Source of the DNA: a virus
Direction: 5' to 3' (one strand)
DNA length: 64,000 nt
IMG/VR virus record: IMGVR_UViG_3300035137_000073
Coordinates: 3,918 to 67,917 of that record
Within the stretch, counting starts at the first letter, position 1; each line of letters opens with the position of its first letter. Of this stretch, positions 1 through 64,000 are shown piece by piece. The translations under genes and the position numbers were made by a program. The notes below the pieces were generated by a model. The model made no database searches. It was not told the origin of the DNA and worked only from the letters and a program-made list of their open reading frames with translations.

Positions 1-902
1 TCGCGGCGGCCGAGCGCGAGTTAGGGGTCGATGCGCGCATTGTGGATCCACAGCCAACACCGTTTCACCCGGGAGAGGAAGACCGAGGGGTACCCATGGC
101 TGACACGTCGTTCCTTGCGAAGGCAGACGTTGTTGCCGACCACAGCGGAATCGACAAGCTGGGGCTTGAGCGGCGCCGGCGCCCGATCGTGTACGTAAAT
201 CACGGCCGGCCGGCATCGTCGTTCGCGATGGAACGAAACGGTGGGCCTCCGGCACTCAGCTACTGGTACAAACGGGACAGAGACAAGCGGTACAGAGTCG
301 TCACGACGTTCTGGCCAGAGCACGTGCCTTACCTCGAGGGAATCTGGAGCAACACGCCGGTACGAGCTGTGTCGCCACCGACAGACCTCGAGCGGTGGTC
401 GCCGGGCCCGACTCCCTACGATTTTGCTGGCCAGGGCGGCGACATCAATGTCGTGATAGCCGATATGTGGCGTGACGACGTGACGCCGTTCCCGTGTATC
501 GCGGCGTTCCTGAAGTTCGGAGAAGAGAATCCGACCGCACGGCTGCATCTGTACGGGTTGCCGGACGATCGGAGCGGCATCGAGGTGTTCCTGCAGGTAC
601 TGCGCGATCGCGGGCAGCTAGGCGTCGCTCAGGGGCATGCACGGGCATTGGAGGTCGTTTACAGGGCTGCCGATCTCGTCATCTCGCCACAGAGGATCTA
701 TACCCGGACACTTAGGGAGTCGATGGCGTGCGGAGCGCAGGTAGTGAGTGGGCGAGACGCCGATCCGGCCGATCTCTGTGCGTTCGTCGAGGCGATGGAA
801 GACCGATTGTCACACCCCCGTGATACGCGATCTGAGGCCGAATCTCTGTTCGATCCAGTTCAGACAGCGACACAATTCTTGGAAGTAGTAAGCCTCAATT
901 GA
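1..902 (+). CDS. Glycosyltransferase (GT-B/GT4-like), 5'-truncated by window edge
   Basis: Frame is open from base 3. C-terminal VYRAADLVISP...TLRESMACGAQVV resembles the GT4 nucleotide-sugar-binding signature. Confidence 0.7.
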   Translation, partial: AAAERELGVDARIVDPQPTPFHPGEEDRGVPMADTSFLAKADVVADHSGIDKLGLERRRRPIVYVNHGRPASSFAMERNGGPPALSYWYKRDRDKRYRVVTTFWPEHVPYLEGIWSNTPVRAVSPPTDLERWSPGPTPYDFAGQGGDINVVIADMWRDDVTPFPCIAAFLKFGEENPTARLHLYGLPDDRSGIEVFLQVLRDRGQLGVAQGHARALEVVYRAADLVISPQRIYTRTLRESMACGAQVVSGRDADPADLCAFVEAMEDRLSHPRDTRSEAESLFDPVQTATQFLEVVSLN

Positions 903-914
903 GGGAGTAGTACC

Positions 915-1235
915 ATGAAAACAGCAATAACGATTGCGTCCGGAGCCGCCTTGTCGAGCGAAATCGACATGCGTAGTTACCACCAAAGACTTGGTTTTTA
1001 CTTCCCGACGATGACGCAAACCGCAGTCACGTTTTGGGCCGCAGCCGATCCGGACGACACGTTCCGTCAGGTGTACGATCACGACAACAACGCGATCGCG
1101 GCAACCGTGGCGCCTGACAGATTCGTCGGGGTATCCGGTACGGACCTCGAAATCTTGATGAGTTGCAACTACCTCAAGATCAAAATGGGCGGGAACGAAG
1201 GTGCCGACCGGACGATCTACGTGGTTCTGAAATAG
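915..1235 (+). CDS. Hypothetical virion-associated protein
   Basis: 106-aa ORF with GGGAG RBS, in the structural region. Confidence 0.6.
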   Translation: MKTAITIASGAALSSEIDMRSYHQRLGFYFPTMTQTAVTFWAAADPDDTFRQVYDHDNNAIAATVAPDRFVGVSGTDLEILMSCNYLKIKMGGNEGADRTIYVVLK

Positions 1236-1252
1236 GAGGTCAAGAGAACGTG

Positions 1253-1810
1253 CTACTGAAAACTCACCGCCTTTATTTGTGCTCGACGTTTACGTGCCCA
1301 TTCACGCTTATATGCGCGCTTAGCCTCTGTTTTGTTGTCGCAGAGCCGTGCTTCGCGATTCCGCCAGTAATCGCGTCGCGCATGCATGCGCGCGCAAGTA
1401 CGGCAACGCCGCTCACCGTTGGTGGTGTATGTTGTGTTTTCCGCATTGAAAGGATGACCTCGAATGCAGTGAGTTTTCCGGGCGTTCGTAGCACCTGGTC
1501 CGTACCCCCGAAGCACATTCTCACCGCGCGTAACGACTTCCATGTGAGCAGGGTTGACGCATGCCCGATTGCGACAAAGGTGGTCAATACAGAGCCCGGC
1601 AGGGATTGGCCCAACCAGTGTTTCGTACGCCAGCCGGTGGGCCAACAACATCTTCTGTCGTCTTCCTTCAAGTCGGTCTTTCTTACAGATGTTGATGTGG
1701 TATACACCATAGCCTGTGCTTTGAATGGTACCACGCCAATTCCAACACCCCGTTTCATTGTCCAAAACGATCTTGTCACGAAAACGTTTCGGGAATTCAT
1801 GCGTATCCAA
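1253..1810 (-). CDS. HNH (homing-type) endonuclease
   Basis: CWNW...GYG...AHRLAY...IDHLCRNRACVNPAHMEVVTRGEN followed by THCIRGH...CRTC. Antisense to its neighbours. Confidence 0.9.
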   Translation of the reverse strand: MDTHEFPKRFRDKIVLDNETGCWNWRGTIQSTGYGVYHINICKKDRLEGRRQKMLLAHRLAYETLVGPIPAGLCIDHLCRNRACVNPAHMEVVTRGENVLRGYGPGATNARKTHCIRGHPFNAENTTYTTNGERRCRTCARMHARRDYWRNREARLCDNKTEAKRAYKREWARKRRAQIKAVSFQ

Positions 1811-1954
1811 TTAGACCTTCTCTCGTCGGGCAAGCAATCGTATGGCCATCTCAACAACAGCTGTTTGAGAGATACCCATCTTTTCGGCCGTTTTGCGAAT
1901 CAAACGTACAGCGGTTGTGCTCAAGCGATAGCTGGTGGGGTGTCGTGCTGGCAT
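1811..1954 (-). CDS. Small ribbon-helix-helix (CopG/Arc-like) DNA-binding protein, not in ORF track
   Basis: Manual translation MPARHPTSYRLSTTAVRLIRKTAEKMGISQTAVVEMAIRLLARREKV*. Its TAA abuts the HNH TTG start. Confidence 0.7.
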   Translation of the reverse strand: MPARHPTSYRLSTTAVRLIRKTAEKMGISQTAVVEMAIRLLARREKV

Positions 1955-2009
1955 GATCTATATGTAGCGCTGTTTGCACTACATATCAAGACTGAAGTAG
2001 AGGTGTAAA

Positions 2010-2813
2010 ATGGGCCTTACGTATGGCTTGAAAGCAATTCATCAAGCGACCGCTTCAGACCGACCTCATATCCTAGGTCACAATACAGCCAGGTCGGTAT
2101 CAGAAGACCTACTTCTTGATGTCTGGAATGGAGCGACGAACGCAAGTCGCGTCTTATCTATCAACAAAGATGGAACGTTGTACTCTGCGGCCCTGACCGA
2201 AGGTGACGTTCTGTACGCAGTTGCCGGAGGAGTTACGGGCGTGAAGCGCCTAGACTCGCTGGCGATTGGTGCGGCCAACGCGGTCATGACCTCGAGCGGT
2301 ACCGCGCCCCAGTGGTCGACGTCGCTGACGATAGTGGGAATCACCGCGTCAGGAACAATCACGGCTGGCGGGCTCATCACGGCTAGCGCTGGTGCCGCTG
2401 TGACAGATGGAAATCTGTATGTGGGTACTGATGATTCGGTAAGAGGTCTGTTGCGGATATACTCGTCCGCCACCACTGGCGGCAGACTTGTGTTGTATTG
2501 CGACACTGGGGCCAGCATCGACAACTACTCAATTCGCGGGCTAGACGACGATCTGGATGTACTCCAGGAGGCGACGACCATACTGCGGTACGTCCATGCC
2601 ACGTCGTCGTGGGATTTTACCGGCGATGTCACGGTGGGCAATGATCTCAACATCGCTGCGAATTTCAATCACGATGGGTCGTTTGTGGGCTTCTACGGCG
2701 CAACGCCTGGGGCAAAACCGACCATCACTGGGTCTCGTGGCGGAAACGCGGCGCTTGCCGACTTGCTCACCGAACTTGCAAACCTCGGACTCATAACCGA
2801 CAGTAGCTCATAA
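2010..2813 (+). CDS. Tail fibre/spike-like structural protein
   Basis: G/T/A-rich beta-type composition. C-terminal GFYGATP...TGSRGGNAALADLLTELANLGLI resembles phage fibre C-termini. Confidence 0.6.
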   Translation: MGLTYGLKAIHQATASDRPHILGHNTARSVSEDLLLDVWNGATNASRVLSINKDGTLYSAALTEGDVLYAVAGGVTGVKRLDSLAIGAANAVMTSSGTAPQWSTSLTIVGITASGTITAGGLITASAGAAVTDGNLYVGTDDSVRGLLRIYSSATTGGRLVLYCDTGASIDNYSIRGLDDDLDVLQEATTILRYVHATSSWDFTGDVTVGNDLNIAANFNHDGSFVGFYGATPGAKPTITGSRGGNAALADLLTELANLGLITDSSS

Positions 2814-2824
2814 GGAGATCAAGC

Positions 2825-3193
2825 ATGCGAAAAGTCACTCTCACAGCATACCAGTTCGACAACTTCGTCTATACGCCGGTGGCCAACTCATCCGCGGAAA
2901 ACGAGAACGAACTCGAAACTGCATTGCGGGTGATGCGCAAACTCAAAGACCCCAAGCTGACGCGAGACGGGGAAATCTCACCGGAGGAGGCGAAGCTGAT
3001 TGGGAAAATTGCGGCGTACGCACCGCGCGTACTTGCCACAGCTGAAGCCATCTTCGAGTTCGAAGAAGACGAATTTGCACTCATTCTCCGTCGGATGAAC
3101 AAGGCCAGAACCAGCCTTGCCCTTGTGGCGCTGCCGGATCTGATGGAAACCATCGAGGTGTTCAACGGTACGTCAAGCGAGACTGAGGAATAG
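2825..3193 (+). CDS. Hypothetical protein (possible fibre chaperone)
   Basis: AAGGAG RBS, directly follows the fibre gene. Confidence 0.55.
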   Translation: MRKVTLTAYQFDNFVYTPVANSSAENENELETALRVMRKLKDPKLTRDGEISPEEAKLIGKIAAYAPRVLATAEAIFEFEEDEFALILRRMNKARTSLALVALPDLMETIEVFNGTSSETEE

Positions 3194-3196
3194 CAA

Positions 3197-4864
3197 GTGG
3201 CGCAGATGATCGAGGAGTTGACGACCGATTTCAGTCGAGGGATGTACGACTCGGTATCGCCGGGTCGATATCCCAAGGCATCGGTGCGTCAGATCTTCAA
3301 TGGTCGGGTACAGCCTGACGGTTCGGTTGAACGTCGGTGGGGCGGCATTCGGACGAGTGCCGCCGTTCCGAACGCCGGTACGGGTTATGGAGGTAGTCGG
3401 TTTACGACCGCTGCGGGTACCGATCAGATCATCGCCATATGCGGTGCGAAGGCGTACAAGAGCGAGGACTACGGGACGACATGGACAGAAATCGCTACGG
3501 GACTGCGTCAGGACTACTACACGTTCGCCGAGATGCGTGTCGGCGCCACGAACTACCTGTTCATGGCCAACGGCGACACGACAATCAAGCGGTGGGATGG
3601 TACGACATGGGATACGGTACCGAACGCTCCATCGGGCGTGAAGTTCCTTGCTGCCAAGGATCGGCGACTCTGGGTATCGGGTCATAGCGGTGTCTTGGTG
3701 CAGGCATGCAAGATCAACGATCCCGAAACGTGGTCGTCTCCTAACGGACTCACGGTACAGGTAGACCAGACGCCGACAGCGATGGCTGTTGTTGCTTCGC
3801 ATCTGTTGGTGTTCGATCGGCACTCGGCCTCATACATCGACGGCTACGGCGAACAGACGTTACTCGTTGCGGCGGGCGCGACGGGATGGTCGCGATCGGT
3901 TGGATGTACGGCGTTCCGAAGTGTCGTCGGTGTCGGCGACAACGGCCTCTGTTGGCTGAGTGAGCGCGGAGTCGAGTACTACTCGCCGGGCAGTGAGATC
4001 AAACTCGTCAGCAACAGCGTGCAGGAGTTCCTTGGCGAGATCGACTGGGAAGAGTTGTACGGCGCGCCGGGCCGCATCTCGGCCACCTACAACGAGACGA
4101 GCCAGAACTACCATATCGTGCTCTCGACCAATGGTACGCGAAACAACCGCAAGTTGATTTTGAACCTGTTCCAGCGAGATGTCGACTACCAGCGGAGCGG
4201 CAACATTGCCGCGGCTGCGATCGACCGGCCTCAGAGTACATCAGGTGGCGACCTGCTATTTGGTGGAGACTCAGACGGGTACCTGGCCGTGGTCGATGGT
4301 GGGTTCGAGCTTGAGTCCGATTCCAACGGATACATGCGGCTGGACACCGACGGTAGCGGCGGCGATCCGACGAGTGAAGATGCCGACGGGTATCTGGACA
4401 CGGTAACCGACGACACGTTGCCAGCGACGCTCTTCGTTGCTCCCTACACCGACAAACCGAACGTCGTGTACTCGATTGGCTACGACGGTTTTGTGCGCAG
4501 GCACTACAACGTCGACAGCGACGACATGTTGTCTGACGAGTCTGGCGGCGTCGAGGTCACGATGTCGATCAGGACGCGGCCCTACGGACAGCGGTACGCC
4601 GATCAGACCAAGCGGGGCCGCACCATTCACGTATCGTCGATTCAGGAAGATACTGCGACTATCACGGTTCAGGGATACGGTCGCGGCACGGCAACGGCCT
4701 CACAAGATCTGACGATGACCGCTTTGGGTGTCGACCATGCCGACCGCCAGAAAGCGCGCATCAAGTTCGACGCAGACGCGCCACAGATCGAACTCCGGAC
4801 AAAAGACAAGGTCAAGATCACGATGATCGGGTTGTCGTTCGAGTTATTGAGGAAACGGCGATGA
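3197..4864 (+). CDS. Podovirus tail tubular/nozzle (stabilisation) protein
   Basis: 555 aa. N-terminal DFSRGM...N....DG...RR.G pattern, beta-propeller-like segments, and position upstream of the ejection genes. Confidence 0.7.
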   Translation: MAQMIEELTTDFSRGMYDSVSPGRYPKASVRQIFNGRVQPDGSVERRWGGIRTSAAVPNAGTGYGGSRFTTAAGTDQIIAICGAKAYKSEDYGTTWTEIATGLRQDYYTFAEMRVGATNYLFMANGDTTIKRWDGTTWDTVPNAPSGVKFLAAKDRRLWVSGHSGVLVQACKINDPETWSSPNGLTVQVDQTPTAMAVVASHLLVFDRHSASYIDGYGEQTLLVAAGATGWSRSVGCTAFRSVVGVGDNGLCWLSERGVEYYSPGSEIKLVSNSVQEFLGEIDWEELYGAPGRISATYNETSQNYHIVLSTNGTRNNRKLILNLFQRDVDYQRSGNIAAAAIDRPQSTSGGDLLFGGDSDGYLAVVDGGFELESDSNGYMRLDTDGSGGDPTSEDADGYLDTVTDDTLPATLFVAPYTDKPNVVYSIGYDGFVRRHYNVDSDDMLSDESGGVEVTMSIRTRPYGQRYADQTKRGRTIHVSSIQEDTATITVQGYGRGTATASQDLTMTALGVDHADRQKARIKFDADAPQIELRTKDKVKITMIGLSFELLRKRR

Positions 4865-5361
4865 TCGAGTTACCGCCAGGCGCCAGCCCAGAGTTGCGCG
4901 AGATCATCAATGTCTTGCGCGAGGAGTTGCTGTGGCGTCGTGAGCCGACGTTGCTGGGATACCGGCACGACGGAACGACTCTGCATCTACGGTTCCGAGC
5001 AGCACTGTCCACTCCGTGGGTTCAGGTCCATGTCCAATCGACAGCGGCCGATGAAGCGGCGGCAGGCGAAATCGGAACGGTATGGGCCGACAACACATGG
5101 GCGACCGACTCGTGGGCTGACGACACATGGGGCGATGTCAGCGAAGGCGGTTCAGAATACGATCCCGATAACTACCAGTCGACTACGCTAGTTGATTGCC
5201 GTGAAGACCGAGTGCAAGACGTGACAGTGACGGATGTGCCGGAAGAGCGCGTTGTGGTCTATCTAATTCCGGTTCAGTACGACGGCGCCGACACAAAAGT
5301 CATGTTCGATGGAGAGAGCGGAAGACCTGATAACATGGCCTTCCAAACGATGGGGCACTGA
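4861..5361 (+). CDS. Hypothetical virion protein
   Basis: ATGA overlap with the previous gene; internal W-A-x-D-x-W repeats. Confidence 0.6.
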   Translation: MIELPPGASPELREIINVLREELLWRREPTLLGYRHDGTTLHLRFRAALSTPWVQVHVQSTAADEAAAGEIGTVWADNTWATDSWADDTWGDVSEGGSEYDPDNYQSTTLVDCREDRVQDVTVTDVPEERVVVYLIPVQYDGADTKVMFDGESGRPDNMAFQTMGH

Positions 5362-5363
5362 TT

Positions 5364-8300
5364 ATGACAGCACCATATTTGACAGACGACGAACTCCAGC
5401 AACAGGCCGAGGAGCAGGCGCAAGCGACACAGGCGCTTCAGACGCCAAGCGCTGCGCCCGGAATGCCCAGTGGGGTGCCTGGGGCTGAAGTTCCTGAAGC
5501 GACATCGCCGGGAGCCAGCGTTCCTCAGGCTCCGGGTGCCGTTCCGTCCGGTGCGGTAACGATGCCGCCACCGCCTCCACAACCACCGACGCTGCCGGGT
5601 CTTTCGCAACAGGTGACACAACACGCGTCCGACTGGCTGAATCAGGGCAATCGGTACCTGTCGCCGTTGGTGAGCGCTACACGCGAAGCCGGAGATCTCA
5701 GAAGAACAGAACAAGAGGCCGCGGCCGCACGCGGAATTGAAGAATGGGCAGCGAGCCGTGGGCTGGTAGGCAGTTCGTATGAAGGCGAGCAGATGGTCGA
5801 TCTTCAGGAATCGCTTGCCCGTGCCCGTGCCGACGAAGAACTCGGGTTGTATCAGATGCTGGCAGACGCCGAATCACTGGACCGACAGGCTGCCGGCGAA
5901 TTCGGGCTCAACACGCTTACCACTCAGGAGAATATCAACTTCCGTGCCCAGGAACTTCTGAACGAAGGTCGGGCGTTGGATTTGCAAGAGGCGCGGGATC
6001 TTGCGGCCGTCGAACTCGCACGCGAGGAGATGGCGCAGAACGAAAGCCAGTTCGGGCAGACGCTTTCTTTCGAAGAAAGGCAGGCCGAAGCGGAACGGGC
6101 GCTCGAGCGTGAACGACTGGCTCAGCAGGGCGAGCAATTCACGGAATCGTTGTCCGAGCAGCGTGCTGGGCGGTTACAGCAATACGGTCTATCTCAGCAG
6201 CAACTGGATCTTGAGGCGCAACGGCTTCAACAGCAGGCCCAAACAGAGGGTCGTACTCTCGATCTTCAGCAGGCGCGTGATGAAGCAGAGATCTCCATAC
6301 GAGCCGAGCAGATGCAAATGGAGGCGATGCTCCAGGGCCGTTCCATGGATATTGAGGAGGCCCGGAACCTTGCGCAGTTGGAACTTGGACAGGCACAGCT
6401 TGAGGAACAGCGTCTCACCCGGATCCAGAGTTTCGGGTTGTCGCAACAGGAACTGGACCTCCAAGCGCAGCAAATCCAACAGCAGGCGGCTCTTGAAGGC
6501 CGGCGCCTCGACCTCACCGAGGCTCGGGACGAAGCCGAACTTACGTTGCGGGCAGAGCAGCTACAACAGGAAGCGATGTTGCAGGGTAGGTCGCTTGATA
6601 TCGAAGAGGCACGGAATCTTGCCACTCAGGAGATCGCCCAAGCTCAGCTTGCCGAACAACGCGCTCAACGTCTTCAAGACTACGGCGTTACGCAGCAGCA
6701 ATACGACCTGCAGGTGCAGCGACTTCAGCAAGAGGCCAGTCTTTCCGGTCGGCAGATGGACATCCAAGAGGCGCAGTTTACCGCCGAGGTTGGATTCCGG
6801 ATGCAGCAGTTGCAGCAAGAGGCCGAACTGGAAGGCAGATCCCTCGACATTCAGGAGGCGAGAAACCAGGCCGAGCAGGAAATCGCCTACGCCGGACTCA
6901 GGCAGTCAGAGTCGCAATTCATGCAGCAACTCGGGATTTCGCAACAGGAAGTTGATCTACGTGCGCAACAGCTGCAGCAGCAGTACCAGTTGGAGGGTCG
7001 CAGCCTAGACCTGCAGGAAGCCAGGGACCAGGTCGTCCAACAGGTGCAACTTGGCCAACTTGGTATCGCGCAACAGGAAGTCGATTTGAGGGCCGAGGAA
7101 CTTCAGCAAGAGGCACGTCTCCAGGGCCGGGCCCTCGACCTACAGGAAGCCCGCGATCAGGCGTCTCACGAGCTTCAGGCGCAGCAGCTGGGCATCTCAC
7201 AGCAAGAGGTCGACCTTCGCGCGCAGGAATTGGTTCAGCAGGCAGCCCTACAGGGCCGTTCCCTAGACCTCGAGCAGGCTCGCGACGACGCGACTCGCGA
7301 GTTGGCGACACAGCGGCTGGCGATGGAGGAGTCGCAGTTCAACCAGATGATGTCCGAACAGCAGGCGGCCCGACTGCAGAACTACGACATCTCGACGCAG
7401 CAGCTGAATCAGGAAGCCCGGAGACTTCAGCAGGAAGCTGAACTACAGAATCGGCAGATGGACATTCAGGAGGCTCAGGGCGAGGCCGAGATCAACCTTC
7501 GCGGTCAGCAAATCCAGCAGGAATACGAACTCCAAGGTCGGGCGCTCGACATTGAGCAGGCCAACAACATCGCTCGGAACGAAGTTGCTTATGCGCAACT
7601 TGAAGAGCAGACAGCTGGACGGCTGCAGCAGTACGGAATCTCGCAGCAGGAATTGTCTCTTGAGCAACAGCGACTGACCCAGCAGGCTGAACTCGAAGGC
7701 CGGTCGCTGGACATCACCGAAGCTCTTGGACAGGCCGAAATCAACCTGCGTAGCGAGCAACTTCAACAGGAGGCGGCGCTGGAAGGTCGGTCGTTGGATC
7801 TGCAGGAAAGCCGGATCTTGGCCGAGCAGGAAATTGCGTACGCTCGACTGGACGAGGACCGGGCTGCGAGGTTACAGCAGTTCGATCTGACTCAACAGCA
7901 ACTCGACGTGGAAGTTCAACGGTTGCAACAGGAAGCGCAGTTGGAAGGCCGGAGTTTGGATATCAGAGAAGCCGAATCTCAGGCCGAGATCAATCTGCGG
8001 ACACAACAACTCCAGCAGGAAGCCCAGCTTCAGGGACGTGCACTCGACATTGAAGAGGCTCGAAACCAGGCGACAGCCGAGATCCAGCGTCAGCAGCTTG
8101 GAATCTCGCAGCAAGAAGTCGATCTACGGGCACAGCAGATACAGCAACAGGCCGCGCTCGAAGGCCGTTCGATGGACATCCAGGAAGCGCAGTTTGAGGC
8201 CACACAGGTCCTTGCGCGCGAAGAGATGGAATTCCGGGAGCGGCTACAGGAATCGGAGATTGCACAGCGGGAAAGCGAGTTCGCCCGTAGTCTTGGACTC

Positions 8301-9617
8301 AGCGAACGCGAGTTTTCAGCACAGCAAGACCAGTTTGCGGCGCAGTTGGCCGAAGAGACGGCTGCCAGATTCCAAGAAAACGAGCAGTTTTATGCCGCTC
8401 TGCAGTCCGACGAAGCCCAATACGCTCTTGACTTCGGACTGCGCGATCGTGCTCTCGATCTTCAGCTTCAGGGCATGGAGATGGATGAAGCGTTTCGGCA
8501 AGCCAGTCTCGATCAGGAGAGAGATCTGCAGGAACGGTCGCTTGACTTGCAGGAAATGGGGATGTCGTCGGACGACTCGTACCGATACGCCGTATTGGCT
8601 CAGGATTCGCAGTTCCAGCAGATGCAGATCGATCTACAGAACCGCGGGCTCGATATCGAGGAGTCGTACCGAGAAGCCGAGCAGTTCGTTCAGTTGCGTC
8701 AGCTGGACATCTCGCAGCAAGAGGTCAATCTCCGTGCCGATCAGCTGACACAAGAAGCTGAACTGGCCGGCCGAGAGCTCGATTTGATGGAAGCCCGAGA
8801 TCAGGCCCAGATTGATCTTGCCGAGGACCAGATGGAACATCAGTGGGAACTGGCCAACCTCGAGTTGGCTCAGCGCGAAAGCGAATTCGCCCGGGCCTAC
8901 AATCTCGACGAACGTCAGTATGCCGAACAGCAACGTCAGTTCTCCGTTCAGTACACCGAACAGGTCCAAAGCCGACTGCAACAGGACGCGCAGTTCCAGG
9001 CAACGCTGGCACAGGATGACGCGCAGTTCGCCCTTGAAGTTGGGTTGCGCGAACGGGCGCTCGGCCTTCAGGAAACCGGCATGCTCATGGACGACGCATA
9101 CCGTCAGGCCGCTCTCGATCAGGAGCGAGCCATTCAGGAAGGTGCGCAGGAGCTTCAGCGCCAAGGCATCTACATGGAAGATGCCTATCGATACGCGGTA
9201 TTGGAGCAAGACGCCGAATTCCAGCGTCGTGCGCAGGATCTGCAGGAACAGGGCATGAACATGGAGGATGCGTATCGGCAAGCTGATCTCGATTTGCGAA
9301 ACCGTGCGCTTGCCGAAGAGCACTACCAGTTTGCGCAGGAGATGCAGTTCCGCGAAGACCAAGCGCTGGACGATCAGGCTCGGTTCGACCAGATATACGA
9401 GTTGTACCAGGAAATATGGGGTGACGAGGATGGCGACGACGGCGATACAACGACAACTATCGTGAACGTATACGGCGGTGGCACAACAGGCACAGGCGAT
9501 ACAACCGGCAATCCAGATGAGTATCCAAACATCAACCCGGACAACGGCGGCACGTGGCATTGGGATCCTGACATAGGTAACTGGGTTGACGACGAAGGAA
9601 ATGAGTACGAGGAATAA
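5364..9617 (+). CDS. Gln/Glu-rich alpha-helical repeat protein, putative DNA ejection/pilot (internal virion) protein
   Basis: 1417 aa with about 17-20 copies of QQEAxL(E/Q)GRxLDxxEA. Located in the podoviral ejection-gene slot. Confidence 0.7.
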   Translation: MTAPYLTDDELQQQAEEQAQATQALQTPSAAPGMPSGVPGAEVPEATSPGASVPQAPGAVPSGAVTMPPPPPQPPTLPGLSQQVTQHASDWLNQGNRYLSPLVSATREAGDLRRTEQEAAAARGIEEWAASRGLVGSSYEGEQMVDLQESLARARADEELGLYQMLADAESLDRQAAGEFGLNTLTTQENINFRAQELLNEGRALDLQEARDLAAVELAREEMAQNESQFGQTLSFEERQAEAERALERERLAQQGEQFTESLSEQRAGRLQQYGLSQQQLDLEAQRLQQQAQTEGRTLDLQQARDEAEISIRAEQMQMEAMLQGRSMDIEEARNLAQLELGQAQLEEQRLTRIQSFGLSQQELDLQAQQIQQQAALEGRRLDLTEARDEAELTLRAEQLQQEAMLQGRSLDIEEARNLATQEIAQAQLAEQRAQRLQDYGVTQQQYDLQVQRLQQEASLSGRQMDIQEAQFTAEVGFRMQQLQQEAELEGRSLDIQEARNQAEQEIAYAGLRQSESQFMQQLGISQQEVDLRAQQLQQQYQLEGRSLDLQEARDQVVQQVQLGQLGIAQQEVDLRAEELQQEARLQGRALDLQEARDQASHELQAQQLGISQQEVDLRAQELVQQAALQGRSLDLEQARDDATRELATQRLAMEESQFNQMMSEQQAARLQNYDISTQQLNQEARRLQQEAELQNRQMDIQEAQGEAEINLRGQQIQQEYELQGRALDIEQANNIARNEVAYAQLEEQTAGRLQQYGISQQELSLEQQRLTQQAELEGRSLDITEALGQAEINLRSEQLQQEAALEGRSLDLQESRILAEQEIAYARLDEDRAARLQQFDLTQQQLDVEVQRLQQEAQLEGRSLDIREAESQAEINLRTQQLQQEAQLQGRALDIEEARNQATAEIQRQQLGISQQEVDLRAQQIQQQAALEGRSMDIQEAQFEATQVLAREEMEFRERLQESEIAQRESEFARSLGLSEREFSAQQDQFAAQLAEETAARFQENEQFYAALQSDEAQYALDFGLRDRALDLQLQGMEMDEAFRQASLDQERDLQERSLDLQEMGMSSDDSYRYAVLAQDSQFQQMQIDLQNRGLDIEESYREAEQFVQLRQLDISQQEVNLRADQLTQEAELAGRELDLMEARDQAQIDLAEDQMEHQWELANLELAQRESEFARAYNLDERQYAEQQRQFSVQYTEQVQSRLQQDAQFQATLAQDDAQFALEVGLRERALGLQETGMLMDDAYRQAALDQERAIQEGAQELQRQGIYMEDAYRYAVLEQDAEFQRRAQDLQEQGMNMEDAYRQADLDLRNRALAEEHYQFAQEMQFREDQALDDQARFDQIYELYQEIWGDEDGDDGDTTTTIVNVYGGGTTGTGDTTGNPDEYPNINPDNGGTWHWDPDIGNWVDDEGNEYEE

Positions 9618-9629
9618 CAGGAGCGAACC

Positions 9630-10184
9630 ATGGGAATCTTCGGATCGATAAAGAACGCCATCACCGGACCGTTCCGGGCGATCAACGAGCTTGCTCACGG
9701 TAGGCCCCGGGGAGCGATCGGCGCGCTTGGTGACACGGTGAAACCTGCCGGTGTTATTCTCGGTGCTACGGGAGTGGGATTGCCAGTTGCTGCCGGGGTC
9801 AGCGCCCTGGGTGGGGCGATGCAGAAGGCTGACGATGTCGGGAATCGCGGATTCGAAGACATCGTGGGTGGCGCCGCCGAAGGTGGGATGCTTGGTGCCG
9901 GGTCGGCGTTGGCTCCCATCGCTGTCGACAAACTTGGCGGGCTTAGTGCAATCGCCAACTACGCTAAGTCGAATCCGCAGACGGTCTTACAGGGATTGGG
10001 TACGGCTTCTAATATGTATGGATCGTACGAACAGGGACGGGCGTACGACGATCGTTTGGCGGCCGATCAGCTGTATCGTGACCAACAGGCGAGGTTGGAT
10101 GAGGCCGAGCGACAGCGTCGGTTCGACCTCAGCAAACTCAACACACTTGTGAGCATGATGAGTGCAACAAGACCGAGGTATTGA
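9630..10184 (+). CDS. Gly/Ala-rich internal virion (ejection) protein
   Basis: MGIFGSIKN start, glycine-zipper hydrophobic segments, C-terminal helix. Confidence 0.6.
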   Translation: MGIFGSIKNAITGPFRAINELAHGRPRGAIGALGDTVKPAGVILGATGVGLPVAAGVSALGGAMQKADDVGNRGFEDIVGGAAEGGMLGAGSALAPIAVDKLGGLSAIANYAKSNPQTVLQGLGTASNMYGSYEQGRAYDDRLAADQLYRDQQARLDEAERQRRFDLSKLNTLVSMMSATRPRY

Positions 10185-11149
10185 CGATGTCCTATGCGTT
10201 AGGAGGGGCGTTTCAGGCGCTTGGATCGGGGCTTAGCGAGATCGGTCGTATCGCAGCTGCGAGGAGACGCGAAGAAGAACAGCGGCGACTCCGTGAGGCG
10301 GCGCAGTACGATGTTGACATAATGCAGCCTGGTGTTGTGCCACTCAGAGATATCGCGAACGCGTCGGCAACGGTACCTGAGGACGCGAGAACGCTATCAT
10401 CGGGCGTCATGGTCAGTCCTGGCTTGGCCGAGGAACAGGCGATCGCCGCTGAAAGAGATGCGCATCGACGCCAGATGAACTACGATCTCGAGCGGTCGAG
10501 ATTGGCTGAACAGGAGAGGGCGTACGGTCCCGACGCACGTGGCGAACGGGCAACCGCTGCCTTTGTGGTCGAGCAGAATCCGGAATTGTTTGCGGGTGCG
10601 CCGCGCGATGTCATGCAGAGTCCCAAAGCCATCATGAACGTTGCTCGATACGCAGCGGGACAGCAGCAGCCTGCGCAAGGCGAACGGAATGCGCGACTCA
10701 ACCTGAACCAAGCTCTGGAATTCGTGAAAGACAAATACGCTACTAGGGATGAGTTCGCTCCGAACAGGATCACGGGTCACTCGGTTCCGCATGAGCAGAT
10801 GTATCAGATGGCAAGAGAAATGGCGAACACGGGCGAGTTCAGAGAGATATTGCCTGTTGCGCCACCGATGATGGCAAGGCCGCCAGCGGGTTCGGAACAG
10901 ACAGGTGCACGTGCCGTGGTACCGACAGCTTCTCCGATGAACGCCGAGGTTGATTCTTCTGCCAGGATGCCAACTGCCGCAACCGAGGATGACGTGTGGA
11001 GTCGTTTGGGTGTTCAGCGATCCGAACTGGAAAGAGACATAGCCGAAGCAAAAGAAGAAGGGTTGAGCGACGATCAAATCCTAGCGGGTCTGCGTGGTGC
11101 ACCTAGAGCCGTACTTGTCGAAGCACGACGGATACTTGGTGGAAGATAA
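10181..11149 (+). CDS. Putative internal virion protein
   Basis: Overlaps both neighbours; N-terminal amphipathic G-rich helix. Confidence 0.55.
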   Translation: MTMSYALGGAFQALGSGLSEIGRIAAARRREEEQRRLREAAQYDVDIMQPGVVPLRDIANASATVPEDARTLSSGVMVSPGLAEEQAIAAERDAHRRQMNYDLERSRLAEQERAYGPDARGERATAAFVVEQNPELFAGAPRDVMQSPKAIMNVARYAAGQQQPAQGERNARLNLNQALEFVKDKYATRDEFAPNRITGHSVPHEQMYQMAREMANTGEFREILPVAPPMMARPPAGSEQTGARAVVPTASPMNAEVDSSARMPTAATEDDVWSRLGVQRSELERDIAEAKEEGLSDDQILAGLRGAPRAVLVEARRILGGR

Positions 11150-14100
11150 TGCCCGACCAAGATCGCTTCGCGAAGTACCGGGAAAATGATCGGTTCGCCA
11201 AGTACCGAGAGCAGGATGAGCCCGGCTTACTGCGTCGGGTTGCCGACGTTGGTTCTACGGTGTTTCAGGCTGTCGCAGATCCCATTGGTTTCACGGCTCG
11301 CCAAGTTATCCCGAAGGCCCCTGATATTCTACGGCAGACGGGTCGGGGGCTTGCCGAGTCGGGGTACGCGACTGCAATCGGTACCACCCAACTCGTTGGT
11401 GCTGATGAATTTGCCGAAAACTTGCGGGAAGGTCGTGAAAGCGCACGCGAATTCTACGGTGCACCCGAAAGCGGCGTCGGTGCCGTTGCCGGAACCGCAG
11501 CACGCATGGCTGGCGATGTTGCTCAGTTCATGGCACCTGGGTCAGCCATTGCACGATTCGCGAAGCCAGCCACTACACTCGGAAAGGTGGGCTTAGAGGT
11601 TGCGACAGGAGCTCCGCTGGATGCAGCCATAGCCGCGTCAGGACGTGAGGAGTCCCTTGCAGGTATGGCAGCCGACATCACTGGATCCGAGACGTTGGGG
11701 CAAATAGCAGAAAGTCCATTTGGAAGAGCGGCTGTGGATGTTGCCGTTGGGGCTGGAATAGGCGGTAGCTTGGCTGCCGCGGGTGCTCGCGGTGGTCGTT
11801 CGGCGACACGCACCGCAGACGACATTGCATCCACACGACGAGTCATTGACGAGCCTACTGGAGTGGGGCGATTCGAAAAATACACTGAGCCATCAACGGA
11901 TGTAGTGGTGCGTGCAGAGCCAGCGCAGGAACCGTCCGTCGTGCAAGTTGCAACCGACGCCGTGGAAGTTGGAACCCAACCTAAGGCACTAGATCGGCTT
12001 CAGTCGTTACATCGCGAAATGCGTCAGGTTGAGCGAGAAGGCGAACAGGTCAGCGATGAGTTGTTTGATGAGTTTGAAGTGGCTTTCGAAGAACGTCTCG
12101 ACCGAATCCAGAATGAGATGGACAAAGTCAAGAAGGATGTATATGAGCAGGATGGCCCCGAGGCCCACGCTAGTCTTCTTGATGCGTTTGATGAGTGGAT
12201 AGAACACAAGGAAGGGAGTGTTCAGGGGATTGGGGGCGATCAAAGCGTGTGGGATACCGATACACCCGAGTTCCCAACGACAGTCGATGAGACAAGAGAG
12301 GCGTTGGCCGATCCCAATATTGTCATCGATGAAACCGGACCATCTGACGCCCTAGAATCGCGCGTACCGGCTTTGGAGTCTGCGTCCACCCAAGACCCCA
12401 TCGAAGGCATCGAACGTCAGGTACGCGCTGAGGAGCGTCCAGCGTTAGGTACCGAAACGGCACAGCCGGAAGCTGTAGACGATGTCCAGGGCCGCAGCGG
12501 TTTCGACGAGTACTTGGCGGACATGACAGAGCGCGGCGACGCAGTGGGTATGGCTGGGGGCGGTGAGGCTGGATATGTAAACCCAACAGCAGTCGGCAAG
12601 GGAATCAAAGCCTTCATTCGTCGGAACTTCACAAGCGCCGGTGATTTGCCGAAGAAGGTATTCGATCGCATGATCCGCCGTGACGGTGGTGTGAATTCTC
12701 TGCAGCGCGAAGTTGCTTACACTCTCCGCGATTTCAGGCGCACTGCGCGCGAGGTATACGGCACAGCCAATTTGTCGTCAGAACAACTTGAGCAGATAGA
12801 CACCGCGCTGAAGGGGGAGTCGTCGGTTGTTCCAGAAGAGATGCGATCGGTCGTTGCCAAGATGCGCAACGATATCGACGACATGAGTCGGCGACTCATT
12901 GATGCTGGGGCTATCGATTCGGAGCTTGTACCAGCAGTAACCGACAATCTCGGCTTGTATGCGACTCGTTCCTACCAGGTGTTCGATGATCCCAAATGGG
13001 CCGAGAAGGTGCTGTCAAAGCATCCTGATGTGGCCCGTAAGGTCTGGCACTTGTTGGAAAACGAGAACCCAAACCTGCCGCGCGAAGAAATCGAAGGGCT
13101 TTTCAAGGCGCTCCTCGAGCGTGGTGAGGACAGCCCGCTGGCGTTGATCCAACAAGGAAAGCTGGGCAGCAAGGACCTCTCCATCGTCACTCGAAGAAAA
13201 GATATCGACCCGGCAATTCGTGCGCTGTGGGGCGAATACCACGACCCTCGTGTCAACTACGCACGATCGATGACGAAGATGGCGCACCTTTTGGAAAACC
13301 ACAAGTTTCTCCAAGACGTGCGGTCGGAAGGGCTCGGGCAGTTCTTCTTTGAAACGCCGATTTCCCGCGAAGGGGTCGACTACGTCCAGCAGTTTGCCGC
13401 GGAAGGGTCGAAGACGTTGGAGCCTTTGAATGGGCTCTATACCACCAGAGAGATCGCTGACGCGTTTGAAAGGGTAGTCGAATCATCGCCAGCCCCCGAC
13501 TGGCTGAGGGCATACTTTGGAGTCAATTCGGCAGTCAAGTTTTCGAAGACGATCGGATCGTTGATGACGCATGTCCGCAACACAGTCGGCAACGTAGGGT
13601 TTGCCGTTGCCAACGGACACTGGCGTGTGGACAAAATGGGTGAGGCCGCAAAGACAGTTTGGGGCGATTTGTGGGACGTTGGCTTGAAAGACAAAGCGAA
13701 GTGGCGCGAGATCTACCGCGAGTTGGTGGATCTTGGAGTTGTGCACGAAAGCGCGCGTGCCGGCGAATTGCGAGATGCTATTGCGGATGCCATCAGTGAT
13801 TCTGATACCCTTGTGGGTGGGCTCCCGCAGCGTGTCGCGAAAAAGACTCTGCGGGGCGCCCAAAACGTCTATCGTGCCGAAGATGACGTGTGGAAGGTGT
13901 ATGCCTATCACAATGAGTACAGCCGGTACAAGAAACAGCTACCGGACATGCCCGAAGACGAACTGAAACGGCATGTAGCAGCGATAGTGCGCGACACCTA
14001 TCCGACATACTCATTGGTACCATATGGCGTGAAGATGGCACGGCGGTTCCCTGGTGTTGGAACGTTTGTGTCCTTCCCGGCCGAAGTGGTTCGAACATTA

Positions 14101-15183
14101 GGGAATTCACTTGCGCTAACGGCCAAGGAATTGAAGGATCCAGCGCTGCGTAGTATAGGCGCTCAGCGGCTTGCGGGCTTGGCAACCGCCGCAACGTCGG
14201 TATGGGGTGCAACGGTGGCATCCCGCCACATGAACGGCATAGACCGCGACACGGACCAGGGCGTTCGGCGCTTCTTACCTAGCTGGTCGCAGAACAGCTC
14301 TCTGTTCTATCTGAACCGAAACGAAGACGGCAGGGCGCGGTTTGTTGATCTGAGTTACACCGATCCGTATTCGTACATACGCAAGCCTTTGATGGCGTTC
14401 ATGCGTGGCGAAGATTGGAACGAAGCCGTTTTGCAGGCCGGTGCCGAAGCGGCAGAACCTTTTCTTTCCGAAGAGATTCTAGCCGGCAAAGTCTTCGACA
14501 TTGTACGGAATCGGAAAAAGGATGGAGGCGAGGTTTTCAACCCAGAGGCCTCTTGGAACGAGCGAGCGCAGGCTATTGGGCTTCACATTCTAGACGCATT
14601 GGAGCCAGGTACAATCTCGAGCATGCAACGCATTTGGCGCGGAATTCGAGGTACAACTACAGTGCACGGCCGCAGCTATGATCCCGTACTTGAGGCCAAA
14701 GCGGTGTTGACTGGATTTCGCATTCAGGAGCTGGACGTTCCGCAAGCCTTGTCGTGGAACGCTCGAAAGGCGCAGGGACGTATGGGGGATGCGCAGGCGA
14801 TGTTGAGCAGCGTTGCAGGACGTGGAGGTTCTGTGGACGACGCTGAACTGGAAAACGCCTACCGTCAAAGCGAGACTTCAAGGCAGGAGATTTTTGAGGG
14901 ATTGGTCCAGGATGTGGCGGCGGCGCGGAATCTTGGTATGAACAACAGGGATATTCACGATGTGCTGCGTAGCGTCGGGATGTCGAACGACCAAGCTACC
15001 GAGGTCATGAACGGTAGTTACCTGCCGTACCGTCCAGGCGATCAATTTCTCGAACGGAAGGCGAGGGCGGTAGCTAGTACCGCGAATCCTGAGGAACGGC
15101 GCGGACTCATACGTGATTACCGTCTTAGGCGCCAGCGTGTACAACAAATGGCTGATAGCGCCAGGGCCACGCGGAGGCGATAG
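11149..15183 (+). CDS. Large internal virion/ejection protein
   Basis: 1344 aa, N-terminal DRFAKYRE x2, G/A-rich helices, last large gene of the structural module. Confidence 0.65.
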   Translation: MPDQDRFAKYRENDRFAKYREQDEPGLLRRVADVGSTVFQAVADPIGFTARQVIPKAPDILRQTGRGLAESGYATAIGTTQLVGADEFAENLREGRESAREFYGAPESGVGAVAGTAARMAGDVAQFMAPGSAIARFAKPATTLGKVGLEVATGAPLDAAIAASGREESLAGMAADITGSETLGQIAESPFGRAAVDVAVGAGIGGSLAAAGARGGRSATRTADDIASTRRVIDEPTGVGRFEKYTEPSTDVVVRAEPAQEPSVVQVATDAVEVGTQPKALDRLQSLHREMRQVEREGEQVSDELFDEFEVAFEERLDRIQNEMDKVKKDVYEQDGPEAHASLLDAFDEWIEHKEGSVQGIGGDQSVWDTDTPEFPTTVDETREALADPNIVIDETGPSDALESRVPALESASTQDPIEGIERQVRAEERPALGTETAQPEAVDDVQGRSGFDEYLADMTERGDAVGMAGGGEAGYVNPTAVGKGIKAFIRRNFTSAGDLPKKVFDRMIRRDGGVNSLQREVAYTLRDFRRTAREVYGTANLSSEQLEQIDTALKGESSVVPEEMRSVVAKMRNDIDDMSRRLIDAGAIDSELVPAVTDNLGLYATRSYQVFDDPKWAEKVLSKHPDVARKVWHLLENENPNLPREEIEGLFKALLERGEDSPLALIQQGKLGSKDLSIVTRRKDIDPAIRALWGEYHDPRVNYARSMTKMAHLLENHKFLQDVRSEGLGQFFFETPISREGVDYVQQFAAEGSKTLEPLNGLYTTREIADAFERVVESSPAPDWLRAYFGVNSAVKFSKTIGSLMTHVRNTVGNVGFAVANGHWRVDKMGEAAKTVWGDLWDVGLKDKAKWREIYRELVDLGVVHESARAGELRDAIADAISDSDTLVGGLPQRVAKKTLRGAQNVYRAEDDVWKVYAYHNEYSRYKKQLPDMPEDELKRHVAAIVRDTYPTYSLVPYGVKMARRFPGVGTFVSFPAEVVRTLGNSLALTAKELKDPALRSIGAQRLAGLATAATSVWGATVASRHMNGIDRDTDQGVRRFLPSWSQNSSLFYLNRNEDGRARFVDLSYTDPYSYIRKPLMAFMRGEDWNEAVLQAGAEAAEPFLSEEILAGKVFDIVRNRKKDGGEVFNPEASWNERAQAIGLHILDALEPGTISSMQRIWRGIRGTTTVHGRSYDPVLEAKAVLTGFRIQELDVPQALSWNARKAQGRMGDAQAMLSSVAGRGGSVDDAELENAYRQSETSRQEIFEGLVQDVAAARNLGMNNRDIHDVLRSVGMSNDQATEVMNGSYLPYRPGDQFLERKARAVASTANPEERRGLIRDYRLRRQRVQQMADSARATRRR

Positions 15184-15608
15184 TGTCTGATCTGTCGTTG
15201 ATGTCTTTCGGTGTGTGGGGACTTCAAAGCGCGGTCGAGCAGATGGAAGCCTGGGGTATCAGCCGTGAGGCCCTGGCGTTCTTCGGGGCGTATATCACTT
15301 TGCTGGGTCAGGGATTCCGGCATCGAGCGAAATCGAAAGACGAGATTGGGAAAGCAACGGAGCGAATTGCTGCGTTGGAGTCGACCGTTACGTCGCATGT
15401 CAGCATCACGCCTCAGACGGAGTCGATCATAACGAGAATCAACCGAAGCGCCGACGAGACGCGCCGTGAGTTCAGGGACCAGCACGAGGATCTGTGCAAT
15501 CGAATGCAGGGAATGCTGACGCGAGTGGAGACCGACTACCGCGACCTGGACGGTCGAGTTCGTGTAGTCGAGCAGGCGCAGGCCGTAAACGACCAGGGGC
15601 GGCCATGA
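15183..15608 (+). CDS. Membrane-anchored coiled-coil protein
   Basis: Hydrophobic N-terminal segment then coiled coil; overlaps neighbours. Confidence 0.5.
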   Translation: MSDLSLMSFGVWGLQSAVEQMEAWGISREALAFFGAYITLLGQGFRHRAKSKDEIGKATERIAALESTVTSHVSITPQTESIITRINRSADETRREFRDQHEDLCNRMQGMLTRVETDYRDLDGRVRVVEQAQAVNDQGRP

Positions 15609-15865
15609 GCACCCAGCAGATCCTCGCCCAAGGCGTCAAAGACGACCTAAAGCCACAGAGTCCGGAACATAGAGTTCGGCTTATCGGTGCCGCATTCGTG
15701 TCGGGTCTCGGTGGTTTCGATATCGTCATCAGTCGTTTTTTTCGCGACCAGCCGTGGTCGTGGGAATCGCTGATTCTTGTTCTGTTCGGTGTCGGCATCG
15801 TCTTCACTGGCACGATCATCAAACTCGCCAAGGCGCTTTTGCCATGGGTGCGTAACGGTGTTTGA
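15605..15865 (+). CDS. Small two-TM membrane protein (holin-like)
   Basis: ATGA overlap start MSTQQ; two hydrophobic helices. Confidence 0.55.
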   Translation: MSTQQILAQGVKDDLKPQSPEHRVRLIGAAFVSGLGGFDIVISRFFRDQPWSWESLILVLFGVGIVFTGTIIKLAKALLPWVRNGV

Positions 15866-16042
15866 CGGATTCGCGCCCACAATTCCAATTGCGGCCTCGA
15901 TCGGGGCCGCTTTTCTTGGTGGGCTAGGTCTCGGGATCTTTGTGGTGCTATGCTTTTTCGAAGTGAAACGGGTGCCAGCGAGCGCAAAGCTTGGCGCCAA
16001 TTCGAAGCGTTTGCGACATCACGCGCATCCGGCTCCACGTCG

Positions 16043-16058
16043 TGTTTCACGTGGAACA
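16043..16058. promoter_or_regulatory. parS: parS centromere-like site
   Basis: TGTTTCACGTGGAACA, whose reverse complement TGTTCCACGTGAAACA matches the canonical chromosomal parS consensus; intergenic. Confidence 0.75.
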
Positions 16059-16112
16059 TCAACCGCAGTAACGACTTAGGCTCATTGACCGCACAAATCG
16101 CGTTTTCCCGCC

Positions 16113-16142
16113 TTGACAATTCATACTAAAACACCATATACT
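16113..16142 (+). promoter_or_regulatory. Sigma70-type promoter of the early/replication operon
   Basis: TTGACA-18 bp-TATACT in an AT-rich intergenic stretch upstream of the Xis-like gene. Confidence 0.65.
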
Positions 16143-16182
16143 CAACAACGTTTGACATTAAACCGCACGATGGAGTTTGCGC

Positions 16183-16395
16183 ATGGCACAGGAATCTCAT
16201 GTCAACGCCGATCCTATACTGACGGCTACTGAAGCGGCTGAATACCTACGGTTGGAATCGACGCAGACGATCTACAACATGGTTGCTCGTGGGGAGTTGC
16301 CGCGAACAAAAGTCGGCCGCCAACTTCTGTTTCGCCAGTCGACGCTTGATGCTCTAGTCGACGCCAAGCTTCCTGTGACACCACAGGACGGGTAG
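16183..16395 (+). CDS. Excisionase/AlpA-like HTH DNA-binding protein
   Basis: LTATEAAEYL...TIYNMVARGELPRTKVGRQLLF is an HTH_17-type pattern. Confidence 0.85.
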   Translation: MAQESHVNADPILTATEAAEYLRLESTQTIYNMVARGELPRTKVGRQLLFRQSTLDALVDAKLPVTPQDG

Positions 16396-16400
16396 CAATT

Positions 16401-16643
16401 ATGGATTTCTGGGAACGCCTCGTGTGGTTCTTTGTCGGCTATGGCGTGCGCTGGTTTGTTGAAGCGTGGGACCGGCGACAGGATGAAATCTCATTCCGGA
16501 ATGAGAAACTGAACGCGGCCGAGGCCGATTCGGAGTACTACCGACGCCTTGCCGAGGAGTGCATTCGTACCCAGAAAACCCCCGCCGACGTGTCGCCGAC
16601 GCGACACTATGAGTCAATAGACGATCTTCTGGGGGATCTCTGA
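16401..16643 (+). CDS. Hypothetical protein with N-terminal hydrophobic segment; contains palindrome copy 1
   Basis: ORF coupled to its neighbours. Confidence 0.55.
   Translation: MDFWERLVWFFVGYGVRWFVEAWDRRQDEISFRNEKLNAAEADSEYYRRLAEECIRTQKTPADVSPTRHYESIDDLLGDL
16489..16506. repeat. 18-bp palindrome TCTCATTCCGGAATGAGA, copy 1
   Basis: Perfect palindrome; 26 bp (16486-16511) identical to copy 4. Confidence 0.9.
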
Positions 16644-16903
16644 TGGTATCGGTTCCTGAGCCTACAGATGATCGGTATTGGGCCGAACAGCAACGGCGTG
16701 AGGAAGCAGCCGAGAAAGACGCTGACCGCGTCTTGCAACTCGAGCGCTGCATTCAACAGATGGTCGAATACCCGGAACACATGCGTATAGCCGGCGAGGG
16801 AATCAGCGATAACGCGGCTCGCAGTGCCTTTCTGAAAGCTTGTACTTCAGCAGATCAGACTCTACGAGATATCGCGAACATGTATGACGTGGCGGTCCAA
16901 TGA
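16643..16903 (+). CDS. Hypothetical protein
   Basis: TGATG-coupled ORF. Confidence 0.55.
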   Translation: MVSVPEPTDDRYWAEQQRREEAAEKDADRVLQLERCIQQMVEYPEHMRIAGEGISDNAARSAFLKACTSADQTLRDIANMYDVAVQ

Positions 16904-16996
16904 GCGACGCCTTCGTGCGGTCGATCGCGGCCTTCGTGCTGGCGCTGATGCTGTTCTACCAAACCAGCAAATGGACAATGACAAAGGAGTAAGAGA

Positions 16997-17950
16997 GTGA
17001 CGCTTACAGCAGAGCAGTTAGAGATGCGGAAAGGGGGCGTCTGTGCCTCCGAGATGGCCGCGATTATGGGGGTGCATCCGCACCAGAACGCTGTCGATGT
17101 CTTCTTGGAGAAGACAGGCAAGGCTGAGCCGTTCGAGGGCAACGAATTCACGTACTGGGGCACCGTGTTGGAACCCGCCATCGCTCAGCGGTATGCTGAG
17201 GAGAACGGCGTCGAACTCGTTGAGAGCGATACGTTGGTGCATCCGAAGCATCCCTGGCTGATGGCAACTCCCGACCGGATCGTGAAGGTTGACCCGGGCC
17301 GCGGACTGGAGTGCAAGAATCGTGGTGCGTACAACGTGGATGCCTGGGGCAATCCTGGGTCCGACGAGGTGCCCGACGAAGTCGCGATTCAGTGCCACAC
17401 CAACATGGAAGTCACAAAACTTCCGCGCTGGGATGCTGCCGTTCTCGTCGGGGGTAACAACTGGCAGTCTTTCGTCCTGGAGTACGACAAAGAGATTGCC
17501 GAAGCGATCGTCGACGCCGCTCACGACTTTTGGTTCAATTACGTTCAGGCTAATATCTGTCCCGAATTGGATGGTTCGGAATCCAGCACCAACTACGTCG
17601 CCCGGAAGTGGAAGACGCACAACGATCTTCTGGTTCCTGCCACTCCGGAAATCGCTGCGACTGCCGAGGAGTTGCGTGAGATCCGCGCTCTCCTGAAGGA
17701 ACACGAGGAGGACGAGGAGCGGCTGAAAAACCTCCTCAAAGATTTCATTGGCGACCAGGCAGGGGTCAGCCTACCCACCGGCAAGAACATCACCTGGAAG
17801 CGTCCCAAGCCACGTCGGAAAACGAAATGGGAAGCGCTTGCCAAAGCTCTTCAGGGTCACGTCTCGAAGGATGTTTGGGACGATCTGTTGAATACCCACA
17901 CCGAAGAACAGCAGACCGCGCGTCGGTTCCTCTATCCCCGCAACTGGTAG
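16997..17950 (+). CDS. YqaJ/lambda-exonuclease-family viral recombinase nuclease
   Basis: RKGGVCASE...WGTVLEP...ATPDR...GLECK...Q motifs. Confidence 0.92.
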   Translation: MTLTAEQLEMRKGGVCASEMAAIMGVHPHQNAVDVFLEKTGKAEPFEGNEFTYWGTVLEPAIAQRYAEENGVELVESDTLVHPKHPWLMATPDRIVKVDPGRGLECKNRGAYNVDAWGNPGSDEVPDEVAIQCHTNMEVTKLPRWDAAVLVGGNNWQSFVLEYDKEIAEAIVDAAHDFWFNYVQANICPELDGSESSTNYVARKWKTHNDLLVPATPEIAATAEELREIRALLKEHEEDEERLKNLLKDFIGDQAGVSLPTGKNITWKRPKPRRKTKWEALAKALQGHVSKDVWDDLLNTHTEEQQTARRFLYPRNW

Positions 17951-17960
17951 GAGAACATCA

Positions 17961-19085
17961 ATGACGGTACCACCCGAAGTAGGCACTATGTCCGAATCGA
18001 CCGACTTGGTGCCGAAACAGTCAGAAGCTGTAGTCGAAACCAGTGCCACGGCCGTGGCGGCTCGAGAGAAAGCTGCCGTTGAAGCCAGATTCGTTATGGC
18101 GATGAATCGGCCGCGGAATCCTGAGGTCGCCCGTCAGAGCATCCTCAAAGCCTGTCAGCGTCCACGGTTTGCCGAGTCGGCGATGTATTCGAAACCAGTT
18201 GGTGGGCGGGCAATCACCGGCCTGTCCGTTCGGTTTGCAGAGGAAGTGTCACGTCTCTGGGGCAACATCCTCATCCAGTCTACCATCACGTTCGATGATC
18301 GTGAGCGTCGAATGTACAAGGTGGTTGCGACGGACCTCGAAACCAACACGGCGCACGACCAAGACGTAGTGGTCGAAAAGTTTGTCGAGCGTCGAAAGAT
18401 CAAGGATGGCGACGAGGTAATCAGCAGCCGGCAGAACAAGAACGGCCAGACAGTCTACCTGAAAGCCGCCACTGACGACGAGATCTTGAACAAGTGCAAT
18501 GCGGCGCTGTCGAAGGCGAAACGCAACCTCGCACTTACTCTCATTCCATCTGACATTCGCGAAGAAGCCGAAGAGACGATCATTGCGACCGTCAGGGATC
18601 GAGACGCCAAGGATCCGGACGGTGCTCGAAAGAAGCTGTTGGACTCGTTTTTCCAGCTGGGCGTATCGGCGGATCAGGTGCAGGCGTTGATCGGTAAGCC
18701 GTTGCAGCAACTGAACCCGGCTGAGATCCAGTGGCTTCGGGGTGCCTACACCGCACTGAAGGATGGCGAAGCCTCGTGGGCCGATATCGCGAGCGAGCCC
18801 GCATTCAACCGTGGCAGTGAGAAGAAGAAGGAAGAGGGCGACGGCAAGAAAGGCTCGGCCGGTTTGAAGCAGCGGGTCGCCAAGAAGGCCGACGGAAAGA
18901 AGGCGGCCAAGAAGAAGGACGACACGCCAAAGGCCGCCAATGAGGCCGGCAACGAACCCCAGCCAGAGAAAGCCAAGGAACTCACCGAGGAACAGGCGGA
19001 AGCCGCGGCAATTGCGGATGTCGAGGATGACGAAGAGGCACGGATCCGGGCCGAAGAAGAGCAGATGGCGCTGGAGGACAAATGA
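17961..19085 (+). CDS. Putative single-strand annealing/recombination protein partnering YqaJ
   Basis: Directly downstream of YqaJ; A...PR...YSKPVGG...GLSVRFAE...WGN pattern; charged disordered tail. Confidence 0.6.
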   Translation: MTVPPEVGTMSESTDLVPKQSEAVVETSATAVAAREKAAVEARFVMAMNRPRNPEVARQSILKACQRPRFAESAMYSKPVGGRAITGLSVRFAEEVSRLWGNILIQSTITFDDRERRMYKVVATDLETNTAHDQDVVVEKFVERRKIKDGDEVISSRQNKNGQTVYLKAATDDEILNKCNAALSKAKRNLALTLIPSDIREEAEETIIATVRDRDAKDPDGARKKLLDSFFQLGVSADQVQALIGKPLQQLNPAEIQWLRGAYTALKDGEASWADIASEPAFNRGSEKKKEEGDGKKGSAGLKQRVAKKADGKKAAKKKDDTPKAANEAGNEPQPEKAKELTEEQAEAAAIADVEDDEEARIRAEEEQMALEDK

Positions 19086-19393
19086 GCCAGTCCCTAGACA
19101 GGATGACTCGCCTTATTGAGATGATCGAATCGGCCCGCAAAACGTTGGCGGCATTCGAACGAGAATCCCAGATTATCGAAGCAAACGTCGACCAGTGGGT
19201 CCGTGAAAAGAAGCACTTGTCGCGGTTTGCTAGTGGTCGGCAGTACGAGATCGAAGTCGAGTGTGTTTGTGGCAACAAGGACACAATCGGCTTCACCAGA
19301 CCGAAGTGCTCTGGCGGCTGTGAACGTCTGATGATCCCGATCGGGGTCCTGACGTTCGAAGAAGCATGCGGGCAGAAGTTTTACTCGAAATAG
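19082..19393 (+). CDS. Hypothetical Cys-containing protein
   Basis: ATGA overlap; CxC and CxxxC. Confidence 0.5.
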   Translation: MSQSLDRMTRLIEMIESARKTLAAFERESQIIEANVDQWVREKKHLSRFASGRQYEIEVECVCGNKDTIGFTRPKCSGGCERLMIPIGVLTFEEACGQKFYSK

Positions 19394-19431
19394 GTCAAAG
19401 CCCGCGACGGTTACATAACACTGGAGAACAA

Positions 19432-20709
19432 ATGAGCGACGGTATCCATATTGCCTCTGTCGAGGTCCAGAATTTCCATCGGTTGTCGGTTGCCGAGGTC
19501 GAGAACGTTCCGGAAACGGGACTGGTTAGAGTCACGGGCAGGAACGCATCGGGCAAGACAAGCTTGCTTCGGTCGATCGCCGCAGCCTTGGGCGGTGCCG
19601 GCGAGATGTTGCCCGACGCGATCCGTGAGGGCGCCGACGGGGCGTCAGTCTCTCTCACGCTCACCACCGGATTCACGGTTCAGCGCAAGGTCACCGAGAG
19701 CAACCCCAAGGGCTATCTGACGGTTGAGGGGCCGGACGGTGGCAAGTTCAAGCAGGGGAAACTCAGTGAGTGGCTGGGTGAGCGTTCGTTCGACCCCCTG
19801 TCGTTCTTTTCTCTCAAGCCAGATCGGATGCGCGAGGTCTTGTTGTCGCTCAGTACCGATTCGGAGTTGCCGCAGAAGCTCGCGGATCTTCGGGCAGAGC
19901 AACAACGGATCTATGACGAGAGAACTCCGTGGATAGCCCAGGAACGGCGCGCAAAGCAGGTCAGGAAGCCCGAAGGTATACGACTCCCCCCAGTAGACAC
20001 CTCTGCCGAGATGGAGCGCCTGACGGCCCTGCAGGAGCAACAGCAGGCCCGGGAGGAGTGCCATGAATTGGCGCTTGATCGCCTCACAAAAATTCGGTCA
20101 ACACGCGCCACCATCGACAAACTGCAAGCCGAGATCAATACAATGGAGTCGGATATCAAACGGTGGTTTGCCGAACAGAAAGAAGCGTCTCGGCGTCTCG
20201 AAAACGAACTGCCAGATGTCGCAGCAGACATCCGCGCCGTAAAAGATCGGATCGCTAAGGCCGACACGATCAATGTGCAGCTGGAGCCCTGGAAGGAATG
20301 GGACCGCGCGAGAGCCAACGCCAAAGAGGCGGGCGCAGAAACGCAGAAACTCAGCAAGGCGATCGACCAGGCGAAAGCCAGCGAAAAAGACCTGCTACAG
20401 AACGCCGGCATTCCGGTACCCAGTCTGTCGTTCGACATGGAAACCGGCGAGCCCATGCTTAACGGTCATCCCCTCTCCGGTGCCAGCGGCAAAGAACGCA
20501 TCGACATGGCCGTCAGCGTGGCGATGGCAGCGAACCCCGAACTCCGGATCTGTTTGGTAGACGAAGCGCATGCGTTGGATGACGAGTCCATGGAGGCTCT
20601 TCATGATCGTGCGGTCGCTCATGGTTTTCAGATCTGGGTGGCTCGTATCAGTAACCAGGGTGGTTGTGAGATCGTGGTTGAGGATGGCGTAGCGAAGGAA
20701 TCTGAGTAG
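19432..20709 (+). CDS. SMC/Rad50-like AAA ATPase
   Basis: Walker A GRNASGKT, coiled coil, signature ASGKE, Walker B ICLVDE. Confidence 0.88.
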   Translation: MSDGIHIASVEVQNFHRLSVAEVENVPETGLVRVTGRNASGKTSLLRSIAAALGGAGEMLPDAIREGADGASVSLTLTTGFTVQRKVTESNPKGYLTVEGPDGGKFKQGKLSEWLGERSFDPLSFFSLKPDRMREVLLSLSTDSELPQKLADLRAEQQRIYDERTPWIAQERRAKQVRKPEGIRLPPVDTSAEMERLTALQEQQQAREECHELALDRLTKIRSTRATIDKLQAEINTMESDIKRWFAEQKEASRRLENELPDVAADIRAVKDRIAKADTINVQLEPWKEWDRARANAKEAGAETQKLSKAIDQAKASEKDLLQNAGIPVPSLSFDMETGEPMLNGHPLSGASGKERIDMAVSVAMAANPELRICLVDEAHALDDESMEALHDRAVAHGFQIWVARISNQGGCEIVVEDGVAKESE

Positions 20710-20712
20710 CCG

Positions 20713-21075
20713 GTGGCCACATTCACGCCCGTTCCGAAGGCGGACCTGAAGGACCCGGCCTTTCTCGAGCATTGCCGCGAGCTCTGTCGGCTATGGCGAG
20801 TCCCGTGCTTCATCAGCGGAGTACGGGACGGAACGATTGTTCCCCACCACGTACGCCCAAAGGCGGTCTGGGGCGACAAGAACAACGTCGTGTTTCTCAG
20901 TTCGGCCTACCACGTCGAGCGCAACGACTCCGCACATCGTCTCGGTAGCTACATCGCATTTGACGCAAAACATGGTTGCGATCTCGTCGCCGAGGCGTTT
21001 CGGATCTACCAGGAGTATCTGCGAATTTACCGACCCAAAGGAGAAGACAGTGAAGGTATCAATACCGACGGTTGA
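20713..21075 (+). CDS. DUF968/Ref-like HNH-fold protein
   Basis: PC..SG...PHHV...L...H......H..G...F...HG pattern. Confidence 0.55.
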   Translation: MATFTPVPKADLKDPAFLEHCRELCRLWRVPCFISGVRDGTIVPHHVRPKAVWGDKNNVVFLSSAYHVERNDSAHRLGSYIAFDAKHGCDLVAEAFRIYQEYLRIYRPKGEDSEGINTDG

Positions 21076-21253
21076 GGTGAACGCCAATCAGTTGATCGCG
21101 ATCGGCAACGGAGAAATTGCAACCCGGTTGCGGGTTCGGGGCTGGATTGAGGGTGTCATTCAGAAGGCGCTGGAAGATGTTGTGCCAGAGTATCATAGGG
21201 CGCAACTCGCGAAACACGAGGAACGCGACGACGACCTACCGGAAGGGATCTGA
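21050..21253 (+). CDS. Hypothetical protein
   Basis: AAGGAG RBS before GTG. Confidence 0.5.
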   Translation: MKVSIPTVEVNANQLIAIGNGEIATRLRVRGWIEGVIQKALEDVVPEYHRAQLAKHEERDDDLPEGI

Positions 21254-21263
21254 GGTATTCGGT

Positions 21264-21425
21264 ATGGCAACCAAAGTTCTAGACAACGAGTCGGCGTACT
21301 GGATGGCTCACAAACTAGAGGGATGCGCGAGCAACAACAAGCGCAAAGTGGTGCTTAGTAAATCCGAGGCGTTGCGAATAGCCGCAACGCTACGACGACT
21401 CATTGCGATCCGAACCGACAAGTGA
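21264..21425 (+). CDS. Hypothetical protein
   Basis: GAGGT RBS; fills the gap before the initiator gene. Confidence 0.4.
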   Translation: MATKVLDNESAYWMAHKLEGCASNNKRKVVLSKSEALRIAATLRRLIAIRTDK

Positions 21426-22185
21426 CGTGCGCGGAGGCTATCTCCCTGCTTGGCGAAAGATCTTTGATCCATCTCATCCCCTTCATCCATCGAGTACGGG
21501 GGAGCCTGCGTGTCGTGCGTTCGCCTGGTTGGACATGTGCAGCATGGCACGGTTTGAGGACGGAGACTTTCTCAAACGCGGCCAACTATACGGCAGCATC
21601 CGGACATTTGCGAAGCGTTGGAACTGGTCGCGCAGTAAGGCGGCTCGCGTGCTAAAAGAATGGGTGTCAGCAGAGCAAATTGCGGTCAAAACCGTGACGC
21701 AAAGTCGGGACAGTCGGCGGGACAGTTATCTGCAAAAACCGGGACAGTCACCTAGTGTCATAACTATATGCAACTACGACACTTACAACCCGCAGTCCGA
21801 TGAAGGTGGGACAGTTGGTGGCGAATTGTGGGACGGTTCGTGTTCAAATCGTGGGACAAGAAGAAGAAATAAGAATGGTGATAAAGAGTATATGGCGGAA
21901 TTTGAGGTTGTTTGGAAGGCATGGAAGGGGCGTCCCAACAACAACAAGAAGGCCGCATTCAAAGCGTACAAGGCTCGGCGTCGGAGTGGTGTATCGGCCG
22001 AAGACTTAAAGGCGGGAGTGGTACGCTACTACAAGTACCTCAGGGAACAGGGAAAGCTTGGCACGGAATTCATGAAGACAGCTGCGGCATTTTTTGGACC
22101 GAACGAGCATTGGAAGGATAAGTACAACGAGGAACGCAAGGCACAGCCGGATCTTCCGTTACTCAATGCCGGAGCGGGTAAATGA
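21403..22185 (+). CDS. Phage replication initiator (lambda O/replisome-organiser-like)
   Basis: wHTH segment RGQLYGSIRTFAKRWNWS, ITICNYDTY, C-terminal FEVVWKAW...KKAAFKAY, internal iterons, helicase gene next. Confidence 0.8.
   Translation: MRSEPTSDVRGGYLPAWRKIFDPSHPLHPSSTGEPACRAFAWLDMCSMARFEDGDFLKRGQLYGSIRTFAKRWNWSRSKAARVLKEWVSAEQIAVKTVTQSRDSRRDSYLQKPGQSPSVITICNYDTYNPQSDEGGTVGGELWDGSCSNRGTRRRNKNGDKEYMAEFEVVWKAWKGRPNNNKKAAFKAYKARRRSGVSAEDLKAGVVRYYKYLREQGKLGTEFMKTAAAFFGPNEHWKDKYNEERKAQPDLPLLNAGAGK
21707..21890. repeat. Putative replication origin: GGGACAG-like iterons plus A-rich tract within the initiator gene
   Basis: GGGAC(A/G) at 21707, 21719, 21741, 21808, 21830 and 21853, followed by AAGAAGAAATAAGAAT. 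Confidence 0.6.
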
Positions 22186-23084
22186 GCGATACTGACAGCT
22201 TACTTCGTCCCGTTGGCGAACAAACCCTGTACGGGATGTTCAACCGCAACTCGATGCCCGTCGAAGCGGTACCCACGATGTTGCCGACCTGGAACCAGAT
22301 GTGTCGGGATGAAGGTGGGGGGGTCGGCCTTGCTCATGGGTGGCATGTCATCGTTGCCGGCAAGACTGGATCTGGCAAGTCGTTGTTCGGGCTCAATCTT
22401 GCAGCCGCCGCAATGAAGAAGAAATACCCGGTTGGGTTCATCTCGCTTGAGATGTCGCGTACACAACTGGTGACGCGAGCGCTGTCGATCGTGTCTGGCG
22501 AGCGGGTGTCGCGGCTGGAGCCCGGGCCGGACTATGACCAAGAGGTGTTTCAGCAAGCAGCGCAGCGATGGGTAGACACCGTCGAGAACAAGTTGTTCGT
22601 CAACAAGGTCCCGATCCATTCACTTGGCGATATCGAGACGGCGATGGTTCGCGCATACGAGCAAGACTATGTGCGGTGCTTCATCACTGACTACCTCCAA
22701 CTCGCCTGGGTGTCGGACGCAAAGGGGCTCCAAGACCAGATAACCGAAGTCTCCCATAAAATCCGCGGATTGGCTCAGAAGTATCAGCTAGTGTCGATCG
22801 GGCTCAGCCAGTACAACCGTGAAACATCGAAGTCGAAAGACCGGCCTGAGGCGACAGGGTTGATGGGTGGGTCGAGCCTCGAAAACGATGCCGACCAGGT
22901 GGTTCTGCTCGACCACACCACGTTCAAGAAGACATCCAAAACCTCGGCAACCCAAGAGGTGTTGTTGGCCAAGAATCGTCACGGTTCCAAAGGGCGGATC
23001 GCCGTGGCTTGGGACTTCACGACCCTGCGGGTCACCGAACTTCAGGAGGGCGCCGCAGATGACGAAGACGATGCGCCTTTCTGA
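22182..23084 (+). CDS. dnaB: DnaB-like replicative helicase (C-terminal motor domain only)
   Basis: AGKTGSGKS, SLEM, DYLQL, LSQYNR, SLENDADQV, KNRHG. Confidence 0.9.
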   Translation: MSDTDSLLRPVGEQTLYGMFNRNSMPVEAVPTMLPTWNQMCRDEGGGVGLAHGWHVIVAGKTGSGKSLFGLNLAAAAMKKKYPVGFISLEMSRTQLVTRALSIVSGERVSRLEPGPDYDQEVFQQAAQRWVDTVENKLFVNKVPIHSLGDIETAMVRAYEQDYVRCFITDYLQLAWVSDAKGLQDQITEVSHKIRGLAQKYQLVSIGLSQYNRETSKSKDRPEATGLMGGSSLENDADQVVLLDHTTFKKTSKTSATQEVLLAKNRHGSKGRIAVAWDFTTLRVTELQEGAADDEDDAPF

Positions 23085-23415
23085 GTATCACGCCTACCTG
23101 CGCTCGCCGGAGTGGGAAGCCAAGAAGCTGAAGATGTTCCAGCTGCGCGGCCGGCACTGCGAGCGATGTGGCAGCCGGAAGGACATTGAGGTCCACCACA
23201 AGACATATAAGCGTCTTGGCCGAGAGCGGTACGAGGACCTGGAAGTGTTGTGCGGCTACTGCCACGGTCTCGAGGGTGGGTATGAGCGGTTGCACGACGA
23301 GCGTGTCGGTGATATCCAGCGGCTGAACGAGAACGATTTCGCACGAGTACTGAAACGAGTGTTGGTTCGTTCTGACCAGGCGCTCATCGAAGACGCGCAG
23401 ATGGTAGACGACTGA
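23059..23415 (+). CDS. HNH endonuclease
   Basis: YLRSPEW...CERCG...[12 protein letters not shown]...DL..LCGYCH. Confidence 0.85.
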
Positions 23416-23455
23416 TGCCCCGAGTCCGGTACCGTCCGACCGAAAGGAAAAGAAC

Positions 23456-24046
23456 GTGAGCATTGAAATACTGAACCGCTGGACAAAAGCGGTCCTATAT
23501 AAGAGCGAGGACGCGCAAGACATACGGGCTGCGGTAGTCGCGGCTGTGAACCGTGGCGCGAATCTCCGTGACGCGGATCTCCGTGACGCGGATCTCCGTG
23601 GCGCGAATCTCCGTGACGCGAATCTCCGTGACGCGGATCTCCGTGACGCGAATCTCCGTGACGCGGATCTCCGTGACGCGAATCTCCGTGGCGCGGATCT
23701 CCGTGACGCGAATCTCCGTGGCGCGGATCTCCGTGGCTTCCAAATCCCACACGGCGAACTCGTGGTGTGGAAGAAGGTGCAAGACAAGCTCGTACGGCTA
23801 CGCATTCCGGAAAAGGCGCGGCGCACCGCGTGTTTTGTGAATCGCAAGTGTCGAGCCGAGTTCGCCGTAGTGGAATGGATTGAAGACGGCGGCCCGGTGA
23901 TGAGTGACGGCATGGGAAGTGGTGCGCCGACAACATACGCTGTTGGCGAAGAGGTACGGCCTGACAAGTATGACGACGACGTGCGGGTCGATTGTTCTCA
24001 CGGCATACACTTTTTTTTGACGCGTGAAGAGGCGCGGGCGTGGTGA
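23456..24046 (+). CDS. Pentapeptide-repeat protein with DUF5758-like C-terminus
   Basis: 12 x A(N/D)LR(D/G); C-terminal KCRA...CSHGIHFF. Confidence 0.9.
23558..23737. repeat. 15-bp tandem repeat (12 units) encoding pentapeptides
   Basis: GCG(A/G)ATCTCCGTG(A/G)C units. Confidence 0.95.
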
Positions 24047-24077
24047 ATTGTTACCGTCCGACCGTGAGCATTGAGCG

Positions 24078-24350
24078 ATGATTCGACAACACAATTTCGG
24101 CGGACCGTTCTGCTGTGTTCGGTGCGGACACGCTAGTCAGTACCAGTACGAGGGGTCACGCACGCAATGCGAAGAGTGCGGCTACCGCGGCGCGATCCCC
24201 GTTACGTGGGATGACTGGCATAGGCGAGCAGATTTGTTGCGACGAAGAAAAAAGCTAGCTGTATCGGTTACTCCTCCGATGGTCACAGTAAAGGCGATGC
24301 CTACGCCACCCCCAAGCCTTTTTAGATGTAAAGGAAAAAACAGTGAGTGA
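24078..24350 (+). CDS. Zn-ribbon hypothetical protein
   Basis: CxxC...CxxC. Confidence 0.45.
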   Translation: MIRQHNFGGPFCCVRCGHASQYQYEGSRTQCEECGYRGAIPVTWDDWHRRADLLRRRKKLAVSVTPPMVTVKAMPTPPPSLFRCKGKNSE

Positions 24351-24564
24351 AAACCAGACAAATGTATTGGTGGCCACGTGCGTGACGACTTGTGGATGCG
24401 TCTGCGCTACCATCGGCGTAAACATCGGATACTACGTCACAAACGACTCAGCATCAGTAACTGTTTTAACGGTGATCTTTATGATTCTAGGGTTGTTGGC
24501 TTTCATGGGTGGTATTGTATGGGCAATGCGCGGAGACGAGGTTTCGCATGACCCGCGTCGGTAG
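24343..24564 (+). CDS. Small two-TM membrane protein
   Basis: Two hydrophobic segments; AAGGA RBS. Confidence 0.55.
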   Translation: MSENQTNVLVATCVTTCGCVCATIGVNIGYYVTNDSASVTVLTVIFMILGLLAFMGGIVWAMRGDEVSHDPRR

Positions 24565-24802
24565 AGCGACAGACGAGCGGCGTGTGCGCGTCAGTATCGA
24601 GTATGCGCGGTATCTCGCCGACAAGCAGGGGTTGACCATCCTGCGGCTGCCTATCGGTACAGGCGGGCTTGCAAGACGCTACGCTGTGCTTCGTACCGAC
24701 CTTTGGATGCGGTATGGTATCGAGGCTCCATACATCAAATACCGCGGACTCAAGACGCTGATAGCCGCCCTGACGCCGCAGAGGCGGGAGGCCGGGGCGT
24801 GA
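24548..24802 (+). CDS. Hypothetical protein
   Basis: Overlapping ORF with GAGGT RBS. Confidence 0.45.
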   Translation: MTRVGRATDERRVRVSIEYARYLADKQGLTILRLPIGTGGLARRYAVLRTDLWMRYGIEAPYIKYRGLKTLIAALTPQRREAGA

Positions 24803-24812
24803 GAAAGGCGAG

Positions 24813-25091
24813 ATGATGAAACAGAGAGCTACCGATCAAGCGTTACCGTTGAATGCTTGGGATGAAGGGATCAAATGGTCGTGCGGTTTTTTGGGACGCA
24901 GGCGTATCTGTTTGCGAGCCCGACGCTTCGATTCAGGATCGCGCTTACTGGCCGTGACGTTCGGCTACGATGGCAGGTACAGCTATTTCGACGGTTACCG
25001 CATAGACAACAAGATAGGCATTTCGTTGGGCTGGTGGTGGGGAGATCTAACACTTGTTGTCGGATTGGCGACACCTGAAAGGGAAATTTAG
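24813..25091 (+). CDS. Hypothetical protein
   Basis: ORF in operon order. Confidence 0.45.
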   Translation: MMKQRATDQALPLNAWDEGIKWSCGFLGRRRICLRARRFDSGSRLLAVTFGYDGRYSYFDGYRIDNKIGISLGWWWGDLTLVVGLATPEREI

Positions 25092-25142
25092 ATGCGGCAA
25101 TCAAGCAATTACCCGCGGCCCCGGCCGCTGAGGAGGTGAGAC

Positions 25143-25436
25143 GTGAAGGAGGGTGAGATCTGGCTGAGAATCGCCGAAGATGTGGAATGCAACAACCCTG
25201 GATATTTCTTAGGGCTGTGTGAGCGGATACAGCACTACCGCGTGTCTGAGTACACACGCAACGTACGCACAATAAAGCGCATGGACGCACGCTTGCAGTT
25301 GTTCAGGCCCAACGGCGCAGATGACTTCGACTATTGGTGGAGTTCGAAGTTTGGGCCCACAAATCCGAGTTATCGAGAATCTGAAGCCTGTCGCGTTCTG
25401 GCGGCGTGTTTCTTGGCGGCGATGTCCGATGCCTGA
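25143..25436 (+). CDS. Hypothetical protein
   Basis: Strong GGAGGTG RBS. Confidence 0.55.
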   Translation: MKEGEIWLRIAEDVECNNPGYFLGLCERIQHYRVSEYTRNVRTIKRMDARLQLFRPNGADDFDYWWSSKFGPTNPSYRESEACRVLAACFLAAMSDA

Positions 25437-26232
25437 CGCCGACCGCGAGAGGATCGAGGGGCCTACGCCAATTCGATGTCCACACCATCCTGATGTTGAT
25501 TGGGATCATATGCGCGGTTGTCCTGAGTGTTTGAAAGAACTGCGAGATGCGCCAAAACCGCTGGTCACTGATCGTCAGGCGTACGTGATGGCTGCCGAAA
25601 TCATGCAATCGACACTGTGGGACGGCCTGGATAATGAGTGCCGAGAAGCGGTTCGGGCCGCAACAGCAGAAGGCGTTGTTTGGGCTCACAAGTCCCGCGT
25701 GCAACCCGAAGGAGGTGATGCCGATGGTGTCGGTGGACCGACACGGAGCACCGATGTAACTCAGGGAGAGGGGGACTACGACGACTGGTGCGACCACGAA
25801 GACGCGCACCTGATCGAAGATTCGCCCGCAGACGATTCCCCGTATCAGAGCGAAAGCGCCCCCTCTCCCGACCTCGAGCGCGTGCGGGAATTGCGAGCCT
25901 TGGTTCCGGAAATGCGGTCCGCTTCGACACTGTGCGGCCCCGGTGAGGAGAAAGAACTGGCAACAGGTGTGGCGTTGATTGTTGACGAACTGTGCGCGAT
26001 CATCGAGCGGCTGGCGGGTGAGAACGCCCGTCTCCGTGCCCGTCTGGAGGAGGCGCGGAAGGTGGTAGAGCCGTTAAAGCGCGAACGAGACGTGTTTGCT
26101 GGAAGAGATCCCAAAAGACGAATTATAGGCATGTCGCCATACAAAGACCTTTCCGGCGACGTTGAACTGTTTGGGAAGATTACCAAGTCACACCTTGAGG
26201 CCGCCGCCCGGTTCATTGGAGGAGAACGATGA
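25429..26232 (+). CDS. Hypothetical mosaic protein (Cys motif, coiled coil)
   Basis: Overlap-coupled ORF; ead/ea22-like patchwork. Confidence 0.55.
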   Translation: MPDADRERIEGPTPIRCPHHPDVDWDHMRGCPECLKELRDAPKPLVTDRQAYVMAAEIMQSTLWDGLDNECREAVRAATAEGVVWAHKSRVQPEGGDADGVGGPTRSTDVTQGEGDYDDWCDHEDAHLIEDSPADDSPYQSESAPSPDLERVRELRALVPEMRSASTLCGPGEEKELATGVALIVDELCAIIERLAGENARLRARLEEARKVVEPLKRERDVFAGRDPKRRIIGMSPYKDLSGDVELFGKITKSHLEAAARFIGGER

Positions 26233-26414
26233 GTGACCACATCCGACTCGCGTATGAGCGCGACGCCCTCCGCGCCCGCGTCGAGGAGTTGGAGGCGGAT
26301 AACGAACGGCTGCGGAAGGTCGAGGCGGCGGCGAAAACGTTTGTTGCTGCCGCATATCAAGCGGGGGCTCTTGAGGCCTTTGACGAACTGCGCGCATCCC
26401 TGGGGGACTTATGA
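26229..26414 (+). CDS. Short coiled-coil hypothetical protein
   Basis: ATGA overlap, GGAGGAG RBS. Confidence 0.55.
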   Translation: MSDHIRLAYERDALRARVEELEADNERLRKVEAAAKTFVAAAYQAGALEAFDELRASLGDL

Positions 26415-26552
26415 TAGTCATACGATGCCCACGGTGCGGTAGTGACCAAATCGCCACTAGTACAGCAACGGCAGAAAAACCGCACCTCTGCCTATTATGT
26501 GGCCTTACGTTCCGCGCCAACGTACTCAAGGCAATCGCGGAGGGCGGCGACG

Positions 26553-27161
26553 ATGGATGACAAAGAACGATTGAACATCGAAAATGACTTGCGACAGTGC
26601 CCGTACATTGTACCGGCCAATGGCTGTGCCTGCTCGAATTACGAACACGCAGCGGAGTGGTTTGTTGAGCGCGGCTACCGTCGCTCCGGGGAGTGCGTGA
26701 GTGTGGACCGGCACTGTGGTACGTGCCGGCACCACGGCGAACTTAGTAAAGATGGCCAACACACGTATGAGTGTTTACAGCCCATAGACGTAACATGCGT
26801 CAACTGGAACAAATGGGACAGCCAAGGAACCTCCGGCTCCCCCGAGGACGAGGGGGAACTGGTACAAACGCTTGATTCCATCCTTGCCGATTGGGAGAGG
26901 TTCGGAGAAATGAACGGCTACGATCAGGCACCGTGGATTGTCAAGGGACTGCGGGATAGTGGGTTCTGTGTGATCGACACCGCCGAACTCGCGGCGCTGA
27001 AGGAGAGGGTGAGAAAGCTTGAGTCGGTACGACGAGTGCCGTTAACGGCGCGAGTGTTTGGCCCTGCCGCCGACAACGCAAGACGGCAGAGAGAAGAGGC
27101 GCAGATGGAAGAGGCGTCGAAAAAACTCGCCGCGCTCGACAAGGAGGAAGGCTGTGAGTGA
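26553..27161 (+). CDS. Hypothetical Cys-rich protein
   Basis: GGAGG RBS; CxxCxH...C...C..W. Confidence 0.55.
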   Translation: MDDKERLNIENDLRQCPYIVPANGCACSNYEHAAEWFVERGYRRSGECVSVDRHCGTCRHHGELSKDGQHTYECLQPIDVTCVNWNKWDSQGTSGSPEDEGELVQTLDSILADWERFGEMNGYDQAPWIVKGLRDSGFCVIDTAELAALKERVRKLESVRRVPLTARVFGPAADNARRQREEAQMEEASKKLAALDKEEGCE

Positions 27162-27417
27162 GATGAACGAATTGTTGGGTGAGATTCAAGGCTTCTTAGA
27201 AAAGTCCGCCAACTCGTCACGCCCTGTCGATTACTCAGAAGCGATGGAATTGCACGACAGAATTGGTGCGATCACGCTGCCTACCGCGCTCTCGCCCACG
27301 GTGAGCGAGATCGAACAGCAGAAAGTTGTCTGCCAACACTGCAACCGTGTCACCCATGCGGGCTACTCATACAAAGGCACATTTTCCACTACCCGTGCCG
27401 CGCTGGAGGGGCGATGA
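27154..27417 (+). CDS. Hypothetical protein
   Basis: Overlap-coupled ORF. Confidence 0.5.
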   Translation: MSEMNELLGEIQGFLEKSANSSRPVDYSEAMELHDRIGAITLPTALSPTVSEIEQQKVVCQHCNRVTHAGYSYKGTFSTTRAALEGR

Positions 27418-27641
27418 GTGACGTACAGATACCCTACGAGGCGTGCGAACTCGGGAACACGCATGGGCGTGCGCCGGTTGAAATCACATGTCCGTTTTGC
27501 GCCACTGTGTTTACTGCCTATAAGTGGTCCCTGGCTGGCAGTGGTAAACGATGCCCTGGGTGTCGAGCGATGTTTTCGCTTTGGGGAGCGACGTCGGCGG
27601 CTGCATGGAAAGCACTGACGAATCGGAGGGGCGATGAGTGA
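27414..27641 (+). CDS. Zn-ribbon protein flanked by 18-bp direct repeats
   Basis: CPFC...YKWSLAGSGKRCPGC. Confidence 0.6.
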   Translation: MSDVQIPYEACELGNTHGRAPVEITCPFCATVFTAYKWSLAGSGKRCPGCRAMFSLWGATSAAAWKALTNRRGDE

Positions 27642-27798
27642 CACAACTACGCCGCCGATGCCTCCTCAATACGAGTACAAGGGGTTCAAGGCGAGTGTCG
27701 ATTTCTGGAAGCGCACCGAATACATGAAGATTGTGTTCGATCCGAAAGAACACGAGCAGCGACGAATTCGACATCGGTTACAGGAGATGCTGCCATGA
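27634..27798 (+). CDS. Small hypothetical protein (not in ORF track)
   Basis: MSDTTTPPMPPQYEYKGFKASVDFW...; GGAGG RBS; ATGA overlap with the next gene. Confidence 0.45.
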   Translation: MSDTTTPPMPPQYEYKGFKASVDFWKRTEYMKIVFDPKEHEQRRIRHRLQEMLP

Positions 27799-28253
27799 CC
27801 ACCGACCGCAACGTGTTGATCGCCGAACGTGTGATGGGGTGGCGGTGGTTCACGGTCGCAACGGTCAACGTGCTCGTGCCGCCGTTCATGGCCAGAGATA
27901 TGGTTTTACATCCTGCGTTGTACCAAGAAGGCAAGCATGGTTCACAAACCAATGGGGAAGATGGCAACTTTTTTTACGATTCAGCGCGGATACCCCCCGA
28001 GCACTATCCACCAATTCCCGACCCCGAACACGACCCCGTAGCGTGCCACGAGGCCCTAGACAAGATGCGCGAGATGGGGTGGGAGAAAGAGTGGCGCGAA
28101 GACGACCATGGACACACCGTTGAATTAGCTAAGTGGTACACGGTCGCTGGCACACAGCGGTGGCGCACCATCGAAGGAATGTCCGCCATCCCCGGTCCCT
28201 TGGGTTTCTGCGACGCCGCGTGTGCGGCGATGGAAAGGGCGGTGGAAGGATGA
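27795..28253 (+). CDS. Phage ABA-sandwich-like protein
   Basis: DRNVLIAERVMGW...P..D..AC...DKM...CDAA pattern. Confidence 0.55.
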   Translation: MTTDRNVLIAERVMGWRWFTVATVNVLVPPFMARDMVLHPALYQEGKHGSQTNGEDGNFFYDSARIPPEHYPPIPDPEHDPVACHEALDKMREMGWEKEWREDDHGHTVELAKWYTVAGTQRWRTIEGMSAIPGPLGFCDAACAAMERAVEG

Positions 28254-28528
28254 GTGAAACGACCGAAATAACCGACCTCGATCGTGAATATGGCGTATGG
28301 GTTTCTGATATTCCGCTTGATACGTCGGTACAATTTACGTCGGCGTGGTGGAGTGGTGCGAAAGCACGGCAAGCGAACAAACCACGCTTTACGTGTCCAT
28401 ATCGAGATGTTCGAGCGTGGAACGGGGCCGTCACATTCTCGCGTGCTTTTCGGCGTTTTTGGCTAGATGGTTGGGACTGTGCTGATGAATTTGCCAAAAC
28501 CGTCGCCGCCCCCGAGGGGGACGCGTGA
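28250..28528 (+). CDS. Ribosome modulation factor (Rmf)-like protein
   Basis: AWWSG..A......CPY......RRFWLDGW matches the Rmf G..A...CPY...W..GW signature. Confidence 0.55.
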   Translation: MSETTEITDLDREYGVWVSDIPLDTSVQFTSAWWSGAKARQANKPRFTCPYRDVRAWNGAVTFSRAFRRFWLDGWDCADEFAKTVAAPEGDA

Positions 28529-28689
28529 GCGAGAAACCGAACCTTTACCTCGACGTTGACGGTGTTCTGTGGGTTGTGAAATCGACGGGCGTGATTGCGA
28601 GTCCATATGAACGGGCTGCCGCTCCGGGGTTGGGGAGCTTTCTCGCTTTCGCGTTCGAGCACTACAACGTCAAATGGCTGACATCTTGA
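28525..28689 (+). pseudogene. Truncated HAD-family phosphatase
   Basis: LYLDVDGVL motif I; VKWLTS followed by TGA; rest of domain absent. Confidence 0.55.
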
Positions 28690-28740
28690 TCGCGGCACAG
28701 ATGGAATTGCGCCGTCGCGCTCAACGCAGGGGGTGAGTGA

Positions 28741-29010
28741 GTGAGCAACCTATTTTACACTCCGTATGGTTGGTGGCAGTTCCTAAAACGTTGGTGGCGT
28801 GTAGGCCCAATAGTTTCCCGTACCGAGCGGTGTCCGCGTTGCGGTCGCAAGTTCAGCGATTGGTTTGTATGGACAGACGATCGTAAGTCTGAGTACTGCG
28901 GTTACCGTTACTGCTATCCGTGCTATAGGGAAACTCGCGAAGTCATCAGAGAGTTGGTGATTCCATCTTGGTTTCGACCCGCCCCGCTCGGGCACGAGGG
29001 GGAGAGATGA
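28741..29010 (+). CDS. Cys-containing hypothetical protein
   Basis: CPRC...CYPC. Confidence 0.5.
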   Translation: MSNLFYTPYGWWQFLKRWWRVGPIVSRTERCPRCGRKFSDWFVWTDDRKSEYCGYRYCYPCYRETREVIRELVIPSWFRPAPLGHEGER

Positions 29011-29171
29011 AACGACCGCTGAATGCAAAATTGCTTGCCGAATGTATGATGTGGCTCGGACTGGGAACCGTCATATTCGGAATAATAACCCACGACGATC
29101 ATACGATCACGCAAGGGTTTGTGATCTTCGTCATGGGTGAGGTATGGGACATCAGGGCCAAACTCCCGTGA
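29007..29171 (+). CDS. Small membrane protein
   Basis: ATGA overlap, two hydrophobic stretches. Confidence 0.45.
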   Translation: MKRPLNAKLLAECMMWLGLGTVIFGIITHDDHTITQGFVIFVMGEVWDIRAKLP

Positions 29172-29194
29172 CCCCGACCGAAAAGGAGACCGAG

Positions 29195-29560
29195 ATGGCG
29201 TTGATTATCCCTGAGCCGCCATCAGCTAATCGGTACTGGCGACACACGGCGCGCGGTGGTCGAGCGATTACATACAAGAGTGCGAAGGCAAAGCAGTATC
29301 AATCTGAAGTCAGGACGCGCGCGATGCTGGCGGGATTGCAGCCATTGAATGGCCCGGTAGAAGTCCACTTGGTGTGGTACCGGAAGGCGAGACGCGGCGA
29401 TCTGGACAACAGGTTGAAAGTGATTTTCGACGCCCTACAAGGCGCGGCGTATGTGGATGACTCGCAGATAGTAGCCATCACAGCCCGGCGCGAAGAAGAC
29501 AAGAACAACCCGCGGGTCGAGATCGTGGTTCGGCCCCGCGACTCTCACATAACGAGGTGA
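29195..29560 (+). CDS. rusA: RusA-like Holliday junction resolvase
   Basis: PPSANRYWR...DLDNRLKVIFDAL....DDSQI. Confidence 0.9.
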   Translation: MALIIPEPPSANRYWRHTARGGRAITYKSAKAKQYQSEVRTRAMLAGLQPLNGPVEVHLVWYRKARRGDLDNRLKVIFDALQGAAYVDDSQIVAITARREEDKNNPRVEIVVRPRDSHITR

Positions 29561-29563
29561 CAC

Positions 29564-29782
29564 ATGGCAACAAGTAGCAGCAGTTCAGGAGGAGCCGGTT
29601 TTGCCGGACTTCTCACAGTGCTGTTTATCGGACTCAAGTTGACCGGCCATATCGACTGGTCGTGGTGGTGGGTGTTGTCGCCGCTGTGGATCGCGACGAG
29701 TGCTGTGATCGTGTTTCTCGCCGCGTTTGTGCTTATCGGCACGCTTTTGGACTCGCGCAAAATCCGCAAGCGTGTCCGGTGA
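29564..29782 (+). CDS. Small phage membrane protein
   Basis: GFAGLLTVLFIGLKLTGHIDWSWWWVLSPLW, a common phage TM family. Confidence 0.75.
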   Translation: MATSSSSSGGAGFAGLLTVLFIGLKLTGHIDWSWWWVLSPLWIATSAVIVFLAAFVLIGTLLDSRKIRKRVR

Positions 29783-29809
29783 CTGACTACCCCTAACACG
29801 AGGTGACAC

Positions 29810-30016
29810 ATGGGAGAACTGAAACCTGGCGACGTGGTGGCCATCAAGAAAGCAGGCAGGTGGTGGGGAGAAGTGGTGCTGCCGCCGTCGCAGTGGTGCG
29901 CCTCGTACATGGTTGTAGTGGGCTTGTCCGGTAATGATGGGTGGCTCGCCACCACGGCCACGTATACCTACAAACGCGAGGACCTCGAGCCCGTGGGCGT
30001 CAACGTCCGTGACTGA
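29810..30016 (+). CDS. Hypothetical protein (repeat-flanked cassette)
   Basis: GAGGTG RBS; flanking direct repeats. Confidence 0.55.
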   Translation: MGELKPGDVVAIKKAGRWWGEVVLPPSQWCASYMVVVGLSGNDGWLATTATYTYKREDLEPVGVNVRD

Positions 30017-30170
30017 CTACCCCTACCGCTGGCACTGGCGCACGAAGCTGCCGGACCGCCACGGTCAACGATGCCGGATCATCGCGCGCGGCCGGCTCAA
30101 CTCCGTGATGGTGGAGTTCGAGGACGGCTACCGCGTGGTGACCAGCCGATTCGCCGTGAGGAAAGTATGA
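30009..30170 (+). CDS. Small SH3-like hypothetical protein
   Basis: RHGQRCRIIARGRLNSVMVEFEDGYRVVTSR. Confidence 0.6.
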   Translation: MTDYPYRWHWRTKLPDRHGQRCRIIARGRLNSVMVEFEDGYRVVTSRFAVRKV

Positions 30171-30189
30171 AGACAATCCGACAGGGGGA

Positions 30190-30441
30190 ATGGTGATGAA
30201 GAAGCTACCGAGTAACCCACCAATTGAAGCGGCGGCCAGCGTGTTGCGCTCTGGATACATAGCGGAGGTGACAGCAATGGAGGTTGTTTTGATGTGGATC
30301 AAGTCATTATCCGATGCTGATTGTATGTCACTCGATGCCGACGTAAAGCGCCACATGGCCTACGCAGAGCCGCCATCCGCAGTGCCCGAGGCTATCAGGA
30401 GTGCGTTAAGTAGGCGTGTAACCGAGCCGTGGACCGACTAG
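30190..30441 (+). CDS. Hypothetical protein
   Basis: ORF with purine-rich RBS. Confidence 0.45.
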   Translation: MVMKKLPSNPPIEAAASVLRSGYIAEVTAMEVVLMWIKSLSDADCMSLDADVKRHMAYAEPPSAVPEAIRSALSRRVTEPWTD

Positions 30442-30450
30442 GAGGAGAAT

Positions 30451-30792
30451 ATGAAACGAGGATCCCTTTGGCTCGATTGGGTTGAACTTGGATGCCGAGA
30501 ATGGGACCTTGAACCCGAGGGCGCTGGCATGGACTGCGATTGGCAGGAAGGCCCTGGCTTTCGCTGCCACGAGGGCGACTACGCGCATCTTGACAGGCAG
30601 TCGCTTGAACTTCTCATCGCGGGTTGCCCGGCGTTTGTGGAGCGCGTTTTTCGCGATTTGACAGCGGCGGGTTTGTATCGTCAAGGCGTGATGGGGAATC
30701 CGTGGGTGCTGAAAACTTGTCGGTATTCTGAACTGCCCGAAACGTTTACTGCTGGATGTGACACAGAATCGCTAACTATGCCCGCTCCGTGA
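30451..30792 (+). CDS. Hypothetical protein
   Basis: AGGAGGAG RBS. Confidence 0.55.
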   Translation: MKRGSLWLDWVELGCREWDLEPEGAGMDCDWQEGPGFRCHEGDYAHLDRQSLELLIAGCPAFVERVFRDLTAAGLYRQGVMGNPWVLKTCRYSELPETFTAGCDTESLTMPAP

Positions 30793-30799
30793 GGAGAAT

Positions 30800-31213
30800 A
30801 TGAGTTATCCATGTCCAATTTGTGGTCAATGCCACGACACAACGGCGTGTCCGCCGCCACCGCTGAGGTCGCTTCCAGACTTTGGTTCTGTAAGCGTGAA
30901 CAACACTCCTCTTGAGTTGCTTGGTGTTGTCGATGCGCTGAATGCGCTGACCGCCGAAATACGAGCGCTCCGTCAACAACTACCCATAACACAGGACGCG
31001 GAGGACGATCAGCCGTTACTTATCGACACTCTGCCTGAGACCATGCTGGCAAGGACTATTGTCGACTCGCTGAATGTTGAGTTGCACCCAGAACAAGATG
31101 CGTGCGGTGATCTAGGAGTGTCATACACAATAGCGGTCGATGTTCCAGCGTTCCTCGCTTCGCTCGGCAAACTTGTTGTTCAGCGTGCGCCCACTAACGC
31201 AGAAACCGACTAG
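30800..31213 (+). CDS. Hypothetical protein (N-terminal Zn knuckle)
   Basis: GAGGAG RBS; CPICGQCHDTTAC. Confidence 0.55.
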   Translation: MSYPCPICGQCHDTTACPPPPLRSLPDFGSVSVNNTPLELLGVVDALNALTAEIRALRQQLPITQDAEDDQPLLIDTLPETMLARTIVDSLNVELHPEQDACGDLGVSYTIAVDVPAFLASLGKLVVQRAPTNAETD

Positions 31214-31267
31214 ATTGCATACGTGTCGTGCGGTGGGTCCCCAGCCTGCCGGGGTGCCATGACACGA

Positions 31268-31300
31268 AACCCCGCGCTTGGATAGGCGGGGTTGTTTTTT
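31268..31300 (+). terminator. Rho-independent terminator ending the rightward operon
   Basis: AACCCCGC-loop-GCGGGGTT then GTTTTTT at the convergence point. Confidence 0.75.
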
Positions 31301-31453
31301 GGCGACGACCTGCCTTTACCCTGTCATACCCAGGGGTTGAGCATTTTCCGTGCACTCTGGCAGGCTTACCGCGTGTGAGTTGTCGCCGGATAGGTCAGGT
31401 CCGGCCCCTGTCGAACGCACCACGATTCACACCCAAGCCAGTGGGTGAGTCGT

Positions 31454-31708
31454 CTACGACCACAGATTATGCTGATGACAGACCAAGTTGCGGGCACGCA
31501 GAGCTTGGATTTGGTGTTTCGCATCAATCTGGACATCTCGTTGAGTCTCCGTTGAGAGTGCGTCAACGGTGGCGAACGATGTCCGAACGCCATTGTACGC
31601 GACTACTTGGCACGTACCCCAATCTACCGAATCAGCGCCAGGACCGCAAATAGCCCGGCGACGCCCCACCCGGCGTATCCCGCCCAACCGATTGACGGTC
31701 GCCCTCAC
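31454..31708 (-). CDS. Hypothetical protein
   Basis: GTGA overlap with the upstream minus-strand gene. Confidence 0.35.
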   Translation of the reverse strand: MRATVNRLGGIRRVGRRRAICGPGADSVDWGTCQVVAYNGVRTSFATVDALSTETQRDVQIDAKHQIQALRARNLVCHQHNLWS

Positions 31709-31950
31709 GGGTCGTTTTTCATTCCGGAATGAGATTTGGCGCGCTCGTCTTGGCGGATCTTGTCCCAGTCGAGCGCGATGGTTGATTGAGTGGGCCGCTT
31801 CCAATGTCCTTGAATTCCGAGCCAAACAAACAGGGATGGAACAGCCCAGAGGATGGTGAGGATCAGCACTGCGAAGAGGCCGCCAGCAATCGACCACGCG
31901 ATGTCCCCGAAGAGCCGGAGCGCGTCGGCTTCATGCGGTTGGAGTTGCAT
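31705..31950 (-). CDS. Single-TM hypothetical protein; contains palindrome copy 2
   Basis: Long hydrophobic helix; overlap-coupled. Confidence 0.55.
   Translation of the reverse strand: MQLQPHEADALRLFGDIAWSIAGGLFAVLILTILWAVPSLFVWLGIQGHWKRPTQSTIALDWDKIRQDERAKSHSGMKNDP
31717..31734. repeat. Palindrome copy 2 (1 mismatch)
   Basis: TTTCATTCCGGAATGAGA; flanks match copies 1 and 4 on the minus strand. Confidence 0.85.
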
Positions 31951-32407
31951 CGCGTTTTCCCATCTTGGCTTTGAGTGCAGCGAGCGCAGCGCGGCAGACC
32001 GCAAGCTCGCGAGTGTCAGCGCAGGCCACGGTGGTTGGGTTGTGGAGAATCCCGACAACGCACGCATATCGCTGCTCAACCGCGGCTATGGTTTCGACGG
32101 GAAATGCCGCGGCGCGGCCGATAGTCACATAGAATTGGTAGTAAGATTCCAGCCGATCCATCACCTCCATCATTGCGGTGCTGTGTGTGCTTACGGCAGG
32201 GTAGACCGGTTCTCCCTCGCCTGTTGTCATGAACCTGTCGTACGGCCTCTGCCGTTCAGATGTGAACTGCTCGCCAACTGGGTGTCCTGGACTGGCTTCA
32301 ACTACCGTATGTCTGTATATGTCTGGTACTGGACCGATTCCCACGACCTTGCATACCAGTTCGTCTAGCTCCGGGCCTGCCGGCATGGTGTCTATGTCGA
32401 TGGTCAT
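31931..32407 (-). CDS. Phage ABA-sandwich-like protein
   Basis: MPAGPELDELV...P.VST....MEV...T.ELAVCRAAL. Confidence 0.65.
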   Translation of the reverse strand: MTIDIDTMPAGPELDELVCKVVGIGPVPDIYRHTVVEASPGHPVGEQFTSERQRPYDRFMTTGEGEPVYPAVSTHSTAMMEVMDRLESYYQFYVTIGRAAAFPVETIAAVEQRYACVVGILHNPTTVACADTRELAVCRAALAALKAKMGKRDATPTA

Positions 32408-32736
32408 TTAGGCACTCCCAAGATGTCTTGAAGATCCGATACGGCTTCGGGTGGAAGGTGGTCGCGATACTGGCCCAACCACATGCGCACGTTTAAGTTG
32501 CGGTCGTCCTCTTCTTCGTCGCCGCCGAACAGCTGCACTACGCCCGATTCGTAGATTGCGCGCTTGAGCAGAAACGTGGTGCACTTATGGAATCCAGAGC
32601 CATCAGTAGCAACAAGCGTTTCATGGGTGGCGTGTGCGACTTCCCAGCCATCCTGACCGAACTTGTTCAGGTCGTCCAACATGTGGGGTATATGATCTGT
32701 TGGAACCGTTGCGGATTTGTATTCCCACTTCATCAT
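32404..32736 (-). CDS. DUF4177-like protein
   Basis: KWEYK...LNKFGQDGWEV...LKR. Confidence 0.65.
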   Translation of the reverse strand: MMKWEYKSATVPTDHIPHMLDDLNKFGQDGWEVAHATHETLVATDGSGFHKCTTFLLKRAIYESGVVQLFGGDEEEDDRNLNVRMWLGQYRDHLPPEAVSDLQDILGVPK

Positions 32737-33062
32737 GAGTTCTTCCTTTCCAAGGCGTCGATAATGCGGCGGTAGAATCCCGGATCAGCCTCAACTTGGA
32801 GATCGCCGACCTTAACACCAGAGAAGTTGCGCTTGGTGGGCAGGCCCAATTCGTCGCCTAGATCGGCTACCACTGGTTCGCTTTTGGCCCACGTCCCTAT
32901 CGTCCGGCGAGTGTGGTCGCGACAGGCTTTGATGCAGTCGGGACAGAAGTGGGGGTGCCAATGCTCCACTTCGATATCAGAGCCAGTTTGTGTAGTGCTC
33001 TGCAGGTACTGAGCATACCTATGGCCAGCATCGCACATTTCAATGCGGAATATCTCGGTCAT
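32733..33062 (-). CDS. Hypothetical protein
   Basis: ATGA-coupled; Cys motifs. Confidence 0.55.
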   Translation of the reverse strand: MTEIFRIEMCDAGHRYAQYLQSTTQTGSDIEVEHWHPHFCPDCIKACRDHTRRTIGTWAKSEPVVADLGDELGLPTKRNFSGVKVGDLQVEADPGFYRRIIDALERKNS

Positions 33063-33301
33063 GGAGATCCCTCGCTTTCTCCGGCCCACATCTGAATATG
33101 CATTACTACGGCCTGTTTCGGTGCGTTTCTGCCCTGCAGCCAGTTGTTGACGCTTTCGGGCGTGTATCCGAGGCGTTTGGCGAGCTCTTGCTGAGTGATG
33201 CCGGGCCCTGCTTTGGGCCCGGTCCGGTGTTTGCGCGCCTCGAGTTCGTTCTTGTTGGGCGGTATGCGGTCGAGCGCTTCGCGTAGTTCGTCGGGATTCA
33301 T
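33059..33301 (-). CDS. XRE-family HTH regulator
   Basis: ITQQELAKRLGYTPESVNNWLQG. Confidence 0.85.
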   Translation of the reverse strand: MNPDELREALDRIPPNKNELEARKHRTGPKAGPGITQQELAKRLGYTPESVNNWLQGRNAPKQAVVMHIQMWAGESEGSP

Positions 33302-33306
33302 GGCAA

Positions 33307-33621
33307 TCAGTACCTCAGCGCGGCTTGGATACCGCGGTTGACCGTCTCGCTGATGTCGGCTCCGACAAACAGATACTTGCGGAGAAAACCTTCGGCGCCG
33401 TGCCTCCGGATAGACTCACCGAAGAGCGCCAGGAAGAAACTCGAGGAGATCGAGAACGTGTCGTCGGGTACGCACACGACAACGGGGTCGTCGGTTCGGT
33501 CGAGTTGGTTGAGTTTGGCGTCGCGTCTGACGAGCGTTCCGCGATCGCGGCCGGCAAAGACCCGGACTCCGGGCGAGCGGAAATCGTCTAGGTCTATTAC
33601 TGCGGTGTCGGTGATTTGCAT
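33307..33621 (-). CDS. STAS-like (DUF4325-type) protein
   Basis: FAGRDRG..VR...ISSSFF..LFG pattern. Confidence 0.6.
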   Translation of the reverse strand: MQITDTAVIDLDDFRSPGVRVFAGRDRGTLVRRDAKLNQLDRTDDPVVVCVPDDTFSISSSFFLALFGESIRRHGAEGFLRKYLFVGADISETVNRGIQAALRY

Positions 33622-33681
33622 TGTCTAACGCCTCGATTCTTCGTAGATTTCAGTCTCAAGCGCGGTTTGCCGCGCAACCTC

Positions 33682-34128
33682 TTAGGAGGTTCGGTCTAGG
33701 CCCGTCTCACTCGGAGGCGGGCCGTTCCGTTTGGTGGTCATTGTGGCAATGTGGCGTCTGACACAAAGGGGGTGCCAGCCCTTCGATCGCGTCCACTCCT
33801 TTGGCGTGCCTTTGCCGTACGTCGCATCGTTCCACTGGTACTGCCATACACCGCCCCGTTCGTCGATGGCGAACAGCTCGGCCTTCTCTTCATAGCCACC
33901 ACCGTACGTGGCCTGCACGAACTTGGGACGGACGAGAATGTCCTTGAGGGTGCGCATTAGCTCGCCGATCATCTCCAGGGCGTCGCCGACGTCGGTTTCC
34001 TCACGCTCAACACAGGACGCATACCAAGCGTTTATGTGGTCCATCAGCATCCAGGGATCGACGGGCGGTTCCTCAAGCGGTGCAAATCCGTGTATCTCCA
34101 GTTTTTCTGGCATCTGCGTTTCCTCCAT
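33682..34128 (-). CDS. Hypothetical protein
   Basis: GGAGG RBS before MEETQ. Confidence 0.55.
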   Translation of the reverse strand: MEETQMPEKLEIHGFAPLEEPPVDPWMLMDHINAWYASCVEREETDVGDALEMIGELMRTLKDILVRPKFVQATYGGGYEEKAELFAIDERGGVWQYQWNDATYGKGTPKEWTRSKGWHPLCVRRHIATMTTKRNGPPPSETGLDRTS

Positions 34129-34192
34129 GGTTTTCCTCCGTGGGTTCGGTCCAAAGCCTAGCCGGGGCATTGCAGCCCCGGGCGACTGGGGG

Positions 34193-34702
34193 CTAGGCGG
34201 TTGCTGCGGCGCGTTCGGGCTCGGGTAGTAGGTGCCACAGCGTTGCCGTGCGGTCCTCGCCAAGCGTTCGGATGATGGCGTAGGGGTGGGCGTAGCCTCC
34301 GCCTGCTCTGCGTGGCCAGTCGGGTTCATTGCGTGCAATGTTCTCCGGAGTCAGGAACGGCGCGAGCTCGGGGTGTTTCTTGATCGCCTCGGCCGCAATG
34401 CGGGCTGTGAATTGGTCGGAGTATTCCCGGTCTACGATGACGCCCTGTAGGCCGTAGCATCCCTCGGGCAACTCGTGGCCGGTACGGTGGTAGCTGTCGT
34501 CCATGCCGTCGAACTGGCTTGACTGGAAGCTGTAGCAGGCTGCTTCGACGTTCGCCTGGCTCGGCCCGTCGGTGTAACTGACGCCCGCCCAGCCGTAGGC
34601 TGTGCCGCGGTGCCGGCGCACGCTGAACTTGATGGCCGGCCATCGCTTTTTGAGTTCGCGCCGGAGGTGCGGGAGTATATCGGATGCGTCGCGCTTAGGC
34701 AT
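34193..34702 (-). CDS. LPD29-like (large polyvalent protein-associated domain) protein
   Basis: LRRELKKRWP.IKFSVR...VSYTDGP...V......FDGMDD. Confidence 0.7.
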   Translation of the reverse strand: MPKRDASDILPHLRRELKKRWPAIKFSVRRHRGTAYGWAGVSYTDGPSQANVEAACYSFQSSQFDGMDDSYHRTGHELPEGCYGLQGVIVDREYSDQFTARIAAEAIKKHPELAPFLTPENIARNEPDWPRRAGGGYAHPYAIIRTLGEDRTATLWHLLPEPERAAATA

Positions 34703-35135
34703 GCTGCACCTCCCGGCTTTCGTCCTTCGCCAGGTCGCCGCGCAGGATTGCAACAACGTCGAACGCGCCGCTGTCGTTCGTCGGGATTCGTTGCCCGTTG
34801 TCGATCCGGGCAAGAACGTCTATGGCTGCGTCGTCGAAGTGCCGACCGGGACAGACGCGCGCCAACTGGATTAGCGCCAGCGCTGCCCGGTGCGCCTTGA
34901 ACCAGTTCGCCCATTGCCGGGGTCGGTGTTCGTCCTCGTAGGGTCGGGGGGCAACTCCGGGCTGCGGTACGTGTTGGGTATCCGGTAGCGGTATCTCGCC
35001 GGCAAAGTAGCGGGCTTGGTAGTGTGGGCTAGTCCCGGTGATCTCGCACTCACTCCAGCGGCGAGATTCCTGGAAGCTTTCGAGCGTCGGGAACCGTGTG
35101 CTCTTGACCCAGAATATTCCTTGTGGTGTCTCCAT
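34695..35135 (-). CDS. Hypothetical protein
   Basis: RBS present; overlaps the next gene. Confidence 0.55.
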   Translation of the reverse strand: METPQGIFWVKSTRFPTLESFQESRRWSECEITGTSPHYQARYFAGEIPLPDTQHVPQPGVAPRPYEDEHRPRQWANWFKAHRAALALIQLARVCPGRHFDDAAIDVLARIDNGQRIPTNDSGAFDVVAILRGDLAKDESREVQHA

Positions 35136-35169
35136 CTCAGCATCCCTCTCGGTTAGTGGTTCGGTCTGT

Positions 35170-35222
35170 CCTGCAAGGCGCAGCCGGGAGTCGAACCCGG
35201 CCGACTGTTAAACGCCGCTGCC
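35170..35222 (-). ncRNA. tRNA-like fragment (T-arm plus acceptor-like helix)
   Basis: Minus strand GCCGGG-TTCGACT-CCCGGC in an intergenic gap; no D arm or anticodon arm. Confidence 0.3.
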
Positions 35223-35614
35223 TAGCGGTTGGTGTTTTCAAGTATTGGGTTACTGCCTTGGTGATTCGGGCATTCGTCCAGCGGTCGAAGGTGGCACATG
35301 CAATGGGCTTTGCCGGTTTCGGCTTCAAGCCGTAGCGTTCTCGCGCAGCGGCGGTATGTGCGAGCGTTTACGTCGCCTACCGAATGGCCTGGCTGTGACA
35401 GGTCTACGCCCTGCTCGCGATCCCATGCGGCCATACGCTCTGCTGACTCCGCTTCGCGTTCCCAATGTTCGGCGCTCGCCATCAACTGCTTGGCTTCGGT
35501 TGTCAACTCGTCGGCCTCGGGTAGCTGTGCGTTCAGTGCGTCAAGTTGCGCCATTGCTTCAGGGTTGAACGTTTGCCGTGCCGGCTCGTCGTATTTGCTA
35601 GGATCTTCGTTCAT
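35222..35614 (-). CDS. Hypothetical protein
   Basis: GGAGA RBS; C-terminal CMCH...C. Confidence 0.55.
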   Translation of the reverse strand: MNEDPSKYDEPARQTFNPEAMAQLDALNAQLPEADELTTEAKQLMASAEHWEREAESAERMAAWDREQGVDLSQPGHSVGDVNARTYRRCARTLRLEAETGKAHCMCHLRPLDECPNHQGSNPILENTNR

Positions 35615-35644
35615 GTGCTGTCTCCGGTTCAGGTTCGGTCTATT

Positions 35645-35662
35645 TCTCATTCCGGAATGAGA
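35645..35662. repeat. Palindrome copy 3 (perfect), upstream of the 35614 gene
   Basis: TCTCATTCCGGAATGAGA. Confidence 0.9.
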
Positions 35663-35766
35663 TTCCGGCCGAGGTCGATATCACCGCCCGGGTCGCGGCT
35701 GCGGAGCTCGCTCAAAACGTCATGAAAGCGCGACAGCGGCAACGTGGCGGTAGATAGTACGCATGG

Positions 35767-36684
35767 CTACTCGGCCTCAACTATGGTGTAGGTGGGGCGG
35801 GAGTGCTCGCCGTGCTGTAGGTAGTACGTCTCGGCGCCCTGCTCGTCGATCCAGTCCTGAGCCTCGGCGTAGGTCGCATACTCGCGGATGTCGTGGCTGT
35901 CGTCGCGGGCAAAATCGTCACGGGGCGCACCGGCCGTGCCAGGATAGTACTGAGGCTCTGCCCAGATACGGCATGGGCCGTCGTGGGTCACGATCTCGAT
36001 GTACAACGAGTCATCGTCCCATATCGCCGCCTCAGTCTCTCTCAGCGAGCGGATGCAATCCTCGGCCTCGTCCATGGTCGCGCATGTCGCGGTGTCGGCG
36101 TCACATCCAGGATACTCCGAGGTCCCGTCCGGCATGCGGACGCGCACGACGTATTGACGTGCGACCGTCAGCGCCTCAAGGCCGTCTAGTCCCCACTCAG
36201 CGTACCACTCAGCCTGCGATATGCCAGCGTCATATGGCGTATCCCACCGGCCCAGCTGAGTGTAGATCGTGTGCGAGGGGGGCTCACAAGACACGGACAC
36301 CGGCCCACTCTCGGCATCTACGTCGATCCACAGACTACCACCTGACGGTATGGCGTAGCGGTAGATCTTGTAGTGCGGGTGCGACCATGACTCAGTAGCT
36401 GTCTCGTCGCTCGGCAGCTCGGCGTACTCCTCGATGATCTCGCGGTACACCTCGCCGATGTCCAGCGCCTCAACCTGCGCGTCAGTGTAGCCGTGCTCGC
36501 GCAGGTCGGCCTCGGCAGTATATGCTCCGGTGATATAGCCCGTAGGTCCGTCGGCCGTGTCTATCACCTCAGTAGCGGCGCCCTGATCAGACACGTAGTG
36601 AGCCACGGCGATCATACGGATGATATCCTGCGGTACGGTGGGGGCTGCGGGCGTAGCCCGCTCATTGGTGGGTAGGTCTGACAT
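35767..36684 (-). CDS. Acidic hypothetical protein, first gene of the leftward operon
   Basis: 305 aa, AGGAG RBS. Confidence 0.65.
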   Translation of the reverse strand: MSDLPTNERATPAAPTVPQDIIRMIAVAHYVSDQGAATEVIDTADGPTGYITGAYTAEADLREHGYTDAQVEALDIGEVYREIIEEYAELPSDETATESWSHPHYKIYRYAIPSGGSLWIDVDAESGPVSVSCEPPSHTIYTQLGRWDTPYDAGISQAEWYAEWGLDGLEALTVARQYVVRVRMPDGTSEYPGCDADTATCATMDEAEDCIRSLRETEAAIWDDDSLYIEIVTHDGPCRIWAEPQYYPGTAGAPRDDFARDDSHDIREYATYAEAQDWIDEQGAETYYLQHGEHSRPTYTIVEAE

Positions 36685-36884
36685 GTCGGTCTCCTGTTAG
36701 GTGGTTCGGTCGTCTCAGTACACCCCCATACGGACAACAGCCGCAAAAGTTTCAACCGTTACCATATTGGCAGACCACACGCCAAATTGACAGACACTCT
36801 TCCCCAACTCCCCAAATCGCCCTAAATTGATCCATATAAGACATAGACAGTCTCTATATCCCGCACAAAGCCGGATACACGACC

Positions 36885-37571
36885 ATGACAACCACCGATA
36901 CAGCTGAGCAAATACCCACCCCGGCATCAAGGGCGCTCGAAAGAAAAAAAAAGGACGAGGATGCCCAACTTAAGAAACTGCAACGACTTGCAAGACGGAA
37001 AAAAGACTCCCCCTTTGGCCACATTGGGCACACCAAGAAACGAGCCTATGTCACCGCACTGGCTTTAACCGGTATGCACGGTCGAGCGTGCCGAGTCGCC
37101 GGGATCAGCAGAAACACCCCATACACGGATCAGTGGCGCGACGATCAGGAGCTACAGGAGGCCATCGGCCAGGCTGCCGGTATCGCTGCGGATATGATCG
37201 AGGAGGAGCTGTATCGCCGTGGCGTTGAAGGGGTTACGAAGCCGACAGGGTGGTATAAGGGCGTACCCGGTGGGTACATACAGGAGTACGACACGACGGC
37301 GGCAATCTTCCTGCTGAAGGGGCTACGGCCGGAGAGGTACGCGGATCGGCACGACGTGCGGTCGGTCTCGGTCCAGCACAAGATCGACTACGCGGCTCTG
37401 GCGCGGACTCCCGAGGGGCAGGCGATCATGGACAGGATCATCGCCGGCGAGCCTGCGCCTGTAGTCATCGCGACGGCCGGTGTACCGGTCCCGATGCTCG
37501 AGAGTGGACAGGACAAGGCAAGCGATGGTGTCGCGATGGTGTCGCCGGAAAACGGCGATTTAGAGGGCTAG
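36885..37571 (+). CDS. terS: Terminase small subunit
   Basis: HTH ACRVAGISRNTPY, D.IEEEL.RRGVEG, YDTTAAIFLLKG.RPERY. Confidence 0.8.
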   Translation: MTTTDTAEQIPTPASRALERKKKDEDAQLKKLQRLARRKKDSPFGHIGHTKKRAYVTALALTGMHGRACRVAGISRNTPYTDQWRDDQELQEAIGQAAGIAADMIEEELYRRGVEGVTKPTGWYKGVPGGYIQEYDTTAAIFLLKGLRPERYADRHDVRSVSVQHKIDYAALARTPEGQAIMDRIIAGEPAPVVIATAGVPVPMLESGQDKASDGVAMVSPENGDLEG

Positions 37572-38000
37572 CTTAACATAAGACCTCTTACGCGTAGTAC
37601 TTTTTGGCGTTTTTCCTAGGGATTCGGACTGGTGACAGTATTATCGGCCTGGGCGCTGCCGAATCGACAGTCTTGGTGTCATGAGTCGAGATCGGGCCGG
37701 CACTCGCCGCGGCACCGAGTCTCGAGGCCGATCGAGCCACCGACCCACCCAACCATCCGACCAACCCCCCAGGGGTATGTAGGACCCAGGCCCCCCAAGA
37801 TAGGTTCCCCGCGTTCATTCGTGCGCTGTTTTTGAGGAGTAGGCGGTAGAACTGCGGGTTTTGGTAGTGATTGCGCTTATGGGCCCCTTTTCTGGGGGTG
37901 ATTTGGGAAATTTTGGTGGGGGATTTTTTGCGGGATGGCGTGAAATAGCTGTTAGATGTTGCATCTAGCCCGGCCTAGTACTACATTTTGGTGAATTTGG

Positions 38001-38243
38001 GTGTTGAAACGGGAGTTGAGGATGGTACGAGGGGGTTCAGGGGGTGATTATGAGCGTTATCCGAACGCGGTTTTGGTGCGAGTGTGGCGTCGTTTTTTGG
38101 GGTTGGGGCAGCGAGACGCGTCGGAGCGATTGGGAGTGAGTCGATCGACGTTATGGCGTTGGGAGGAGCGTGGTAGTCGGCCTCCTCGTCGGGTTTGGCG
38201 TCGGATGTTGGAGGTATTGGTGGACCTATCGAAGGAAAGGTGA
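38001..38243 (+). CDS. XRE-family HTH protein
   Basis: LGQRDASERLGVSRSTLWRWE. Confidence 0.7.
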   Translation: MLKRELRMVRGGSGGDYERYPNAVLVRVWRRFLGLGQRDASERLGVSRSTLWRWEERGSRPPRRVWRRMLEVLVDLSKER

Positions 38244-38944
38244 GGTGGTTTGATGAGGTTGGGCCCTGTTATGGGAACCGCCTGAATAGGGGGTGTGACA
38301 TCGAGCCTTACTACGAGGAAGACGGGATCCAGATATTCCATGGGGATTGTAGGGAGGTGTTGCCGACACTTTCGCCAGTCGATCTAGTGTTGACAGATCC
38401 GCCGTACAGCACGGGGCGACCAGAGGGAGAGTTTGCAGCGAATGGTAATGTTGCCGTATCCCTTCACCTCGCAAGCCGGTTAGCGCCGACAATGGCTGTG
38501 TTTGGGACTGCAAGCGGTCGCGGGGTCGAGTTTTTACGTTCTACGATTCGTGAGTTGCCGCACAATCGAATGCTGGTGTGGCATCGCTCATACGTTAACT
38601 CACCGGCAGCTGGGCCATGGTGTTGGGATATTGTGATTATCCACGTTTTCGGTAAGGGATCATTCGGTAGACCAGAGGTGAGTTCGCTCATTCAAACCGA
38701 TGGCACGCGCAAGCTTGCCGAAGAGACCGGTCATAGGTCTCCGGTGTTTACGTCGGTAATGGAGCATTTATACGTGCCATTTGCGCCGGGTGTCGTGCTC
38801 GACCCGTTTATGGGCAGCGGTCCGACATTGTTGGCCGCGAAACGCCATGATGGCAAGGCCATCGGCATCGAGATCGAGGAGCGGTACTGCGAGATAGCCG
38901 CCCAGCGGTTGAGTCAACAGGTTTTGAACTTAGAGGGGGTGTGA
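38240..38944 (+). CDS. DNA amino-methyltransferase (N6A/N4C, beta class)
   Basis: HGDCREVL, TDPPY, VLDPFMGSG, GIEIEERYC. Start codon uncertain. Confidence 0.9.
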   Translation: MRWFDEVGPCYGNRLNRGCDIEPYYEEDGIQIFHGDCREVLPTLSPVDLVLTDPPYSTGRPEGEFAANGNVAVSLHLASRLAPTMAVFGTASGRGVEFLRSTIRELPHNRMLVWHRSYVNSPAAGPWCWDIVIIHVFGKGSFGRPEVSSLIQTDGTRKLAEETGHRSPVFTSVMEHLYVPFAPGVVLDPFMGSGPTLLAAKRHDGKAIGIEIEERYCEIAAQRLSQQVLNLEGV

Positions 38945-38981
38945 CAATGCCGGTATCGCTTTCGAAAGGTGTGGTGTAGGA

Positions 38982-39281
38982 ATGACGGATCCGTGTATTA
39001 ACGACGTACCGCAAGGTCCTGGAGATCCGAGTCGAGCGACTTTGGCTGGAGCGACGATGACGGCAGAGGGTTTGAAGAATGGCCTATCTGACCTAGTGAA
39101 ACGGCTGAAGGTATGTAACGACAGTCTCTTTGGTCTCGACCCCACGGTTCCCGAGGTAACTGATGTGCCGCGTCTTGAGCAGGGTGCGTTTGCCTCGCGG
39201 CTGGAACAACTCAACGAAGATCTTGCCGAAGTGCAGTCTTATTTGGAACGCGAGGTGAGTCGTTTGGAGAATGGGATTTGA
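38982..39281 (+). CDS. Hypothetical protein
   Basis: ORF in operon order. Confidence 0.55.
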   Translation: MTDPCINDVPQGPGDPSRATLAGATMTAEGLKNGLSDLVKRLKVCNDSLFGLDPTVPEVTDVPRLEQGAFASRLEQLNEDLAEVQSYLEREVSRLENGI

Positions 39282-39291
39282 GTTTGGTAGG

Positions 39292-39385
39292 ACTGCGGGT
39301 GCCGGCGTTGGCGTAGTCGGGGCGATCCTGGGGTCGTCAAAAGGGTTTCTAGGACTCTGCGGGTTCGAATCCCGTTGCCTGTAGT
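39292..39385 (+). ncRNA. Degenerate tRNA-like structure
   Basis: ACTGCGGGTG/TGCCTGTAGT closing stem, CCGGC/GTCGG arm, TCCTGG/CTAGGA arm, T-arm GCGGG-TTCGAAT-CCCGT; no canonical anticodon loop or CCA. Confidence 0.4.
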
Positions 39386-39406
39386 GGCGAGTTCAACTGA
39401 ATCGAG

Positions 39407-39631
39407 GTGAGCGAGATGGTGTTTTCTGAGAAGCTGATGGCTTTAGTGAATGCGGAGATCGAAAAGGGTGCACTAAGCACACGGGCGGCGGATGTAGTAG
39501 CGAAGTTGCACGAGCAGCATAATGCGTGTGAGTTGAGAGTTCGGGAATTGCTGGAAGAGAACGAGAAGTTGCAAGAACAGGTCGAGCGTGACCGGTTTAG
39601 GGTTTGTGAAGCTAGCGGAACATCTAGCTGA
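39407..39631 (+). CDS. Coiled-coil hypothetical protein (paralog of next gene)
   Basis: Shares start context and N-terminal pattern with the 39680 gene. Confidence 0.55.
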   Translation: MSEMVFSEKLMALVNAEIEKGALSTRAADVVAKLHEQHNACELRVRELLEENEKLQEQVERDRFRVCEASGTSS

Positions 39632-39679
39632 TTGTGGTTATCGTCGCATCGAGGAGTTCATAGGGACAACGGAATCGAG

Positions 39680-40183
39680 GTGAGCAAGATGTCGTTACCG
39701 GATCAGGTTTTAGCGTTGGTGGATGTGGCTGTGGAGGAGAATACGTTCAGTTTGGATGCTGTGAAGGGCGTTCAGCGGCTCCGGAGTGAACATGCGGACA
39801 ACGTAATACGGATCGAGGAGATGCAGAAGTCGATCGACGAACTGGAGGAACGGGCCGAGAGTTGGGAGAAGCAGTTCCAGGTCGAACGCGGGCGATTCAA
39901 CGAACTGCAACTCAAGATGGATGAGTACGCGAAGCGCGAGAAGGAATTGGCGGAGCGCGAGTTCGAGTGTCGGGTTGGAGAAATGCGAGCTGTTGAGATG
40001 AATCAACGGCTTATCGATATGAAGGATTTGGTGGGGATGGTCTTTCGGAATCCGGTGTTGAAGCGAACGGTGACGGAGCCAGTGATGGTACCGCCGCCAA
40101 GTTTCGATTCTGGCTCTGGTTACGGGCTCCAGTGCGGTCATGTCGAGTCTCACACGCGGACGGAAGAAGAGGAGGAGGTCTGA
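39680..40183 (+). CDS. Coiled-coil hypothetical protein
   Basis: Heptad-rich ORF. Confidence 0.6.
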   Translation: MSKMSLPDQVLALVDVAVEENTFSLDAVKGVQRLRSEHADNVIRIEEMQKSIDELEERAESWEKQFQVERGRFNELQLKMDEYAKREKELAEREFECRVGEMRAVEMNQRLIDMKDLVGMVFRNPVLKRTVTEPVMVPPPSFDSGSGYGLQCGHVESHTRTEEEEEV

Positions 40184-40446
40184 TGTCGAGAATTGAGTTG
40201 TCGTCGCCGATGGCGGCGCCGGGTTCAGAGGATCCGGGTACGGTTGCGGCGGAGTGGTTGGATGAGGTGTGCGATATGACCTGTGGAATTCTGGGTTGTT
40301 CGTACAATGATGTTCTGACGGCGGCCGTGAAGAAGATAGTCGAAGAGGAGACGTGGGGCGCGTTGTTGCGGAACGAGCGGTTCATGGAGGTGGTACGGGC
40401 GGCGGTACAGGGATCGATTGACGGTTGGTTGGCCGAAAAGGAGTAG
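40183..40446 (+). CDS. Hypothetical protein
   Basis: TGATG coupling, GGAGG RBS. Confidence 0.55.
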   Translation: MSRIELSSPMAAPGSEDPGTVAAEWLDEVCDMTCGILGCSYNDVLTAAVKKIVEEETWGALLRNERFMEVVRAAVQGSIDGWLAEKE

Positions 40447-40451
40447 GCGAG

Positions 40452-40964
40452 ATGACGTTACTGACGGCTGTTTTGGTGGTTGTCTGTGGTGGTGTTTTGG
40501 CGGCATACGTGCTTCGTCGCCCATCGTTTGCACCAGGACTGGAACGAGCGTTCGAGGGTTTTGGTGACCGGGTCGTATCGGATCTGGCGTCGCGATTCGA
40601 GTCGTTGCGGGATCTGGATCGGTTGTCGGCTCGGAAACTGGAGTTGGAGGCCGAGGTTGCGGCGTTGTGGGCCGAGAAGGCCGATATCGAGAAGGCGTTC
40701 GCGCAGAGGCGGCGGGATTTGGAGCACGAGATGGGGCTGCAGAAGAAGGAGATGGACGCGGCACTCGAGCGGGGCCAGAAAACGGCCGACCTGGAAGCCG
40801 ATCGGAAAGTGCTGGAAGCTGAGCGGAAGTTCAACGACGACGTGTTGCAGGCGAAAGAGGCTGCGTTCAAGGAACAGGTAGCGGACCTGCGCGAGATTGC
40901 GGACCGGATGTTCCAGTTGGTACCGGACATGAAGGGCCGGATTGAGTTGAAGGGGGATGTGTAG
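40452..40964 (+). CDS. Membrane-anchored coiled-coil protein
   Basis: N-terminal TM then coiled coil. Confidence 0.65.
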   Translation: MTLLTAVLVVVCGGVLAAYVLRRPSFAPGLERAFEGFGDRVVSDLASRFESLRDLDRLSARKLELEAEVAALWAEKADIEKAFAQRRRDLEHEMGLQKKEMDAALERGQKTADLEADRKVLEAERKFNDDVLQAKEAAFKEQVADLREIADRMFQLVPDMKGRIELKGDV

Positions 40965-40967
40965 GAA

Positions 40968-42053
40968 ATGTCGGCGTTCTGGCCAATTGCTGGTCTGTTC
41001 GGCGGTGCTGGCGGACCTCTCGGCAACGCCGTGGCACAGCAACAAGAGTGGCTGCGGGAGGCTGCATTACAGGACGAATTGGCGCAGAAGCGGGCCGAGC
41101 TAAAGGCGTTGCGACAGCAGGAACACGCTCGCCAGCAACGGGAATTAGACTGCCTGTGTCTGTACCCCGAAACGCGGGCCGCACTTGAGCAGCAGAGGTT
41201 GCGGCGAATGGAAGAGGATCTAGATGTACGCATCGCGTCCGATCTCGTCCTTGTGGACGCTGGCGGTGGTTCACCGGAGTACGAGCCGAAAGTGTGCGAT
41301 TCATGGTTTGACTCCGAGTTGTTCTTGAAAACGCAAGAAATCGAACTCAGAGCCCGATGTGAAGGCCGCGATCTTTCGCATGAAGACGCGAAACGTGAAG
41401 CCCGTGCGGCTCTGATGACCAATCCGGCGTATGTCGCGAAACTGCGCGAGAGACACCGTAAGCAACGAGCGGAGTTGGATTCAGCCACACGGCAACTCGG
41501 CCTAACACAGGAGCAGCTTAAGGCGGCGACGGATCCGTTGGTTATCCCGAAAGGGGCGCTATCGGCACCTGTCGATCTAGCCGCGATGGTCGAGGAGACG
41601 CGTCGGGTAGGTAGTCGGATGTTGGGGACGGATGATACGACGAGTCAGTACGGATCGCAGGCGCTTCAGGGTGAGGCGACGAGACACGCTCAGCAGGCCG
41701 CCAAGACGGCGATCGCGTTGTTTCGGGCACATGTACGTCCGACACTGTCCAAGACGGTCGCAGGCCACTTCCTTAATGACCAGGAACGTCGGGCCGCACA
41801 GGAATGGGTCGATGCGGCGTGGGAGCGCACGAAACGTTGGTGTCCCCATGACTGCGGGCTATCGTACTTTCGTGAAGTAATATTCATGCCGGCTGTCGAG
41901 CTTTTCAATGACCAACTTGCCCATGGCATTTACCGACACCTCGAACCAGGCGACGTCGAGGGCATGCACACAGAATTCCAACTGCTTTTGCGGACATTCG
42001 TAGACAGAAAAAACAACAAAGCACAGACAATACCACGCATTCCGCCCTTTTAA
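40968..42053 (+). CDS. Hypothetical protein
   Basis: 361-aa helical ORF. Confidence 0.6.
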   Translation: MSAFWPIAGLFGGAGGPLGNAVAQQQEWLREAALQDELAQKRAELKALRQQEHARQQRELDCLCLYPETRAALEQQRLRRMEEDLDVRIASDLVLVDAGGGSPEYEPKVCDSWFDSELFLKTQEIELRARCEGRDLSHEDAKREARAALMTNPAYVAKLRERHRKQRAELDSATRQLGLTQEQLKAATDPLVIPKGALSAPVDLAAMVEETRRVGSRMLGTDDTTSQYGSQALQGEATRHAQQAAKTAIALFRAHVRPTLSKTVAGHFLNDQERRAAQEWVDAAWERTKRWCPHDCGLSYFREVIFMPAVELFNDQLAHGIYRHLEPGDVEGMHTEFQLLLRTFVDRKNNKAQTIPRIPPF

Positions 42054-42067
42054 GAAGGGATAGTCCA

Positions 42068-42517
42068 ATGATCCGAGTTCAGATAGACGAGTGGTTGCAT
42101 CACGACGACATGTTTGATCGTGAGCCGAAGGCGGAGGATCCGAACGGTCCTCGAACGAGTCCGGGCCGGATGATGCACTCGCGCACGTTGCTGTTGCAGG
42201 ACTTCGAGCATCTGGAGGTCGCGCCTGTTGTGGCGTTTCTGAACGGTTTGGTGGCGCCGCCGTTGTGCCGGTGCGGGCATTCGAAGGAGATGCACACGGG
42301 TGGATGCTCAGCGTGGGATCCTGGTGGTTTCGGTACCTGCGACTGCAAGGAGTACCAGCCGGTGACGGTCAACGACTTCCTGAATCTTCAGAATGAACTA
42401 GGTTCGGTGCGGCAGGACCTGGAGAGTGTGTGCCAGGATCTTCGGACGGCTCTGAAGGCTCGGGAGGAGCTGCGCCGCAAGCTCGAGCGGCTGGAAAAGA
42501 AGGGAAAGAAGAAATGA
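42068..42517 (+). CDS. Hypothetical protein (Cys/His knuckle plus coiled coil)
   Basis: CRCGH...H...C...CDC. Confidence 0.6.
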   Translation: MIRVQIDEWLHHDDMFDREPKAEDPNGPRTSPGRMMHSRTLLLQDFEHLEVAPVVAFLNGLVAPPLCRCGHSKEMHTGGCSAWDPGGFGTCDCKEYQPVTVNDFLNLQNELGSVRQDLESVCQDLRTALKAREELRRKLERLEKKGKKK

Positions 42518-42762
42518 GCGTACCCACTACATCTGAGTTACTAGCCGTTGATGTCGAGTCCGGTGTTACCGTGACCCTGCCGATGCAGCGGTATCTGCAT
42601 TTGATCTGGAATGACGCCGAATTGAGACGAATTCAACGACGGGCAGACGGAAAGATCGCAGACGTGTTGGAGGAGTGTCTTGCAACGCGCTGTTCGGACC
42701 TACGGAAGCTGTTGCAAACAACCGCCCAAACATACCGGGAGCTCAGCGGAGAGAAGAAATGA
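42514..42762 (+). CDS. Hypothetical protein
   Basis: ATGA overlap. Confidence 0.55.
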   Translation: MSVPTTSELLAVDVESGVTVTLPMQRYLHLIWNDAELRRIQRRADGKIADVLEECLATRCSDLRKLLQTTAQTYRELSGEKK

Positions 42763-42908
42763 GTCTCACGGGTCCGAAGAAGTTTCGGATCTTCTGTCTT
42801 CGTTGCAATTGGGAAAGATGGCCGTGGTTCAGCGATCGTGATTTGTGGGGTCAGTACTCGGCCTGTCCGGCGTGTGGTGGCCCTACTGACGGATTGGAGA
42901 AGAAATGA
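42759..42908 (+). CDS. Small Zn-ribbon protein
   Basis: CLRC...CPACGG; ATGA overlap. Confidence 0.55.
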   Translation: MSLTGPKKFRIFCLRCNWERWPWFSDRDLWGQYSACPACGGPTDGLEKK

Positions 42909-43111
42909 GCGCAATCCAAATTACTTTGCGCAATGGGGACACTTACTTCACGCAGGACTATGACACGCCAGCCGAGGTTCGTGGTGCGATTCAAGAAGGT
43001 GACGAGTTGGCTGTGTTTTGGTTTGCCAGGTGGGGTAGGCGGTTTAGCGAGACGTTGTTGGTGGATTGGGACGAAGTCGGATACCTAGTGACGGAGCGAG
43101 AGATTCCGTGA
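42905..43111 (+). CDS. Hypothetical protein
   Basis: ATGA overlap. Confidence 0.55.
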   Translation: MSAIQITLRNGDTYFTQDYDTPAEVRGAIQEGDELAVFWFARWGRRFSETLLVDWDEVGYLVTEREIP

Positions 43112-43347
43112 GTCCCGTATCTCCCGGTGAGCAGTTTGTGGATGTCTTCCGGTCGTTGTTTCGGGCTGCGGTTGAGCAGCCGAGGCCGTCGCCGGAGCTG
43201 GTAGTAGCGATAGAGAAGGCGCGTTCGATGGCGATGGGTGTGGGTCAGGCTCCGATTCGGGAGCGTGTTGCTGAGTCGGTTGGTAGTGGGGCGCGCGCGG
43301 AGCGTTTGGCGGAAAGCCTACTGAGGATCTACGAGGACGAGGAATGA
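43108..43347 (+). CDS. Hypothetical protein
   Basis: GTGA overlap. Confidence 0.5.
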   Translation: MSPVSPGEQFVDVFRSLFRAAVEQPRPSPELVVAIEKARSMAMGVGQAPIRERVAESVGSGARAERLAESLLRIYEDEE

Positions 43348-43351
43348 AACG

Positions 43352-43924
43352 ATGGCAACAGCAGTAGTAGAGCACGAGAAATTCGCCCCGACACGGTACA
43401 ACCCGCCAAAGGAACTGAGTTTCGAGGAATGGGGGCAGGATGTCGCGACGGCGATCGCGATGGAGAAGGCGCTGCCGTGGTGGCTTGGCGACTTGCTCAA
43501 TCTCGGCGAGAACCGATGGGGCGAGAAGTACACACAGGCCGTTTCGATTACCGGAATCGCCCCTGAACGGCTGGCGAATTACGCGTACGTCGCGGCTCAA
43601 ATCTCATTCCGGAATGAGAAACTGTCGTGGACGCACCATCTTGTCGTCGCGAAGCTGGAGCCTGGCGAGCAGAAGATGTGGCTGGATACGGCGGAAGCGA
43701 ACGAGTGGAGCTCGAAGGAATTGCGCGAGGCGGTCAAGGCTCACCAGGCGCCGACCTCGAGCGGCGATTCGGACGATGAGAAGCCGGAGGTACGCGAGAA
43801 GGTACCTGACGGCGAGTTCATGAATCGTCCGATTCAGTATCGGATTGATTCAACGACGGACGGATTGGTAGTACGGGGTCCTGAGGAGTTGCTGGTGGCG
43901 TTATCGAACGTCGTGGAGGGCTGA
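43352..43924 (+). CDS. LmbU-like HTH DNA-binding protein carrying palindrome copy 4 in its coding sequence
   Basis: LSFEEW...WWLGD...GE...Y.QA..ITG...L.NY..VA...R...LSWTHH..VA.L....Q..WL..A....S..ELR. Confidence 0.75.
   Translation: MATAVVEHEKFAPTRYNPPKELSFEEWGQDVATAIAMEKALPWWLGDLLNLGENRWGEKYTQAVSITGIAPERLANYAYVAAQISFRNEKLSWTHHLVVAKLEPGEQKMWLDTAEANEWSSKELREAVKAHQAPTSSGDSDDEKPEVREKVPDGEFMNRPIQYRIDSTTDGLVVRGPEELLVALSNVVEG
43602..43619. repeat. Palindrome copy 4 (perfect)
   Basis: TCTCATTCCGGAATGAGA, encoding ISFRNEK. Confidence 0.9.
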
Positions 43925-43927
43925 CGA

Positions 43928-44266
43928 ATGGAAAGAAGAGGTTTTCTAGGAGCTGTCATGGCAAGCGTCGTTGTTCCTGTCTCGGAGCCCGAACTTTCTG
44001 GTAAAGCCCCCGGATTAGTGGGCGCAATGGGGCAGTCGATAGACAGTCTAGGAAAGATCGTCATCAACGTAGACCCAATGGAGTGGTTGTCCAAGTGGGT
44101 CGAAGACCCACAACACAGGCCGGTAGGTAAGGTTGTCGCGATCACGCGCCACGACCGAACGATGACGCTGCGGCTGCGACCGTGGGACGAGAGCGACCAC
44201 ACAACCGTTACGATGCCGTACGAGGTGTACAGCCCAGACTGGCAAACGGTGAGGACAAATGTCTGA
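43928..44266 (+). CDS. Small protein with twin-arginine-like signal
   Basis: MERRGFLGAVMASVVVP. Confidence 0.6.
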   Translation: MERRGFLGAVMASVVVPVSEPELSGKAPGLVGAMGQSIDSLGKIVINVDPMEWLSKWVEDPQHRPVGKVVAITRHDRTMTLRLRPWDESDHTTVTMPYEVYSPDWQTVRTNV

Positions 44267-44428
44267 CCTTCTGACGACCTACGCCCGGCATTCGATCGAA
44301 GATCTGACGGACGAGGAGTTGCGTGCGTACGGGGGTGCGTTGCGAAAGGAGTTGGGGAAGCTACTGCGTCGGTACCGTGCATTACGGGAGCGTCTGGTTG
44401 AGGTCGACAAGGAAATGGAGGCGCGGAA

Positions 44429-44641
44429 GTGAACGAGTCGTTCAGCGGTAGCGCCGATGAAGCGCGGTTTCTATTGAAACTCGTCCGTGCGTACCAGGGG
44501 GCACAGGAAACGATTTTTCACATCGGCGTGCTCTTGGACGAGTTCGGCCTACGTCGCAACAACTACGACCTCAACAACGACCGAATGCTGGAAATCGCCA
44601 AATCCATGGCTGAGCAAGAGCAGTCCGATGAGCAAGGGTAG
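44429..44641 (+). CDS. Hypothetical protein
   Basis: GGAGG RBS. Confidence 0.5.
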   Translation: MNESFSGSADEARFLLKLVRAYQGAQETIFHIGVLLDEFGLRRNNYDLNNDRMLEIAKSMAEQEQSDEQG

Positions 44642-44849
44642 CGTTCGTCGTCCGGAGAACCCCGACAAGGAGCCTGGGGCGTACGAGCGGGGGTACGACC
44701 AGATCGAGTGGCCGAATCGGAAGAAGAAGCCGCAGGGATTCGAGCGCATCGGGGAATTTAATGGGATTGAGTACTGGTCCCATCCGGACGTGCCTGAGGA
44801 TGAGATTGTCGTGCTCAATACGCCGCGGGTCGTACCACCGGAGGAATAG
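44628..44849 (+). CDS. Hypothetical protein
   Basis: MSKGSVRRP...Y..GYD.I, a common small phage protein pattern. Confidence 0.55.
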   Translation: MSKGSVRRPENPDKEPGAYERGYDQIEWPNRKKKPQGFERIGEFNGIEYWSHPDVPEDEIVVLNTPRVVPPEE

Positions 44850-44852
44850 CAC

Positions 44853-44987
44853 ATGCCCTACAAACGCATTGGCAAGACGGTGTATGTGAGGAAAGACGGT
44901 GAATGGCAAGTTGTGAAGAAGCATCCGAACGAACGCGCCGCTCAGAAGCATTTGGTGGCGCTGAAGATCAATGTGAAGGAGAAATAG
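44853..44987 (+). CDS. Small basic phage protein (not in ORF track)
   Basis: MPYKRIGKTVYVRKDGEWQVVKKHPNERAAQKHLVALKINVKEK; GGAGG RBS. Confidence 0.6.
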   Translation: MPYKRIGKTVYVRKDGEWQVVKKHPNERAAQKHLVALKINVKEK

Positions 44988-45191
44988 ATGTGTGATTGCG
45001 ACAGGCGGTATCAGCCACTTGGCGACGGGGCGATTATGCTGGTGCTTTTGTTCTCGTTCTACGCCCACATTGGGAAATGGTGGTTAGCGCTAGTTCTTGT
45101 CGGAATCGGAGCCATTTTGAATTTGGTGCAGCAGCATTTGGTTGGCTCACGAATTCGGCGAGTGATCAATGAAGCCAAGGGTCCACCATGA
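44988..45191 (+). CDS. Small two-TM protein
   Basis: Hydrophobic helices; AAGGAG RBS. Confidence 0.5.
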   Translation: MCDCDRRYQPLGDGAIMLVLLFSFYAHIGKWWLALVLVGIGAILNLVQQHLVGSRIRRVINEAKGPP

Positions 45192-45336
45192 AACGCCGCT
45201 CGAAGATTTACGAGTTCACACGCCGCGACGGAATGCCTTTTTCTGGGCGCATTGTCACCGACGAGAAGTATGATCTGCCGGCTCTCTGCCTTTTGTCGGC
45301 TGCGCTCGGTTTCGTCCTTGCGATGATAGTGTTGCT

Positions 45337-45498
45337 ATGAACCGTCTCCTCGTCCTCCTCTGCGCGCTGTTCAGTCTTGGGTGCGGCGATCCGGTAGGTC
45401 CGGGTCCGGTCGGTCGTTCGGAGGTACGGTTGCGGGCATGCGTTATTGACACGGTGGTAGCGGGTGACCGAATTTTCGTACTAAAGGAGTGTTACTGA
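45337..45498 (+). CDS. Small lipoprotein (not in ORF track)
   Basis: MNRLLVLLCALFSLGC lipobox; TGATG coupling to the next gene. Confidence 0.5.
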   Translation: MNRLLVLLCALFSLGCGDPVGPGPVGRSEVRLRACVIDTVVAGDRIFVLKECY

Positions 45499-45851
45499 TG
45501 GGTGACAGTGTTGAACTTGAACGGCTGCGGGCGCTGGCGAAAGCATGCAAGGCCGAGTGGGATGAGGATGTCGGGTGGGTGCTGCCGTTTTTTACTCAGC
45601 TAGGCGAGCATTTCGAGTGCGGCGATGAGGTTTTTGAGAATCCGAAGTTTCCGCTCGACGAGTGGATAGAACGGCGCAGGGCAACGTCGGCCAAGCTCTC
45701 TCATTTGAAAAAAGCTGCGGGTAGTTTGGTGGACGCAGTCGATTCATTGATGAGCGGTTCACAGATCGACGTCGTTGGAGTCATCGAGTTACCCCTTGAG
45801 GAAACAAGGACTGTGCTGGCGTTGATCCAATCGCCAAAACGAGTGACATAG
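45498..45851 (+). CDS. Hypothetical protein
   Basis: AAGGAG RBS. Confidence 0.55.
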   Translation: MGDSVELERLRALAKACKAEWDEDVGWVLPFFTQLGEHFECGDEVFENPKFPLDEWIERRRATSAKLSHLKKAAGSLVDAVDSLMSGSQIDVVGVIELPLEETRTVLALIQSPKRVT

Positions 45852-45855
45852 GAGT

Positions 45856-46269
45856 GTGACAATGGCGCAATACTACAGGCAGAATACGCGAGAAGCAGGC
45901 CAAAACCCAAGATTGGTCGTCGAAGCATGGCAGTACATGCCTGAAGGTGGCGGCAAGGATCCGGAGTGGGTCACGGCGGCGAAGAAGGCTGGCGTGTTCG
46001 ATTCGCGGTTCGAGGGCGGTGAGGGGTTCAAGGGAGCCCTGACGGCACCTGACGAGGATGGCGTGGTATCGAAAGTACCCGTTGCGCCTCAGGACTGGGT
46101 TGTCGTTCGCAAGCTGGCAGGCAAAGAGCCTGTTGTCGACAGGATGTTTGTGTTCGCTCGATACGCCGATGGGACGCTGGCTGATCGGTACGCGGTCGTC
46201 GGCGTCTTCAACCCGGCCCTGTTCGCGTCGAAGTTCGAGGCGGTGAAGGAGAAGACTGACGATGCCTAA
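45856..46269 (+). CDS. Divergent RKKPV/PGDYG-like family protein
   Basis: YR...VVEAWQ...QDWVV...F.P.LF...FEAV resembles the next gene. Confidence 0.55.
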   Translation: MTMAQYYRQNTREAGQNPRLVVEAWQYMPEGGGKDPEWVTAAKKAGVFDSRFEGGEGFKGALTAPDEDGVVSKVPVAPQDWVVVRKLAGKEPVVDRMFVFARYADGTLADRYAVVGVFNPALFASKFEAVKEKTDDA

Positions 46270-46582
46270 GTACCGAAAGAAGCCGGTCGAGATCGAAGCG
46301 TTTCAGTTGACCGAGGAAACGCGGTGGGATAACCGAGACTGGCCGGAATGGCTGAACAAGGCATGGAACATGGGGCATGACGAGTACGGCGCTGTGTTTC
46401 CGGCTCCCCATAGGCGTCCGGCGAAGGGACACGAGAGTGCGACGGATCTGGTCATCAACACTCTTGAGGGGCAAATGTTGGTCAACCCAAGCGATTGGAT
46501 CATTCGCGGGGTCGCCGGCGAGTTGTATCCGTGCCAAGACGCGATCTTTGCGGCGACGTATGAGGCGGTGTCGGCCGAATGA
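46262..46582 (+). CDS. RKKPV/PGDYG-like phage protein (candidate nucleotide-signal sponge)
   Basis: MPKYRKKPVEIEA...TLEG.M....DWIIRGV.GELYPC...IF..TYE. Confidence 0.75.
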   Translation: MPKYRKKPVEIEAFQLTEETRWDNRDWPEWLNKAWNMGHDEYGAVFPAPHRRPAKGHESATDLVINTLEGQMLVNPSDWIIRGVAGELYPCQDAIFAATYEAVSAE

Positions 46583-46791
46583 GCCGCCTCCGGGCTTGCA
46601 GGGAGTGTCTGAGGGTCTGTTGGGAAGATCGTATGCACGACAGGAAGTGCGGGCCTTGTGCAGGCGCGAAGGTCGAACATGTGGAACAGGAGTCGCCGTG
46701 GTGGCGACCGTTTGCGGTTTCGCTCGTGGTATCCGTTCTGGTCGCCATGGTTGTGATGTGGTTGCTCTTTTCAACTGGAGTGTTGCGATGA
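46579..46791 (+). CDS. Cys-motif, C-terminal TM protein
   Basis: ATGA overlap. Confidence 0.5.
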   Translation: MSRLRACRECLRVCWEDRMHDRKCGPCAGAKVEHVEQESPWWRPFAVSLVVSVLVAMVVMWLLFSTGVLR

Positions 46792-47189
46792 ACCGTCGTT
46801 CGTTCGTTTCCCGTCTCGTCGTTGCGATCCTGGCGTTGGTCGGGATCAGAGGTAGTGGGCCCAAACCTGTACGGATCGCTGAGATCAGTGAAACCTACAG
46901 GACCATTGTGTATGATTTGGGCGCCCAGGGGTTGAATTTCTGCACGCTAAGCGTCGGCGATGGCTGGCCGATGACCCCGGAGACCCTGCAAGTATCTCTC
47001 GACGAATCATATGGGCCAGGTAGGTGGCGAGTGCTGCCTTTCTTCGTCGACACAACAGACATTCATACGGCGACATGGCAACAATGGAAGCCTGTGCGCG
47101 GTGCGCCCGAGACGATTGACCACCCTGAAGTTCAAAAGCATTGGCGCCGACTCGCCAACCACCTCGTCAACCACGATATCACAGCATGA
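46788..47189 (+). CDS. Small protein with twin-arginine-like signal
   Basis: MNRRSFVSRLVVAILALVG; ATGA overlap. Confidence 0.6.
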   Translation: MNRRSFVSRLVVAILALVGIRGSGPKPVRIAEISETYRTIVYDLGAQGLNFCTLSVGDGWPMTPETLQVSLDESYGPGRWRVLPFFVDTTDIHTATWQQWKPVRGAPETIDHPEVQKHWRRLANHLVNHDITA

Positions 47190-47410
47190 CCATCACACCG
47201 ATGGTTGTGTTTCTGTGTGTCGGGTACGGGCCGCTGAACCCGGAGTACGCGGAAAACCCCACCGGTGCATTGGCTATTGGTGTGAGGTGTTTGCGCCGTT
47301 TCCTGGTTGCGCAAGCGCATGGTTCGGTATCTGTAGCGCTGTCGGCGGAAACTCAAAGAAGTCACGATAGCATGGTCATCGAGATCCACCGAAGGGCGGC
47401 GCGAAACTAA
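47186..47410 (+). CDS. Hypothetical protein
   Basis: ATGA overlap. Confidence 0.4.
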   Translation: MTITPMVVFLCVGYGPLNPEYAENPTGALAIGVRCLRRFLVAQAHGSVSVALSAETQRSHDSMVIEIHRRAARN

Positions 47411-47513
47411 TGCAGTTCCCCCCGCAGTCCCACACGCTCATTGAGCGCTCAGCCTCCGCTACGTCCGACGTATGGTGGGGAATCGTCGGACTCCTTCCTT
47501 CGCTGGGGCAGTA

Positions 47514-47780
47514 ATGAGATCTCGCAAGAAGAGATATAGATGTTCAATAATACCTGGATTCTGGCGTCCATTCTGGCGATTTCTGCCCTTCTCTACACGT
47601 CTCAAGATTGAGAAGTACTACATAGACCGACTCGGCGAGTGGACGCAGATTTTCACCTCTTCCAACGCCAATCCCTGGTTGCCCCTGATGTGTGGTTGTC
47701 GCGACAGGTGGGGCTGGTGCGCTGGCCCGAAAGCCAAACCACCGCCACCGTGCCCCGGATGTGGGAGAGCGTTACGATGA
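47514..47780 (+). CDS. Hypothetical Cys-containing protein
   Basis: CGC...CPGC; overlaps the next gene. Confidence 0.45.
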   Translation: MRSRKKRYRCSIIPGFWRPFWRFLPFSTRLKIEKYYIDRLGEWTQIFTSSNANPWLPLMCGCRDRWGWCAGPKAKPPPPCPGCGRALR

Positions 47781-48061
47781 ACCGTCGCTCGTTTCTGAAG
47801 TGGTCAACGGCGACAGCGGCGGCTCTGTGGTTGCCTTCAAGCGTGCGACCTCCGAAAGAGTGGGAGGTTGTTTATACCAACCCCTACGAAGCCTTGGCCG
47901 AGCGTATTTTCGCCCAGCTGTGGGAAACGTGGAAGGCGCTCGAGTCAGGTTGCGCGATTCACGGTACCGAGTCGGGGGTTGTCAGTCGTAAGGTGCCGAA
48001 CGAGGCGCTTGCTGTTTCCATAGAGCGCACCCTCCAAGTTTCCGTGCCGGTGGTAGGATGA
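47777..48061 (+). CDS. Small protein with canonical twin-arginine signal
   Basis: MNRRSFLKWSTATAAALWLP; coupled to terL by ATGA. Confidence 0.6.
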   Translation: MNRRSFLKWSTATAAALWLPSSVRPPKEWEVVYTNPYEALAERIFAQLWETWKALESGCAIHGTESGVVSRKVPNEALAVSIERTLQVSVPVVG

Positions 48062-49830
48062 CTGCGCGCGGCGGGTGGACGAAGGCGGCGATCGAGCAGG
48101 AACGGGAGCGAGCCCGGGCTGCGAAGGCGAAAGCGCAGTATGAAGGAATATGGGTCAGCTCGACTCAGGCTCATGTCGAGTACCAAACGCGGCCTCTTGA
48201 TTGGATAGAAGAAAAGCTGGGTGTCCCGCGACATACGCTCGTGTGGTCGCTCAACGAGGGCTACGAAGGCCACAAGTGGGACGGTGACGAAGATCCCCTA
48301 CTGAAGATTCTTGAGGCCATCGCCGACTGGAAAGACGTTGGGGTCGAATCCGCGACGGGGCCGGGCAAGACGTTTCTTTCGGCCTGTATTACGCTGTGGT
48401 TCCTAGCGTGCTTCCCGGACTCTCTTGTCCCTACGGTCGCTCCTAAGGCGAGTCAGTTGCTCGGCCAGATCTGGAAGGAAATCGGGAAGCTGTGGCCGAA
48501 GTTCAAGATCCACTTCCCGCAAGCGGAGTTACTGACTGGCGTTCTCCGCATGAAGCCGGCGGTTGAGGAAAAAGAGGTTTGGGCGGCTTGGGCGTTTGTC
48601 TGCGGCGTCGGGGCGAACGAGGAGTCGGCGACGAAGGCGCAGGGTATCCACGGTGAGCATGTGCTGTTCATCACTGAGGAAACGCCCGGCATCAACTCGG
48701 CGATCATGGTGGCGATCAGCGAGACTCGGACGGACGACCACAACCTCCATCTTGCCCTTGGGAACCCGGACCATCAGCAAGATGAGCTCCACAAGTTCTG
48801 CACTGACGAGGATGTCGTTCACATCCGGATCAGCGCATTCGATCATCCGAACATCGTTACGGGCAGACGCATCGTACCTGGTGCGATTGGCCTGAATCGG
48901 CTCAACAAGCGAATTCGGAAGCTTGGTAAGGGTAGCAGGCTCTACGAGTCGCGTATCCGCGGTATATCGCCTAAAGAAGCTGAGGACGCGCTTATCAAAT
49001 GGGCGTGGTGCGTCGCGGCGGCAAATCGCTACGGTGACGATCGGTTCCGGCAGGGCGACCTCGCGCTAGGCGTCGATGTCGCCGACACGCCTTCGGGGGA
49101 CAACGCCTCGATCGCTCGAGGTCAGGGTGCATGCCTCACCGAAGTCGAAAGCTTCAAGGTCAAGGAGGATGCTGGCGAGATAGGGCCGCGAGTCTACAAG
49201 GAAGCAACCGATCGCGAGAATCCGATCGAGCCCAAGCGCATCGGAGTCGATAGCGTCGGAGTCGGTGCTTCGGTGGTGAACGACCTCCGGAAGTTGGGGA
49301 TGAGGATCAAGAAGGTGTCGGGGAATGCCAAGGCAATCCCCGAAATGGACGTGGAGTCGCGCTGGAGTGCCACCGACGTGCGTGAGGATGGAACTATAAA
49401 AGCTGCCGGCCCTAAGGTTGTTGAGACGGAGGAGTACGACAATCTGCGGAGTCAGGTGTGGTGGCGGATGCGCGAGGACCTGCGTCTTGGCCGGATCGCA
49501 TTGCCGAACGACGAGATGCTGTTCCAAGACCTCACGACCCCGACATACGAGACGCGGAACGGCGCCATCTGCGTGGAATCCAAGCGAGAGATCAGGAAAC
49601 GGCTAGGTCGGAGCCCTGATAAGGGGGATGCGGCCTGCTACTGGAATTGGGTGCGGGACCGGCGACCGATGAGGCGCGAAGCGTCTGAAGAAGAGATGAA
49701 AGCTGCGGGCATCGTTGTCCCAGGCCCCAACCGTGATATCGGCCTGGAGAAGATGTTCAAGCGCATGAAGAGAGAGCAGGCCATCAAAGAACGGCAAATG
49801 GCTCGGATGTTCAGACCAAGGAGAAGATGA
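48058..49830 (+). CDS. terL: Terminase large subunit
   Basis: Walker A SATGPGKT, Walker B VLFITEE, motif III LGNP, nuclease LGVDVA, VDSVGVG, GRSPDKGDA. Confidence 0.93.
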   Translation: MTARGGWTKAAIEQERERARAAKAKAQYEGIWVSSTQAHVEYQTRPLDWIEEKLGVPRHTLVWSLNEGYEGHKWDGDEDPLLKILEAIADWKDVGVESATGPGKTFLSACITLWFLACFPDSLVPTVAPKASQLLGQIWKEIGKLWPKFKIHFPQAELLTGVLRMKPAVEEKEVWAAWAFVCGVGANEESATKAQGIHGEHVLFITEETPGINSAIMVAISETRTDDHNLHLALGNPDHQQDELHKFCTDEDVVHIRISAFDHPNIVTGRRIVPGAIGLNRLNKRIRKLGKGSRLYESRIRGISPKEAEDALIKWAWCVAAANRYGDDRFRQGDLALGVDVADTPSGDNASIARGQGACLTEVESFKVKEDAGEIGPRVYKEATDRENPIEPKRIGVDSVGVGASVVNDLRKLGMRIKKVSGNAKAIPEMDVESRWSATDVREDGTIKAAGPKVVETEEYDNLRSQVWWRMREDLRLGRIALPNDEMLFQDLTTPTYETRNGAICVESKREIRKRLGRSPDKGDAACYWNWVRDRRPMRREASEEEMKAAGIVVPGPNRDIGLEKMFKRMKREQAIKERQMARMFRPRRR

Positions 49831-49833
49831 GAT

Positions 49834-50379
49834 ATGGCGACGAAAAAGAAGAGCGTGAAGAAAGCGGCGAAGAAGAAGGCTCCGGCGAAGCGGAAGAAGA
49901 CGGCAGCGAAGAAGCTGACCCCCCCGCGAGGAGCGGCGGTTCTGGGTCGCGACCGGAGCTCGGCTGGCGATCGGGAATTTGATGGCGGTCGGCGCTATTC
50001 ATCCCGACAAAGCCAAACTGGTGCAGAACTGGATGGAGGACAAGCGTTTCGTTGGCCTCAAGATCGGCGATCTCATGATCTTCCCGCCCGAGTTGCCGTG
50101 ATGTTCTGGGGTCGCCAGAAGGATCCTCTCATCGAAGAATTTCACGATGAGGGGATGCTGCTGTTGCGCGAGCAAAGGCATGCTCGCGGTGAAATGGTGG
50201 GACTGAACATGGGAGGGGTTCGTATCGACCGCCCATCCGAGAACGCGTCGGTTGAGCAGAAGGCGGATTTCGGGCACATGACATGGCTGTTCATACAGCA
50301 CGTGGCCGGGAAAATGACGTGGGACGATTGCCACGACGACATCATGGCCTACAGAGAGCGATGGGAACATACGAAATGA
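49834..50379 (+). CDS. Hypothetical protein with histone-H1-like basic N-terminus
   Basis: KKKSVKKAAKKKAPAKRKKTAAKK. Confidence 0.6.
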   Translation: MATKKKSVKKAAKKKAPAKRKKTAAKKLTPPRGAAVLGRDRSSAGDREFDGGRRYSSRQSQTGAELDGGQAFRWPQDRRSHDLPARVAVMFWGRQKDPLIEEFHDEGMLLLREQRHARGEMVGLNMGGVRIDRPSENASVEQKADFGHMTWLFIQHVAGKMTWDDCHDDIMAYRERWEHTK

Positions 50380-50714
50380 CTCGTTGGCAGAGGTTCTACA
50401 AAGCGATCGGTGGATTGGGGCCTGATGATCCTCACGAATCATCGAGGCAGGCACTTCGGCTGTCGACGCCTGTCCTGCGTGAATTCCACGGACCAACGGA
50501 GATCGCACGATTCTTGATGTGGTTGGGTTTCTTGGCATACGATCCGGGCATTCCCGACTATCGAGCGGGGTTTTTCTACTGCATGAAATGGCAGTGGAGA
50601 TTTTGGAAGGGTCCGTACCACGATTACATAGTCGCCGGGGCACCTATAGGAAGTCTTGATAGGAGCAAAGCAAAGTGGTTGCGGGTCCCAGCGCCCTGGA
50701 CAGATCGCTATTGA
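50376..50714 (+). CDS. Hypothetical aromatic-rich protein
   Basis: ATGA overlap. Confidence 0.5.
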   Translation: MTRWQRFYKAIGGLGPDDPHESSRQALRLSTPVLREFHGPTEIARFLMWLGFLAYDPGIPDYRAGFFYCMKWQWRFWKGPYHDYIVAGAPIGSLDRSKAKWLRVPAPWTDRY

Positions 50715-51274
50715 TGGGACACAAGGCCGTCGTAAATCCGCCACAGCCCAAGCTGAACTTCCATGTCGATGAGAAGAACGGTTTGCTTTGGATCATTCAC
50801 CGAAAGGTGGCGGGCAGTTCGATCCGGAAAGCCCTGGGGATTCGTCGGATGATTCGGGCCGAGGAAGCGATACCGTACAACCTAACGCTCCGGACCATCA
50901 CGGTCGTTCGGCATCCGTGGGACAGGCTCACGTCGGGTATGTTCAATCCCTACTACGTGTCCCCAGAGCATTTCGCGCACCGGATTCACGAGGAGATTCT
51001 GAATCGCGAAGGGCCGCATGCTGTCGACTGGCACCTGTGGCCGCAATCGTATGTGACAAAAGGGTTTAGGATCGACGACGTGGTGTTGTTCGAGCACCTA
51101 CAGGAACGATGGGACGGGTTGCGTGAGGAGTACGACCTACCTGCCCTAGAGCATGTCAATCGCGGGAATGGCCACGATTGGCGATGTCCGGGCGGGACGC
51201 CGTTCGACTGGACGCCGTTTTTGCCGTGGTACGAGAAGGACTTTGAGTATTTCCCCGATTGGGAGAGAGCATGA
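50714..51274 (+). CDS. Sulfotransferase (family 2-like)
   Basis: 5'-PSB-like HRKVAGSS, 3'-PB-like VRHPWDRLTS, H..PQ, FE.L, H.N. Confidence 0.8.
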   Translation: MGHKAVVNPPQPKLNFHVDEKNGLLWIIHRKVAGSSIRKALGIRRMIRAEEAIPYNLTLRTITVVRHPWDRLTSGMFNPYYVSPEHFAHRIHEEILNREGPHAVDWHLWPQSYVTKGFRIDDVVLFEHLQERWDGLREEYDLPALEHVNRGNGHDWRCPGGTPFDWTPFLPWYEKDFEYFPDWERA

Positions 51275-51621
51275 GCAACGTCGATCCTGCTGATTTCGAG
51301 ATGTTGAGGCCAGCCGTTACTGGTGATGGATTGATTGAGATTTCGGGTGACGCCGTGCGTATCTTAGCTGAAATGGCAAAAAACACATCTGACTACTTCG
51401 AGAAGTGCGCCACCCGCGACATGACCCCTGATGTTGCAAAAGCTATACGTATTTGGCGCGTGCAGTCTGGGTACACATGGAGAGCGGTGGCTCGATCGGC
51501 GCATGACGAATTCAATTTTACCTGGATCGAGCCGCCGTACAACCAGTTGGCCGGCGTGGCATTGTGTGAAGTTGCGGCCGCCCTCTTTAACGAAGACGGT
51601 CAACAAGGACCGTGGAATTGA
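51271..51621 (+). CDS. Hypothetical protein (HTH-like)
   Basis: ATGA overlap; R...GYTWRAVA...NQLAG..LC. Confidence 0.55.
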   Translation: MSNVDPADFEMLRPAVTGDGLIEISGDAVRILAEMAKNTSDYFEKCATRDMTPDVAKAIRIWRVQSGYTWRAVARSAHDEFNFTWIEPPYNQLAGVALCEVAAALFNEDGQQGPWN

Positions 51622-51660
51622 TCAAATGAATCCTCCGCAGACGAAGGAACGGGGCGCAGC

Positions 51661-51987
51661 ATGAATCTTCGTTGGCCGTGGGTGTCGCGCCTAGCCTACG
51701 AAACGGTTGCAGACGAACGTGACCGGCTCCGGGAGAAAAACGACGAACTGATGGCGCATATCGTTCGGATGGACCGTCTTGAGCATGGCGTCGGAGAAGT
51801 TCCTCGAGGGCCGAAGAAGCCGCGAGAACCGATGCCACGGCGCCTGATGCGGCATCTCAAGTCATTCGATAATTCGGCGATGGCACACGAACTCATTGAG
51901 CAGTGCGTTGGTCGTCACAGGACCGGTGAGTCTTGGGAAAGCATCGAATCCGACATGTTACCGAAGGAGTCAGGCGATGGGCCATAA
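51661..51987 (+). CDS. Hypothetical protein
   Basis: ORF in operon order. Confidence 0.55.
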   Translation: MNLRWPWVSRLAYETVADERDRLREKNDELMAHIVRMDRLEHGVGEVPRGPKKPREPMPRRLMRHLKSFDNSAMAHELIEQCVGRHRTGESWESIESDMLPKESGDGP

Positions 51988-52240
51988 AAGCAGAGGTAGG
52001 CAGCCGCAGCGTGATGTGAAGGCAGCGCAGTCTGTCATGCAGCGCGATCAGGCGAATCAGGTTTTTGACAGGCTAAAGCAGGACGTGTTGGCTGAAGTCG
52101 GCGAGCGGATGGCGTTGGTGTTCAGGAGATACCATAGAAAACATATCGAGCCGGTTCTGGCGCGTTTGGAGCGGATTGAGGAGCATTTGGGCCTGGAACC
52201 GATGCCAGGGCCCGAAGAGCCGGAGAGCGAAGAAGGGTGA
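51977..52240 (+). CDS. Hypothetical protein
   Basis: AAGGAG RBS. Confidence 0.55.
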   Translation: MGHKSRGRQPQRDVKAAQSVMQRDQANQVFDRLKQDVLAEVGERMALVFRRYHRKHIEPVLARLERIEEHLGLEPMPGPEEPESEEG

Positions 52241-52404
52241 ATGACTTCCTGAAGGGCCTGAAAAGCACCGCCATTTGGGCAATTCACATGATTGCTCGGA
52301 TCCTTGCCGAGGGATTCACCGGCAAGATCGAGATCGACTGTAGCCAGGGTGGAGTGACGGGAGTGCGGAGGACCGAAACGATGCGGCCTCCGAAAAAGAA
52401 CTAG
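52237..52404 (+). CDS. Small DUF2292/YezD-like protein (not in ORF track)
   Basis: ...LAEGFTGKIEIDCSQGGVTGVRRTET; GTGA overlap. Confidence 0.55.
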   Translation: MNDFLKGLKSTAIWAIHMIARILAEGFTGKIEIDCSQGGVTGVRRTETMRPPKKN

Positions 52405-52419
52405 ATATGGAGAATTGAA

Positions 52420-52641
52420 ATGAGCTCGGAATGGAAATCAGACCAGAACCCGCCGCCAAGGCTGAAGTACCTGAACCGTGACAACTCGAACGGATTCGTC
52501 GAGTGGCTGTATCTGTGGACCGCAGACATGGCGGAATGGGGCAAACGCGTCCGCAAGGACATCTTGAGGATCGAGGAAAAACTCGGCATCGAAAAAGGCG
52601 ACCCCGGCGACCCGCCAGGTGGACCGCCGAACGGAGACTGA
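52420..52641 (+). CDS. Hypothetical protein
   Basis: GGAG RBS. Confidence 0.5.
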   Translation: MSSEWKSDQNPPPRLKYLNRDNSNGFVEWLYLWTADMAEWGKRVRKDILRIEEKLGIEKGDPGDPPGGPPNGD

Positions 52642-52645
52642 GAGT

Positions 52646-52855
52646 ATGGCCAATGATTGGGACGATCCGGCAACGCATAAGAATTTGCTCTTTGTTGTAT
52701 GTATGCTTTGTCTGGTGATTGTATTCCGTAGTTGCGTGTCGAGTCATCGTGACAATCGCGACCGCCGTGAGCGCGATGAGCAGGTCGAGCAGTTACAATA
52801 CGACGTCGAGCGGCTGAAAGCTCGAACAGGAGTTCCGGTAGACAACGGGCGTTGA
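52646..52855 (+). CDS. Small single-TM coiled-coil protein
   Basis: Hydrophobic segment then charged helix. Confidence 0.5.
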   Translation: MANDWDDPATHKNLLFVVCMLCLVIVFRSCVSSHRDNRDRRERDEQVEQLQYDVERLKARTGVPVDNGR

Positions 52856-52973
52856 CCACACGAGTGAGCCAGGACACTTGACGAAACTGCCATTTTGACC
52901 GTAACTTGATGTCGTAACGGCAGTACAACAGCTACCGGACGGACACGATCCCGCTCAGATGCGGGGCAATCAT

Positions 52974-53014
52974 GGCCCCGGGACTCTTGTGAGTCTCGGG
53001 GTTTCTTGCGTTTG
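52974..53014 (+). terminator. Terminator-like hairpin in the leader of the portal gene
   Basis: CCCCGGGACTC-TTGT-GAGTCTCGGGG followed by TTTCTT. Confidence 0.5.
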
Positions 53015-53023
53015 CGGGACACA

Positions 53024-55246
53024 ATGACAGCGATCGCACCAACAGGACCGAATGTAGTGGTCGCGCCTCTGCCCGAGCAGAACGAGGTAGATGCTATTGG
53101 GGAACGTTCCGCCCGTGCAATCGCCGACGAAGTACTTCAACTCCACAAAAACGGCCTCCGAAGTCTCCGACAACGACACCTCATTAGTGAAAAGCTATTC
53201 CTTCATATAGATGGCAGCGGCGACATGCAGTACGCCGACATCTACCAGGGGCAGCGCATCGTCATTCCCCGAGATGCGTCGGGCGGTTACAGGCAATCGG
53301 AGAACTTGCTACGGATCGTCGTCGACAACGCCGTCGCCCACCACACCACAATGCCGCTTCGCTACTTCGCGGATTCCCTGCCCGACCGAGAAGCCAAAGA
53401 CAAAGCTCTCATCGACACCCTCTGGATGAACCACGTCGCACACCAACAGGACCTGAACGGCCTGTTCCGGGACGCGATGTATTCGGCGATGCCAGCCGGA
53501 TTCTGTCCGGTTCATGTGTGGTGGCGGTCGGATCAGCAGGATCAGTACGAGGCAGTGGGGCCCGCGGCGACGGACAGTCCTGAACGACAACTCATGCAGA
53601 TGATCGACCCGAAACCGGGGATGATTGATTGTTGGCTCGGGAATCCGCTCGACACGGTCTTTGATGTCGGTGCCAAACGGAGTTCGGCTCATTGGTGCTC
53701 GTACGGTCGTGTGTTGCCGGCGAAACTGGTACGGAACGCGTTTGGTCATTTACCTGGAGTCGCAGGGCTCGAGGGTACGCGTCGAATCCCTTCGGCGGCG
53801 CAATATCAGCGGCTCATTCGTGGGTGGCAGGGCGACGGTCTTTCGATGCACGGCTCTCCCGCCATTTCCGAGAGACGCGGCGAAAACGACGATGAGGAAC
53901 TGATGATCCTCGTCTGTCGGGAAGTCCTGCCGGGGATCGATGTCGATTGGCCGATGGGCCGGTTGCAGATCATCGCCGTCCCTGGCGCTGTCGATCTGAT
54001 GCGCGGCGAAGGAGCGGACCATGCGGTCTTGCTTGCCGATCAAGACCTACCTGGCGGCGACTACTCATGGACGAACTTCTACTCGCATCATCGTGGCGAC
54101 GACATCTACGGCAAGCCGTGGGTTGAAGATCTCGACGAGTATCAGGTTCGGCTGAACCTCGCCATTTCAAAGCACTACGCCTACACCGAGAAAATGCGCC
54201 AATCGCCCATGGTAGTTCCGGGCGGTGTTGTTGAGGACATGGCCGAGTACGACGGTTACAATGTCCTTGAAGTTGAAATCAGCCATACGGGATTCCGGCC
54301 ACAGGTAATCAAGCAACAGCCCGAAGTGCTGGCAGCACTGGAGCGCCAAGCTGACATGTGTCGCAGAGCGCTCTATACCGTAGGCGGATACCAGGCCGCA
54401 TCGCGTGGCGAGTCGTTGGGTTCTCGAACAGCAGCAAAGACCGTCATGGCGCTTCAAAACGCCGACAGCTCTATCCATAGCACGGTCAACCAGCGTTTCC
54501 GGCGCTCAGCCTGCGATTTCGCGGTTAAGTGTTGGAAGCAGTTCAAGATGTACGGTGACATTCCGTCGCTCATCGAAGCCGCTGGCGACGAGTACGGGTA
54601 CCTAGTCGAACCATATGTCGACAACACGAAGCTTTCCGATCGTCCTCCGAAATATCGTCTAGTCAACGCCTTTGGTCCGACGCCAGAAGCTGTATCGCAA
54701 GAGATCCTTCAGTTGGTGCAGATGCGCGGTGCCGATGGGCGACCGCTTCTCACAACAGAACGTGCGAAGCGGCTCTACCCCAATAGGGAAGTCATCGAAG
54801 ACGATGACGATGCCAAGGCGGTCGCGCGCCAGCGTGCCAAGATCATAGCCAAGGCGGCGATTCACCTAGCGGCTCAGGTTCGCGCCAACGGTATGCAGGA
54901 AACCGACCCGGGACATCCGTGGGTCAAAGAGGCGGCCCAGCAAGTCGCCATCGCACTCGAGCGGAAGTTCCCGAGACTTCGCGATGACGACCTGCCGGCC
55001 CATTTGGCAGCCTATTCGGCAGTCATACAGGACGAGACTGCCGATATCGTTGCCCGTTACGGTCTGATGCGTAGGCAAGACGCCTACTTCCAGTGGCAGG
55101 CCGAACGTGCACAGCAGCAGAGGCAGGCGATGGGTCAGTTACCTGGCCAGCAAACGACACAACCCCAACAGCCCAACGACGATGGACGCCGAGCGGTTGC
55201 CCAAGAGATGGCCACCGGAGGCGGGTCGCAGGCTGTGCTCGCGTGA
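53024..55246 (+). CDS. Portal protein
   Basis: About 740 aa, helical, first gene of the head module, Q-rich C-terminal barrel-like tail as in podoviral portals. Confidence 0.8.
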   Translation: MTAIAPTGPNVVVAPLPEQNEVDAIGERSARAIADEVLQLHKNGLRSLRQRHLISEKLFLHIDGSGDMQYADIYQGQRIVIPRDASGGYRQSENLLRIVVDNAVAHHTTMPLRYFADSLPDREAKDKALIDTLWMNHVAHQQDLNGLFRDAMYSAMPAGFCPVHVWWRSDQQDQYEAVGPAATDSPERQLMQMIDPKPGMIDCWLGNPLDTVFDVGAKRSSAHWCSYGRVLPAKLVRNAFGHLPGVAGLEGTRRIPSAAQYQRLIRGWQGDGLSMHGSPAISERRGENDDEELMILVCREVLPGIDVDWPMGRLQIIAVPGAVDLMRGEGADHAVLLADQDLPGGDYSWTNFYSHHRGDDIYGKPWVEDLDEYQVRLNLAISKHYAYTEKMRQSPMVVPGGVVEDMAEYDGYNVLEVEISHTGFRPQVIKQQPEVLAALERQADMCRRALYTVGGYQAASRGESLGSRTAAKTVMALQNADSSIHSTVNQRFRRSACDFAVKCWKQFKMYGDIPSLIEAAGDEYGYLVEPYVDNTKLSDRPPKYRLVNAFGPTPEAVSQEILQLVQMRGADGRPLLTTERAKRLYPNREVIEDDDDAKAVARQRAKIIAKAAIHLAAQVRANGMQETDPGHPWVKEAAQQVAIALERKFPRLRDDDLPAHLAAYSAVIQDETADIVARYGLMRRQDAYFQWQAERAQQQRQAMGQLPGQQTTQPQQPNDDGRRAVAQEMATGGGSQAVLA

Positions 55247-55284
55247 CATAAACGGCGCCGCGTACGTCGCGCCAAGGAGATGAG

Positions 55285-56682
55285 ATGACGAACCCAGCGA
55301 CGACTGAACCACAGGCAGCAGCAGAGGCCGCGCCCGAAGCCGCCGAAGCCGTGGAACAGATTTCCTCGACTGAAGTCCAGGAAACGACGCAAACGGAAGA
55401 AACACAGATCCAGAAGAAACCGATGTCGATGAAAGAAGCGCGACAGTCGGCGCGGGAACGTGCGCTTGCAATGCGTGACGCAATGCAGCAGAAGCAAGGA
55501 CAACAGGCAGGGGAACCAACGGAAGGTTCCGCGGAAACGGAGACGACAGAGGAGTCCGGTGCAACTGAAACGACCGAGCAGGTCGAAGCCCAACCCAAGT
55601 CGGATGAGAGCACAGAAGAAACTAAGCAAGAGCCTACGGGCCAACCTGAAGAAAAGCCAACTGAGTCTCAGACCTCCGAAGCGCAGGCTGGTGATAAGCC
55701 GCAGGAAACGCCTACGCAGCCGTCGTACATCACCATCGAAGTACCTCAAGACCATCCACTTGCTTCAGGTGGTGTCAAGGAGTTCGTAGCCAGAAACGAG
55801 TTCGAGGCACGTCAGATACGTGCGTTGATGAACGGATATGTGAGGCGCGGACAACTTGAAGAGGTGCAGTCTCGGAACGTCGAGTTACAGAGACAGATTG
55901 CGCGAAACGAAGCGGAACAAGAAGCGCGGCAGAAGTACGAACAGAGCGACCAGTACAAACAAGCGATGCAGGTCGCAGAAAACATCCGGCAGCAAGAAGA
56001 AGACGGTTTGACTCCGAAAGGAACGGCCGACGCGTATCTTGCTGGTACCCAGGCCGAGCGCCAGAGAATCGTTGAAGAGCTGTACCAAGAAAAAGCTCAT
56101 CAGATCGACGCCAAACAGGCCGAAGAAGCCGGCCAGCGCTGGACGCAAGAGGCGTACACTCGGGTTGCAGCGGCATTTCCACCAGCGGTGCAGCAACTAC
56201 CCGGATACAGGGATATCTTTGCCCGAGCTCTGCATACGTTCAATGCCGAGTTGGGGCTTGGCACACAGGGTAATTATGGCAACATCCAGCCCGGTGATAC
56301 CGAAGCAATGCATGTCGCTTTCGTAAAGCACTGCCGGTCTCGATTCGTTAACGAGCCCGCCGTGCGAAACATATTGAAACGAAACCTAGCACAAAAGCAG
56401 CAACAGCAGCAAACCGCCGCCAACGAGGCCGCGGCGAAGCAAGCAGAACTTGATCGCATCAGGCAGGAAGCGATCGAAGGGTACAAAAAGACACTCGCCG
56501 AACAGAACCAGACCAAGCCTAAGCCAAATCCGCTTGCGCAGGTGCCTGGTGCTACCCGCAGTCGTGTGCCCACGGAGTTAGGTGACGACGGGATAGACCT
56601 CTCGAAACTGCCTCCAAACGAACGAATGAAAGCTGCGCGCATGCGTGCTCGGCAACGAGGACGCGCAATGGAGCGCAAGTAA
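55285..56682 (+). CDS. Scaffolding protein
   Basis: Acidic disordered N-terminus plus coiled coil, between portal and capsid genes. Confidence 0.75.
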   Translation: MTNPATTEPQAAAEAAPEAAEAVEQISSTEVQETTQTEETQIQKKPMSMKEARQSARERALAMRDAMQQKQGQQAGEPTEGSAETETTEESGATETTEQVEAQPKSDESTEETKQEPTGQPEEKPTESQTSEAQAGDKPQETPTQPSYITIEVPQDHPLASGGVKEFVARNEFEARQIRALMNGYVRRGQLEEVQSRNVELQRQIARNEAEQEARQKYEQSDQYKQAMQVAENIRQQEEDGLTPKGTADAYLAGTQAERQRIVEELYQEKAHQIDAKQAEEAGQRWTQEAYTRVAAAFPPAVQQLPGYRDIFARALHTFNAELGLGTQGNYGNIQPGDTEAMHVAFVKHCRSRFVNEPAVRNILKRNLAQKQQQQQTAANEAAAKQAELDRIRQEAIEGYKKTLAEQNQTKPKPNPLAQVPGATRSRVPTELGDDGIDLSKLPPNERMKAARMRARQRGRAMERK

Positions 56683-56727
56683 AGGAGAAATCGAGAGCGC
56701 CGAGAAATCGGCGAGGAGTAACCGAAA

Positions 56728-58044
56728 ATGGCACTCGGAAGCCAATACAACAAGGTCGAGACGACCTCGACGGTCGATGACCTTGTTCACGACATCTTCA
56801 CCAATGATGTCGTAGACAACGCACGTTGTGAATCGCCGGCTGCGTCAGTGTTCCAAGATGCAGGCCCAGGCGACTACGAACTCATCGGTGAAAGCATGAA
56901 GTTCGCGACCGATCTGCACTGGGTGACTGGTGCGGTGGCCTCGAGCGGTAACCTGCCGGACGCACAGAGCAGGGACGCGGTCGAGGGGTCGCTCACTCCG
57001 GTACGTCGGTACAGGCGTATCGCAATCGACAACCATTACGAGAAGAGGATCCGCAAGCCTGGTTCGTACATGAACCTGAGTGACCGCATTTTCATGGATC
57101 TCTGGTTCTCGTGGAAACTCATGGAAATCCGGCATAGCATCGGCGCCGCGTCGGGGCTCGTTGGAAAGGTTTCAAGTAGAACCGACTCCGACACCTTCGT
57201 CATCAAGGATGCGTACGGCAACGCCGATTCTGACCCGCTGGCGCAGTTGGCTGTGGGGGCACGGATCTGTTGGTACGACGTAGACGGTACCGCAATTGCT
57301 GGCGCAGGAATAATCAGTGCCATCACTGAATCGACGCGGACCATCTCTGTCACGTCTTCAGCCACCTGGGAGCCGGGCAACAGCCTCGCTGCCAACGACC
57401 TGATCTACTTCTGCACGACACCCAACATCGCGACCGACTACTTCGAGGCCGAGCGGAACCTGGCCCCGAGTGGGTTGGGAACCATCGTCGATCCGGCTGC
57501 CGCGCTGTCGACCGCATTCGGAATCGCTGAGTCGGGCAACACTCGCTGGAAGCCCTACAGGGTTGCCTCGAGCACGTTCGATCACATGGAGGTGCAGGAG
57601 CACTGGCGTCAGTTGGGTGTCAAGCGACAGATGGCCGTCAGTCCGATGACGGATGTCGCAATCACGTTCCCGTCAATCACGTCGCAGCTTGCCCGCACCA
57701 TGATGGGCTATCAGCAGCAGTCGTACGAAGGCGGGATGTTGAAGGGTGGGTATGCCGGTGTCACGATCGGCAACATGGAAGTCATCGAAGACGGTCACTT
57801 CTACCACGACATCCTGATGACGGTGCGCAAGGACAGCCTGTTCCGGATCAATCTCGGCGGAGACGCCGATTTCTTCGACGAGGACGGGTCGATGTGGAGG
57901 CGTATCGCCGACTTCGACGGAAAGGAAGCGCACGTCGGCGAGTACATGCAGTACTTCAGCAATGCGCGCGGTTCAAATGGCGCGCTGACGGGAATTTCGA
58001 CCGACCTGACGGATACGCAGTACTCGGTCGTCCCGAACTATTGA
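56728..58044 (+). CDS. Major capsid protein
   Basis: 438 aa after scaffold; GGYAGV and C-terminal N...G.LTGI typical of HK97-fold capsids. Confidence 0.8.
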   Translation: MALGSQYNKVETTSTVDDLVHDIFTNDVVDNARCESPAASVFQDAGPGDYELIGESMKFATDLHWVTGAVASSGNLPDAQSRDAVEGSLTPVRRYRRIAIDNHYEKRIRKPGSYMNLSDRIFMDLWFSWKLMEIRHSIGAASGLVGKVSSRTDSDTFVIKDAYGNADSDPLAQLAVGARICWYDVDGTAIAGAGIISAITESTRTISVTSSATWEPGNSLAANDLIYFCTTPNIATDYFEAERNLAPSGLGTIVDPAAALSTAFGIAESGNTRWKPYRVASSTFDHMEVQEHWRQLGVKRQMAVSPMTDVAITFPSITSQLARTMMGYQQQSYEGGMLKGGYAGVTIGNMEVIEDGHFYHDILMTVRKDSLFRINLGGDADFFDEDGSMWRRIADFDGKEAHVGEYMQYFSNARGSNGALTGISTDLTDTQYSVVPNY

Positions 58045-58100
58045 GCTGGCTAGGGCGGGGTTTCTGACCCCGTCCACCATACCGTAAGGAGAAACAGGAG

Positions 58101-59336
58101 ATGTCCCAGAGAACGGTAGCAGCCAGCGCAGCCAACGCGGCAAAGAGCCCGCAGGAGTCTTTCCTGTGGGTGGTTGGAGCCATCTGCAATCAGGCGGCCG
58201 CGCTGGGCAACGAACTCATCACCGACCATGCAACGATCAAGGCGGCGTTGGACGCGTCGAATACATGGTGTACGGAGGTCGATGGCGACCTAGATGACAT
58301 CTGCGACGTGCTGGAGTTTGAGCACGGACTAGACGGTGTCATTGGGGGCGACTACACCATCACCGCTGGTGCGGCGGTAACTCTGACTGGCGCCGGTCGT
58401 ATTCGTTGGCGCAGAGACGGCCAGGTCTACGAAACCGCACTCGACACCACCATCACGCTTGGTGACGATGGCGACGTCGATGACACCAAGTGGCGCGCAT
58501 GGCGGATTGAGATAGCCGATACGGGTGTGGTCACGGCCACGGCTGATGGCGACACGCAGCACGCGAACGAGGAAGACGCGCTTCTCAGTTTGGCCTCGAA
58601 AGCGAAAACAGCCAGCACGGTCGAAATCGGCTACTTCACCATTCATTCAGACGGCGGTTTCAATATCGGCACAGACAATGTGAACGGTGAGACTGCCGCA
58701 AACGTGTACTACTGCAAGGAGCCTCGGCAGCGTGCGGCCGGCCTAACGGCCGACATGGGTGCTGCCATCGCAATCGGCAGTTCGGACACGAACTTCTCGC
58801 ACGGTACCATCGACTGCAAGACGCAGGGTGTGAAGGTCGCGCAGATTGCGGCCGGAGCCGATGTCGCATTTGACGATGCGGACACCATCGGCGAAAATCA
58901 GTTCGGTGGGCACCTGATTGTAGTCGGGCTTGACGGAGCGTCTGTGTACGCGCTGGCGTCAGATGGTATTGCAGGAGCGGTGTCAGCAATGACTCACGCC
59001 GATCTTGCTGCGGCTACCACAGCACTCGACAACGTACAGGACCGAATACCGGCAATCTTCCCGGTTTTGGGACGCATCACCTGCGAGAACGCGAAAGCCG
59101 GAACCTTCACATACGGTACCGACGACGGTGCCGGCACTGATGGAACCTTCACCTTCACAAGCGAAACGTACGCGGCGTTCGATCGGACGGATCAGAGCGG
59201 TACAGGTCAGGGCGTGGATCAGCCCACGATTCCTGCGTCTGTAACTGCGACGATTCCTGCGGCCGGTCCTGCGACGCTGACCAACAGCACAGCAATCGAC
59301 ACGGTCACAACCCGAGAACAGGGGACGCCTTCGTGA
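58101..59336 (+). CDS. Capsid decoration/minor structural protein
   Basis: A/G/T/D-rich, directly after MCP, AAGGAG RBS. Confidence 0.6.
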   Translation: MSQRTVAASAANAAKSPQESFLWVVGAICNQAAALGNELITDHATIKAALDASNTWCTEVDGDLDDICDVLEFEHGLDGVIGGDYTITAGAAVTLTGAGRIRWRRDGQVYETALDTTITLGDDGDVDDTKWRAWRIEIADTGVVTATADGDTQHANEEDALLSLASKAKTASTVEIGYFTIHSDGGFNIGTDNVNGETAANVYYCKEPRQRAAGLTADMGAAIAIGSSDTNFSHGTIDCKTQGVKVAQIAAGADVAFDDADTIGENQFGGHLIVVGLDGASVYALASDGIAGAVSAMTHADLAAATTALDNVQDRIPAIFPVLGRITCENAKAGTFTYGTDDGAGTDGTFTFTSETYAAFDRTDQSGTGQGVDQPTIPASVTATIPAAGPATLTNSTAIDTVTTREQGTPS

Positions 59337-59866
59337 TAGTCACCTTAGACGGTCAGAGGGGCGTAACAGCCCCTCCGGCCGAGATCGCCGACGAGGTTGA
59401 GCTCTATGCCCGCGAACATGACCGGCATGGCACGCTTCATCTCGTCCCATTCAACAAGGGCCGGTTCGTCTGGATGGCCCGATTCACACTGAAATCAGAC
59501 GATTTGCGTTTGCAGTCGTATCAGAAGGGACTTGCACCGGAGCCGCCAACCGAGGACGTGTTCTTCGTCGAGCACAACCCTGAGGCGAAGCGATGGGAAG
59601 ACCAGAAGATACCGCTCAACATCGTGGAAATGGGCGCGTCCGGGGTACGGCAGTTCCTCGAGCGCGGAAACACTTGGGGTCGCGGTCAGTACTCATCGGT
59701 CGAGGACTGTCTGCGGGAAGTCAGAAAGAAGAACGAAGCGAACCGCGACAAGATCTTCAACGACGCCAGGGAACGCAGTCGACACAGACAGATGGATAAG
59801 CGTCGTTCTCGACTCAAAATACCATTTCATCGGGTTGGGATAGACCTCATGGAATCGAACCAGTAG
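59333..59866 (+). CDS. Hypothetical protein
   Basis: GTGA overlap. Confidence 0.6.
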   Translation: MIVTLDGQRGVTAPPAEIADEVELYAREHDRHGTLHLVPFNKGRFVWMARFTLKSDDLRLQSYQKGLAPEPPTEDVFFVEHNPEAKRWEDQKIPLNIVEMGASGVRQFLERGNTWGRGQYSSVEDCLREVRKKNEANRDKIFNDARERSRHRQMDKRRSRLKIPFHRVGIDLMESNQ

Positions 59867-59875
59867 GAGAGAACA

Positions 59876-60622
59876 ATGGCAAGACCAGGAACGCTAGACG
59901 AGATCCCCCGGATTCAGGCGCCAATGAAGCCGCCTGACGATTCAGTACCGGCTGGGGCGACGCATCACGGCAAGCAGTTGTTCAAACGCACGATGCTCAT
60001 GAACAAGCCGGAACCGGACATCGACCCAGCGACGGGTGAGCAGCGATGGAAGACAGATCGCCGAACGGGCGAACGGATCACTGCGATCCGCAAACCCAAG
60101 ATCGTCAAAGTGGAGAAGCTGTTCTACCTGGAGGATCAGGGGAACGGTCATGTCGAGATGGTTGACTATGCCTTCCCGACCGAGGCGGAACTTGCCGCTC
60201 AAGAGCGGAAGAAGAAGATCGAGGCGATGGGTGGCGGTAGAATTGCGGAACTGCTGGTCGACCACGGCCTGAGTGCAGAAGATGCAGTGGAACGTTTGGC
60301 ACGTCTGTCTGTCGACAGCATGGTCGACGACAGTGTTGACATTGGCCAGCAAATGCTGGAGCAAGTCGACGCTTTGTCCATGCCCGACGAGATCGTTCAC
60401 GTAGGTAATATCCCGGACGGCGTGCCTACCGTGGTCGAGTCGTCACCTGAACAAGAGCCTGAAGTCGAGTATCCGATTCCCGCTCCCGGTGTCGGGCGGT
60501 GGGAGCATTCGGATGGAACGATCTCGAAGGGAAAGAAAGCTGAGGCCATTGAGCGCGAGAAAGAGATCGCTGCCGAAGTGGCTGAAGCCAAAACTCGGGC
60601 CGCAATGACGCCGGACTACTGA
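59876..60622 (+). CDS. Hypothetical protein
   Basis: AGGAG RBS. Confidence 0.6.
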   Translation: MARPGTLDEIPRIQAPMKPPDDSVPAGATHHGKQLFKRTMLMNKPEPDIDPATGEQRWKTDRRTGERITAIRKPKIVKVEKLFYLEDQGNGHVEMVDYAFPTEAELAAQERKKKIEAMGGGRIAELLVDHGLSAEDAVERLARLSVDSMVDDSVDIGQQMLEQVDALSMPDEIVHVGNIPDGVPTVVESSPEQEPEVEYPIPAPGVGRWEHSDGTISKGKKAEAIEREKEIAAEVAEAKTRAAMTPDY

Positions 60623-61308
60623 TGGAACTGACGACCGTAGCGAACCACGTTGCAGCCTTCTACAGGCTACTCGGTACCGACTCGTCCGATTCGGCTCTGA
60701 CCGAACAGGGCGAGTCGACCGACGAGGTGGCGTACACCTACCTGACTCGTGGGTGTCGCAATGCCCAGCGATACATGCTGGACAAACGCTACGGCGGATG
60801 GCGGAAGCGCAGTGCATCTGCACTGTCCTGGACGGGCACGGATGCCACGACTGGCGGCCAGTACTGCTCTTTGCCTTCCGATTTTCTACGGGCGTACGGA
60901 TTCCGACGGAAGTCTGCGTTGATGGAAGCGAATGGCGACAGGTGGGGTTCTGAGGTCGATCCCGAGGACGACGAGTGGAAAGGCGACTATTACTACTTCC
61001 GCGGTGACCAACTGTGGCTGGCAAGAACGGCGACACCGCCGACCACCGTCTACCTCGACTACCACTACACACATCCGGCATGGGAAAGCGATGTCACGAT
61101 CGAGTTTCCGGTAGATGCGCGTTTCCTGATTATCGCTGAAGCTGCCAACGTCGCCAAAGAAGAATTCTGGTTGGTGGGTGGACAGGAAATGGAACTGAAA
61201 ATCGAGCGGGCGCTACAGCGTGCACGGAACGAAGCGCGCGAAATCGCTCGTCGGTCAAAGCAACCGATGCGGTTCAGAGAGCCGTATCGGGCCGGCAACC
61301 GCTACTAA
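60622..61308 (+). CDS. Head-tail adaptor/tail tubular protein A-like
   Basis: Y.SLPSDFLR motif, size and position. Confidence 0.65.
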   Translation: MELTTVANHVAAFYRLLGTDSSDSALTEQGESTDEVAYTYLTRGCRNAQRYMLDKRYGGWRKRSASALSWTGTDATTGGQYCSLPSDFLRAYGFRRKSALMEANGDRWGSEVDPEDDEWKGDYYYFRGDQLWLARTATPPTTVYLDYHYTHPAWESDVTIEFPVDARFLIIAEAANVAKEEFWLVGGQEMELKIERALQRARNEAREIARRSKQPMRFREPYRAGNRY

Positions 61309-61324
61309 GGAAGGAAGTGGGATC

Positions 61325-61627
61325 ATGGAAGCGTCAGGTGTTGAGTTGTTGGGTCTGTTGTTACCGACTCTGGTGTTGATCGCAACTAGACCCGTATATC
61401 AGGGCATCGAGGGCCTGAACGTATTACTGGGCAAGTTGCCGGCAAACGTGAAGAAGATTCTCGTCGTTGTCGTGGCGTTCTTGCTCACCAAACTCGGAAC
61501 GTTCGTTGGCATGCCCTTGCCGGGCGATCTGGCAGGACTGACGCCTGAGACGATCAGTGCGGTTCTGTCGGCGTTGGGTGCGATGGGCGTGCACCAGATA
61601 TCTGGCAAGCGTCTCAAGGGGACCTGA
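61325..61627 (+). CDS. Holin-like membrane protein
   Basis: Three hydrophobic helices upstream of the endolysin. Confidence 0.6.
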   Translation: MEASGVELLGLLLPTLVLIATRPVYQGIEGLNVLLGKLPANVKKILVVVVAFLLTKLGTFVGMPLPGDLAGLTPETISAVLSALGAMGVHQISGKRLKGT

Positions 61628-61929
61628 TGAGTCTCCTGAGAGACGAGCAGGGTAACTGGTCGAGCGCGCGGTGTGCGTTCTGGGTCACGCTCGTCGTGAC
61701 GTTGGCGCTCATCGTGTTCGACTCGTGTGGCGTCGTGGCGATGGCAGGCGCGGCGTACACGCTGCTCGGAAGCCTCGTCATTGCGCTGGCGAGTTGGGCG
61801 GCTGGTCCTCGCATCGCTTCGTACCTGGCTCCCCAGATAGGCAAGGTTGGGGCCGCGATCGCGAGTGCAAGCGCCAAGGTTGTCGAGCGTCGGAAGCAGG
61901 GTACCGACGACGGGACGGAGCCGACCTAA
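61627..61929 (+). CDS. Second holin/antiholin-like membrane protein
   Basis: D..G..SS.R then two TM helices. Confidence 0.6.
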   Translation: MSLLRDEQGNWSSARCAFWVTLVVTLALIVFDSCGVVAMAGAAYTLLGSLVIALASWAAGPRIASYLAPQIGKVGAAIASASAKVVERRKQGTDDGTEPT

Positions 61930-61930
61930 G

Positions 61931-62440
61931 ATGACGCGCGTCGCCAGCATCACCGATCCGGCAATCAACGTCTTGGCCGAGGCAGCGAAGTACCGCAAGG
62001 TACGCGAGAATCCGGTAAACTCGAATCGCTCGGTTGCCATTGACTACTGGTTGCAGGAGTGTGGAGTCCCATTGGGGCTCCCGTGGTGCATGGCGTTCGC
62101 GTGGAATATCGGCCGTCAGGTGCTCGGCCATGCATGGCCGGTTCCGAGAACCGCGCTTGTGCAGGACGTGTACGAGTGGGCGGTTGCCAAGAGTCTTCTC
62201 AGGCCCGTTCCCGAACAAGGTGACCTGTTCCTGCTGTACTACCCCAGGCTCGGCCGACACGGACACATAGGGTTTGTTGTGGAGCCACTTGCGGGCGGCT
62301 ATCGCACATGCGAGGGCAACACCGCTCCCGAGTCGGGTAGCCGCGAAGGCTACGGCGTGTTCGAACGTGTGAGGTCGTTCAACAACAGAACCAAGTACGT
62401 CCGCTGGATGGACGCTTTACCCTACCAGGAGAGCGGATAA
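61931..62440 (+). CDS. CHAP-domain endolysin
   Basis: PWCMAF...GD.F...HIGFV...EGNT. Confidence 0.85.
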   Translation: MTRVASITDPAINVLAEAAKYRKVRENPVNSNRSVAIDYWLQECGVPLGLPWCMAFAWNIGRQVLGHAWPVPRTALVQDVYEWAVAKSLLRPVPEQGDLFLLYYPRLGRHGHIGFVVEPLAGGYRTCEGNTAPESGSREGYGVFERVRSFNNRTKYVRWMDALPYQESG

Positions 62441-63187
62441 ATGCGGAGCCGGGTACGAACCGTCGTGGCCATGTTGGTCGCCGCAGTGGGTGTTGTCGCG
62501 ATTGTTGGAACCTGGCTCTGGGCACAGTCTCTTCGAAGTCAACTTCGAGACAAAGACGTTGCGCACGCGAACGCGCTCGCCGCAAAGGATACGGCGATCG
62601 TGCGACTGACGATGCTTGGAGACTCGCAAGTCGTTGCCGTCACGCGTCAATTGGCGTATCAGGCCGAGGTCGAGTTAGGCGCCGCCAAGAAAGCGTTCGG
62701 TAAGATGATGCGGGATAGCGTCGAAACGTGGGCGACTGCGCTGGCGACTCTCCAGATTCGCGGTGACAGCCTCGAGCGCGAGTTGGTTGGCCGTGACGCT
62801 GAAGTGGATACGAGTACTGGCGTCATTACGGCTGTAGGCGAACTGAACGCCGCGGACACGATGGGCGTCGATGTTCGTGCGAAGGTGGCGATCCCTCCGA
62901 CGCTGGAATCCCCGGTATGGCAATGGAACGTCGTGCGCTCTCCGGCGACGGTATCGGTCGGTCTTCGGTGTGAAGGCACGGCCGCAGCTGCGTATCTGAC
63001 GAGCCCTCCGTGGCTGAGGTTGTCGATCGACTCGATCGTGCAGGATGATCGGATCTGCAATCCTCTGCCCTCTGGATGGCGTCCGTTCGAGATAAAGGTA
63101 CCAAGCGTGCCGGCGTTGGTCACGATTGTGGCTGCCGGCATGTGGTTGGAGTCGAAACTCAAGCTTTTCACTCCAGATGGGACATGA
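62441..63187 (+). CDS. Spanin-like membrane-anchored protein
   Basis: N-terminal TM, coiled coil, follows the endolysin. Confidence 0.5.
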   Translation: MRSRVRTVVAMLVAAVGVVAIVGTWLWAQSLRSQLRDKDVAHANALAAKDTAIVRLTMLGDSQVVAVTRQLAYQAEVELGAAKKAFGKMMRDSVETWATALATLQIRGDSLERELVGRDAEVDTSTGVITAVGELNAADTMGVDVRAKVAIPPTLESPVWQWNVVRSPATVSVGLRCEGTAAAAYLTSPPWLRLSIDSIVQDDRICNPLPSGWRPFEIKVPSVPALVTIVAAGMWLESKLKLFTPDGT

Positions 63188-63210
63188 ACTGTCCCAATGA
63201 GGGAGGCTGT

Positions 63211-64000
63211 ATGTTGAAACTAGCGAGAAGGGCTGGTTTGGTACTGCTGGTGCTGCTATGCGGTGCGCAGACCAAATGTCCGCGTGAGACGGTCGAGTTG
63301 AAGCCCGACCCGATTACGCTGCAACTACCACCCGACACGCTCCAGATGCCGGTGGACACCGTCTGGTTGCCACCCGACACGATCTGGATTCCTGGCGATA
63401 CCGTGTGGTTGCCAGGTGATACCGTCACCATTCCTTCGGATCCGTTGACGATCTGGTTGCCGGCCGATACCGTGCAGTCACCACCTGACACGGTCGCGGG
63501 GCCGGTCGACACCGTCTACGTGAAGCCCGATCCGATAGTCATGCCTCCGGACACGGTCGTCATTCCGGCAGATACGGTATGGATTCAGCTGCCCCCCGAC
63601 ACGATTGTCACACCCCCGGATACGGTCGTTGTGCCTCCGGATACCGTGGTGATTCCACCTGATACCGTTGTTGTGCCTCCGGACACGACGGTTCCGGGCG
63701 AGTGCTCGAGTTCGTTGATGGACGTGAGTAAACCGATATGTGACGGCACATACAGCCAGAACATCACGGGCTCGACGTTCATGAGCGGCGATGTGATAGA
63801 GGCGCAGAATCCTGGCAAGGTCATCTTCACAGGCTCATTCAATCCCGGAAGCGGTCTGACGTTCCGCGGCATCGTGGTATCGAGTCGAGCTATCAAGATG
63901 GCAGGCTCTAACAACCTGTACGAGGACATGTCGTTTGTTGGTGGCCCTGCGTGCGGCAACACCATGAACCTCGTGACCGGCAGCAACACCACGATTCGCC
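63211..64000 (+). CDS. Exported protein with PPDT heptad repeats and probable beta-helix domain, 3'-truncated (not in ORF track)
   Basis: GGGAGG RBS; MLKLARRAGLVLLVLLC signal; many (P/G/V)DT(V/I)xxP units; then EAQNPGKVIFTG...LTFRGI; open to the window end. Confidence 0.7.
   Translation, partial: MLKLARRAGLVLLVLLCGAQTKCPRETVELKPDPITLQLPPDTLQMPVDTVWLPPDTIWIPGDTVWLPGDTVTIPSDPLTIWLPADTVQSPPDTVAGPVDTVYVKPDPIVMPPDTVVIPADTVWIQLPPDTIVTPPDTVVVPPDTVVIPPDTVVVPPDTTVPGECSSSLMDVSKPICDGTYSQNITGSTFMSGDVIEAQNPGKVIFTGSFNPGSGLTFRGIVVSSRAIKMAGSNNLYEDMSFVGGPACGNTMNLVTGSNTTIR

Follow-up and report, generated by a model that had tools for sequence, protein, structure and literature searches.

The 1417-amino-acid (aa) open reading frame (ORF) P0001 (positions 5364 to 9617, plus strand, stop codon included) encodes a helical-repeat protein that is rich in Gln, Glu, Ala, Leu, and Arg and contains neither Lys nor Cys, and it stands about an even chance of being the first protein of the ejection (internal-virion or pilot) module of an uncultured podovirus of ~68 kb. 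The protein probably represents a new family of ejection-module proteins, and its chain probably consists of numerous short helices arranged as repeated modules, not one very long helix. The window, the whole 64,000-nucleotide stretch of DNA that was analyzed, also contains genes recognized by PHROGs as encoding TerL and the major capsid protein.

The ORF begins with an ATG codon, 3 nucleotides after the stop of the preceding ORF, and lies two ORFs downstream of a conserved gene for a 555-aa tail nozzle/hub protein (3197 to 4864, plus strand). The AlphaFold2 (AF2) model of the 555-aa protein (pLDDT 88.6, pTM 0.88) is predicted to have the P22 gp10/T7 gp12-type nozzle fold, and in a Foldseek search of the PDB it matched the Pa223 tail at 2.7e-19 (TM 0.67/0.72), a P22 gp10-gp26 entry at 5.9e-17, Sf6 at 2.9e-15, and T7 gp12 at 2.1e-10. 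Separating the nozzle and Q-rich genes is an ORF for a variable 166-aa protein (4861 to 5361, plus strand), the counterpart of which in relatives is 127 to 582 aa long or missing. Downstream, on the same strand, are genes for a 184-aa protein (9630 to 10184) with a Gly/Ala-rich hydrophobic segment at aa 40 to 61, which is a candidate membrane-active ejection protein, a 322-aa protein (10181 to 11149), and a giant 1344-aa protein (11149 to 15183) that is related by tblastn to gp123 of Cellulophaga phage phi18:3 and matches phrog_22602 ("virion structural protein") at 6.7e-47. The record of phi18:3, a member of the Pachyviridae, annotates gp123 as a structural protein by tandem mass spectrometry (MS/MS), and a podoviral morphology is described for Gundel, which also belongs to that family (PMC8776804).

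The four genes from the Q-rich ORF to the giant protein form a block with 0 Cys residues in 3267 aa, whereas the nozzle has 4, and the corresponding block lacked Cys in 6 of 6 related loci. The order of nozzle, small variable ORF, Q-rich protein, a protein of ~184 to 300 aa, a protein of ~279 to 398 aa, and giant protein recurs in L003, L004, L005, L007, L015, and L017; in L015, the nozzle and Q-rich genes are directly adjacent. The first-pass annotation had called the protein "ejection-type", and this context, downstream of a podovirus nozzle gene and in a Cys-free block ending with a giant protein that has a virion protein as its homolog, agrees with that label. Against an ejection role, the gene order departs from that of T7 and P22 in that the large helical protein is encoded ahead of the small membrane-type one. 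The 184-, 322-, and 1344-aa proteins could by themselves constitute a set of gp14/gp15/gp16 analogs, leaving the 1417-aa ORF as an extra component.

Composition counts confirmed the earlier observation of zero Lys and zero Cys in 1417 residues; the most abundant residues are Gln (253; 17.9%), Glu (182), Ala (174), Leu (165), and Arg (115). All 23 Pro residues fall within aa 4 to 101 or aa 1384 to 1402, and the Pro-free middle that had been claimed spans exactly aa 102 to 1383 (1282 residues). With 276 Asp plus Glu residues against 115 Arg residues, the net charge is -161. Residues with amide or guanidinium side chains account for 28% of the total (Gln, 17.9%; Asn, 2.5%; Arg, 8.1%); the lumen of the phiX174 H tube is reported to have this chemistry, which counts in favor of an ejection role. 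The absence of Lys and Cys exceeds chance. The 17 other late or structural ORFs of the window (6488 aa) contain 214 Lys (3.3%) and 45 Cys (0.69%) residues; at these rates, the probability of finding no Lys is about 2e-21 and that of finding no Cys about 5e-5 if the 1417 residues are taken as independent, which, owing to the repeats, they are not. A single substitution would convert 555 of the 1417 codons to Lys, and for 196 of these a transition would suffice. The G+C content of the gene (58.3%) is close to that of the window (57.5%), and base composition therefore does not explain the absence of either residue.

The two absences differ in kind. Complete absence of Cys is a class property, common to established ejection proteins: T7 gp14 to gp16, P22 gp7/gp20/gp16, Sf6 gp11 to gp13, phiKMV gp35 to gp37, and N4 gp50 to gp52 together contain 2 Cys residues in 11,606 aa, whereas their nozzles or hubs contain 4 to 7 each. 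Lys is present in these ejection proteins at ordinary levels (2.7 to 7.6%), and membership in the class therefore does not account for the lack of Lys. The complete absence of Lys is instead the extreme of a family-wide but nonobligatory preference for Arg and Gln over Lys, and lysine exclusion is lineage specific. The protein belongs to a family without a name, the 213 cluster representatives of which range from about 320 to 1417 aa. Among the 145 members of at least 300 aa, the median Lys content is 1.28% (up to 6.8%), and the 93,455 aa contain 15 Cys residues, with none in 140 members. It had been proposed that homologs with ordinary Lys content would count against the tube reading; 30 of the 145 members have at least 3% Lys and 10 of the 145 have none, so the objection applies in part, and the function of the family therefore does not depend on excluding Lys. 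No cultured phage in a collection of 50,697 records had a family member, and the family HMM found nothing in phi18:3, HTVC027P, vB_Pun_Y3, or 023Pt_psg01.

The first-pass annotation had also described a GRxLD motif recurring at spacings of 29, 43, and 54 aa. With GRxLD and GRxMD motifs counted, these spacings do recur: the strict pattern G[RQ]x[LM]D matches 17 times, at aa 202, 296, 325, 379, 408, 462, 491, 545, 588, 631, 725, 779, 808, 862, 891, 934, and 1136, with successive spacings of 94, 29, 54, 29, 54, 29, 54, 43, 43, 94, 54, 29, 54, 29, 43, and 202 aa. Autocorrelation of the sequence gave a top lag of 83 (36% identity), followed by 166, 29, 54, 43, and 94. The source of the 29/54/43 spacing is an 83-aa super-repeat of three Gly-delimited helices of 21, 29, and 33 aa, namely, helix a (GLSQQELDL..), helix b (GRxLDLxEARDEAE..), and helix c (GRSLDIEEARN..RLQxY). 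The spacings had been read as near multiples of 3.6 and sums of 7 and 11; the arithmetic holds, but no structural signal accompanies it, since hydrophobic Fourier power over aa 196 to 960 was 0.0, 0.2, and 0.1 at periods of 3.5, 3.6, and 3.667 (shuffle maximum, 1.3 +/- 0.3) and no coherent periodicity of 3.5 to 3.67 was found there. A continuous heptad or hendecad register was rejected as the source of the spacing in favor of the 83-aa super-repeat.

The six clean copies of the super-repeat share only 55% identity in protein, 56% in DNA, and 36% at third positions of codons. Tandem Repeats Finder detected nothing, and the copies are therefore old. In 90 repeat instances from 58 proteins, the repeat Gly residues are kept in 68 to 96%, and conserved Arg positions include R39 (84%), R23 (72%), R52 (70%), and R60 (70%). 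The super-repeat HMM gave about 10 to 13 matches in the 1417-aa protein versus 0 to 6 in other family members, consistent with the suggestion that the length of homologs, from about 320 to 1417 aa, varies with repeat number.

Sequence analysis and AF2 secondary structure show a modular architecture. The chain begins with a short conserved acidic peptide, MTxPYLTxEE... (aa 1 to 23; 5364 to 5432, this and the following segments all on the plus strand), with a helix predicted at aa 8 to 23, and a Pro-rich tether (aa 24 to 76; 5433 to 5591) that ends in PPPPPQPP and is modeled with low confidence (pLDDT <50 at aa 23 to 69). These are followed by a conserved N-domain of ~130 aa (aa 77 to 206; 5592 to 5981), predicted to be a long alpha-hairpin (helices 99 to 131 and 138 to 206) with structural matches of the generic long-hairpin type only. 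No motif in the family is more strongly conserved than the near-invariant tip of this hairpin, RGLxGSSxEGE (E127, R132, G133, and S137 at ≥90%). The variable repeat region (aa 207 to 954; 5982 to 8225) combines 83-aa super-repeats with 43-aa units (22 + 21). One or two conserved C-modules of similar helix-turn-helix units come next; in the 1417-aa protein, the module is duplicated, with copy 1 (QRESEFAR...RLQQ..QF...GLRxRALDLQxxGMxxDEAFR..., its helices interrupted at QGMxxD) at aa 955 to 1130 (8226 to 8753) and copy 2 at aa 1158 to 1317 (8835 to 9314). In the shortest family members, the N-domain directly abuts the C-module. At the end of the chain (aa 1353 to 1417; 9420 to 9614), a Gly/Thr-rich linker leads into a small tail that is aromatic and acidic (..GGTWHWDPDIGNWVDDEGNEYEE); a few close homologs share this end, family C termini being otherwise variable.

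In the AF2 model of aa 1 to 1200 (pLDDT 79.8, pTM 0.39), 35 helices are predicted; their median length is 23 aa, the longest has 81 aa, and Gly marks 28 of the 32 helix breaks. Each super-repeat is predicted to form three short amphipathic helices of about 17, 23, and 27 residues, with Ala/Leu stripes as helix cores and conserved Gly turns of 4 to 6 residues between helices. The earlier proposal of a continuous helix of ~180 nm is not supported, given these breaks, the conservation of the Gly residues, and the lack of coherent 3.5 to 3.67 periodicity; the individual helices are only about 3 to 4 nm long, and a rod would therefore measure tens of nanometers, not 180 nm. The earlier reading is thus supported as to ejection context and length variation through repeat number in homologs but not as to the continuous helix. 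Foldseek gave no significant fold match in the PDB (best E value, 6.6e-3; TM at most 0.38) or BFVD (best E value, 1.4e-3 at TM 0.06), and VIA reached a Z of ≤9.5 for the generic N-terminal hairpin only, under the bar for helical proteins.

In the proposed ejection mechanism, the Q-rich protein would be packaged in the head and would exit, before the DNA or together with it, through the portal-nozzle channel. Short helices with flexible Gly turns, the absence of Cys, the absence of Pro in 1282 residues, and low hydrophobicity would help it to pass this narrow channel, either unfolded or one helix at a time, and to refold quickly. The protein may then oligomerize in the cell envelope, with the 184-, 322-, and 1344-aa proteins, into an extension or conduit, the length of which would be set by the number of super-repeats.

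An unlikely alternative places the protein on the exterior of the tail, as a needle, plug, or central fiber in which the N-domain plugs the nozzle, the segmented helices form a shaft of variable length, and a small aromatic beta-hairpin forms the tip. The needle of P22 (gp26) and Sf6 (gp9) is a trimeric coiled coil that is expelled at the start of infection; its gene follows the hub gene in both phages (gp26 after gp10, gp9 after gp8), as the Q-rich gene follows the nozzle gene with one small ORF between (or directly, in L015), and both needles are Cys-free. Repeats would vary the shaft length, and many family members end, after a Gly-rich linker, in W/Y-x-W-D-G-x-x-W-V-like motifs, which we take to resemble foldon-type hairpins. 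However, these tails are not conserved family-wide, a continuous heptad register is absent, and the Ala/Leu stripes and Gly turns would be easier to reconcile with helices packed antiparallel within one chain than with a parallel trimer. The protein is also unlike gp26 in net charge (-161 versus -6) and Gln content (18% versus 5.2%), and fiber-like genes are already present upstream, encoding a 710-aa protein with tail-fiber PHROG matches and a 267-aa Gly/Thr/Ala-rich protein.

Somewhat less probable again is an internal head protein that forms no DNA conduit, whether a core or assembly factor, a polyanionic pressure filler, or an injected acidic decoy (for example, a DNA mimic against host nucleases). 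The acidity favors such a role: the established ejection proteins examined have net charges of -22 to +9 (-47 for the 3500-aa N4 vRNAP), and the 1417-aa protein is closer per residue to the T7 scaffold gp9 (-38 in 307 aa). The scaffolds of T7, P22, and phiKMV are likewise Cys-free, the conserved N-terminal peptide and flexible tether would suit prohead targeting, and the three downstream proteins could already fill the gp14/gp15/gp16 roles. Against it, a separate scaffold-like 465-aa gene, unrelated to the 1417-aa ORF, is already found where a scaffold gene canonically lies, between the putative portal and capsid genes, and the conserved hairpin tip and repeat Arg positions argue for specific contacts, not filler. 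A tape-measure protein of a long-tailed phage, with repeats tuning tail length, is very improbable: the protein is long, all-helical, internally repeated, and late-region, and weak BFVD rows include tape-measure proteins (E values of 0.04 to 0.4, TM 0.06 to 0.1), but the conserved nozzle/hub protein encoded nearby is of the podovirus type, no tail-tube, sheath, or chaperone gene was recognized when the surrounding ORFs were scanned with PHROGs and Pfam, the relatives of the giant neighbor are in a phage family with a podoviral member, and the shortest members (about 320 to 400 aa) would be too short.

Among known systems, an ejection protein as preferred here is best compared with the gp15-like proteins (T7 gp15, P22 gp20, Sf6 gp12, phiKMV gp36, and N4 gp51). 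Like them, it is Cys-free, belongs to a group of highly variable size, and is encoded in a cluster behind a nozzle/hub gene, in the company of one small membrane-type protein and one very large protein; it is also all-helical, a description that has been given of T7 gp15 and gp16 too. The gene order, with the nozzle or hub first and the ejection-module proteins after it, parallels that of T7 and P22 in their records and in PMC8954989, which also gives gp14-like proteins as about 200 aa with predicted transmembrane helices, paralleled here by the hydrophobic segment of the 184-aa protein, and gp15-like proteins as 431 to 982 aa. Unlike the latter, the Q-rich family reaches 1417 aa with regular 83-aa super-repeats, the protein has zero Lys (versus 3.6 to 7.6%) and a net charge of -161 (versus about -22 to +9), and its gene lies before, not after, the small membrane-type gene. 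Gln richness is a further shared trait, moderate to strong, at 9.1% in P22 gp20, 9.7% in Sf6 gp12, and 17.9% in the present protein. Searches with hhalign against T7 gp14, T7 gp15, and P22 gp20 gave a probability of ≤0.11%, with no sequence or profile similarity.

The P22 gp26/Sf6 gp9 needle resembles the protein in being helical but is 233 to 282 aa long, against 320 to 1417 aa for a strongly acidic family of Gly-interrupted short helices. Helical-repeat rods and solenoids (spectrin-type, designed repeats, and TAL/PPR), which supplied the weak top Foldseek rows, are likewise arrays of short antiparallel helices with tight turns, and spectrin would share the three helices per repeat unit; matches were local, of two or three helices (VIA Z of 3 to 5 over 45 to 67 residues), and none was significant globally. 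The Lys-free stretch far exceeds both definitions of a lysine desert (≥150 aa or ≥50% of the protein; Szulc et al. 2023, as summarized in PMC13696103). The same source reports enrichment of such deserts in some phage proteomes, namely those of Mycobacterium phages, where high G+C content and the Pup-proteasome are discussed; unlike those cases, the present genome is 57.5% G+C, and its other genes have 1 to 9% Lys.

The first-pass annotation had invoked phiX174 H as a precedent, and its account of a Gln-lined helical conduit with hendecads agrees with PMC7354561, which describes a 170-Å decameric tube in which 18 of 23 inward-facing residues are Asn, Gln, or Arg. Each chain there forms a single uninterrupted coiled-coil helix, about 120 residues long and composed of 3 hendecads and 11 heptads. 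phiX174 is a member of the Microviridae and the present phage a tailed podovirus, and the 1417-aa chain, unlike H, is cut into at least 35 helices at conserved Gly residues. Like H, the protein is helical and rich in amide and guanidinium groups, and the role proposed for it is that of a trans-envelope DNA conduit delivered from inside the capsid.

The Q-rich protein is encoded at window positions 5364-9617 (+) by an ORF that begins with an ATG, 3 nt past the stop codon of the preceding ORF, and runs for 1,417 codons. A composition count bears out what the first-pass annotation had read from the translation: there are 0 Lys and 0 Cys in 1,417 aa, and all 23 Pro residues lie at aa 4-101 or 1384-1402, leaving a Pro-free run of 1,282 residues. 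The chain is composed largely of Gln (17.9 %), Glu (12.8 %), Ala (12.3 %), Leu (11.6 %), and Arg (8.1 %), with Gln and Asn together contributing 20.3 %. Lysine accounts for 0-9.4 % of residues across the other ORFs of the window, and the 17 other late/structural ORFs contain 3.3 % Lys and 0.69 % Cys. With residues taken as independent, the probability of a zero count in the Q-rich ORF is ~2e-21 for Lys and ~5e-5 for Cys. Antisense and other-frame ORFs of 85-354 aa are also present inside 5364-9617, an example being window 8634-9698 (-); these are put down to the compositional bias and the repeats of the sequence and are not regarded as genes.

Lysine deserts have been defined by a continuous stretch without Lys that is 150 aa or longer or that takes up at least 50 % of the sequence (as quoted in PMC13696103), and the Q-rich ORF, with 0 Lys in 1,417 aa, falls under this definition. 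The same article presents evasion of the Pup-proteasome by Mycobacterium phages as an untested hypothesis, with G+C bias as the main alternative. With a G+C content of 58.3 % in the Q-rich gene, the loss of Lys is not accounted for by base composition. G+C content was also rejected as a cause from the related loci, where the Lys content of the homologue (0-3.0 %) does not follow locus G+C (0.56-0.67): homologue Lys was 0.7 % at a G+C of 0.56, 2.3 % at 0.58, 0.1 % at 0.60, 0 % at 0.64, 0.2 % at 0.65, and 3.0 % at 0.67. As many as 555 of the 1,417 codons are one substitution away from a Lys codon, including each of the 182 Glu and 253 Gln codons, and in 196 cases that substitution is a transition. 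The Q-rich protein is therefore a natural lysine desert of an extreme kind, carried by a phage of moderate G+C content.

Much of the chain is a repeat array. The motif G[RQ]x[LM]D occurs 17 times at spacings of 29, 54, 43, and 94 aa, among which are the 29/43/54 spacings of the first-pass annotation. Cutting at the Gly-containing motifs yields three units: helix a (21 aa, GLSQQELDLxAQxLQQQAxLE), helix b (29 aa, GRxLDLxEARDEAExxLRxEQLQQEAxLQ), and helix c (33 aa, GRSLDIEEARNxAxxEIAxAQLEEQRxxRLQxY). Together, a+b+c form an 83-aa super-repeat, and a 43-aa unit consists of a shortened c (c', 22 aa) plus a; the repeat region occupies aa 207-954. The motif spacings follow from these units, 29 being b, 54 being c+a, and 43 being c'+a, and autocorrelation of the protein sequence gave its top lag at 83 (36 % identity), followed by 166, 29, 54, and 43. 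Among the six clean copies of the super-repeat, identity is 55 % at the protein level, 56 % at the DNA level, and 36 % at third positions, and Tandem Repeats Finder detected no DNA-level repeat in the gene; the repeat array is thus old. Many substitutions have built up in this array, yet not one Lys or Cys codon has arisen.

An AlphaFold2 model of aa 1-1200, calculated from an alignment containing 75 homologues, had a mean pLDDT of 79.8 and a pTM of 0.39. The model contains an N-terminal helix (aa 8-23), a disordered Pro-rich segment, and 34 more helices; the 35 helices have a median length of 23 residues and a maximum of 81. Gly is present in 28 of the 32 inter-helix gaps, and the positions of the gaps coincide exactly with the EGRSLD and YGLS motifs. 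Across 90 near-complete instances of the super-repeat in 58 family proteins, three Gly positions are conserved at 96, 68, and 72 %, and four Arg positions show 70-84 % conservation and no more than 5 % Lys. The many short helices, the Gly-containing gaps, and the conserved Gly residues thus point to a chain in which short amphipathic helices follow one another across tight turns, rather than a single long helix. This does not support the continuous helix of about 180 nm that the first-pass annotation had envisaged. A heptad or hendecad register also failed to appear: hydrophobic Fourier power across aa 196-960 was 0.0, 0.2, and 0.1 at 3.5, 3.6, and 3.667, against a shuffle maximum of 1.3 +/- 0.3, and no coherent hydrophobic periodicity was found in that region at any of the three values.

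Structure searches with the 1,200-aa model returned nothing significant from the PDB (Foldseek best E 6.6e-3, TM <=0.38), where the weak top matches were designed alpha/alpha toroids and helical repeats such as TAL and PPR, or from BFVD (best E 1.4e-3, TM 0.06). In a wide VIA search and a second look, aa 76-206, which cover the N-domain (aa 77-206), were matched by generic long hairpins alone (Z <=9.5), and the repeat region gave local superpositions of two to three helices and nothing larger. A review of ejection proteins (PMC8954989) equates one of these hairpins, 7ey7_A, with residues 37-139 of T7 gp14, and the hairpin aligned with model residues 81-184 over 102 of 102 residues (VIA Z 8.4, rmsd 3.3 A). 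This match is treated as a lead only, because it ranked 18th amid tied unrelated hairpins and lies under the bar for helical proteins. A complex prediction with three copies of aa 1160-1417 (score 0.15, mark 0.42) gave no verdict and is evidence for neither side.

The Q-rich protein belongs to a large family. An exhaustive profile-free search of 1.84 billion representatives recovered 213 clusters, defined at 50 % identity, at E <=1e-3 and 52 at E <=1e-30, and a word-index search recovered 25 long members. Pfam contained no family for the Q-rich ORF or its eight neighbors at E <=0.01; its sole PHROGs match was phrog_35597, of unknown function (E 0.0011), and the ESM Atlas gave nothing beyond viral "hypothetical protein" clusters. 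Among 50,697 deposited phage records, tblastn found no match to the Q-rich ORF (E <=1e-5), to the short homologue P0045 (E <=1e-2), or to the capsid and nozzle proteins of this phage. A phmmer search of PDB sequences with the Q-rich ORF, the nozzle, and the giant protein of the locus returned nothing meaningful. A scan of viral contigs with the Q-rich protein alone found no relative; the same kind of scan with A2, the smaller of the family alignments, found seven loci. The family HMM had no match in phi18:3, HTVC027P, vB_Pun_Y3, or 023Pt_psg01, and no cultured carrier of the family emerged. In Pelagibacter phage HTVC027P, gp83 (L012:10715-11575), a 286-aa protein encoded two genes before a giant structural protein, contains 18.9 % Gln, 1.7 % Lys, and no Cys, and its neighboring proteins contain 8-10 % Lys; the likeness to the Q-rich family is compositional, and the profile match is not significant (hhalign probability 1.65 %).

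Family members differ in the number of modules that they carry. In the shortest (~320-480 aa), the N-domain directly abuts the C-module, and both are present in 65 of the 164 collected proteins. The C-module is duplicated in the Q-rich ORF (aa 955-1130 and 1158-1317). A super-repeat HMM matched 117 of the 164 proteins, with 13 hits in the Q-rich ORF and 6 in the next richest, in keeping with the variation in repeat number among homologues that had been anticipated. The Q-rich ORF, at 1,417 aa, is the longest member seen, followed by proteins of 1,403 and 1,373 aa, and as judged from these sequences it is also compositionally the most extreme. Of the 145 members that are 300 aa or longer, 140 are Cys-free, with 15 Cys residues in 93,455 aa over the whole set, and Lys content has a median of 1.28 % and a range of 0-6.8 %; 10 members are Lys-free. 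The first-pass annotation had named homologues with ordinary Lys content as evidence against its reading, and such homologues exist, as 30 of the 145 contain at least 3 % Lys. Freedom from Lys is thus recurrent but not obligatory in the family. At positions where homologues carry Lys, the Q-rich protein has Gln (~22 %), Arg (17-22 %, against a background of 8 %), or Glu (~15 %), and Arg is preferred at the conserved basic positions of the family.

The window spans bases 3918-67917 of a 67,917-bp viral contig that carries the genes of a tailed phage. Bases 1-126 of the contig recur at 67,774-67,899, which is 144 bases before the end. This makes it circular or terminally redundant, though the record is classed as "linear," and the late/structural region therefore runs across the contig ends. 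PHROGs recognized TerL (phrog_2, 8.1e-20) and the major capsid protein (phrog_14242, 6.1e-11), and a scaffold-like protein of 465 aa, unrelated to the Q-rich ORF, is encoded between the putative portal and capsid genes. At the contig start, upstream of the window (L002:1722-3854), a 710-aa protein with PHROG matches to a tail protein (1.9e-10), a tail fibre (7.3e-07), and a minor head protein (2.1e-13) is probably the fibre. Two ORFs upstream of the Q-rich gene, a 555-aa protein is encoded at window 3197-4864 (+) that has 76 homologues, many of them on contigs of 67-72 kb. Its AlphaFold2 model (pLDDT 88.6, pTM 0.88) matched podovirus nozzle and hub proteins in Foldseek searches, including those of Pa223 (2.7e-19), VP1, Pan3, P22 (gp10, 5.9e-17), PhiM1, GP4, Sf6, and T7 (gp12, 2.1e-10), which identifies the phage as a podovirus. 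The ORF between the nozzle and Q-rich genes (window 4861-5361, +) is highly variable among loci. Its counterparts in L003, L005, L007, L017, and L018 are mostly 127-214 aa, reaching 582 aa in L007; the slot holds an unrelated 379-aa ORF in L004 and no ORF in L015. The product may serve as a plug, a needle, or an assembly factor.

Three genes on the same strand follow the Q-rich ORF. The first encodes a 184-aa protein (window 9630-10184, +) with Gly/Ala-rich hydrophobic stretches, of which aa 40-61 are transmembrane-like; these stretches are reminiscent of membrane-inserting pilot proteins. Its structure matches in the ESM Atlas were weak, for example, a T3SS translocator SseC-like cluster (TM 0.42). 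A 322-aa protein (window 10181-11149, +) is followed by a 1,344-aa giant protein (window 11149-15183, +) that matches phrog_22602, "virion structural protein" (6.7e-47), and the 1,935-aa gp123 of Cellulophaga phage phi18:3, which its deposited record annotates as a structural protein from MS/MS. Among the proteins near the Q-rich ORF, the giant protein is the only one with an MS-proven homologue. Phage phi18:3 is placed in the Pachyviridae, of which the member Gundel is described as podoviral in the accessible text of PMC8776804. No Pfam domain was found in the giant protein at E <=0.01. Its aa 453-1302 are related to a protein of Pseudoalteromonas phage vB_Pun_Y3 that carries the depositor name "ADP-ribosyltransferase" (30 % identity, E 2e-107), and its relatives in sister contigs are 1,374-2,222 aa long. 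Past the giant gene, the replication genes start with a YqaJ-type exonuclease and a DnaB-type helicase. The order of nozzle, small variable ORF, Q-rich protein, two mid-size proteins, and giant protein recurs in six related loci (L003, L004, L005, L007, L015, and L017).

In the accessible text of the ejection-protein review (PMC8954989), an ejection cluster consists of three proteins: a gp14-like protein of ~200 aa with predicted transmembrane helices, an all-helical gp15-like periplasmic-tunnel protein of 431-982 aa, and a still larger gp16-like protein. The same text recognizes such clusters near a nozzle/hub gene by a ~200-aa membrane-type protein together with a protein of >600 aa. The locus contains these elements in the nozzle fold, the 184-aa hydrophobic protein, and the 1,344-aa protein, and the gene order is repeated in the six related loci.

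The four-gene block also shares an unusual composition. There is no Cys in its 3,267 aa, compared to 4 in the nozzle and 7 in the putative portal. Nor does the block contain Cys in any of the six related loci, the flanking genes of which do. Established ejection proteins follow the same pattern, with 2 Cys in 11,606 aa across 15 proteins from five phages: T7 gp14, gp15, and gp16 contain 1, 0, and 0; Sf6 gp11, gp12, and gp13 contain 1, 0, and 0; and there are none in P22 gp7, gp20, and gp16, phiKMV gp35, gp36, and gp37, or N4 gp50, gp51, and gp52, the 3,500-aa vRNAP included. In the same five phages, nozzles and hubs contain 4-7 Cys and spikes contain 8-13, and the portals have Cys as well. The proteins encoded ahead of the giant protein in phi18:3 (gp120-123) and HTVC027P (gp82-85) are likewise Cys-free. 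This near-absence of Cys is a regularity computed here and not a published criterion, and the Q-rich ORF fits it. The word "cysteine" does not occur in the accessible text of PMC8954989, and literature searches (supplements lying outside their scope) found nothing on ejection proteins with a lysine-free term or a discussion of cysteine and nothing relevant on glutamine-rich or tandem-repeat ejection proteins. The shared lack of Cys is our strongest compositional argument for placing the Q-rich ORF in the ejected set. It would plausibly be explained by passage of unfolded chains into an oxidizing periplasm, and freedom from Cys may provide a simple, transferable annotation marker for podovirus ejection modules.

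Because tail needles lack Cys too, as do several scaffold proteins, this signature does not separate all of the alternatives. An external needle or central fibre would suit the position of the gene after that of the hub, as with P22 gp26, a type of needle in which a parallel trimeric coiled coil plugs the hub by its N-terminal end, but the Q-rich protein has no continuous heptad register, and we consider this assignment unlikely. That the protein is internal to the virion and forms no part of a conduit is a rather unlikely reading as well. A tail tape measure is scarcely credible and was rejected, since the fold of the neighboring conserved 555-aa protein is that of a podovirus nozzle and tube, sheath, and chaperone families were not found in PHROGs and Pfam scans of the surrounding ORFs. 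Our best reading, to which we give about even odds, is that the Q-rich ORF is a member of a new, unnamed podovirus ejection-module family built from modular helix-turn-helix repeats.

Such an ejection-module family may form an envelope-spanning structure of tunable length. In its fullest form, which we regard as a long shot, this proposal holds that an unnamed but widespread podovirus family would provide a modular trans-envelope conduit or rod with a chemistry deliberately confined to Gln, Glu, and Arg, its length set by the number of 83-aa modules (0 to ~10) and perhaps matched to the host envelope; that Lys would have been purged in several lineages against Lys-directed capture; and that the near-absolute absence of Cys would be a general signature, not remarked on before, for recognizing ejection proteins in any podovirus genome. 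The capture to be avoided could be ubiquitin-like or Pup-type conjugation by host defense or Schiff-base cross-links to packaged DNA. A preprint (bioRxiv 10.1101/2023.09.04.556158) reports that a ubiquitin-like system of bacteria is conjugated to the central tail fibre of a phage. Candidate hosts for an envelope-matched rod would perhaps be Planctomycetota or Gemmatimonadota, from the labels of metagenome-assembled genomes (MAGs). A scan with the nozzle alignment found five MAG contigs (L014-L018), labeled Gemmatimonadaceae (two), Thermoguttaceae, Planctomycetota, and Dehalococcoidia. Of these, L015 and L017, the two long contigs that were examined, appear to be phage contigs binned with MAGs rather than integrated prophages, so these labels are a weak hint and not reliable host evidence. 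Scanning genome contigs with A2 gave nine pattern stretches but confirmed none as a relative, and thus yielded neither a prophage copy nor a host assignment; a search for tRNA genes also came back empty.

Of the virion components of short-tailed phages, the ejection proteins are understood least, and identifying them from sequence is hard. A large family whose modular grammar is clear provides natural length variants with which envelope crossing could be tested, and the purge of Lys despite 555 near-Lys codons makes the Q-rich protein a candidate for testing selection by host Lys-directed systems on virion proteins.

The Q-rich ORF resembles gp15-like proteins in its helicity, size variability, and gene neighborhood. 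According to PMC8954989, gp15-like proteins of different groups are only 7-9 % identical, and size and synteny serve to match them. The family alignment A1 showed no profile similarity to T7 gp14, T7 gp15, or P22 gp20 (hhalign probability 0.05-0.11 %). In contrast to the gene order of T7 and P22, the Q-rich ORF precedes the small membrane-type protein. The 184-, 322-, and 1,344-aa trio could itself be the set of gp14, gp15, and gp16 analogues, in which case the Q-rich ORF would be a fourth, accessory component. The net charge of the Q-rich protein is -161, compared to -22 to +9 for known ejection proteins (-47 for the 3,500-aa N4 vRNAP). It has no Lys, whereas known ejection proteins contain 2.7-7.6 %, and freedom from Lys is therefore not a property of the class. 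The H protein of phiX174 forms one long coiled-coil helix of hendecads and heptads, unlike the 35 modeled helices (median, 23 aa) of the Q-rich protein. The lumen of the H tube is lined by amide and guanidinium groups, as described in the accessible text of PMC7354561, and the composition of the Q-rich protein, with its Gln and Asn, its Arg, and its lack of Lys, would fit such a lining if these residues faced a lumen.

Follow-up and report, generated by a model that had tools for sequence, protein, structure and literature searches.

The window analysed here is a 64,000-nt stretch of viral DNA (bases 3918-67917 of the 67,917-bp record IMGVR_UViG_3300035137_000073), and all positions given below are those of the window. 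An 18-bp palindrome, TCTCATTCCGGAATGAGA, occurs as three perfect copies (16489, 35645 and 43602) and one copy with a single mismatch (31717, reading TTTCATTCCGGAATGAGA), as the original prediction had claimed, and the number expected in the 67.9-kb record is 0. A scan of the window at up to three mismatches returned exactly these four sites, and none of 100 dinucleotide-preserving shuffles of the window held any match to the palindrome. Furthermore, the whole 67,917-bp record contained the four known sites and no further one, and the palindrome pattern read backwards, which served as a control, had no match in it.

The four copies lie in different surroundings. Copy 1 (16489..16506, perfect) is located inside ORF 16401-16643(+), which encodes 80 aa without a family match and is the second gene of a rightward replication/recombination operon, and the site lies ~370 bp downstream of a promoter-like site (16113-16142). 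The first gene of this operon, 16177-16395(+), encodes an HTH_17 (AlpA/Xis-like) protein (PF12728, E=1.7e-13). Copy 2 (31717..31734, 1 mismatch) falls in the final codons of ORF 31705-32079(-), which closes the leftward operon, and the site adjoins the convergent junction between the leftward and rightward operons. This ORF has no family match and probably encodes a small membrane protein whose start is an internal Met. Copy 3 (35645..35662, perfect) is intergenic in the leftward operon, after the first gene (35767-36684). The gene that follows, 35222-35614 on the minus strand, has its GGAGA-N6-ATG (35614) 27 nt downstream of the site. Copy 4 (43602..43619, perfect) is found inside ORF 43352-43924(+), the gene of a 190-aa LmbU-family, ParB-DBD-like protein. 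The rightward block with this gene runs into the terminase genes and also includes a separate DNA methyltransferase gene (38195-38944, +; phrog_67, E=2.7e-32). A sigma-70-like promoter was sought beside copies 2-4 and none was found.

The predicted readings of the sites hold, with copies 1 and 4 read as EISFRNEKL and QISFRNEKL (ISFRNEK in both), copy 2 as KSHSGMKNDP* (KSHSGM) and copy 3 being intergenic. Copy 4 spans the codons of I84-K90 and has the C|G of the Arg87 codon at its centre. An overlapping ORF, 31454-31897(-), would read copy 2 as ISFRNEK; it failed a crude codon-position GC filter (third position >0.62, second <0.55) that was passed by 31705-32079(-) and 16401-16643(+). The 26 identical bp claimed for copies 1 and 4 were recovered in both as AAATCTCATTCCGGAATGAGAAACTG, and with copies 2 and 3 inverted, AATCTCATTCCGGAATGA(G/A)AAA is common to all four copies. 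The direction of the flanks is the direction of transcription for 4/4 copies, so the predicted orientation stands as a pattern, but it is statistically weak as an argument because, given four sites, such agreement has a chance of 1 in 8. Common descent from one copied 22-26-bp patch would explain the co-orientation just as well.

The 43352-43924 protein matched the LmbU-family profile NF038070 over residues 19-148 (E=2.5e-28, 99 bits), which agrees with the claimed LmbU-like gene though the curated cut-off of 125 bits is not reached; same-clade Verrucomicrobiota homologs score above it (135 and 126 bits). The protein consists of an N-terminal helical domain (~residues 24-132) and, at the C-terminus, a small beta-hairpin-helix unit (160-189) that only the closest relatives share. 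In the AF2 model (pLDDT 83), the copy 4 residues 84-90 form a loop directly after helix 71-83, consistent with the predicted place just after the HTH. The best VIA-align row was the ParB DBD-parS structure 6s6h_B (Z 10.0, rmsd 3.5, 97 aligned), together with Spo0J 1vz0_A (Z 9.2, rmsd 1.8, 85 aligned) and further rows for KorB (Z 7.3), SopB (6.5), P1 ParB (6.0) and VirB (5.9). The top Foldseek rows belong to the same families with weak E values (0.018 to 1), and no Pfam match to a ParB/Srx CTPase domain was obtained for the protein. According to the model, the N-terminal domain is a ParB/Spo0J-type helix-turn-helix fold without the ParB CTPase domain. A symmetric dimer is predicted, with a homodimer score of 0.66 vs 0.01 for the best of 3 controls, agreement of at least 42% of contacts between runs and a partner pLDDT of at least 66. 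The 0.66 mark was reached by 20/30 proteins solved as one-chain pairs and by 1/23 solved as single chains, counts that are only rough here because the prediction used an alignment of our own.

In the portions of PMC6510168 and PMC10763038 available to us, LmbU, the cluster-situated regulator of lincomycin biosynthesis in Streptomyces lincolnensis, is described as a homodimer with an HTH modelled on Spo0J. It binds the C|G-centred palindrome CGCCGGCG and acts as a repressor at its own promoter. The window protein shows significant family-level similarity to LmbU, but it is phage-borne, falls under the curated cut-off and lacks the N-terminal auto-inhibitory domain. The 18-mer that it would bind is AT-richer and lies within coding sequence, whereas the portions of the two papers at hand, compared by description, mention no such site for lmbU.

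In homologs, the equivalent codons were predicted to form a palindrome of another sequence, and this was strongly borne out. Among 50 distinct homologs from phages and bacterial genomes (mostly Verrucomicrobiota), 28 have a perfect palindrome of at least 7 pairs (14 bp) there that differs from the window's and has the C|G of an invariant Arg codon at its centre, vs 1/2537 other CG centres in those genes reaching at least 7 perfect pairs. The central Arg is invariant in alignment A3 and present in 151/151 proteins examined. At the site, 77.0% of cells are paired vs 50.2% in shuffles, and the covariation score is 0.601 vs 0.168 in shuffles (0/500 shuffles reach the observed value in either case) and 0.117-0.176 in slid registers. 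In a footprint set of 151 proteins, made up of the window protein and 150 further representatives, residues -1/+1 and -2/+2 are palindrome-compatible in 108, compared with a mean of 40.6 and a maximum of 54 in 1000 shuffles. Synonymous changes between homologs are compensatory; for example, L076 and L087 share the peptide MSVRTDN but spell it as TGTCTGTCC|GGACAGACA and TGTCGGTAC|GTACCGACA, respectively. The wobble positions, pairs 2 and 5, often change and are compensated every time, and L079 and L081 have an identical HTH stretch, yet their palindromes differ at pair 2 in a compensated manner. The remaining 22/50 homologs fall below 7 perfect pairs, and at least 10 of them, the VP..VRNP.LSW group among others, lack a palindrome altogether. 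Several in-gene palindromes (L020, L021, L023, L093 and L109) include the published LmbU octamer. L109 is an Actinomycetota gene (198 bits), and among the high-scoring Actinomycetota LmbU genes (n=3) it alone has a long palindrome, with 10 bp in L121 and none in L108. Judged from the aligned sequences, the palindromy at the Arg-centred codons is under DNA-level selection, and the in-gene site is a conserved, family-wide feature.

Compensatory synonymous changes, even under the same peptide or HTH stretch, are also the classic signature of base pairing, which would suit a palindrome acting as a nucleic-acid structure (mRNA or ssDNA hairpin, or cruciform) in transcript processing or pausing or in replication priming, with the encoded protein not being its reader. 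A dimer that does not read pairs 2 and 5 would not enforce symmetry there, so compensation at these pairs suits base pairing or arm-to-arm correction at least equally well. The mismatches in otherwise intact palindromes are near the centre at pair 2 (L025, L027, L088, L089 and L095), the place of a loop, and all four window copies run along transcription. Such a structural role is nevertheless unlikely. The RNA hairpin of copy 1 is weak (-5.9 kcal/mol, z -0.68), the mismatch in copy 2 reduces the hairpin to -1.7 kcal/mol, and an Rfam search gave no family match. The pair flanking C|G is complementary in 29/30 sequences with at least 8/9 inner pairs, using all four pair types. A hairpin loop would have no need of this pair, and a loop of 2 nt cannot close. 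Pairs of the G-U type are infrequent in the homologs (0-4 cells per pair), and LmbU, the family founder, is described in the published portions at hand as binding its palindrome as duplex DNA.

Arm-to-arm correction could also have left the in-gene palindrome as a functionless by-product, arising by templated correction on a half-palindromic peptide, with the extra copies being copied patches; we consider this quite improbable. The conserved peptide is hydrophobic-S-x-R-x-D/E-K/N, often S-R-R-R-D/E. Since Ser TC can pair with Asp/Glu GA and a run of Arg CGN codons is complementary to itself, the peptide alone gives, by our own reading, ~10/14 positions in the RRR class. Copies 1 and 4, in the same frame and with 26 bp in common, look as a copied patch would. 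However, the non-coding copy 3 and the other-frame copy 2 still keep 17-18/18 bases, the homolog palindromes extend 9-12 pairs and exceed the conserved peptide, and perfect extra copies occur at intergenic, operator-like places in G001, L124 and L017.

The palindrome was further predicted to be repeated in each cognate genome, which did not hold. Among related phage records read whole, 8/10 hold the in-gene copy only, so a dispersed network cannot be taken as the rule; 8/10 bacterial loci with 10-kb flanks likewise have no extra copy. Extra copies were found in G001, L017 and L124/G012. The single extra copy of G001 is intergenic, 11 nt ahead of a ribosome-binding site. In L124, the LmbU-like gene closes an operon at whose start two perfect copies plus a variant are placed, between an integrase-size ORF without a Pfam match and an HTH_17 gene, and the G012 genome contains 11 sites at up to 2 mismatches (control 0). 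In L017, four family-type palindromes form an array upstream of an HTH_17 gene, a position that the family palindromes have in both of these elements, L017 and L124. The one 2-mismatch match to the 14-mer in G003 probably arose by chance. The palindrome that L012, L024 and L126 repeat as a pair a few kb upstream (2.5-3.9 kb ahead of the helicase gene) is not the in-gene one but GGACATGTCC. A lone site within the gene says little about any regulon.

Binding of the four sites by another factor, either a regulator of the host or another phage HTH protein, would make the overlap with the LmbU-like gene incidental in the phage. The phage does encode further HTH proteins, such as 16177-16395(+) and 33059-33301(-). 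This explanation is very improbable given the palindrome-gene link in 28/50 distinct homologs from unrelated genomes. Moreover, no other IMG/VR contig was found to hold the 18-mer, and 401 genomes of Verrucomicrobiota, a host phylum that is only a guess, gave no exact match, with single 1-mismatch matches in 2 genomes.

The ParB/Spo0J-parS, Noc-NBS and KorB-OB systems have the same DNA-binding-domain fold as the window protein and CG-centred palindromes of comparable length (13-16 bp) in several dispersed copies, possibly in coding regions; one B. subtilis parS lies within spo0J itself. In contrast, the window protein has no ParB/Srx CTPase domain, and the in-gene site of the LmbU-like family is at one fixed codon family-wide. 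A scan of ~57 window ORFs, each against at least one library, found neither ParA nor a ParB N-terminal domain. We therefore do not expect clamp loading, sliding or partition, and the predicted 'ParB/parS-like' arrangement is valid for fold and site style, not for a partition system.

Phage N15 has four IR sites scattered over its genome. These copies of an inverted repeat are bound by the ParB-family SopB, according to the part of PMC7205306 available to us, and the window phage also holds four inverted-repeat copies; N15, however, is a plasmid prophage and has a full SopA/SopB partition pair, and neither feature was seen in the window phage. It is rather improbable that the window sites are centromere- or origin-like and the protein a ParB-DBD-type segregation or replication-origin binder instead of a transcription regulator. 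The ParB fold, the resemblance to N15 IR1-4 and the AAA_25 replicative-helicase-type gene just upstream of the LmbU-like gene in 24 loci speak for such a role, and one site per genome in 8/10 relatives suits an origin or pac-like site. On the other hand, four origins or pac sites per phage would be odd, no iterons or AT-rich stretch were found beside the in-gene site, ParA and the ParB N-terminal domain are missing from the scanned ORFs, LmbU itself is a transcription factor in the published portions at hand, and fusions of homologs to three DNA methyltransferase kinds suit neither role.

Collectively, the observation in the original prediction is confirmed and its interpretation partly supported. 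We favour, with moderate confidence, the 18-bp palindrome as a self-encoded operator or parS-like candidate site for the phage's own LmbU-family dimer. For the 43352-43924 protein, we infer binding, dimer-on-site geometry and regulatory outcome as follows. Made from the rightward block, it would bind all four sites with one monomer per 9-bp half-site, the helix before the Arg-centred loop being the probable recognition helix. The bound protein would act as a repressor or roadblock, limiting its own expression at the in-gene copy 4 and damping the early operons in both directions at copies 1-3. Copies 1 and 3 are ~0.37 kb and 1 kb downstream of two operon starts, and copy 2 is at the far end of the leftward operon. 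As the site lies within the gene at the invariant-Arg codon, gene and site are inherited as one unit.

Stoperators of Cluster A mycobacteriophages are repressor sites across transcribed regions that are co-oriented with transcription and act as roadblocks. The window sites resemble them in location and co-orientation, but stoperators are asymmetric 13-14-mers in tens of copies for a different repressor kind, whereas the window core is a perfect dyad in four copies. In lambda, the binding sites of the replication initiator O (four tandem ori iterons plus an AT-rich region) lie within gene O and change along with the protein among related phages; the window gene likewise holds its site, as one dyad without iterons. 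SsoII-type methyltransferases autoregulate via an N-terminal HTH of another type, with the operator in the promoter region. The window protein is unfused, in contrast to many LmbU-like homologs, in which the DNA-binding domain is fused to a DNA methyltransferase (9/10 long homologs scanned, three kinds of enzyme), which, by analogy, suggests self-control of methylase expression.

The palindrome TCTCATTCCGGAATGAGA occurs perfectly at 16489 (copy 1), 35645 (copy 3) and 43602 (copy 4) of the window and with one mismatch at 31717 (copy 2), which confirms the dispersed element of the original prediction. The window scan identified no fifth site at up to 3 mismatches, and none of 100 dinucleotide-preserving shuffles gave any match. 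The motif scan of the whole 67,917-bp record, rated 94% complete and containing the window as bases 3918-67917, returned the same four sites and no occurrence of the pattern read backwards. The reading frames were borne out as well: copy 1 encodes EISFRNEKL (ORF 16401-16643, plus strand), copy 4 encodes QISFRNEKL within the LmbU-like gene (ORF 43352-43924, plus strand), copy 2 encodes KSHSGMKNDP and the stop at the 3' end of ORF 31705-32079 (minus strand), and copy 3 is intergenic, 27 nt upstream of GGAGA-N6-ATG of the next minus-strand gene. Oriented by local transcription, the four copies share the consensus AATCTCATTCCGGAATGA(G/A)AAA, and 26 bp are common to copies 1 and 4. The flanks point along transcription in all four cases, as had been claimed, but the chance level is 1 in 8, and copying of a 22-26-bp patch may be an alternative source of this co-orientation. 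Within the LmbU-like gene, a best-palindrome scan allowing one mismatch yielded only the 43602 dyad. A lone exact half-site, TCTCATTCC (ACTCTCATTCC with flanks), lies at 18539-18547 within ORF 17961-19085; the chance expectation for this 9-mer is about 0.5.

The exact 18-mer is absent from IMG/VR outside the phage's own record. Six single matches were found in metagenome contigs, and we treat these as chance or unrelated occurrences because they lack tblastx similarity to the window and an LmbU-like ORF in the stretches examined. A search of 401 Verrucomicrobiota genomes gave no exact match and two single 1-mismatch matches; as this host phylum is a guess, the search says little on a host operator. 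A restriction-site explanation was rejected, since the record contains 32 TCCGGA and 390 CCGG sites, which are therefore no rare islands.

Scans of about 57 window ORFs, each against at least one of PHROGs, Pfam and NCBIfam, revealed a tailed phage with three transcription blocks. The first (~16177-31213, rightward) encodes HTH_17, a RecE-like exonuclease, an SMC/Rad50-like ATPase, a DnaB_C helicase, a pentapeptide-repeat protein and RusA. The second (36684-31705, leftward) encodes an LPD29 protein and a small HTH repressor-like protein. The third (from 36885, rightward) carries TerS-like, DNA methyltransferase and LmbU-like genes followed by TerL at 48058, and the large ORFs beyond TerL are presumed structural (53006-55246, scanned, had no match). 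No integrase was seen among the scanned ORFs. Megablast of 40000-48000 against GenBank phages gave no match, and a 72-kb IMG/VR record (G001) is syntenic with the phage record at 27-81% protein identity. The pentapeptide-repeat protein, at 23456-24046, contains DUF5758, and the LPD29 (large polyvalent protein associated) domain belongs to the product of 34193-34813 (minus strand); both kinds of protein are frequently linked to phage-host conflict.

Copy 1 lies about 370 bp downstream of a sigma-70-type site, TTGACA-18-TATACT (16113-16142, 11/12); across the regions scanned (12000-54900) no other such site comes near the consensus, and none lies near copies 2-4. Preceded by a terminator-like hairpin at 15891-15910, the 16113-16142 site probably serves the replication/recombination operon as its promoter. 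Copy 3 lies about 1 kb past the start of the leftward block and copy 2 at its far end. A separate element, TGTTTCACGTGGAACA at 16043-16058, exactly matches TGTTNCACGTGNAACA, the chromosomal parS consensus. It is non-coding, 55 bp upstream of the promoter-like site and before the HTH_17 gene, and no second match occurs in the window when up to 2 mismatches are allowed. So loose a match also arises in 20 of 100 shuffles, and an exact one by chance is far rarer. The ten related phage records (G001-G010) lack a parS-consensus match. From this sequence match, host ParB might be recruited to the phage.

The 190-aa window protein scores 99.2 bits (E=2.5e-28) against NF038070, the NCBIfam family of LmbU, with its residues 19-148 aligned to positions 7-138 of the 171-position profile. 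It falls short of the curated cut-off of 125 bits and was thus treated as an outlying LmbU relative rather than a curated member; homologs from Verrucomicrobiota genomes exceed the cut-off (135.2 and 126.4 bits). PHROGs holds no family for the protein, Pfam gives only a sub-threshold DUF1016_N match, and neither ParBc nor another N-terminal domain was found in Pfam at E<=0.01. We predicted its structure with AlphaFold from a 34-row alignment (pLDDT 83). VIA-align matched the helical domain of the model to the DNA-binding domain of Caulobacter ParB on parS (Z 10.0, rmsd 3.5, 97 residues) and to Thermus Spo0J (Z 9.2, rmsd 1.8, 85 residues), followed by KorB (7.3), SopB (6.5), P1 ParB (6.0) and VirB (5.9). 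The aligned part of the model, residues 40-138, is an HTH domain of the Spo0J type, the kind that is central to LmbU-family proteins, and the structural matches are restricted to the ParB DNA-binding domain, the N-terminal ParB/Srx (CTP-binding) domain being absent. Since the Raf1 helical domain also scores Z 6.1-7.9, middling Z values are not decisive by themselves. Foldseek against pdb ranks ParB-family chains first with weak E values and no row at E<=0.001, so the fold assignment rests on VIA-align; a PDB sequence profile search returned a single irrelevant row (E=0.75).

A symmetric homodimer is predicted with a score of 0.66 (best of three controls, 0.01). Among proteins of solved structure, 20 of 30 pairs and 1 of 23 single chains attain the 0.66 mark. 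The dimer runs, on a self-built alignment, gave contact agreement of at least 42% and pLDDT of at least 66, and the predicted interface involves the long N-terminal helix and residues 87, 89 and 92. PMC6510168 and PMC10763038 describe LmbU as a homodimer with an HTH modelled on Spo0J that represses its own promoter and binds the palindrome CGCCGGCG, extended TCGCCGGCGA. For an HTH reader of a ~16-bp palindrome in the ParB/Spo0J manner, the phage offers a modelled ParB-type fold together with candidate palindromic sites, which the protein may recognize.

The original prediction had proposed beforehand that the codons equivalent to ISFRNEK should form a different palindrome in homologs, and this is where its core held. 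A large protein database yielded only six relatives of the window protein; the proteins P0002 and P0003 keep SFRNEKL. A single-protein query confirmed no related loci; an alignment query gave 36 IMG/VR loci and 22 bacterial-genome loci, mostly Verrucomicrobiota MAGs, and one bacterial-genome locus (L097) was left out as its contig covers residues 12-60 only. Most homologs carry a different perfect palindrome at these codons, always centred between C and G of an alignment-invariant Arg codon, for example TTTCTCTGTGC|GCACAGAGAAA in L009, ATGTTTGCCGCC|GGCGGCAAACAT in L020, AAAAGTTGTTAC|GTAACAACTTTT in L019, ATTGCCACGAC|GTCGTGGCAAT in L032 and TTTGTCATTAC|GTAATGACAAA in L090. The 58 homologs reduce to 50 distinct 26-mers, among which 7 or more perfect pairs occur in 28 and the full 9 inner pairs in 25; of 2537 other CG centres of the same genes, 1 reaches 7 or more pairs. 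In a codon-anchored alignment of all 50, including the non-palindromic ones, 77.0% of cells were paired against 50.2% in shuffles (0/500 reaching it), and the covariation score was 0.601 against 0.168 (0/500) and against 0.117-0.176 in registers slid by 1-3. The palindrome is not universal: 22 of the 50 fall short of 7 perfect pairs, and at least 10, such as the VP..VRNP.LSW group and L033-35, have no palindrome. The product of L033, 364 aa in length, extends into a long C-terminal part without a Pfam match.

Selection on the DNA rather than the peptide, also claimed, is visible in synonymous codons. L076 and L087 both encode MSVRTDN with codons that differ and mutually compensate, and the SLRN group uses TCG TTG CGC AAC, TCA TTG CGC AAT or TCA TTA CGT AAT; selection is therefore on the dyad in the DNA. 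Searched with a profile, 1.84 billion representatives yielded 13,530 clusters (50% identity) at E<=0.001, 10,159 at 1e-10 and 3,420 at 1e-30. Among the best 150 representatives and the window protein, Arg occupies the centre column in 151 of 151, and 108 are codon-complementary at residues -1/+1 as well as -2/+2 (shuffle mean 40.6, maximum 54), so that the DNA constraint shows across the protein family as a whole. S-R-R-R-D/E-N is the most frequent loop peptide, with the palindrome form TCnCGnC|GnCGnGA. Three high-scoring Actinomycetota LmbU genes comprise one with a long palindrome (GTGTCCCGCCGGCGGGACAC in L109), one with a 10-bp palindrome (L121) and one with none (L108). The octamer CGCCGGCG, required for LmbU binding according to PMC6510168 and PMC10763038, lies within the in-gene palindromes of L020, L021, L023, L093/L099 and L109, and this is the strongest tie between the in-gene palindromes and what LmbU-family proteins bind.

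The pattern of variation complicates a simple reading by the protein. The wobble pairs 2 and 5 show all four pair types yet are complementary in 29/30 and 30/30 palindromes, and they vary with compensation even where the homologs' HTH stretches are identical. A protein that does not read these pairs would not enforce their symmetry, and one that does would need very frequent specificity shifts. For co-variation of the palindrome with HTH residues, clear cases are limited to L079/L081 and L076/L087, and both speak against a simple residue-to-base code. Pairing of the two arms in a hairpin or cruciform would account for the compensated pairs 2 and 5 and for the clustering of mismatches near the centre; we nevertheless regard it as improbable, because the RNA hairpin is weak and the pair adjoining the centre is unable to form in a hairpin, and Rfam gave no match at the gathering threshold. 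Templated arm-to-arm correction would explain both the perfection of the palindromes and the compensated pairs.

The expectation that each cognate genome repeats its palindrome, as a site network would require, failed: the in-gene copy stands alone in 8 of 10 whole related phage records, and no extra copy occurs in 8 of 10 bacterial loci with 10-kb flanks. One phage record (G003) has a 2-mismatch match to a 14-mer, probably by chance. G001, the closest full-length relative, carries a second, intergenic copy, the perfect 16-mer TTATGTGCGCACATAA, located 11 nt before GGAGG-N4-ATG in the operon equivalent to the window's leftward block, where it resembles copy 3. Downstream of it, at ~4970-5440, short-period repeats encode VECVEC... 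or HSTHST... by frame.

Among the bacterial loci, L124 contains three repeats of ~125-140 bp at 13877-14160 (G012:C2, ~333.9-334.2 kb), each with GTTCGCTGCGCAGCGAAC (two perfect, one variant). The same 18-mer lies within its LmbU-like gene, which belongs to the same operon and is 3.8 kb further downstream. The genome carrying L124 (G012) has 11 GTTCGCTGCGCAGCGAAC sites at <=2 mismatches against 0 for the control, and at least five LmbU-family genes, three of which have an identical or one-base-different in-gene palindrome. L126 has a doubly compensated palindrome variant 2.9 kb from its LmbU-like gene. A 16.4-kb viral contig (L017) holds, at 15737-15850 between an integrase gene and an HTH_17 gene, a tandem array of four different family-type palindromes (TTGTCATTGCGATATGACAA, TGTCTTTCCGGAAAGACA, TCTGTGCGCACAGA, ATGTTGTTACGTAACAACAT). 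Each resembles the in-gene palindrome of a different homolog, and one differs from the L017 in-gene site at pair 2 only; the array is possibly a read-out of several sibling regulators. These copies at regulatory positions in G001, L124 and L017 place the in-gene palindrome among sites of the same kind, and the dispersed set of the window is an exception.

An AAA_25 (replicative-helicase type) protein of ~650-680 aa is the conserved upstream neighbour of short LmbU-like genes at 24 loci (for example L017 6802-8835 and L124 10802-12763). The gene order of L124 begins with an integrase-size ORF (429 aa, no Pfam match) and continues with the repeats, HTH_17, DUF669, AAA_25 and the LmbU-like gene. 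By gene content, AAA_25, integrase, HTH_17 and DUF669 look like a family of small integrative self-replicating elements of Verrucomicrobiota. A second kind of palindrome, with core GGACATGTCC and different from the in-gene sites, occurs as pairs at a spacing of ~90 bp, located some kilobases upstream of the helicase-type gene in three of these elements (L012 3089/3178, L024 2816/2904, L126 4119/4215) and is presumably the operator of another regulator.

Known systems offer partial parallels. One B. subtilis parS lies within spo0J, and the lambda origin lies within gene O. The proposed mode of action resembles that of ParB/KorB/Noc-type and LmbU-type proteins, a dimer on a palindrome, here with a site within the protein's own gene. 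The arrangement is not a ParB partition system, as the protein has no CTPase domain and no ParA-type match was found in Pfam, PHROGs or NCBIfam among the ~57 scanned ORFs. Nor is it a stoperator set: stoperators are asymmetric, number tens of copies and are all co-oriented, whereas the phage has four copies of a perfect dyad core with asymmetric flanks only. The lambda O type combines tandem iterons with an AT-rich region in the gene, in contrast to the single dyad here; neither iterons nor an AT-rich stretch was seen by eye in the 118 bp around the in-gene site, and the arrangement is not of the O/ori kind. The mRNA structure at the parB 5' end described in PMC13371061 is distinct from the in-gene palindrome. 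A search of largely open-access literature found no description of an LmbU-family in-gene site or of phage members.

The sites, the homology to palindrome-binding regulators, the ParB-type fold and the family-wide selection for a dyad at a fixed codon are solid. On this footing, a dimer of the window protein would bind the dyad. By extension, all four phage sites are probably bound by the LmbU-like dimer, which would then repress or block its own gene and the two early operons as a roadblock might, a four-site control circuit predicted to connect the early operons to the gene in the block upstream of the terminase. Embedded in codons of the DNA-binding domain, the site would stay with its gene because recombination cannot part them, and this inseparability would suit mosaic mobile genomes and suggests, in testable form, a way for mobile elements to retain a regulator alongside its site. 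As a non-synonymous change of the site also alters the loop, the specificity of both may shift jointly. We consider it rather unlikely that a large family of such modules binds its own codons first in cis and marks, regulates or protects its own genome as distinct from that of co-resident relatives. If so, the binding site would be the codons of the reader's own arginine loop in a family of 13,530 clusters, and the first DNA bound would be the encoding molecule itself, by proteins many of which are fused to DNA methyltransferases. Phages and integrative elements could then distinguish their own genome from co-resident relatives, and the L017 array could report which sibling elements are present. 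If the palindrome is bound by the product of its own gene, the targets of thousands of unstudied LmbU-like/ParB-DBD-like proteins would be legible in their own genes, and regulons and fused-methyltransferase targets would be predictable from sequence alone. The family would also be an unusually clean natural example of DNA-level selection shaping a protein, with co-variation of residue pairs such as V/T, C/H or Q, S/D or E, and F or L/K or N imposed by the need for reverse-complementary codons.

Fusions of the LmbU-like domain involve Dam (PF05869), MT-A70 (PF05063) and N6_N4_Mtase (PF01555), and are listed for the viral loci L009, L021, L023, L026, L027, L032, L036, L037 and L040. With three methyltransferase families as partners, the fusion arose repeatedly. 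L009 also has a perfect 24-bp palindrome, AAGCCGCGAATCGATTCGCGGCTT, at 9678-9701 (G002 43250), some 230 bp before its LmbU-like-Dam fusion gene; in sequence it is unrelated to the in-gene palindrome of that gene.
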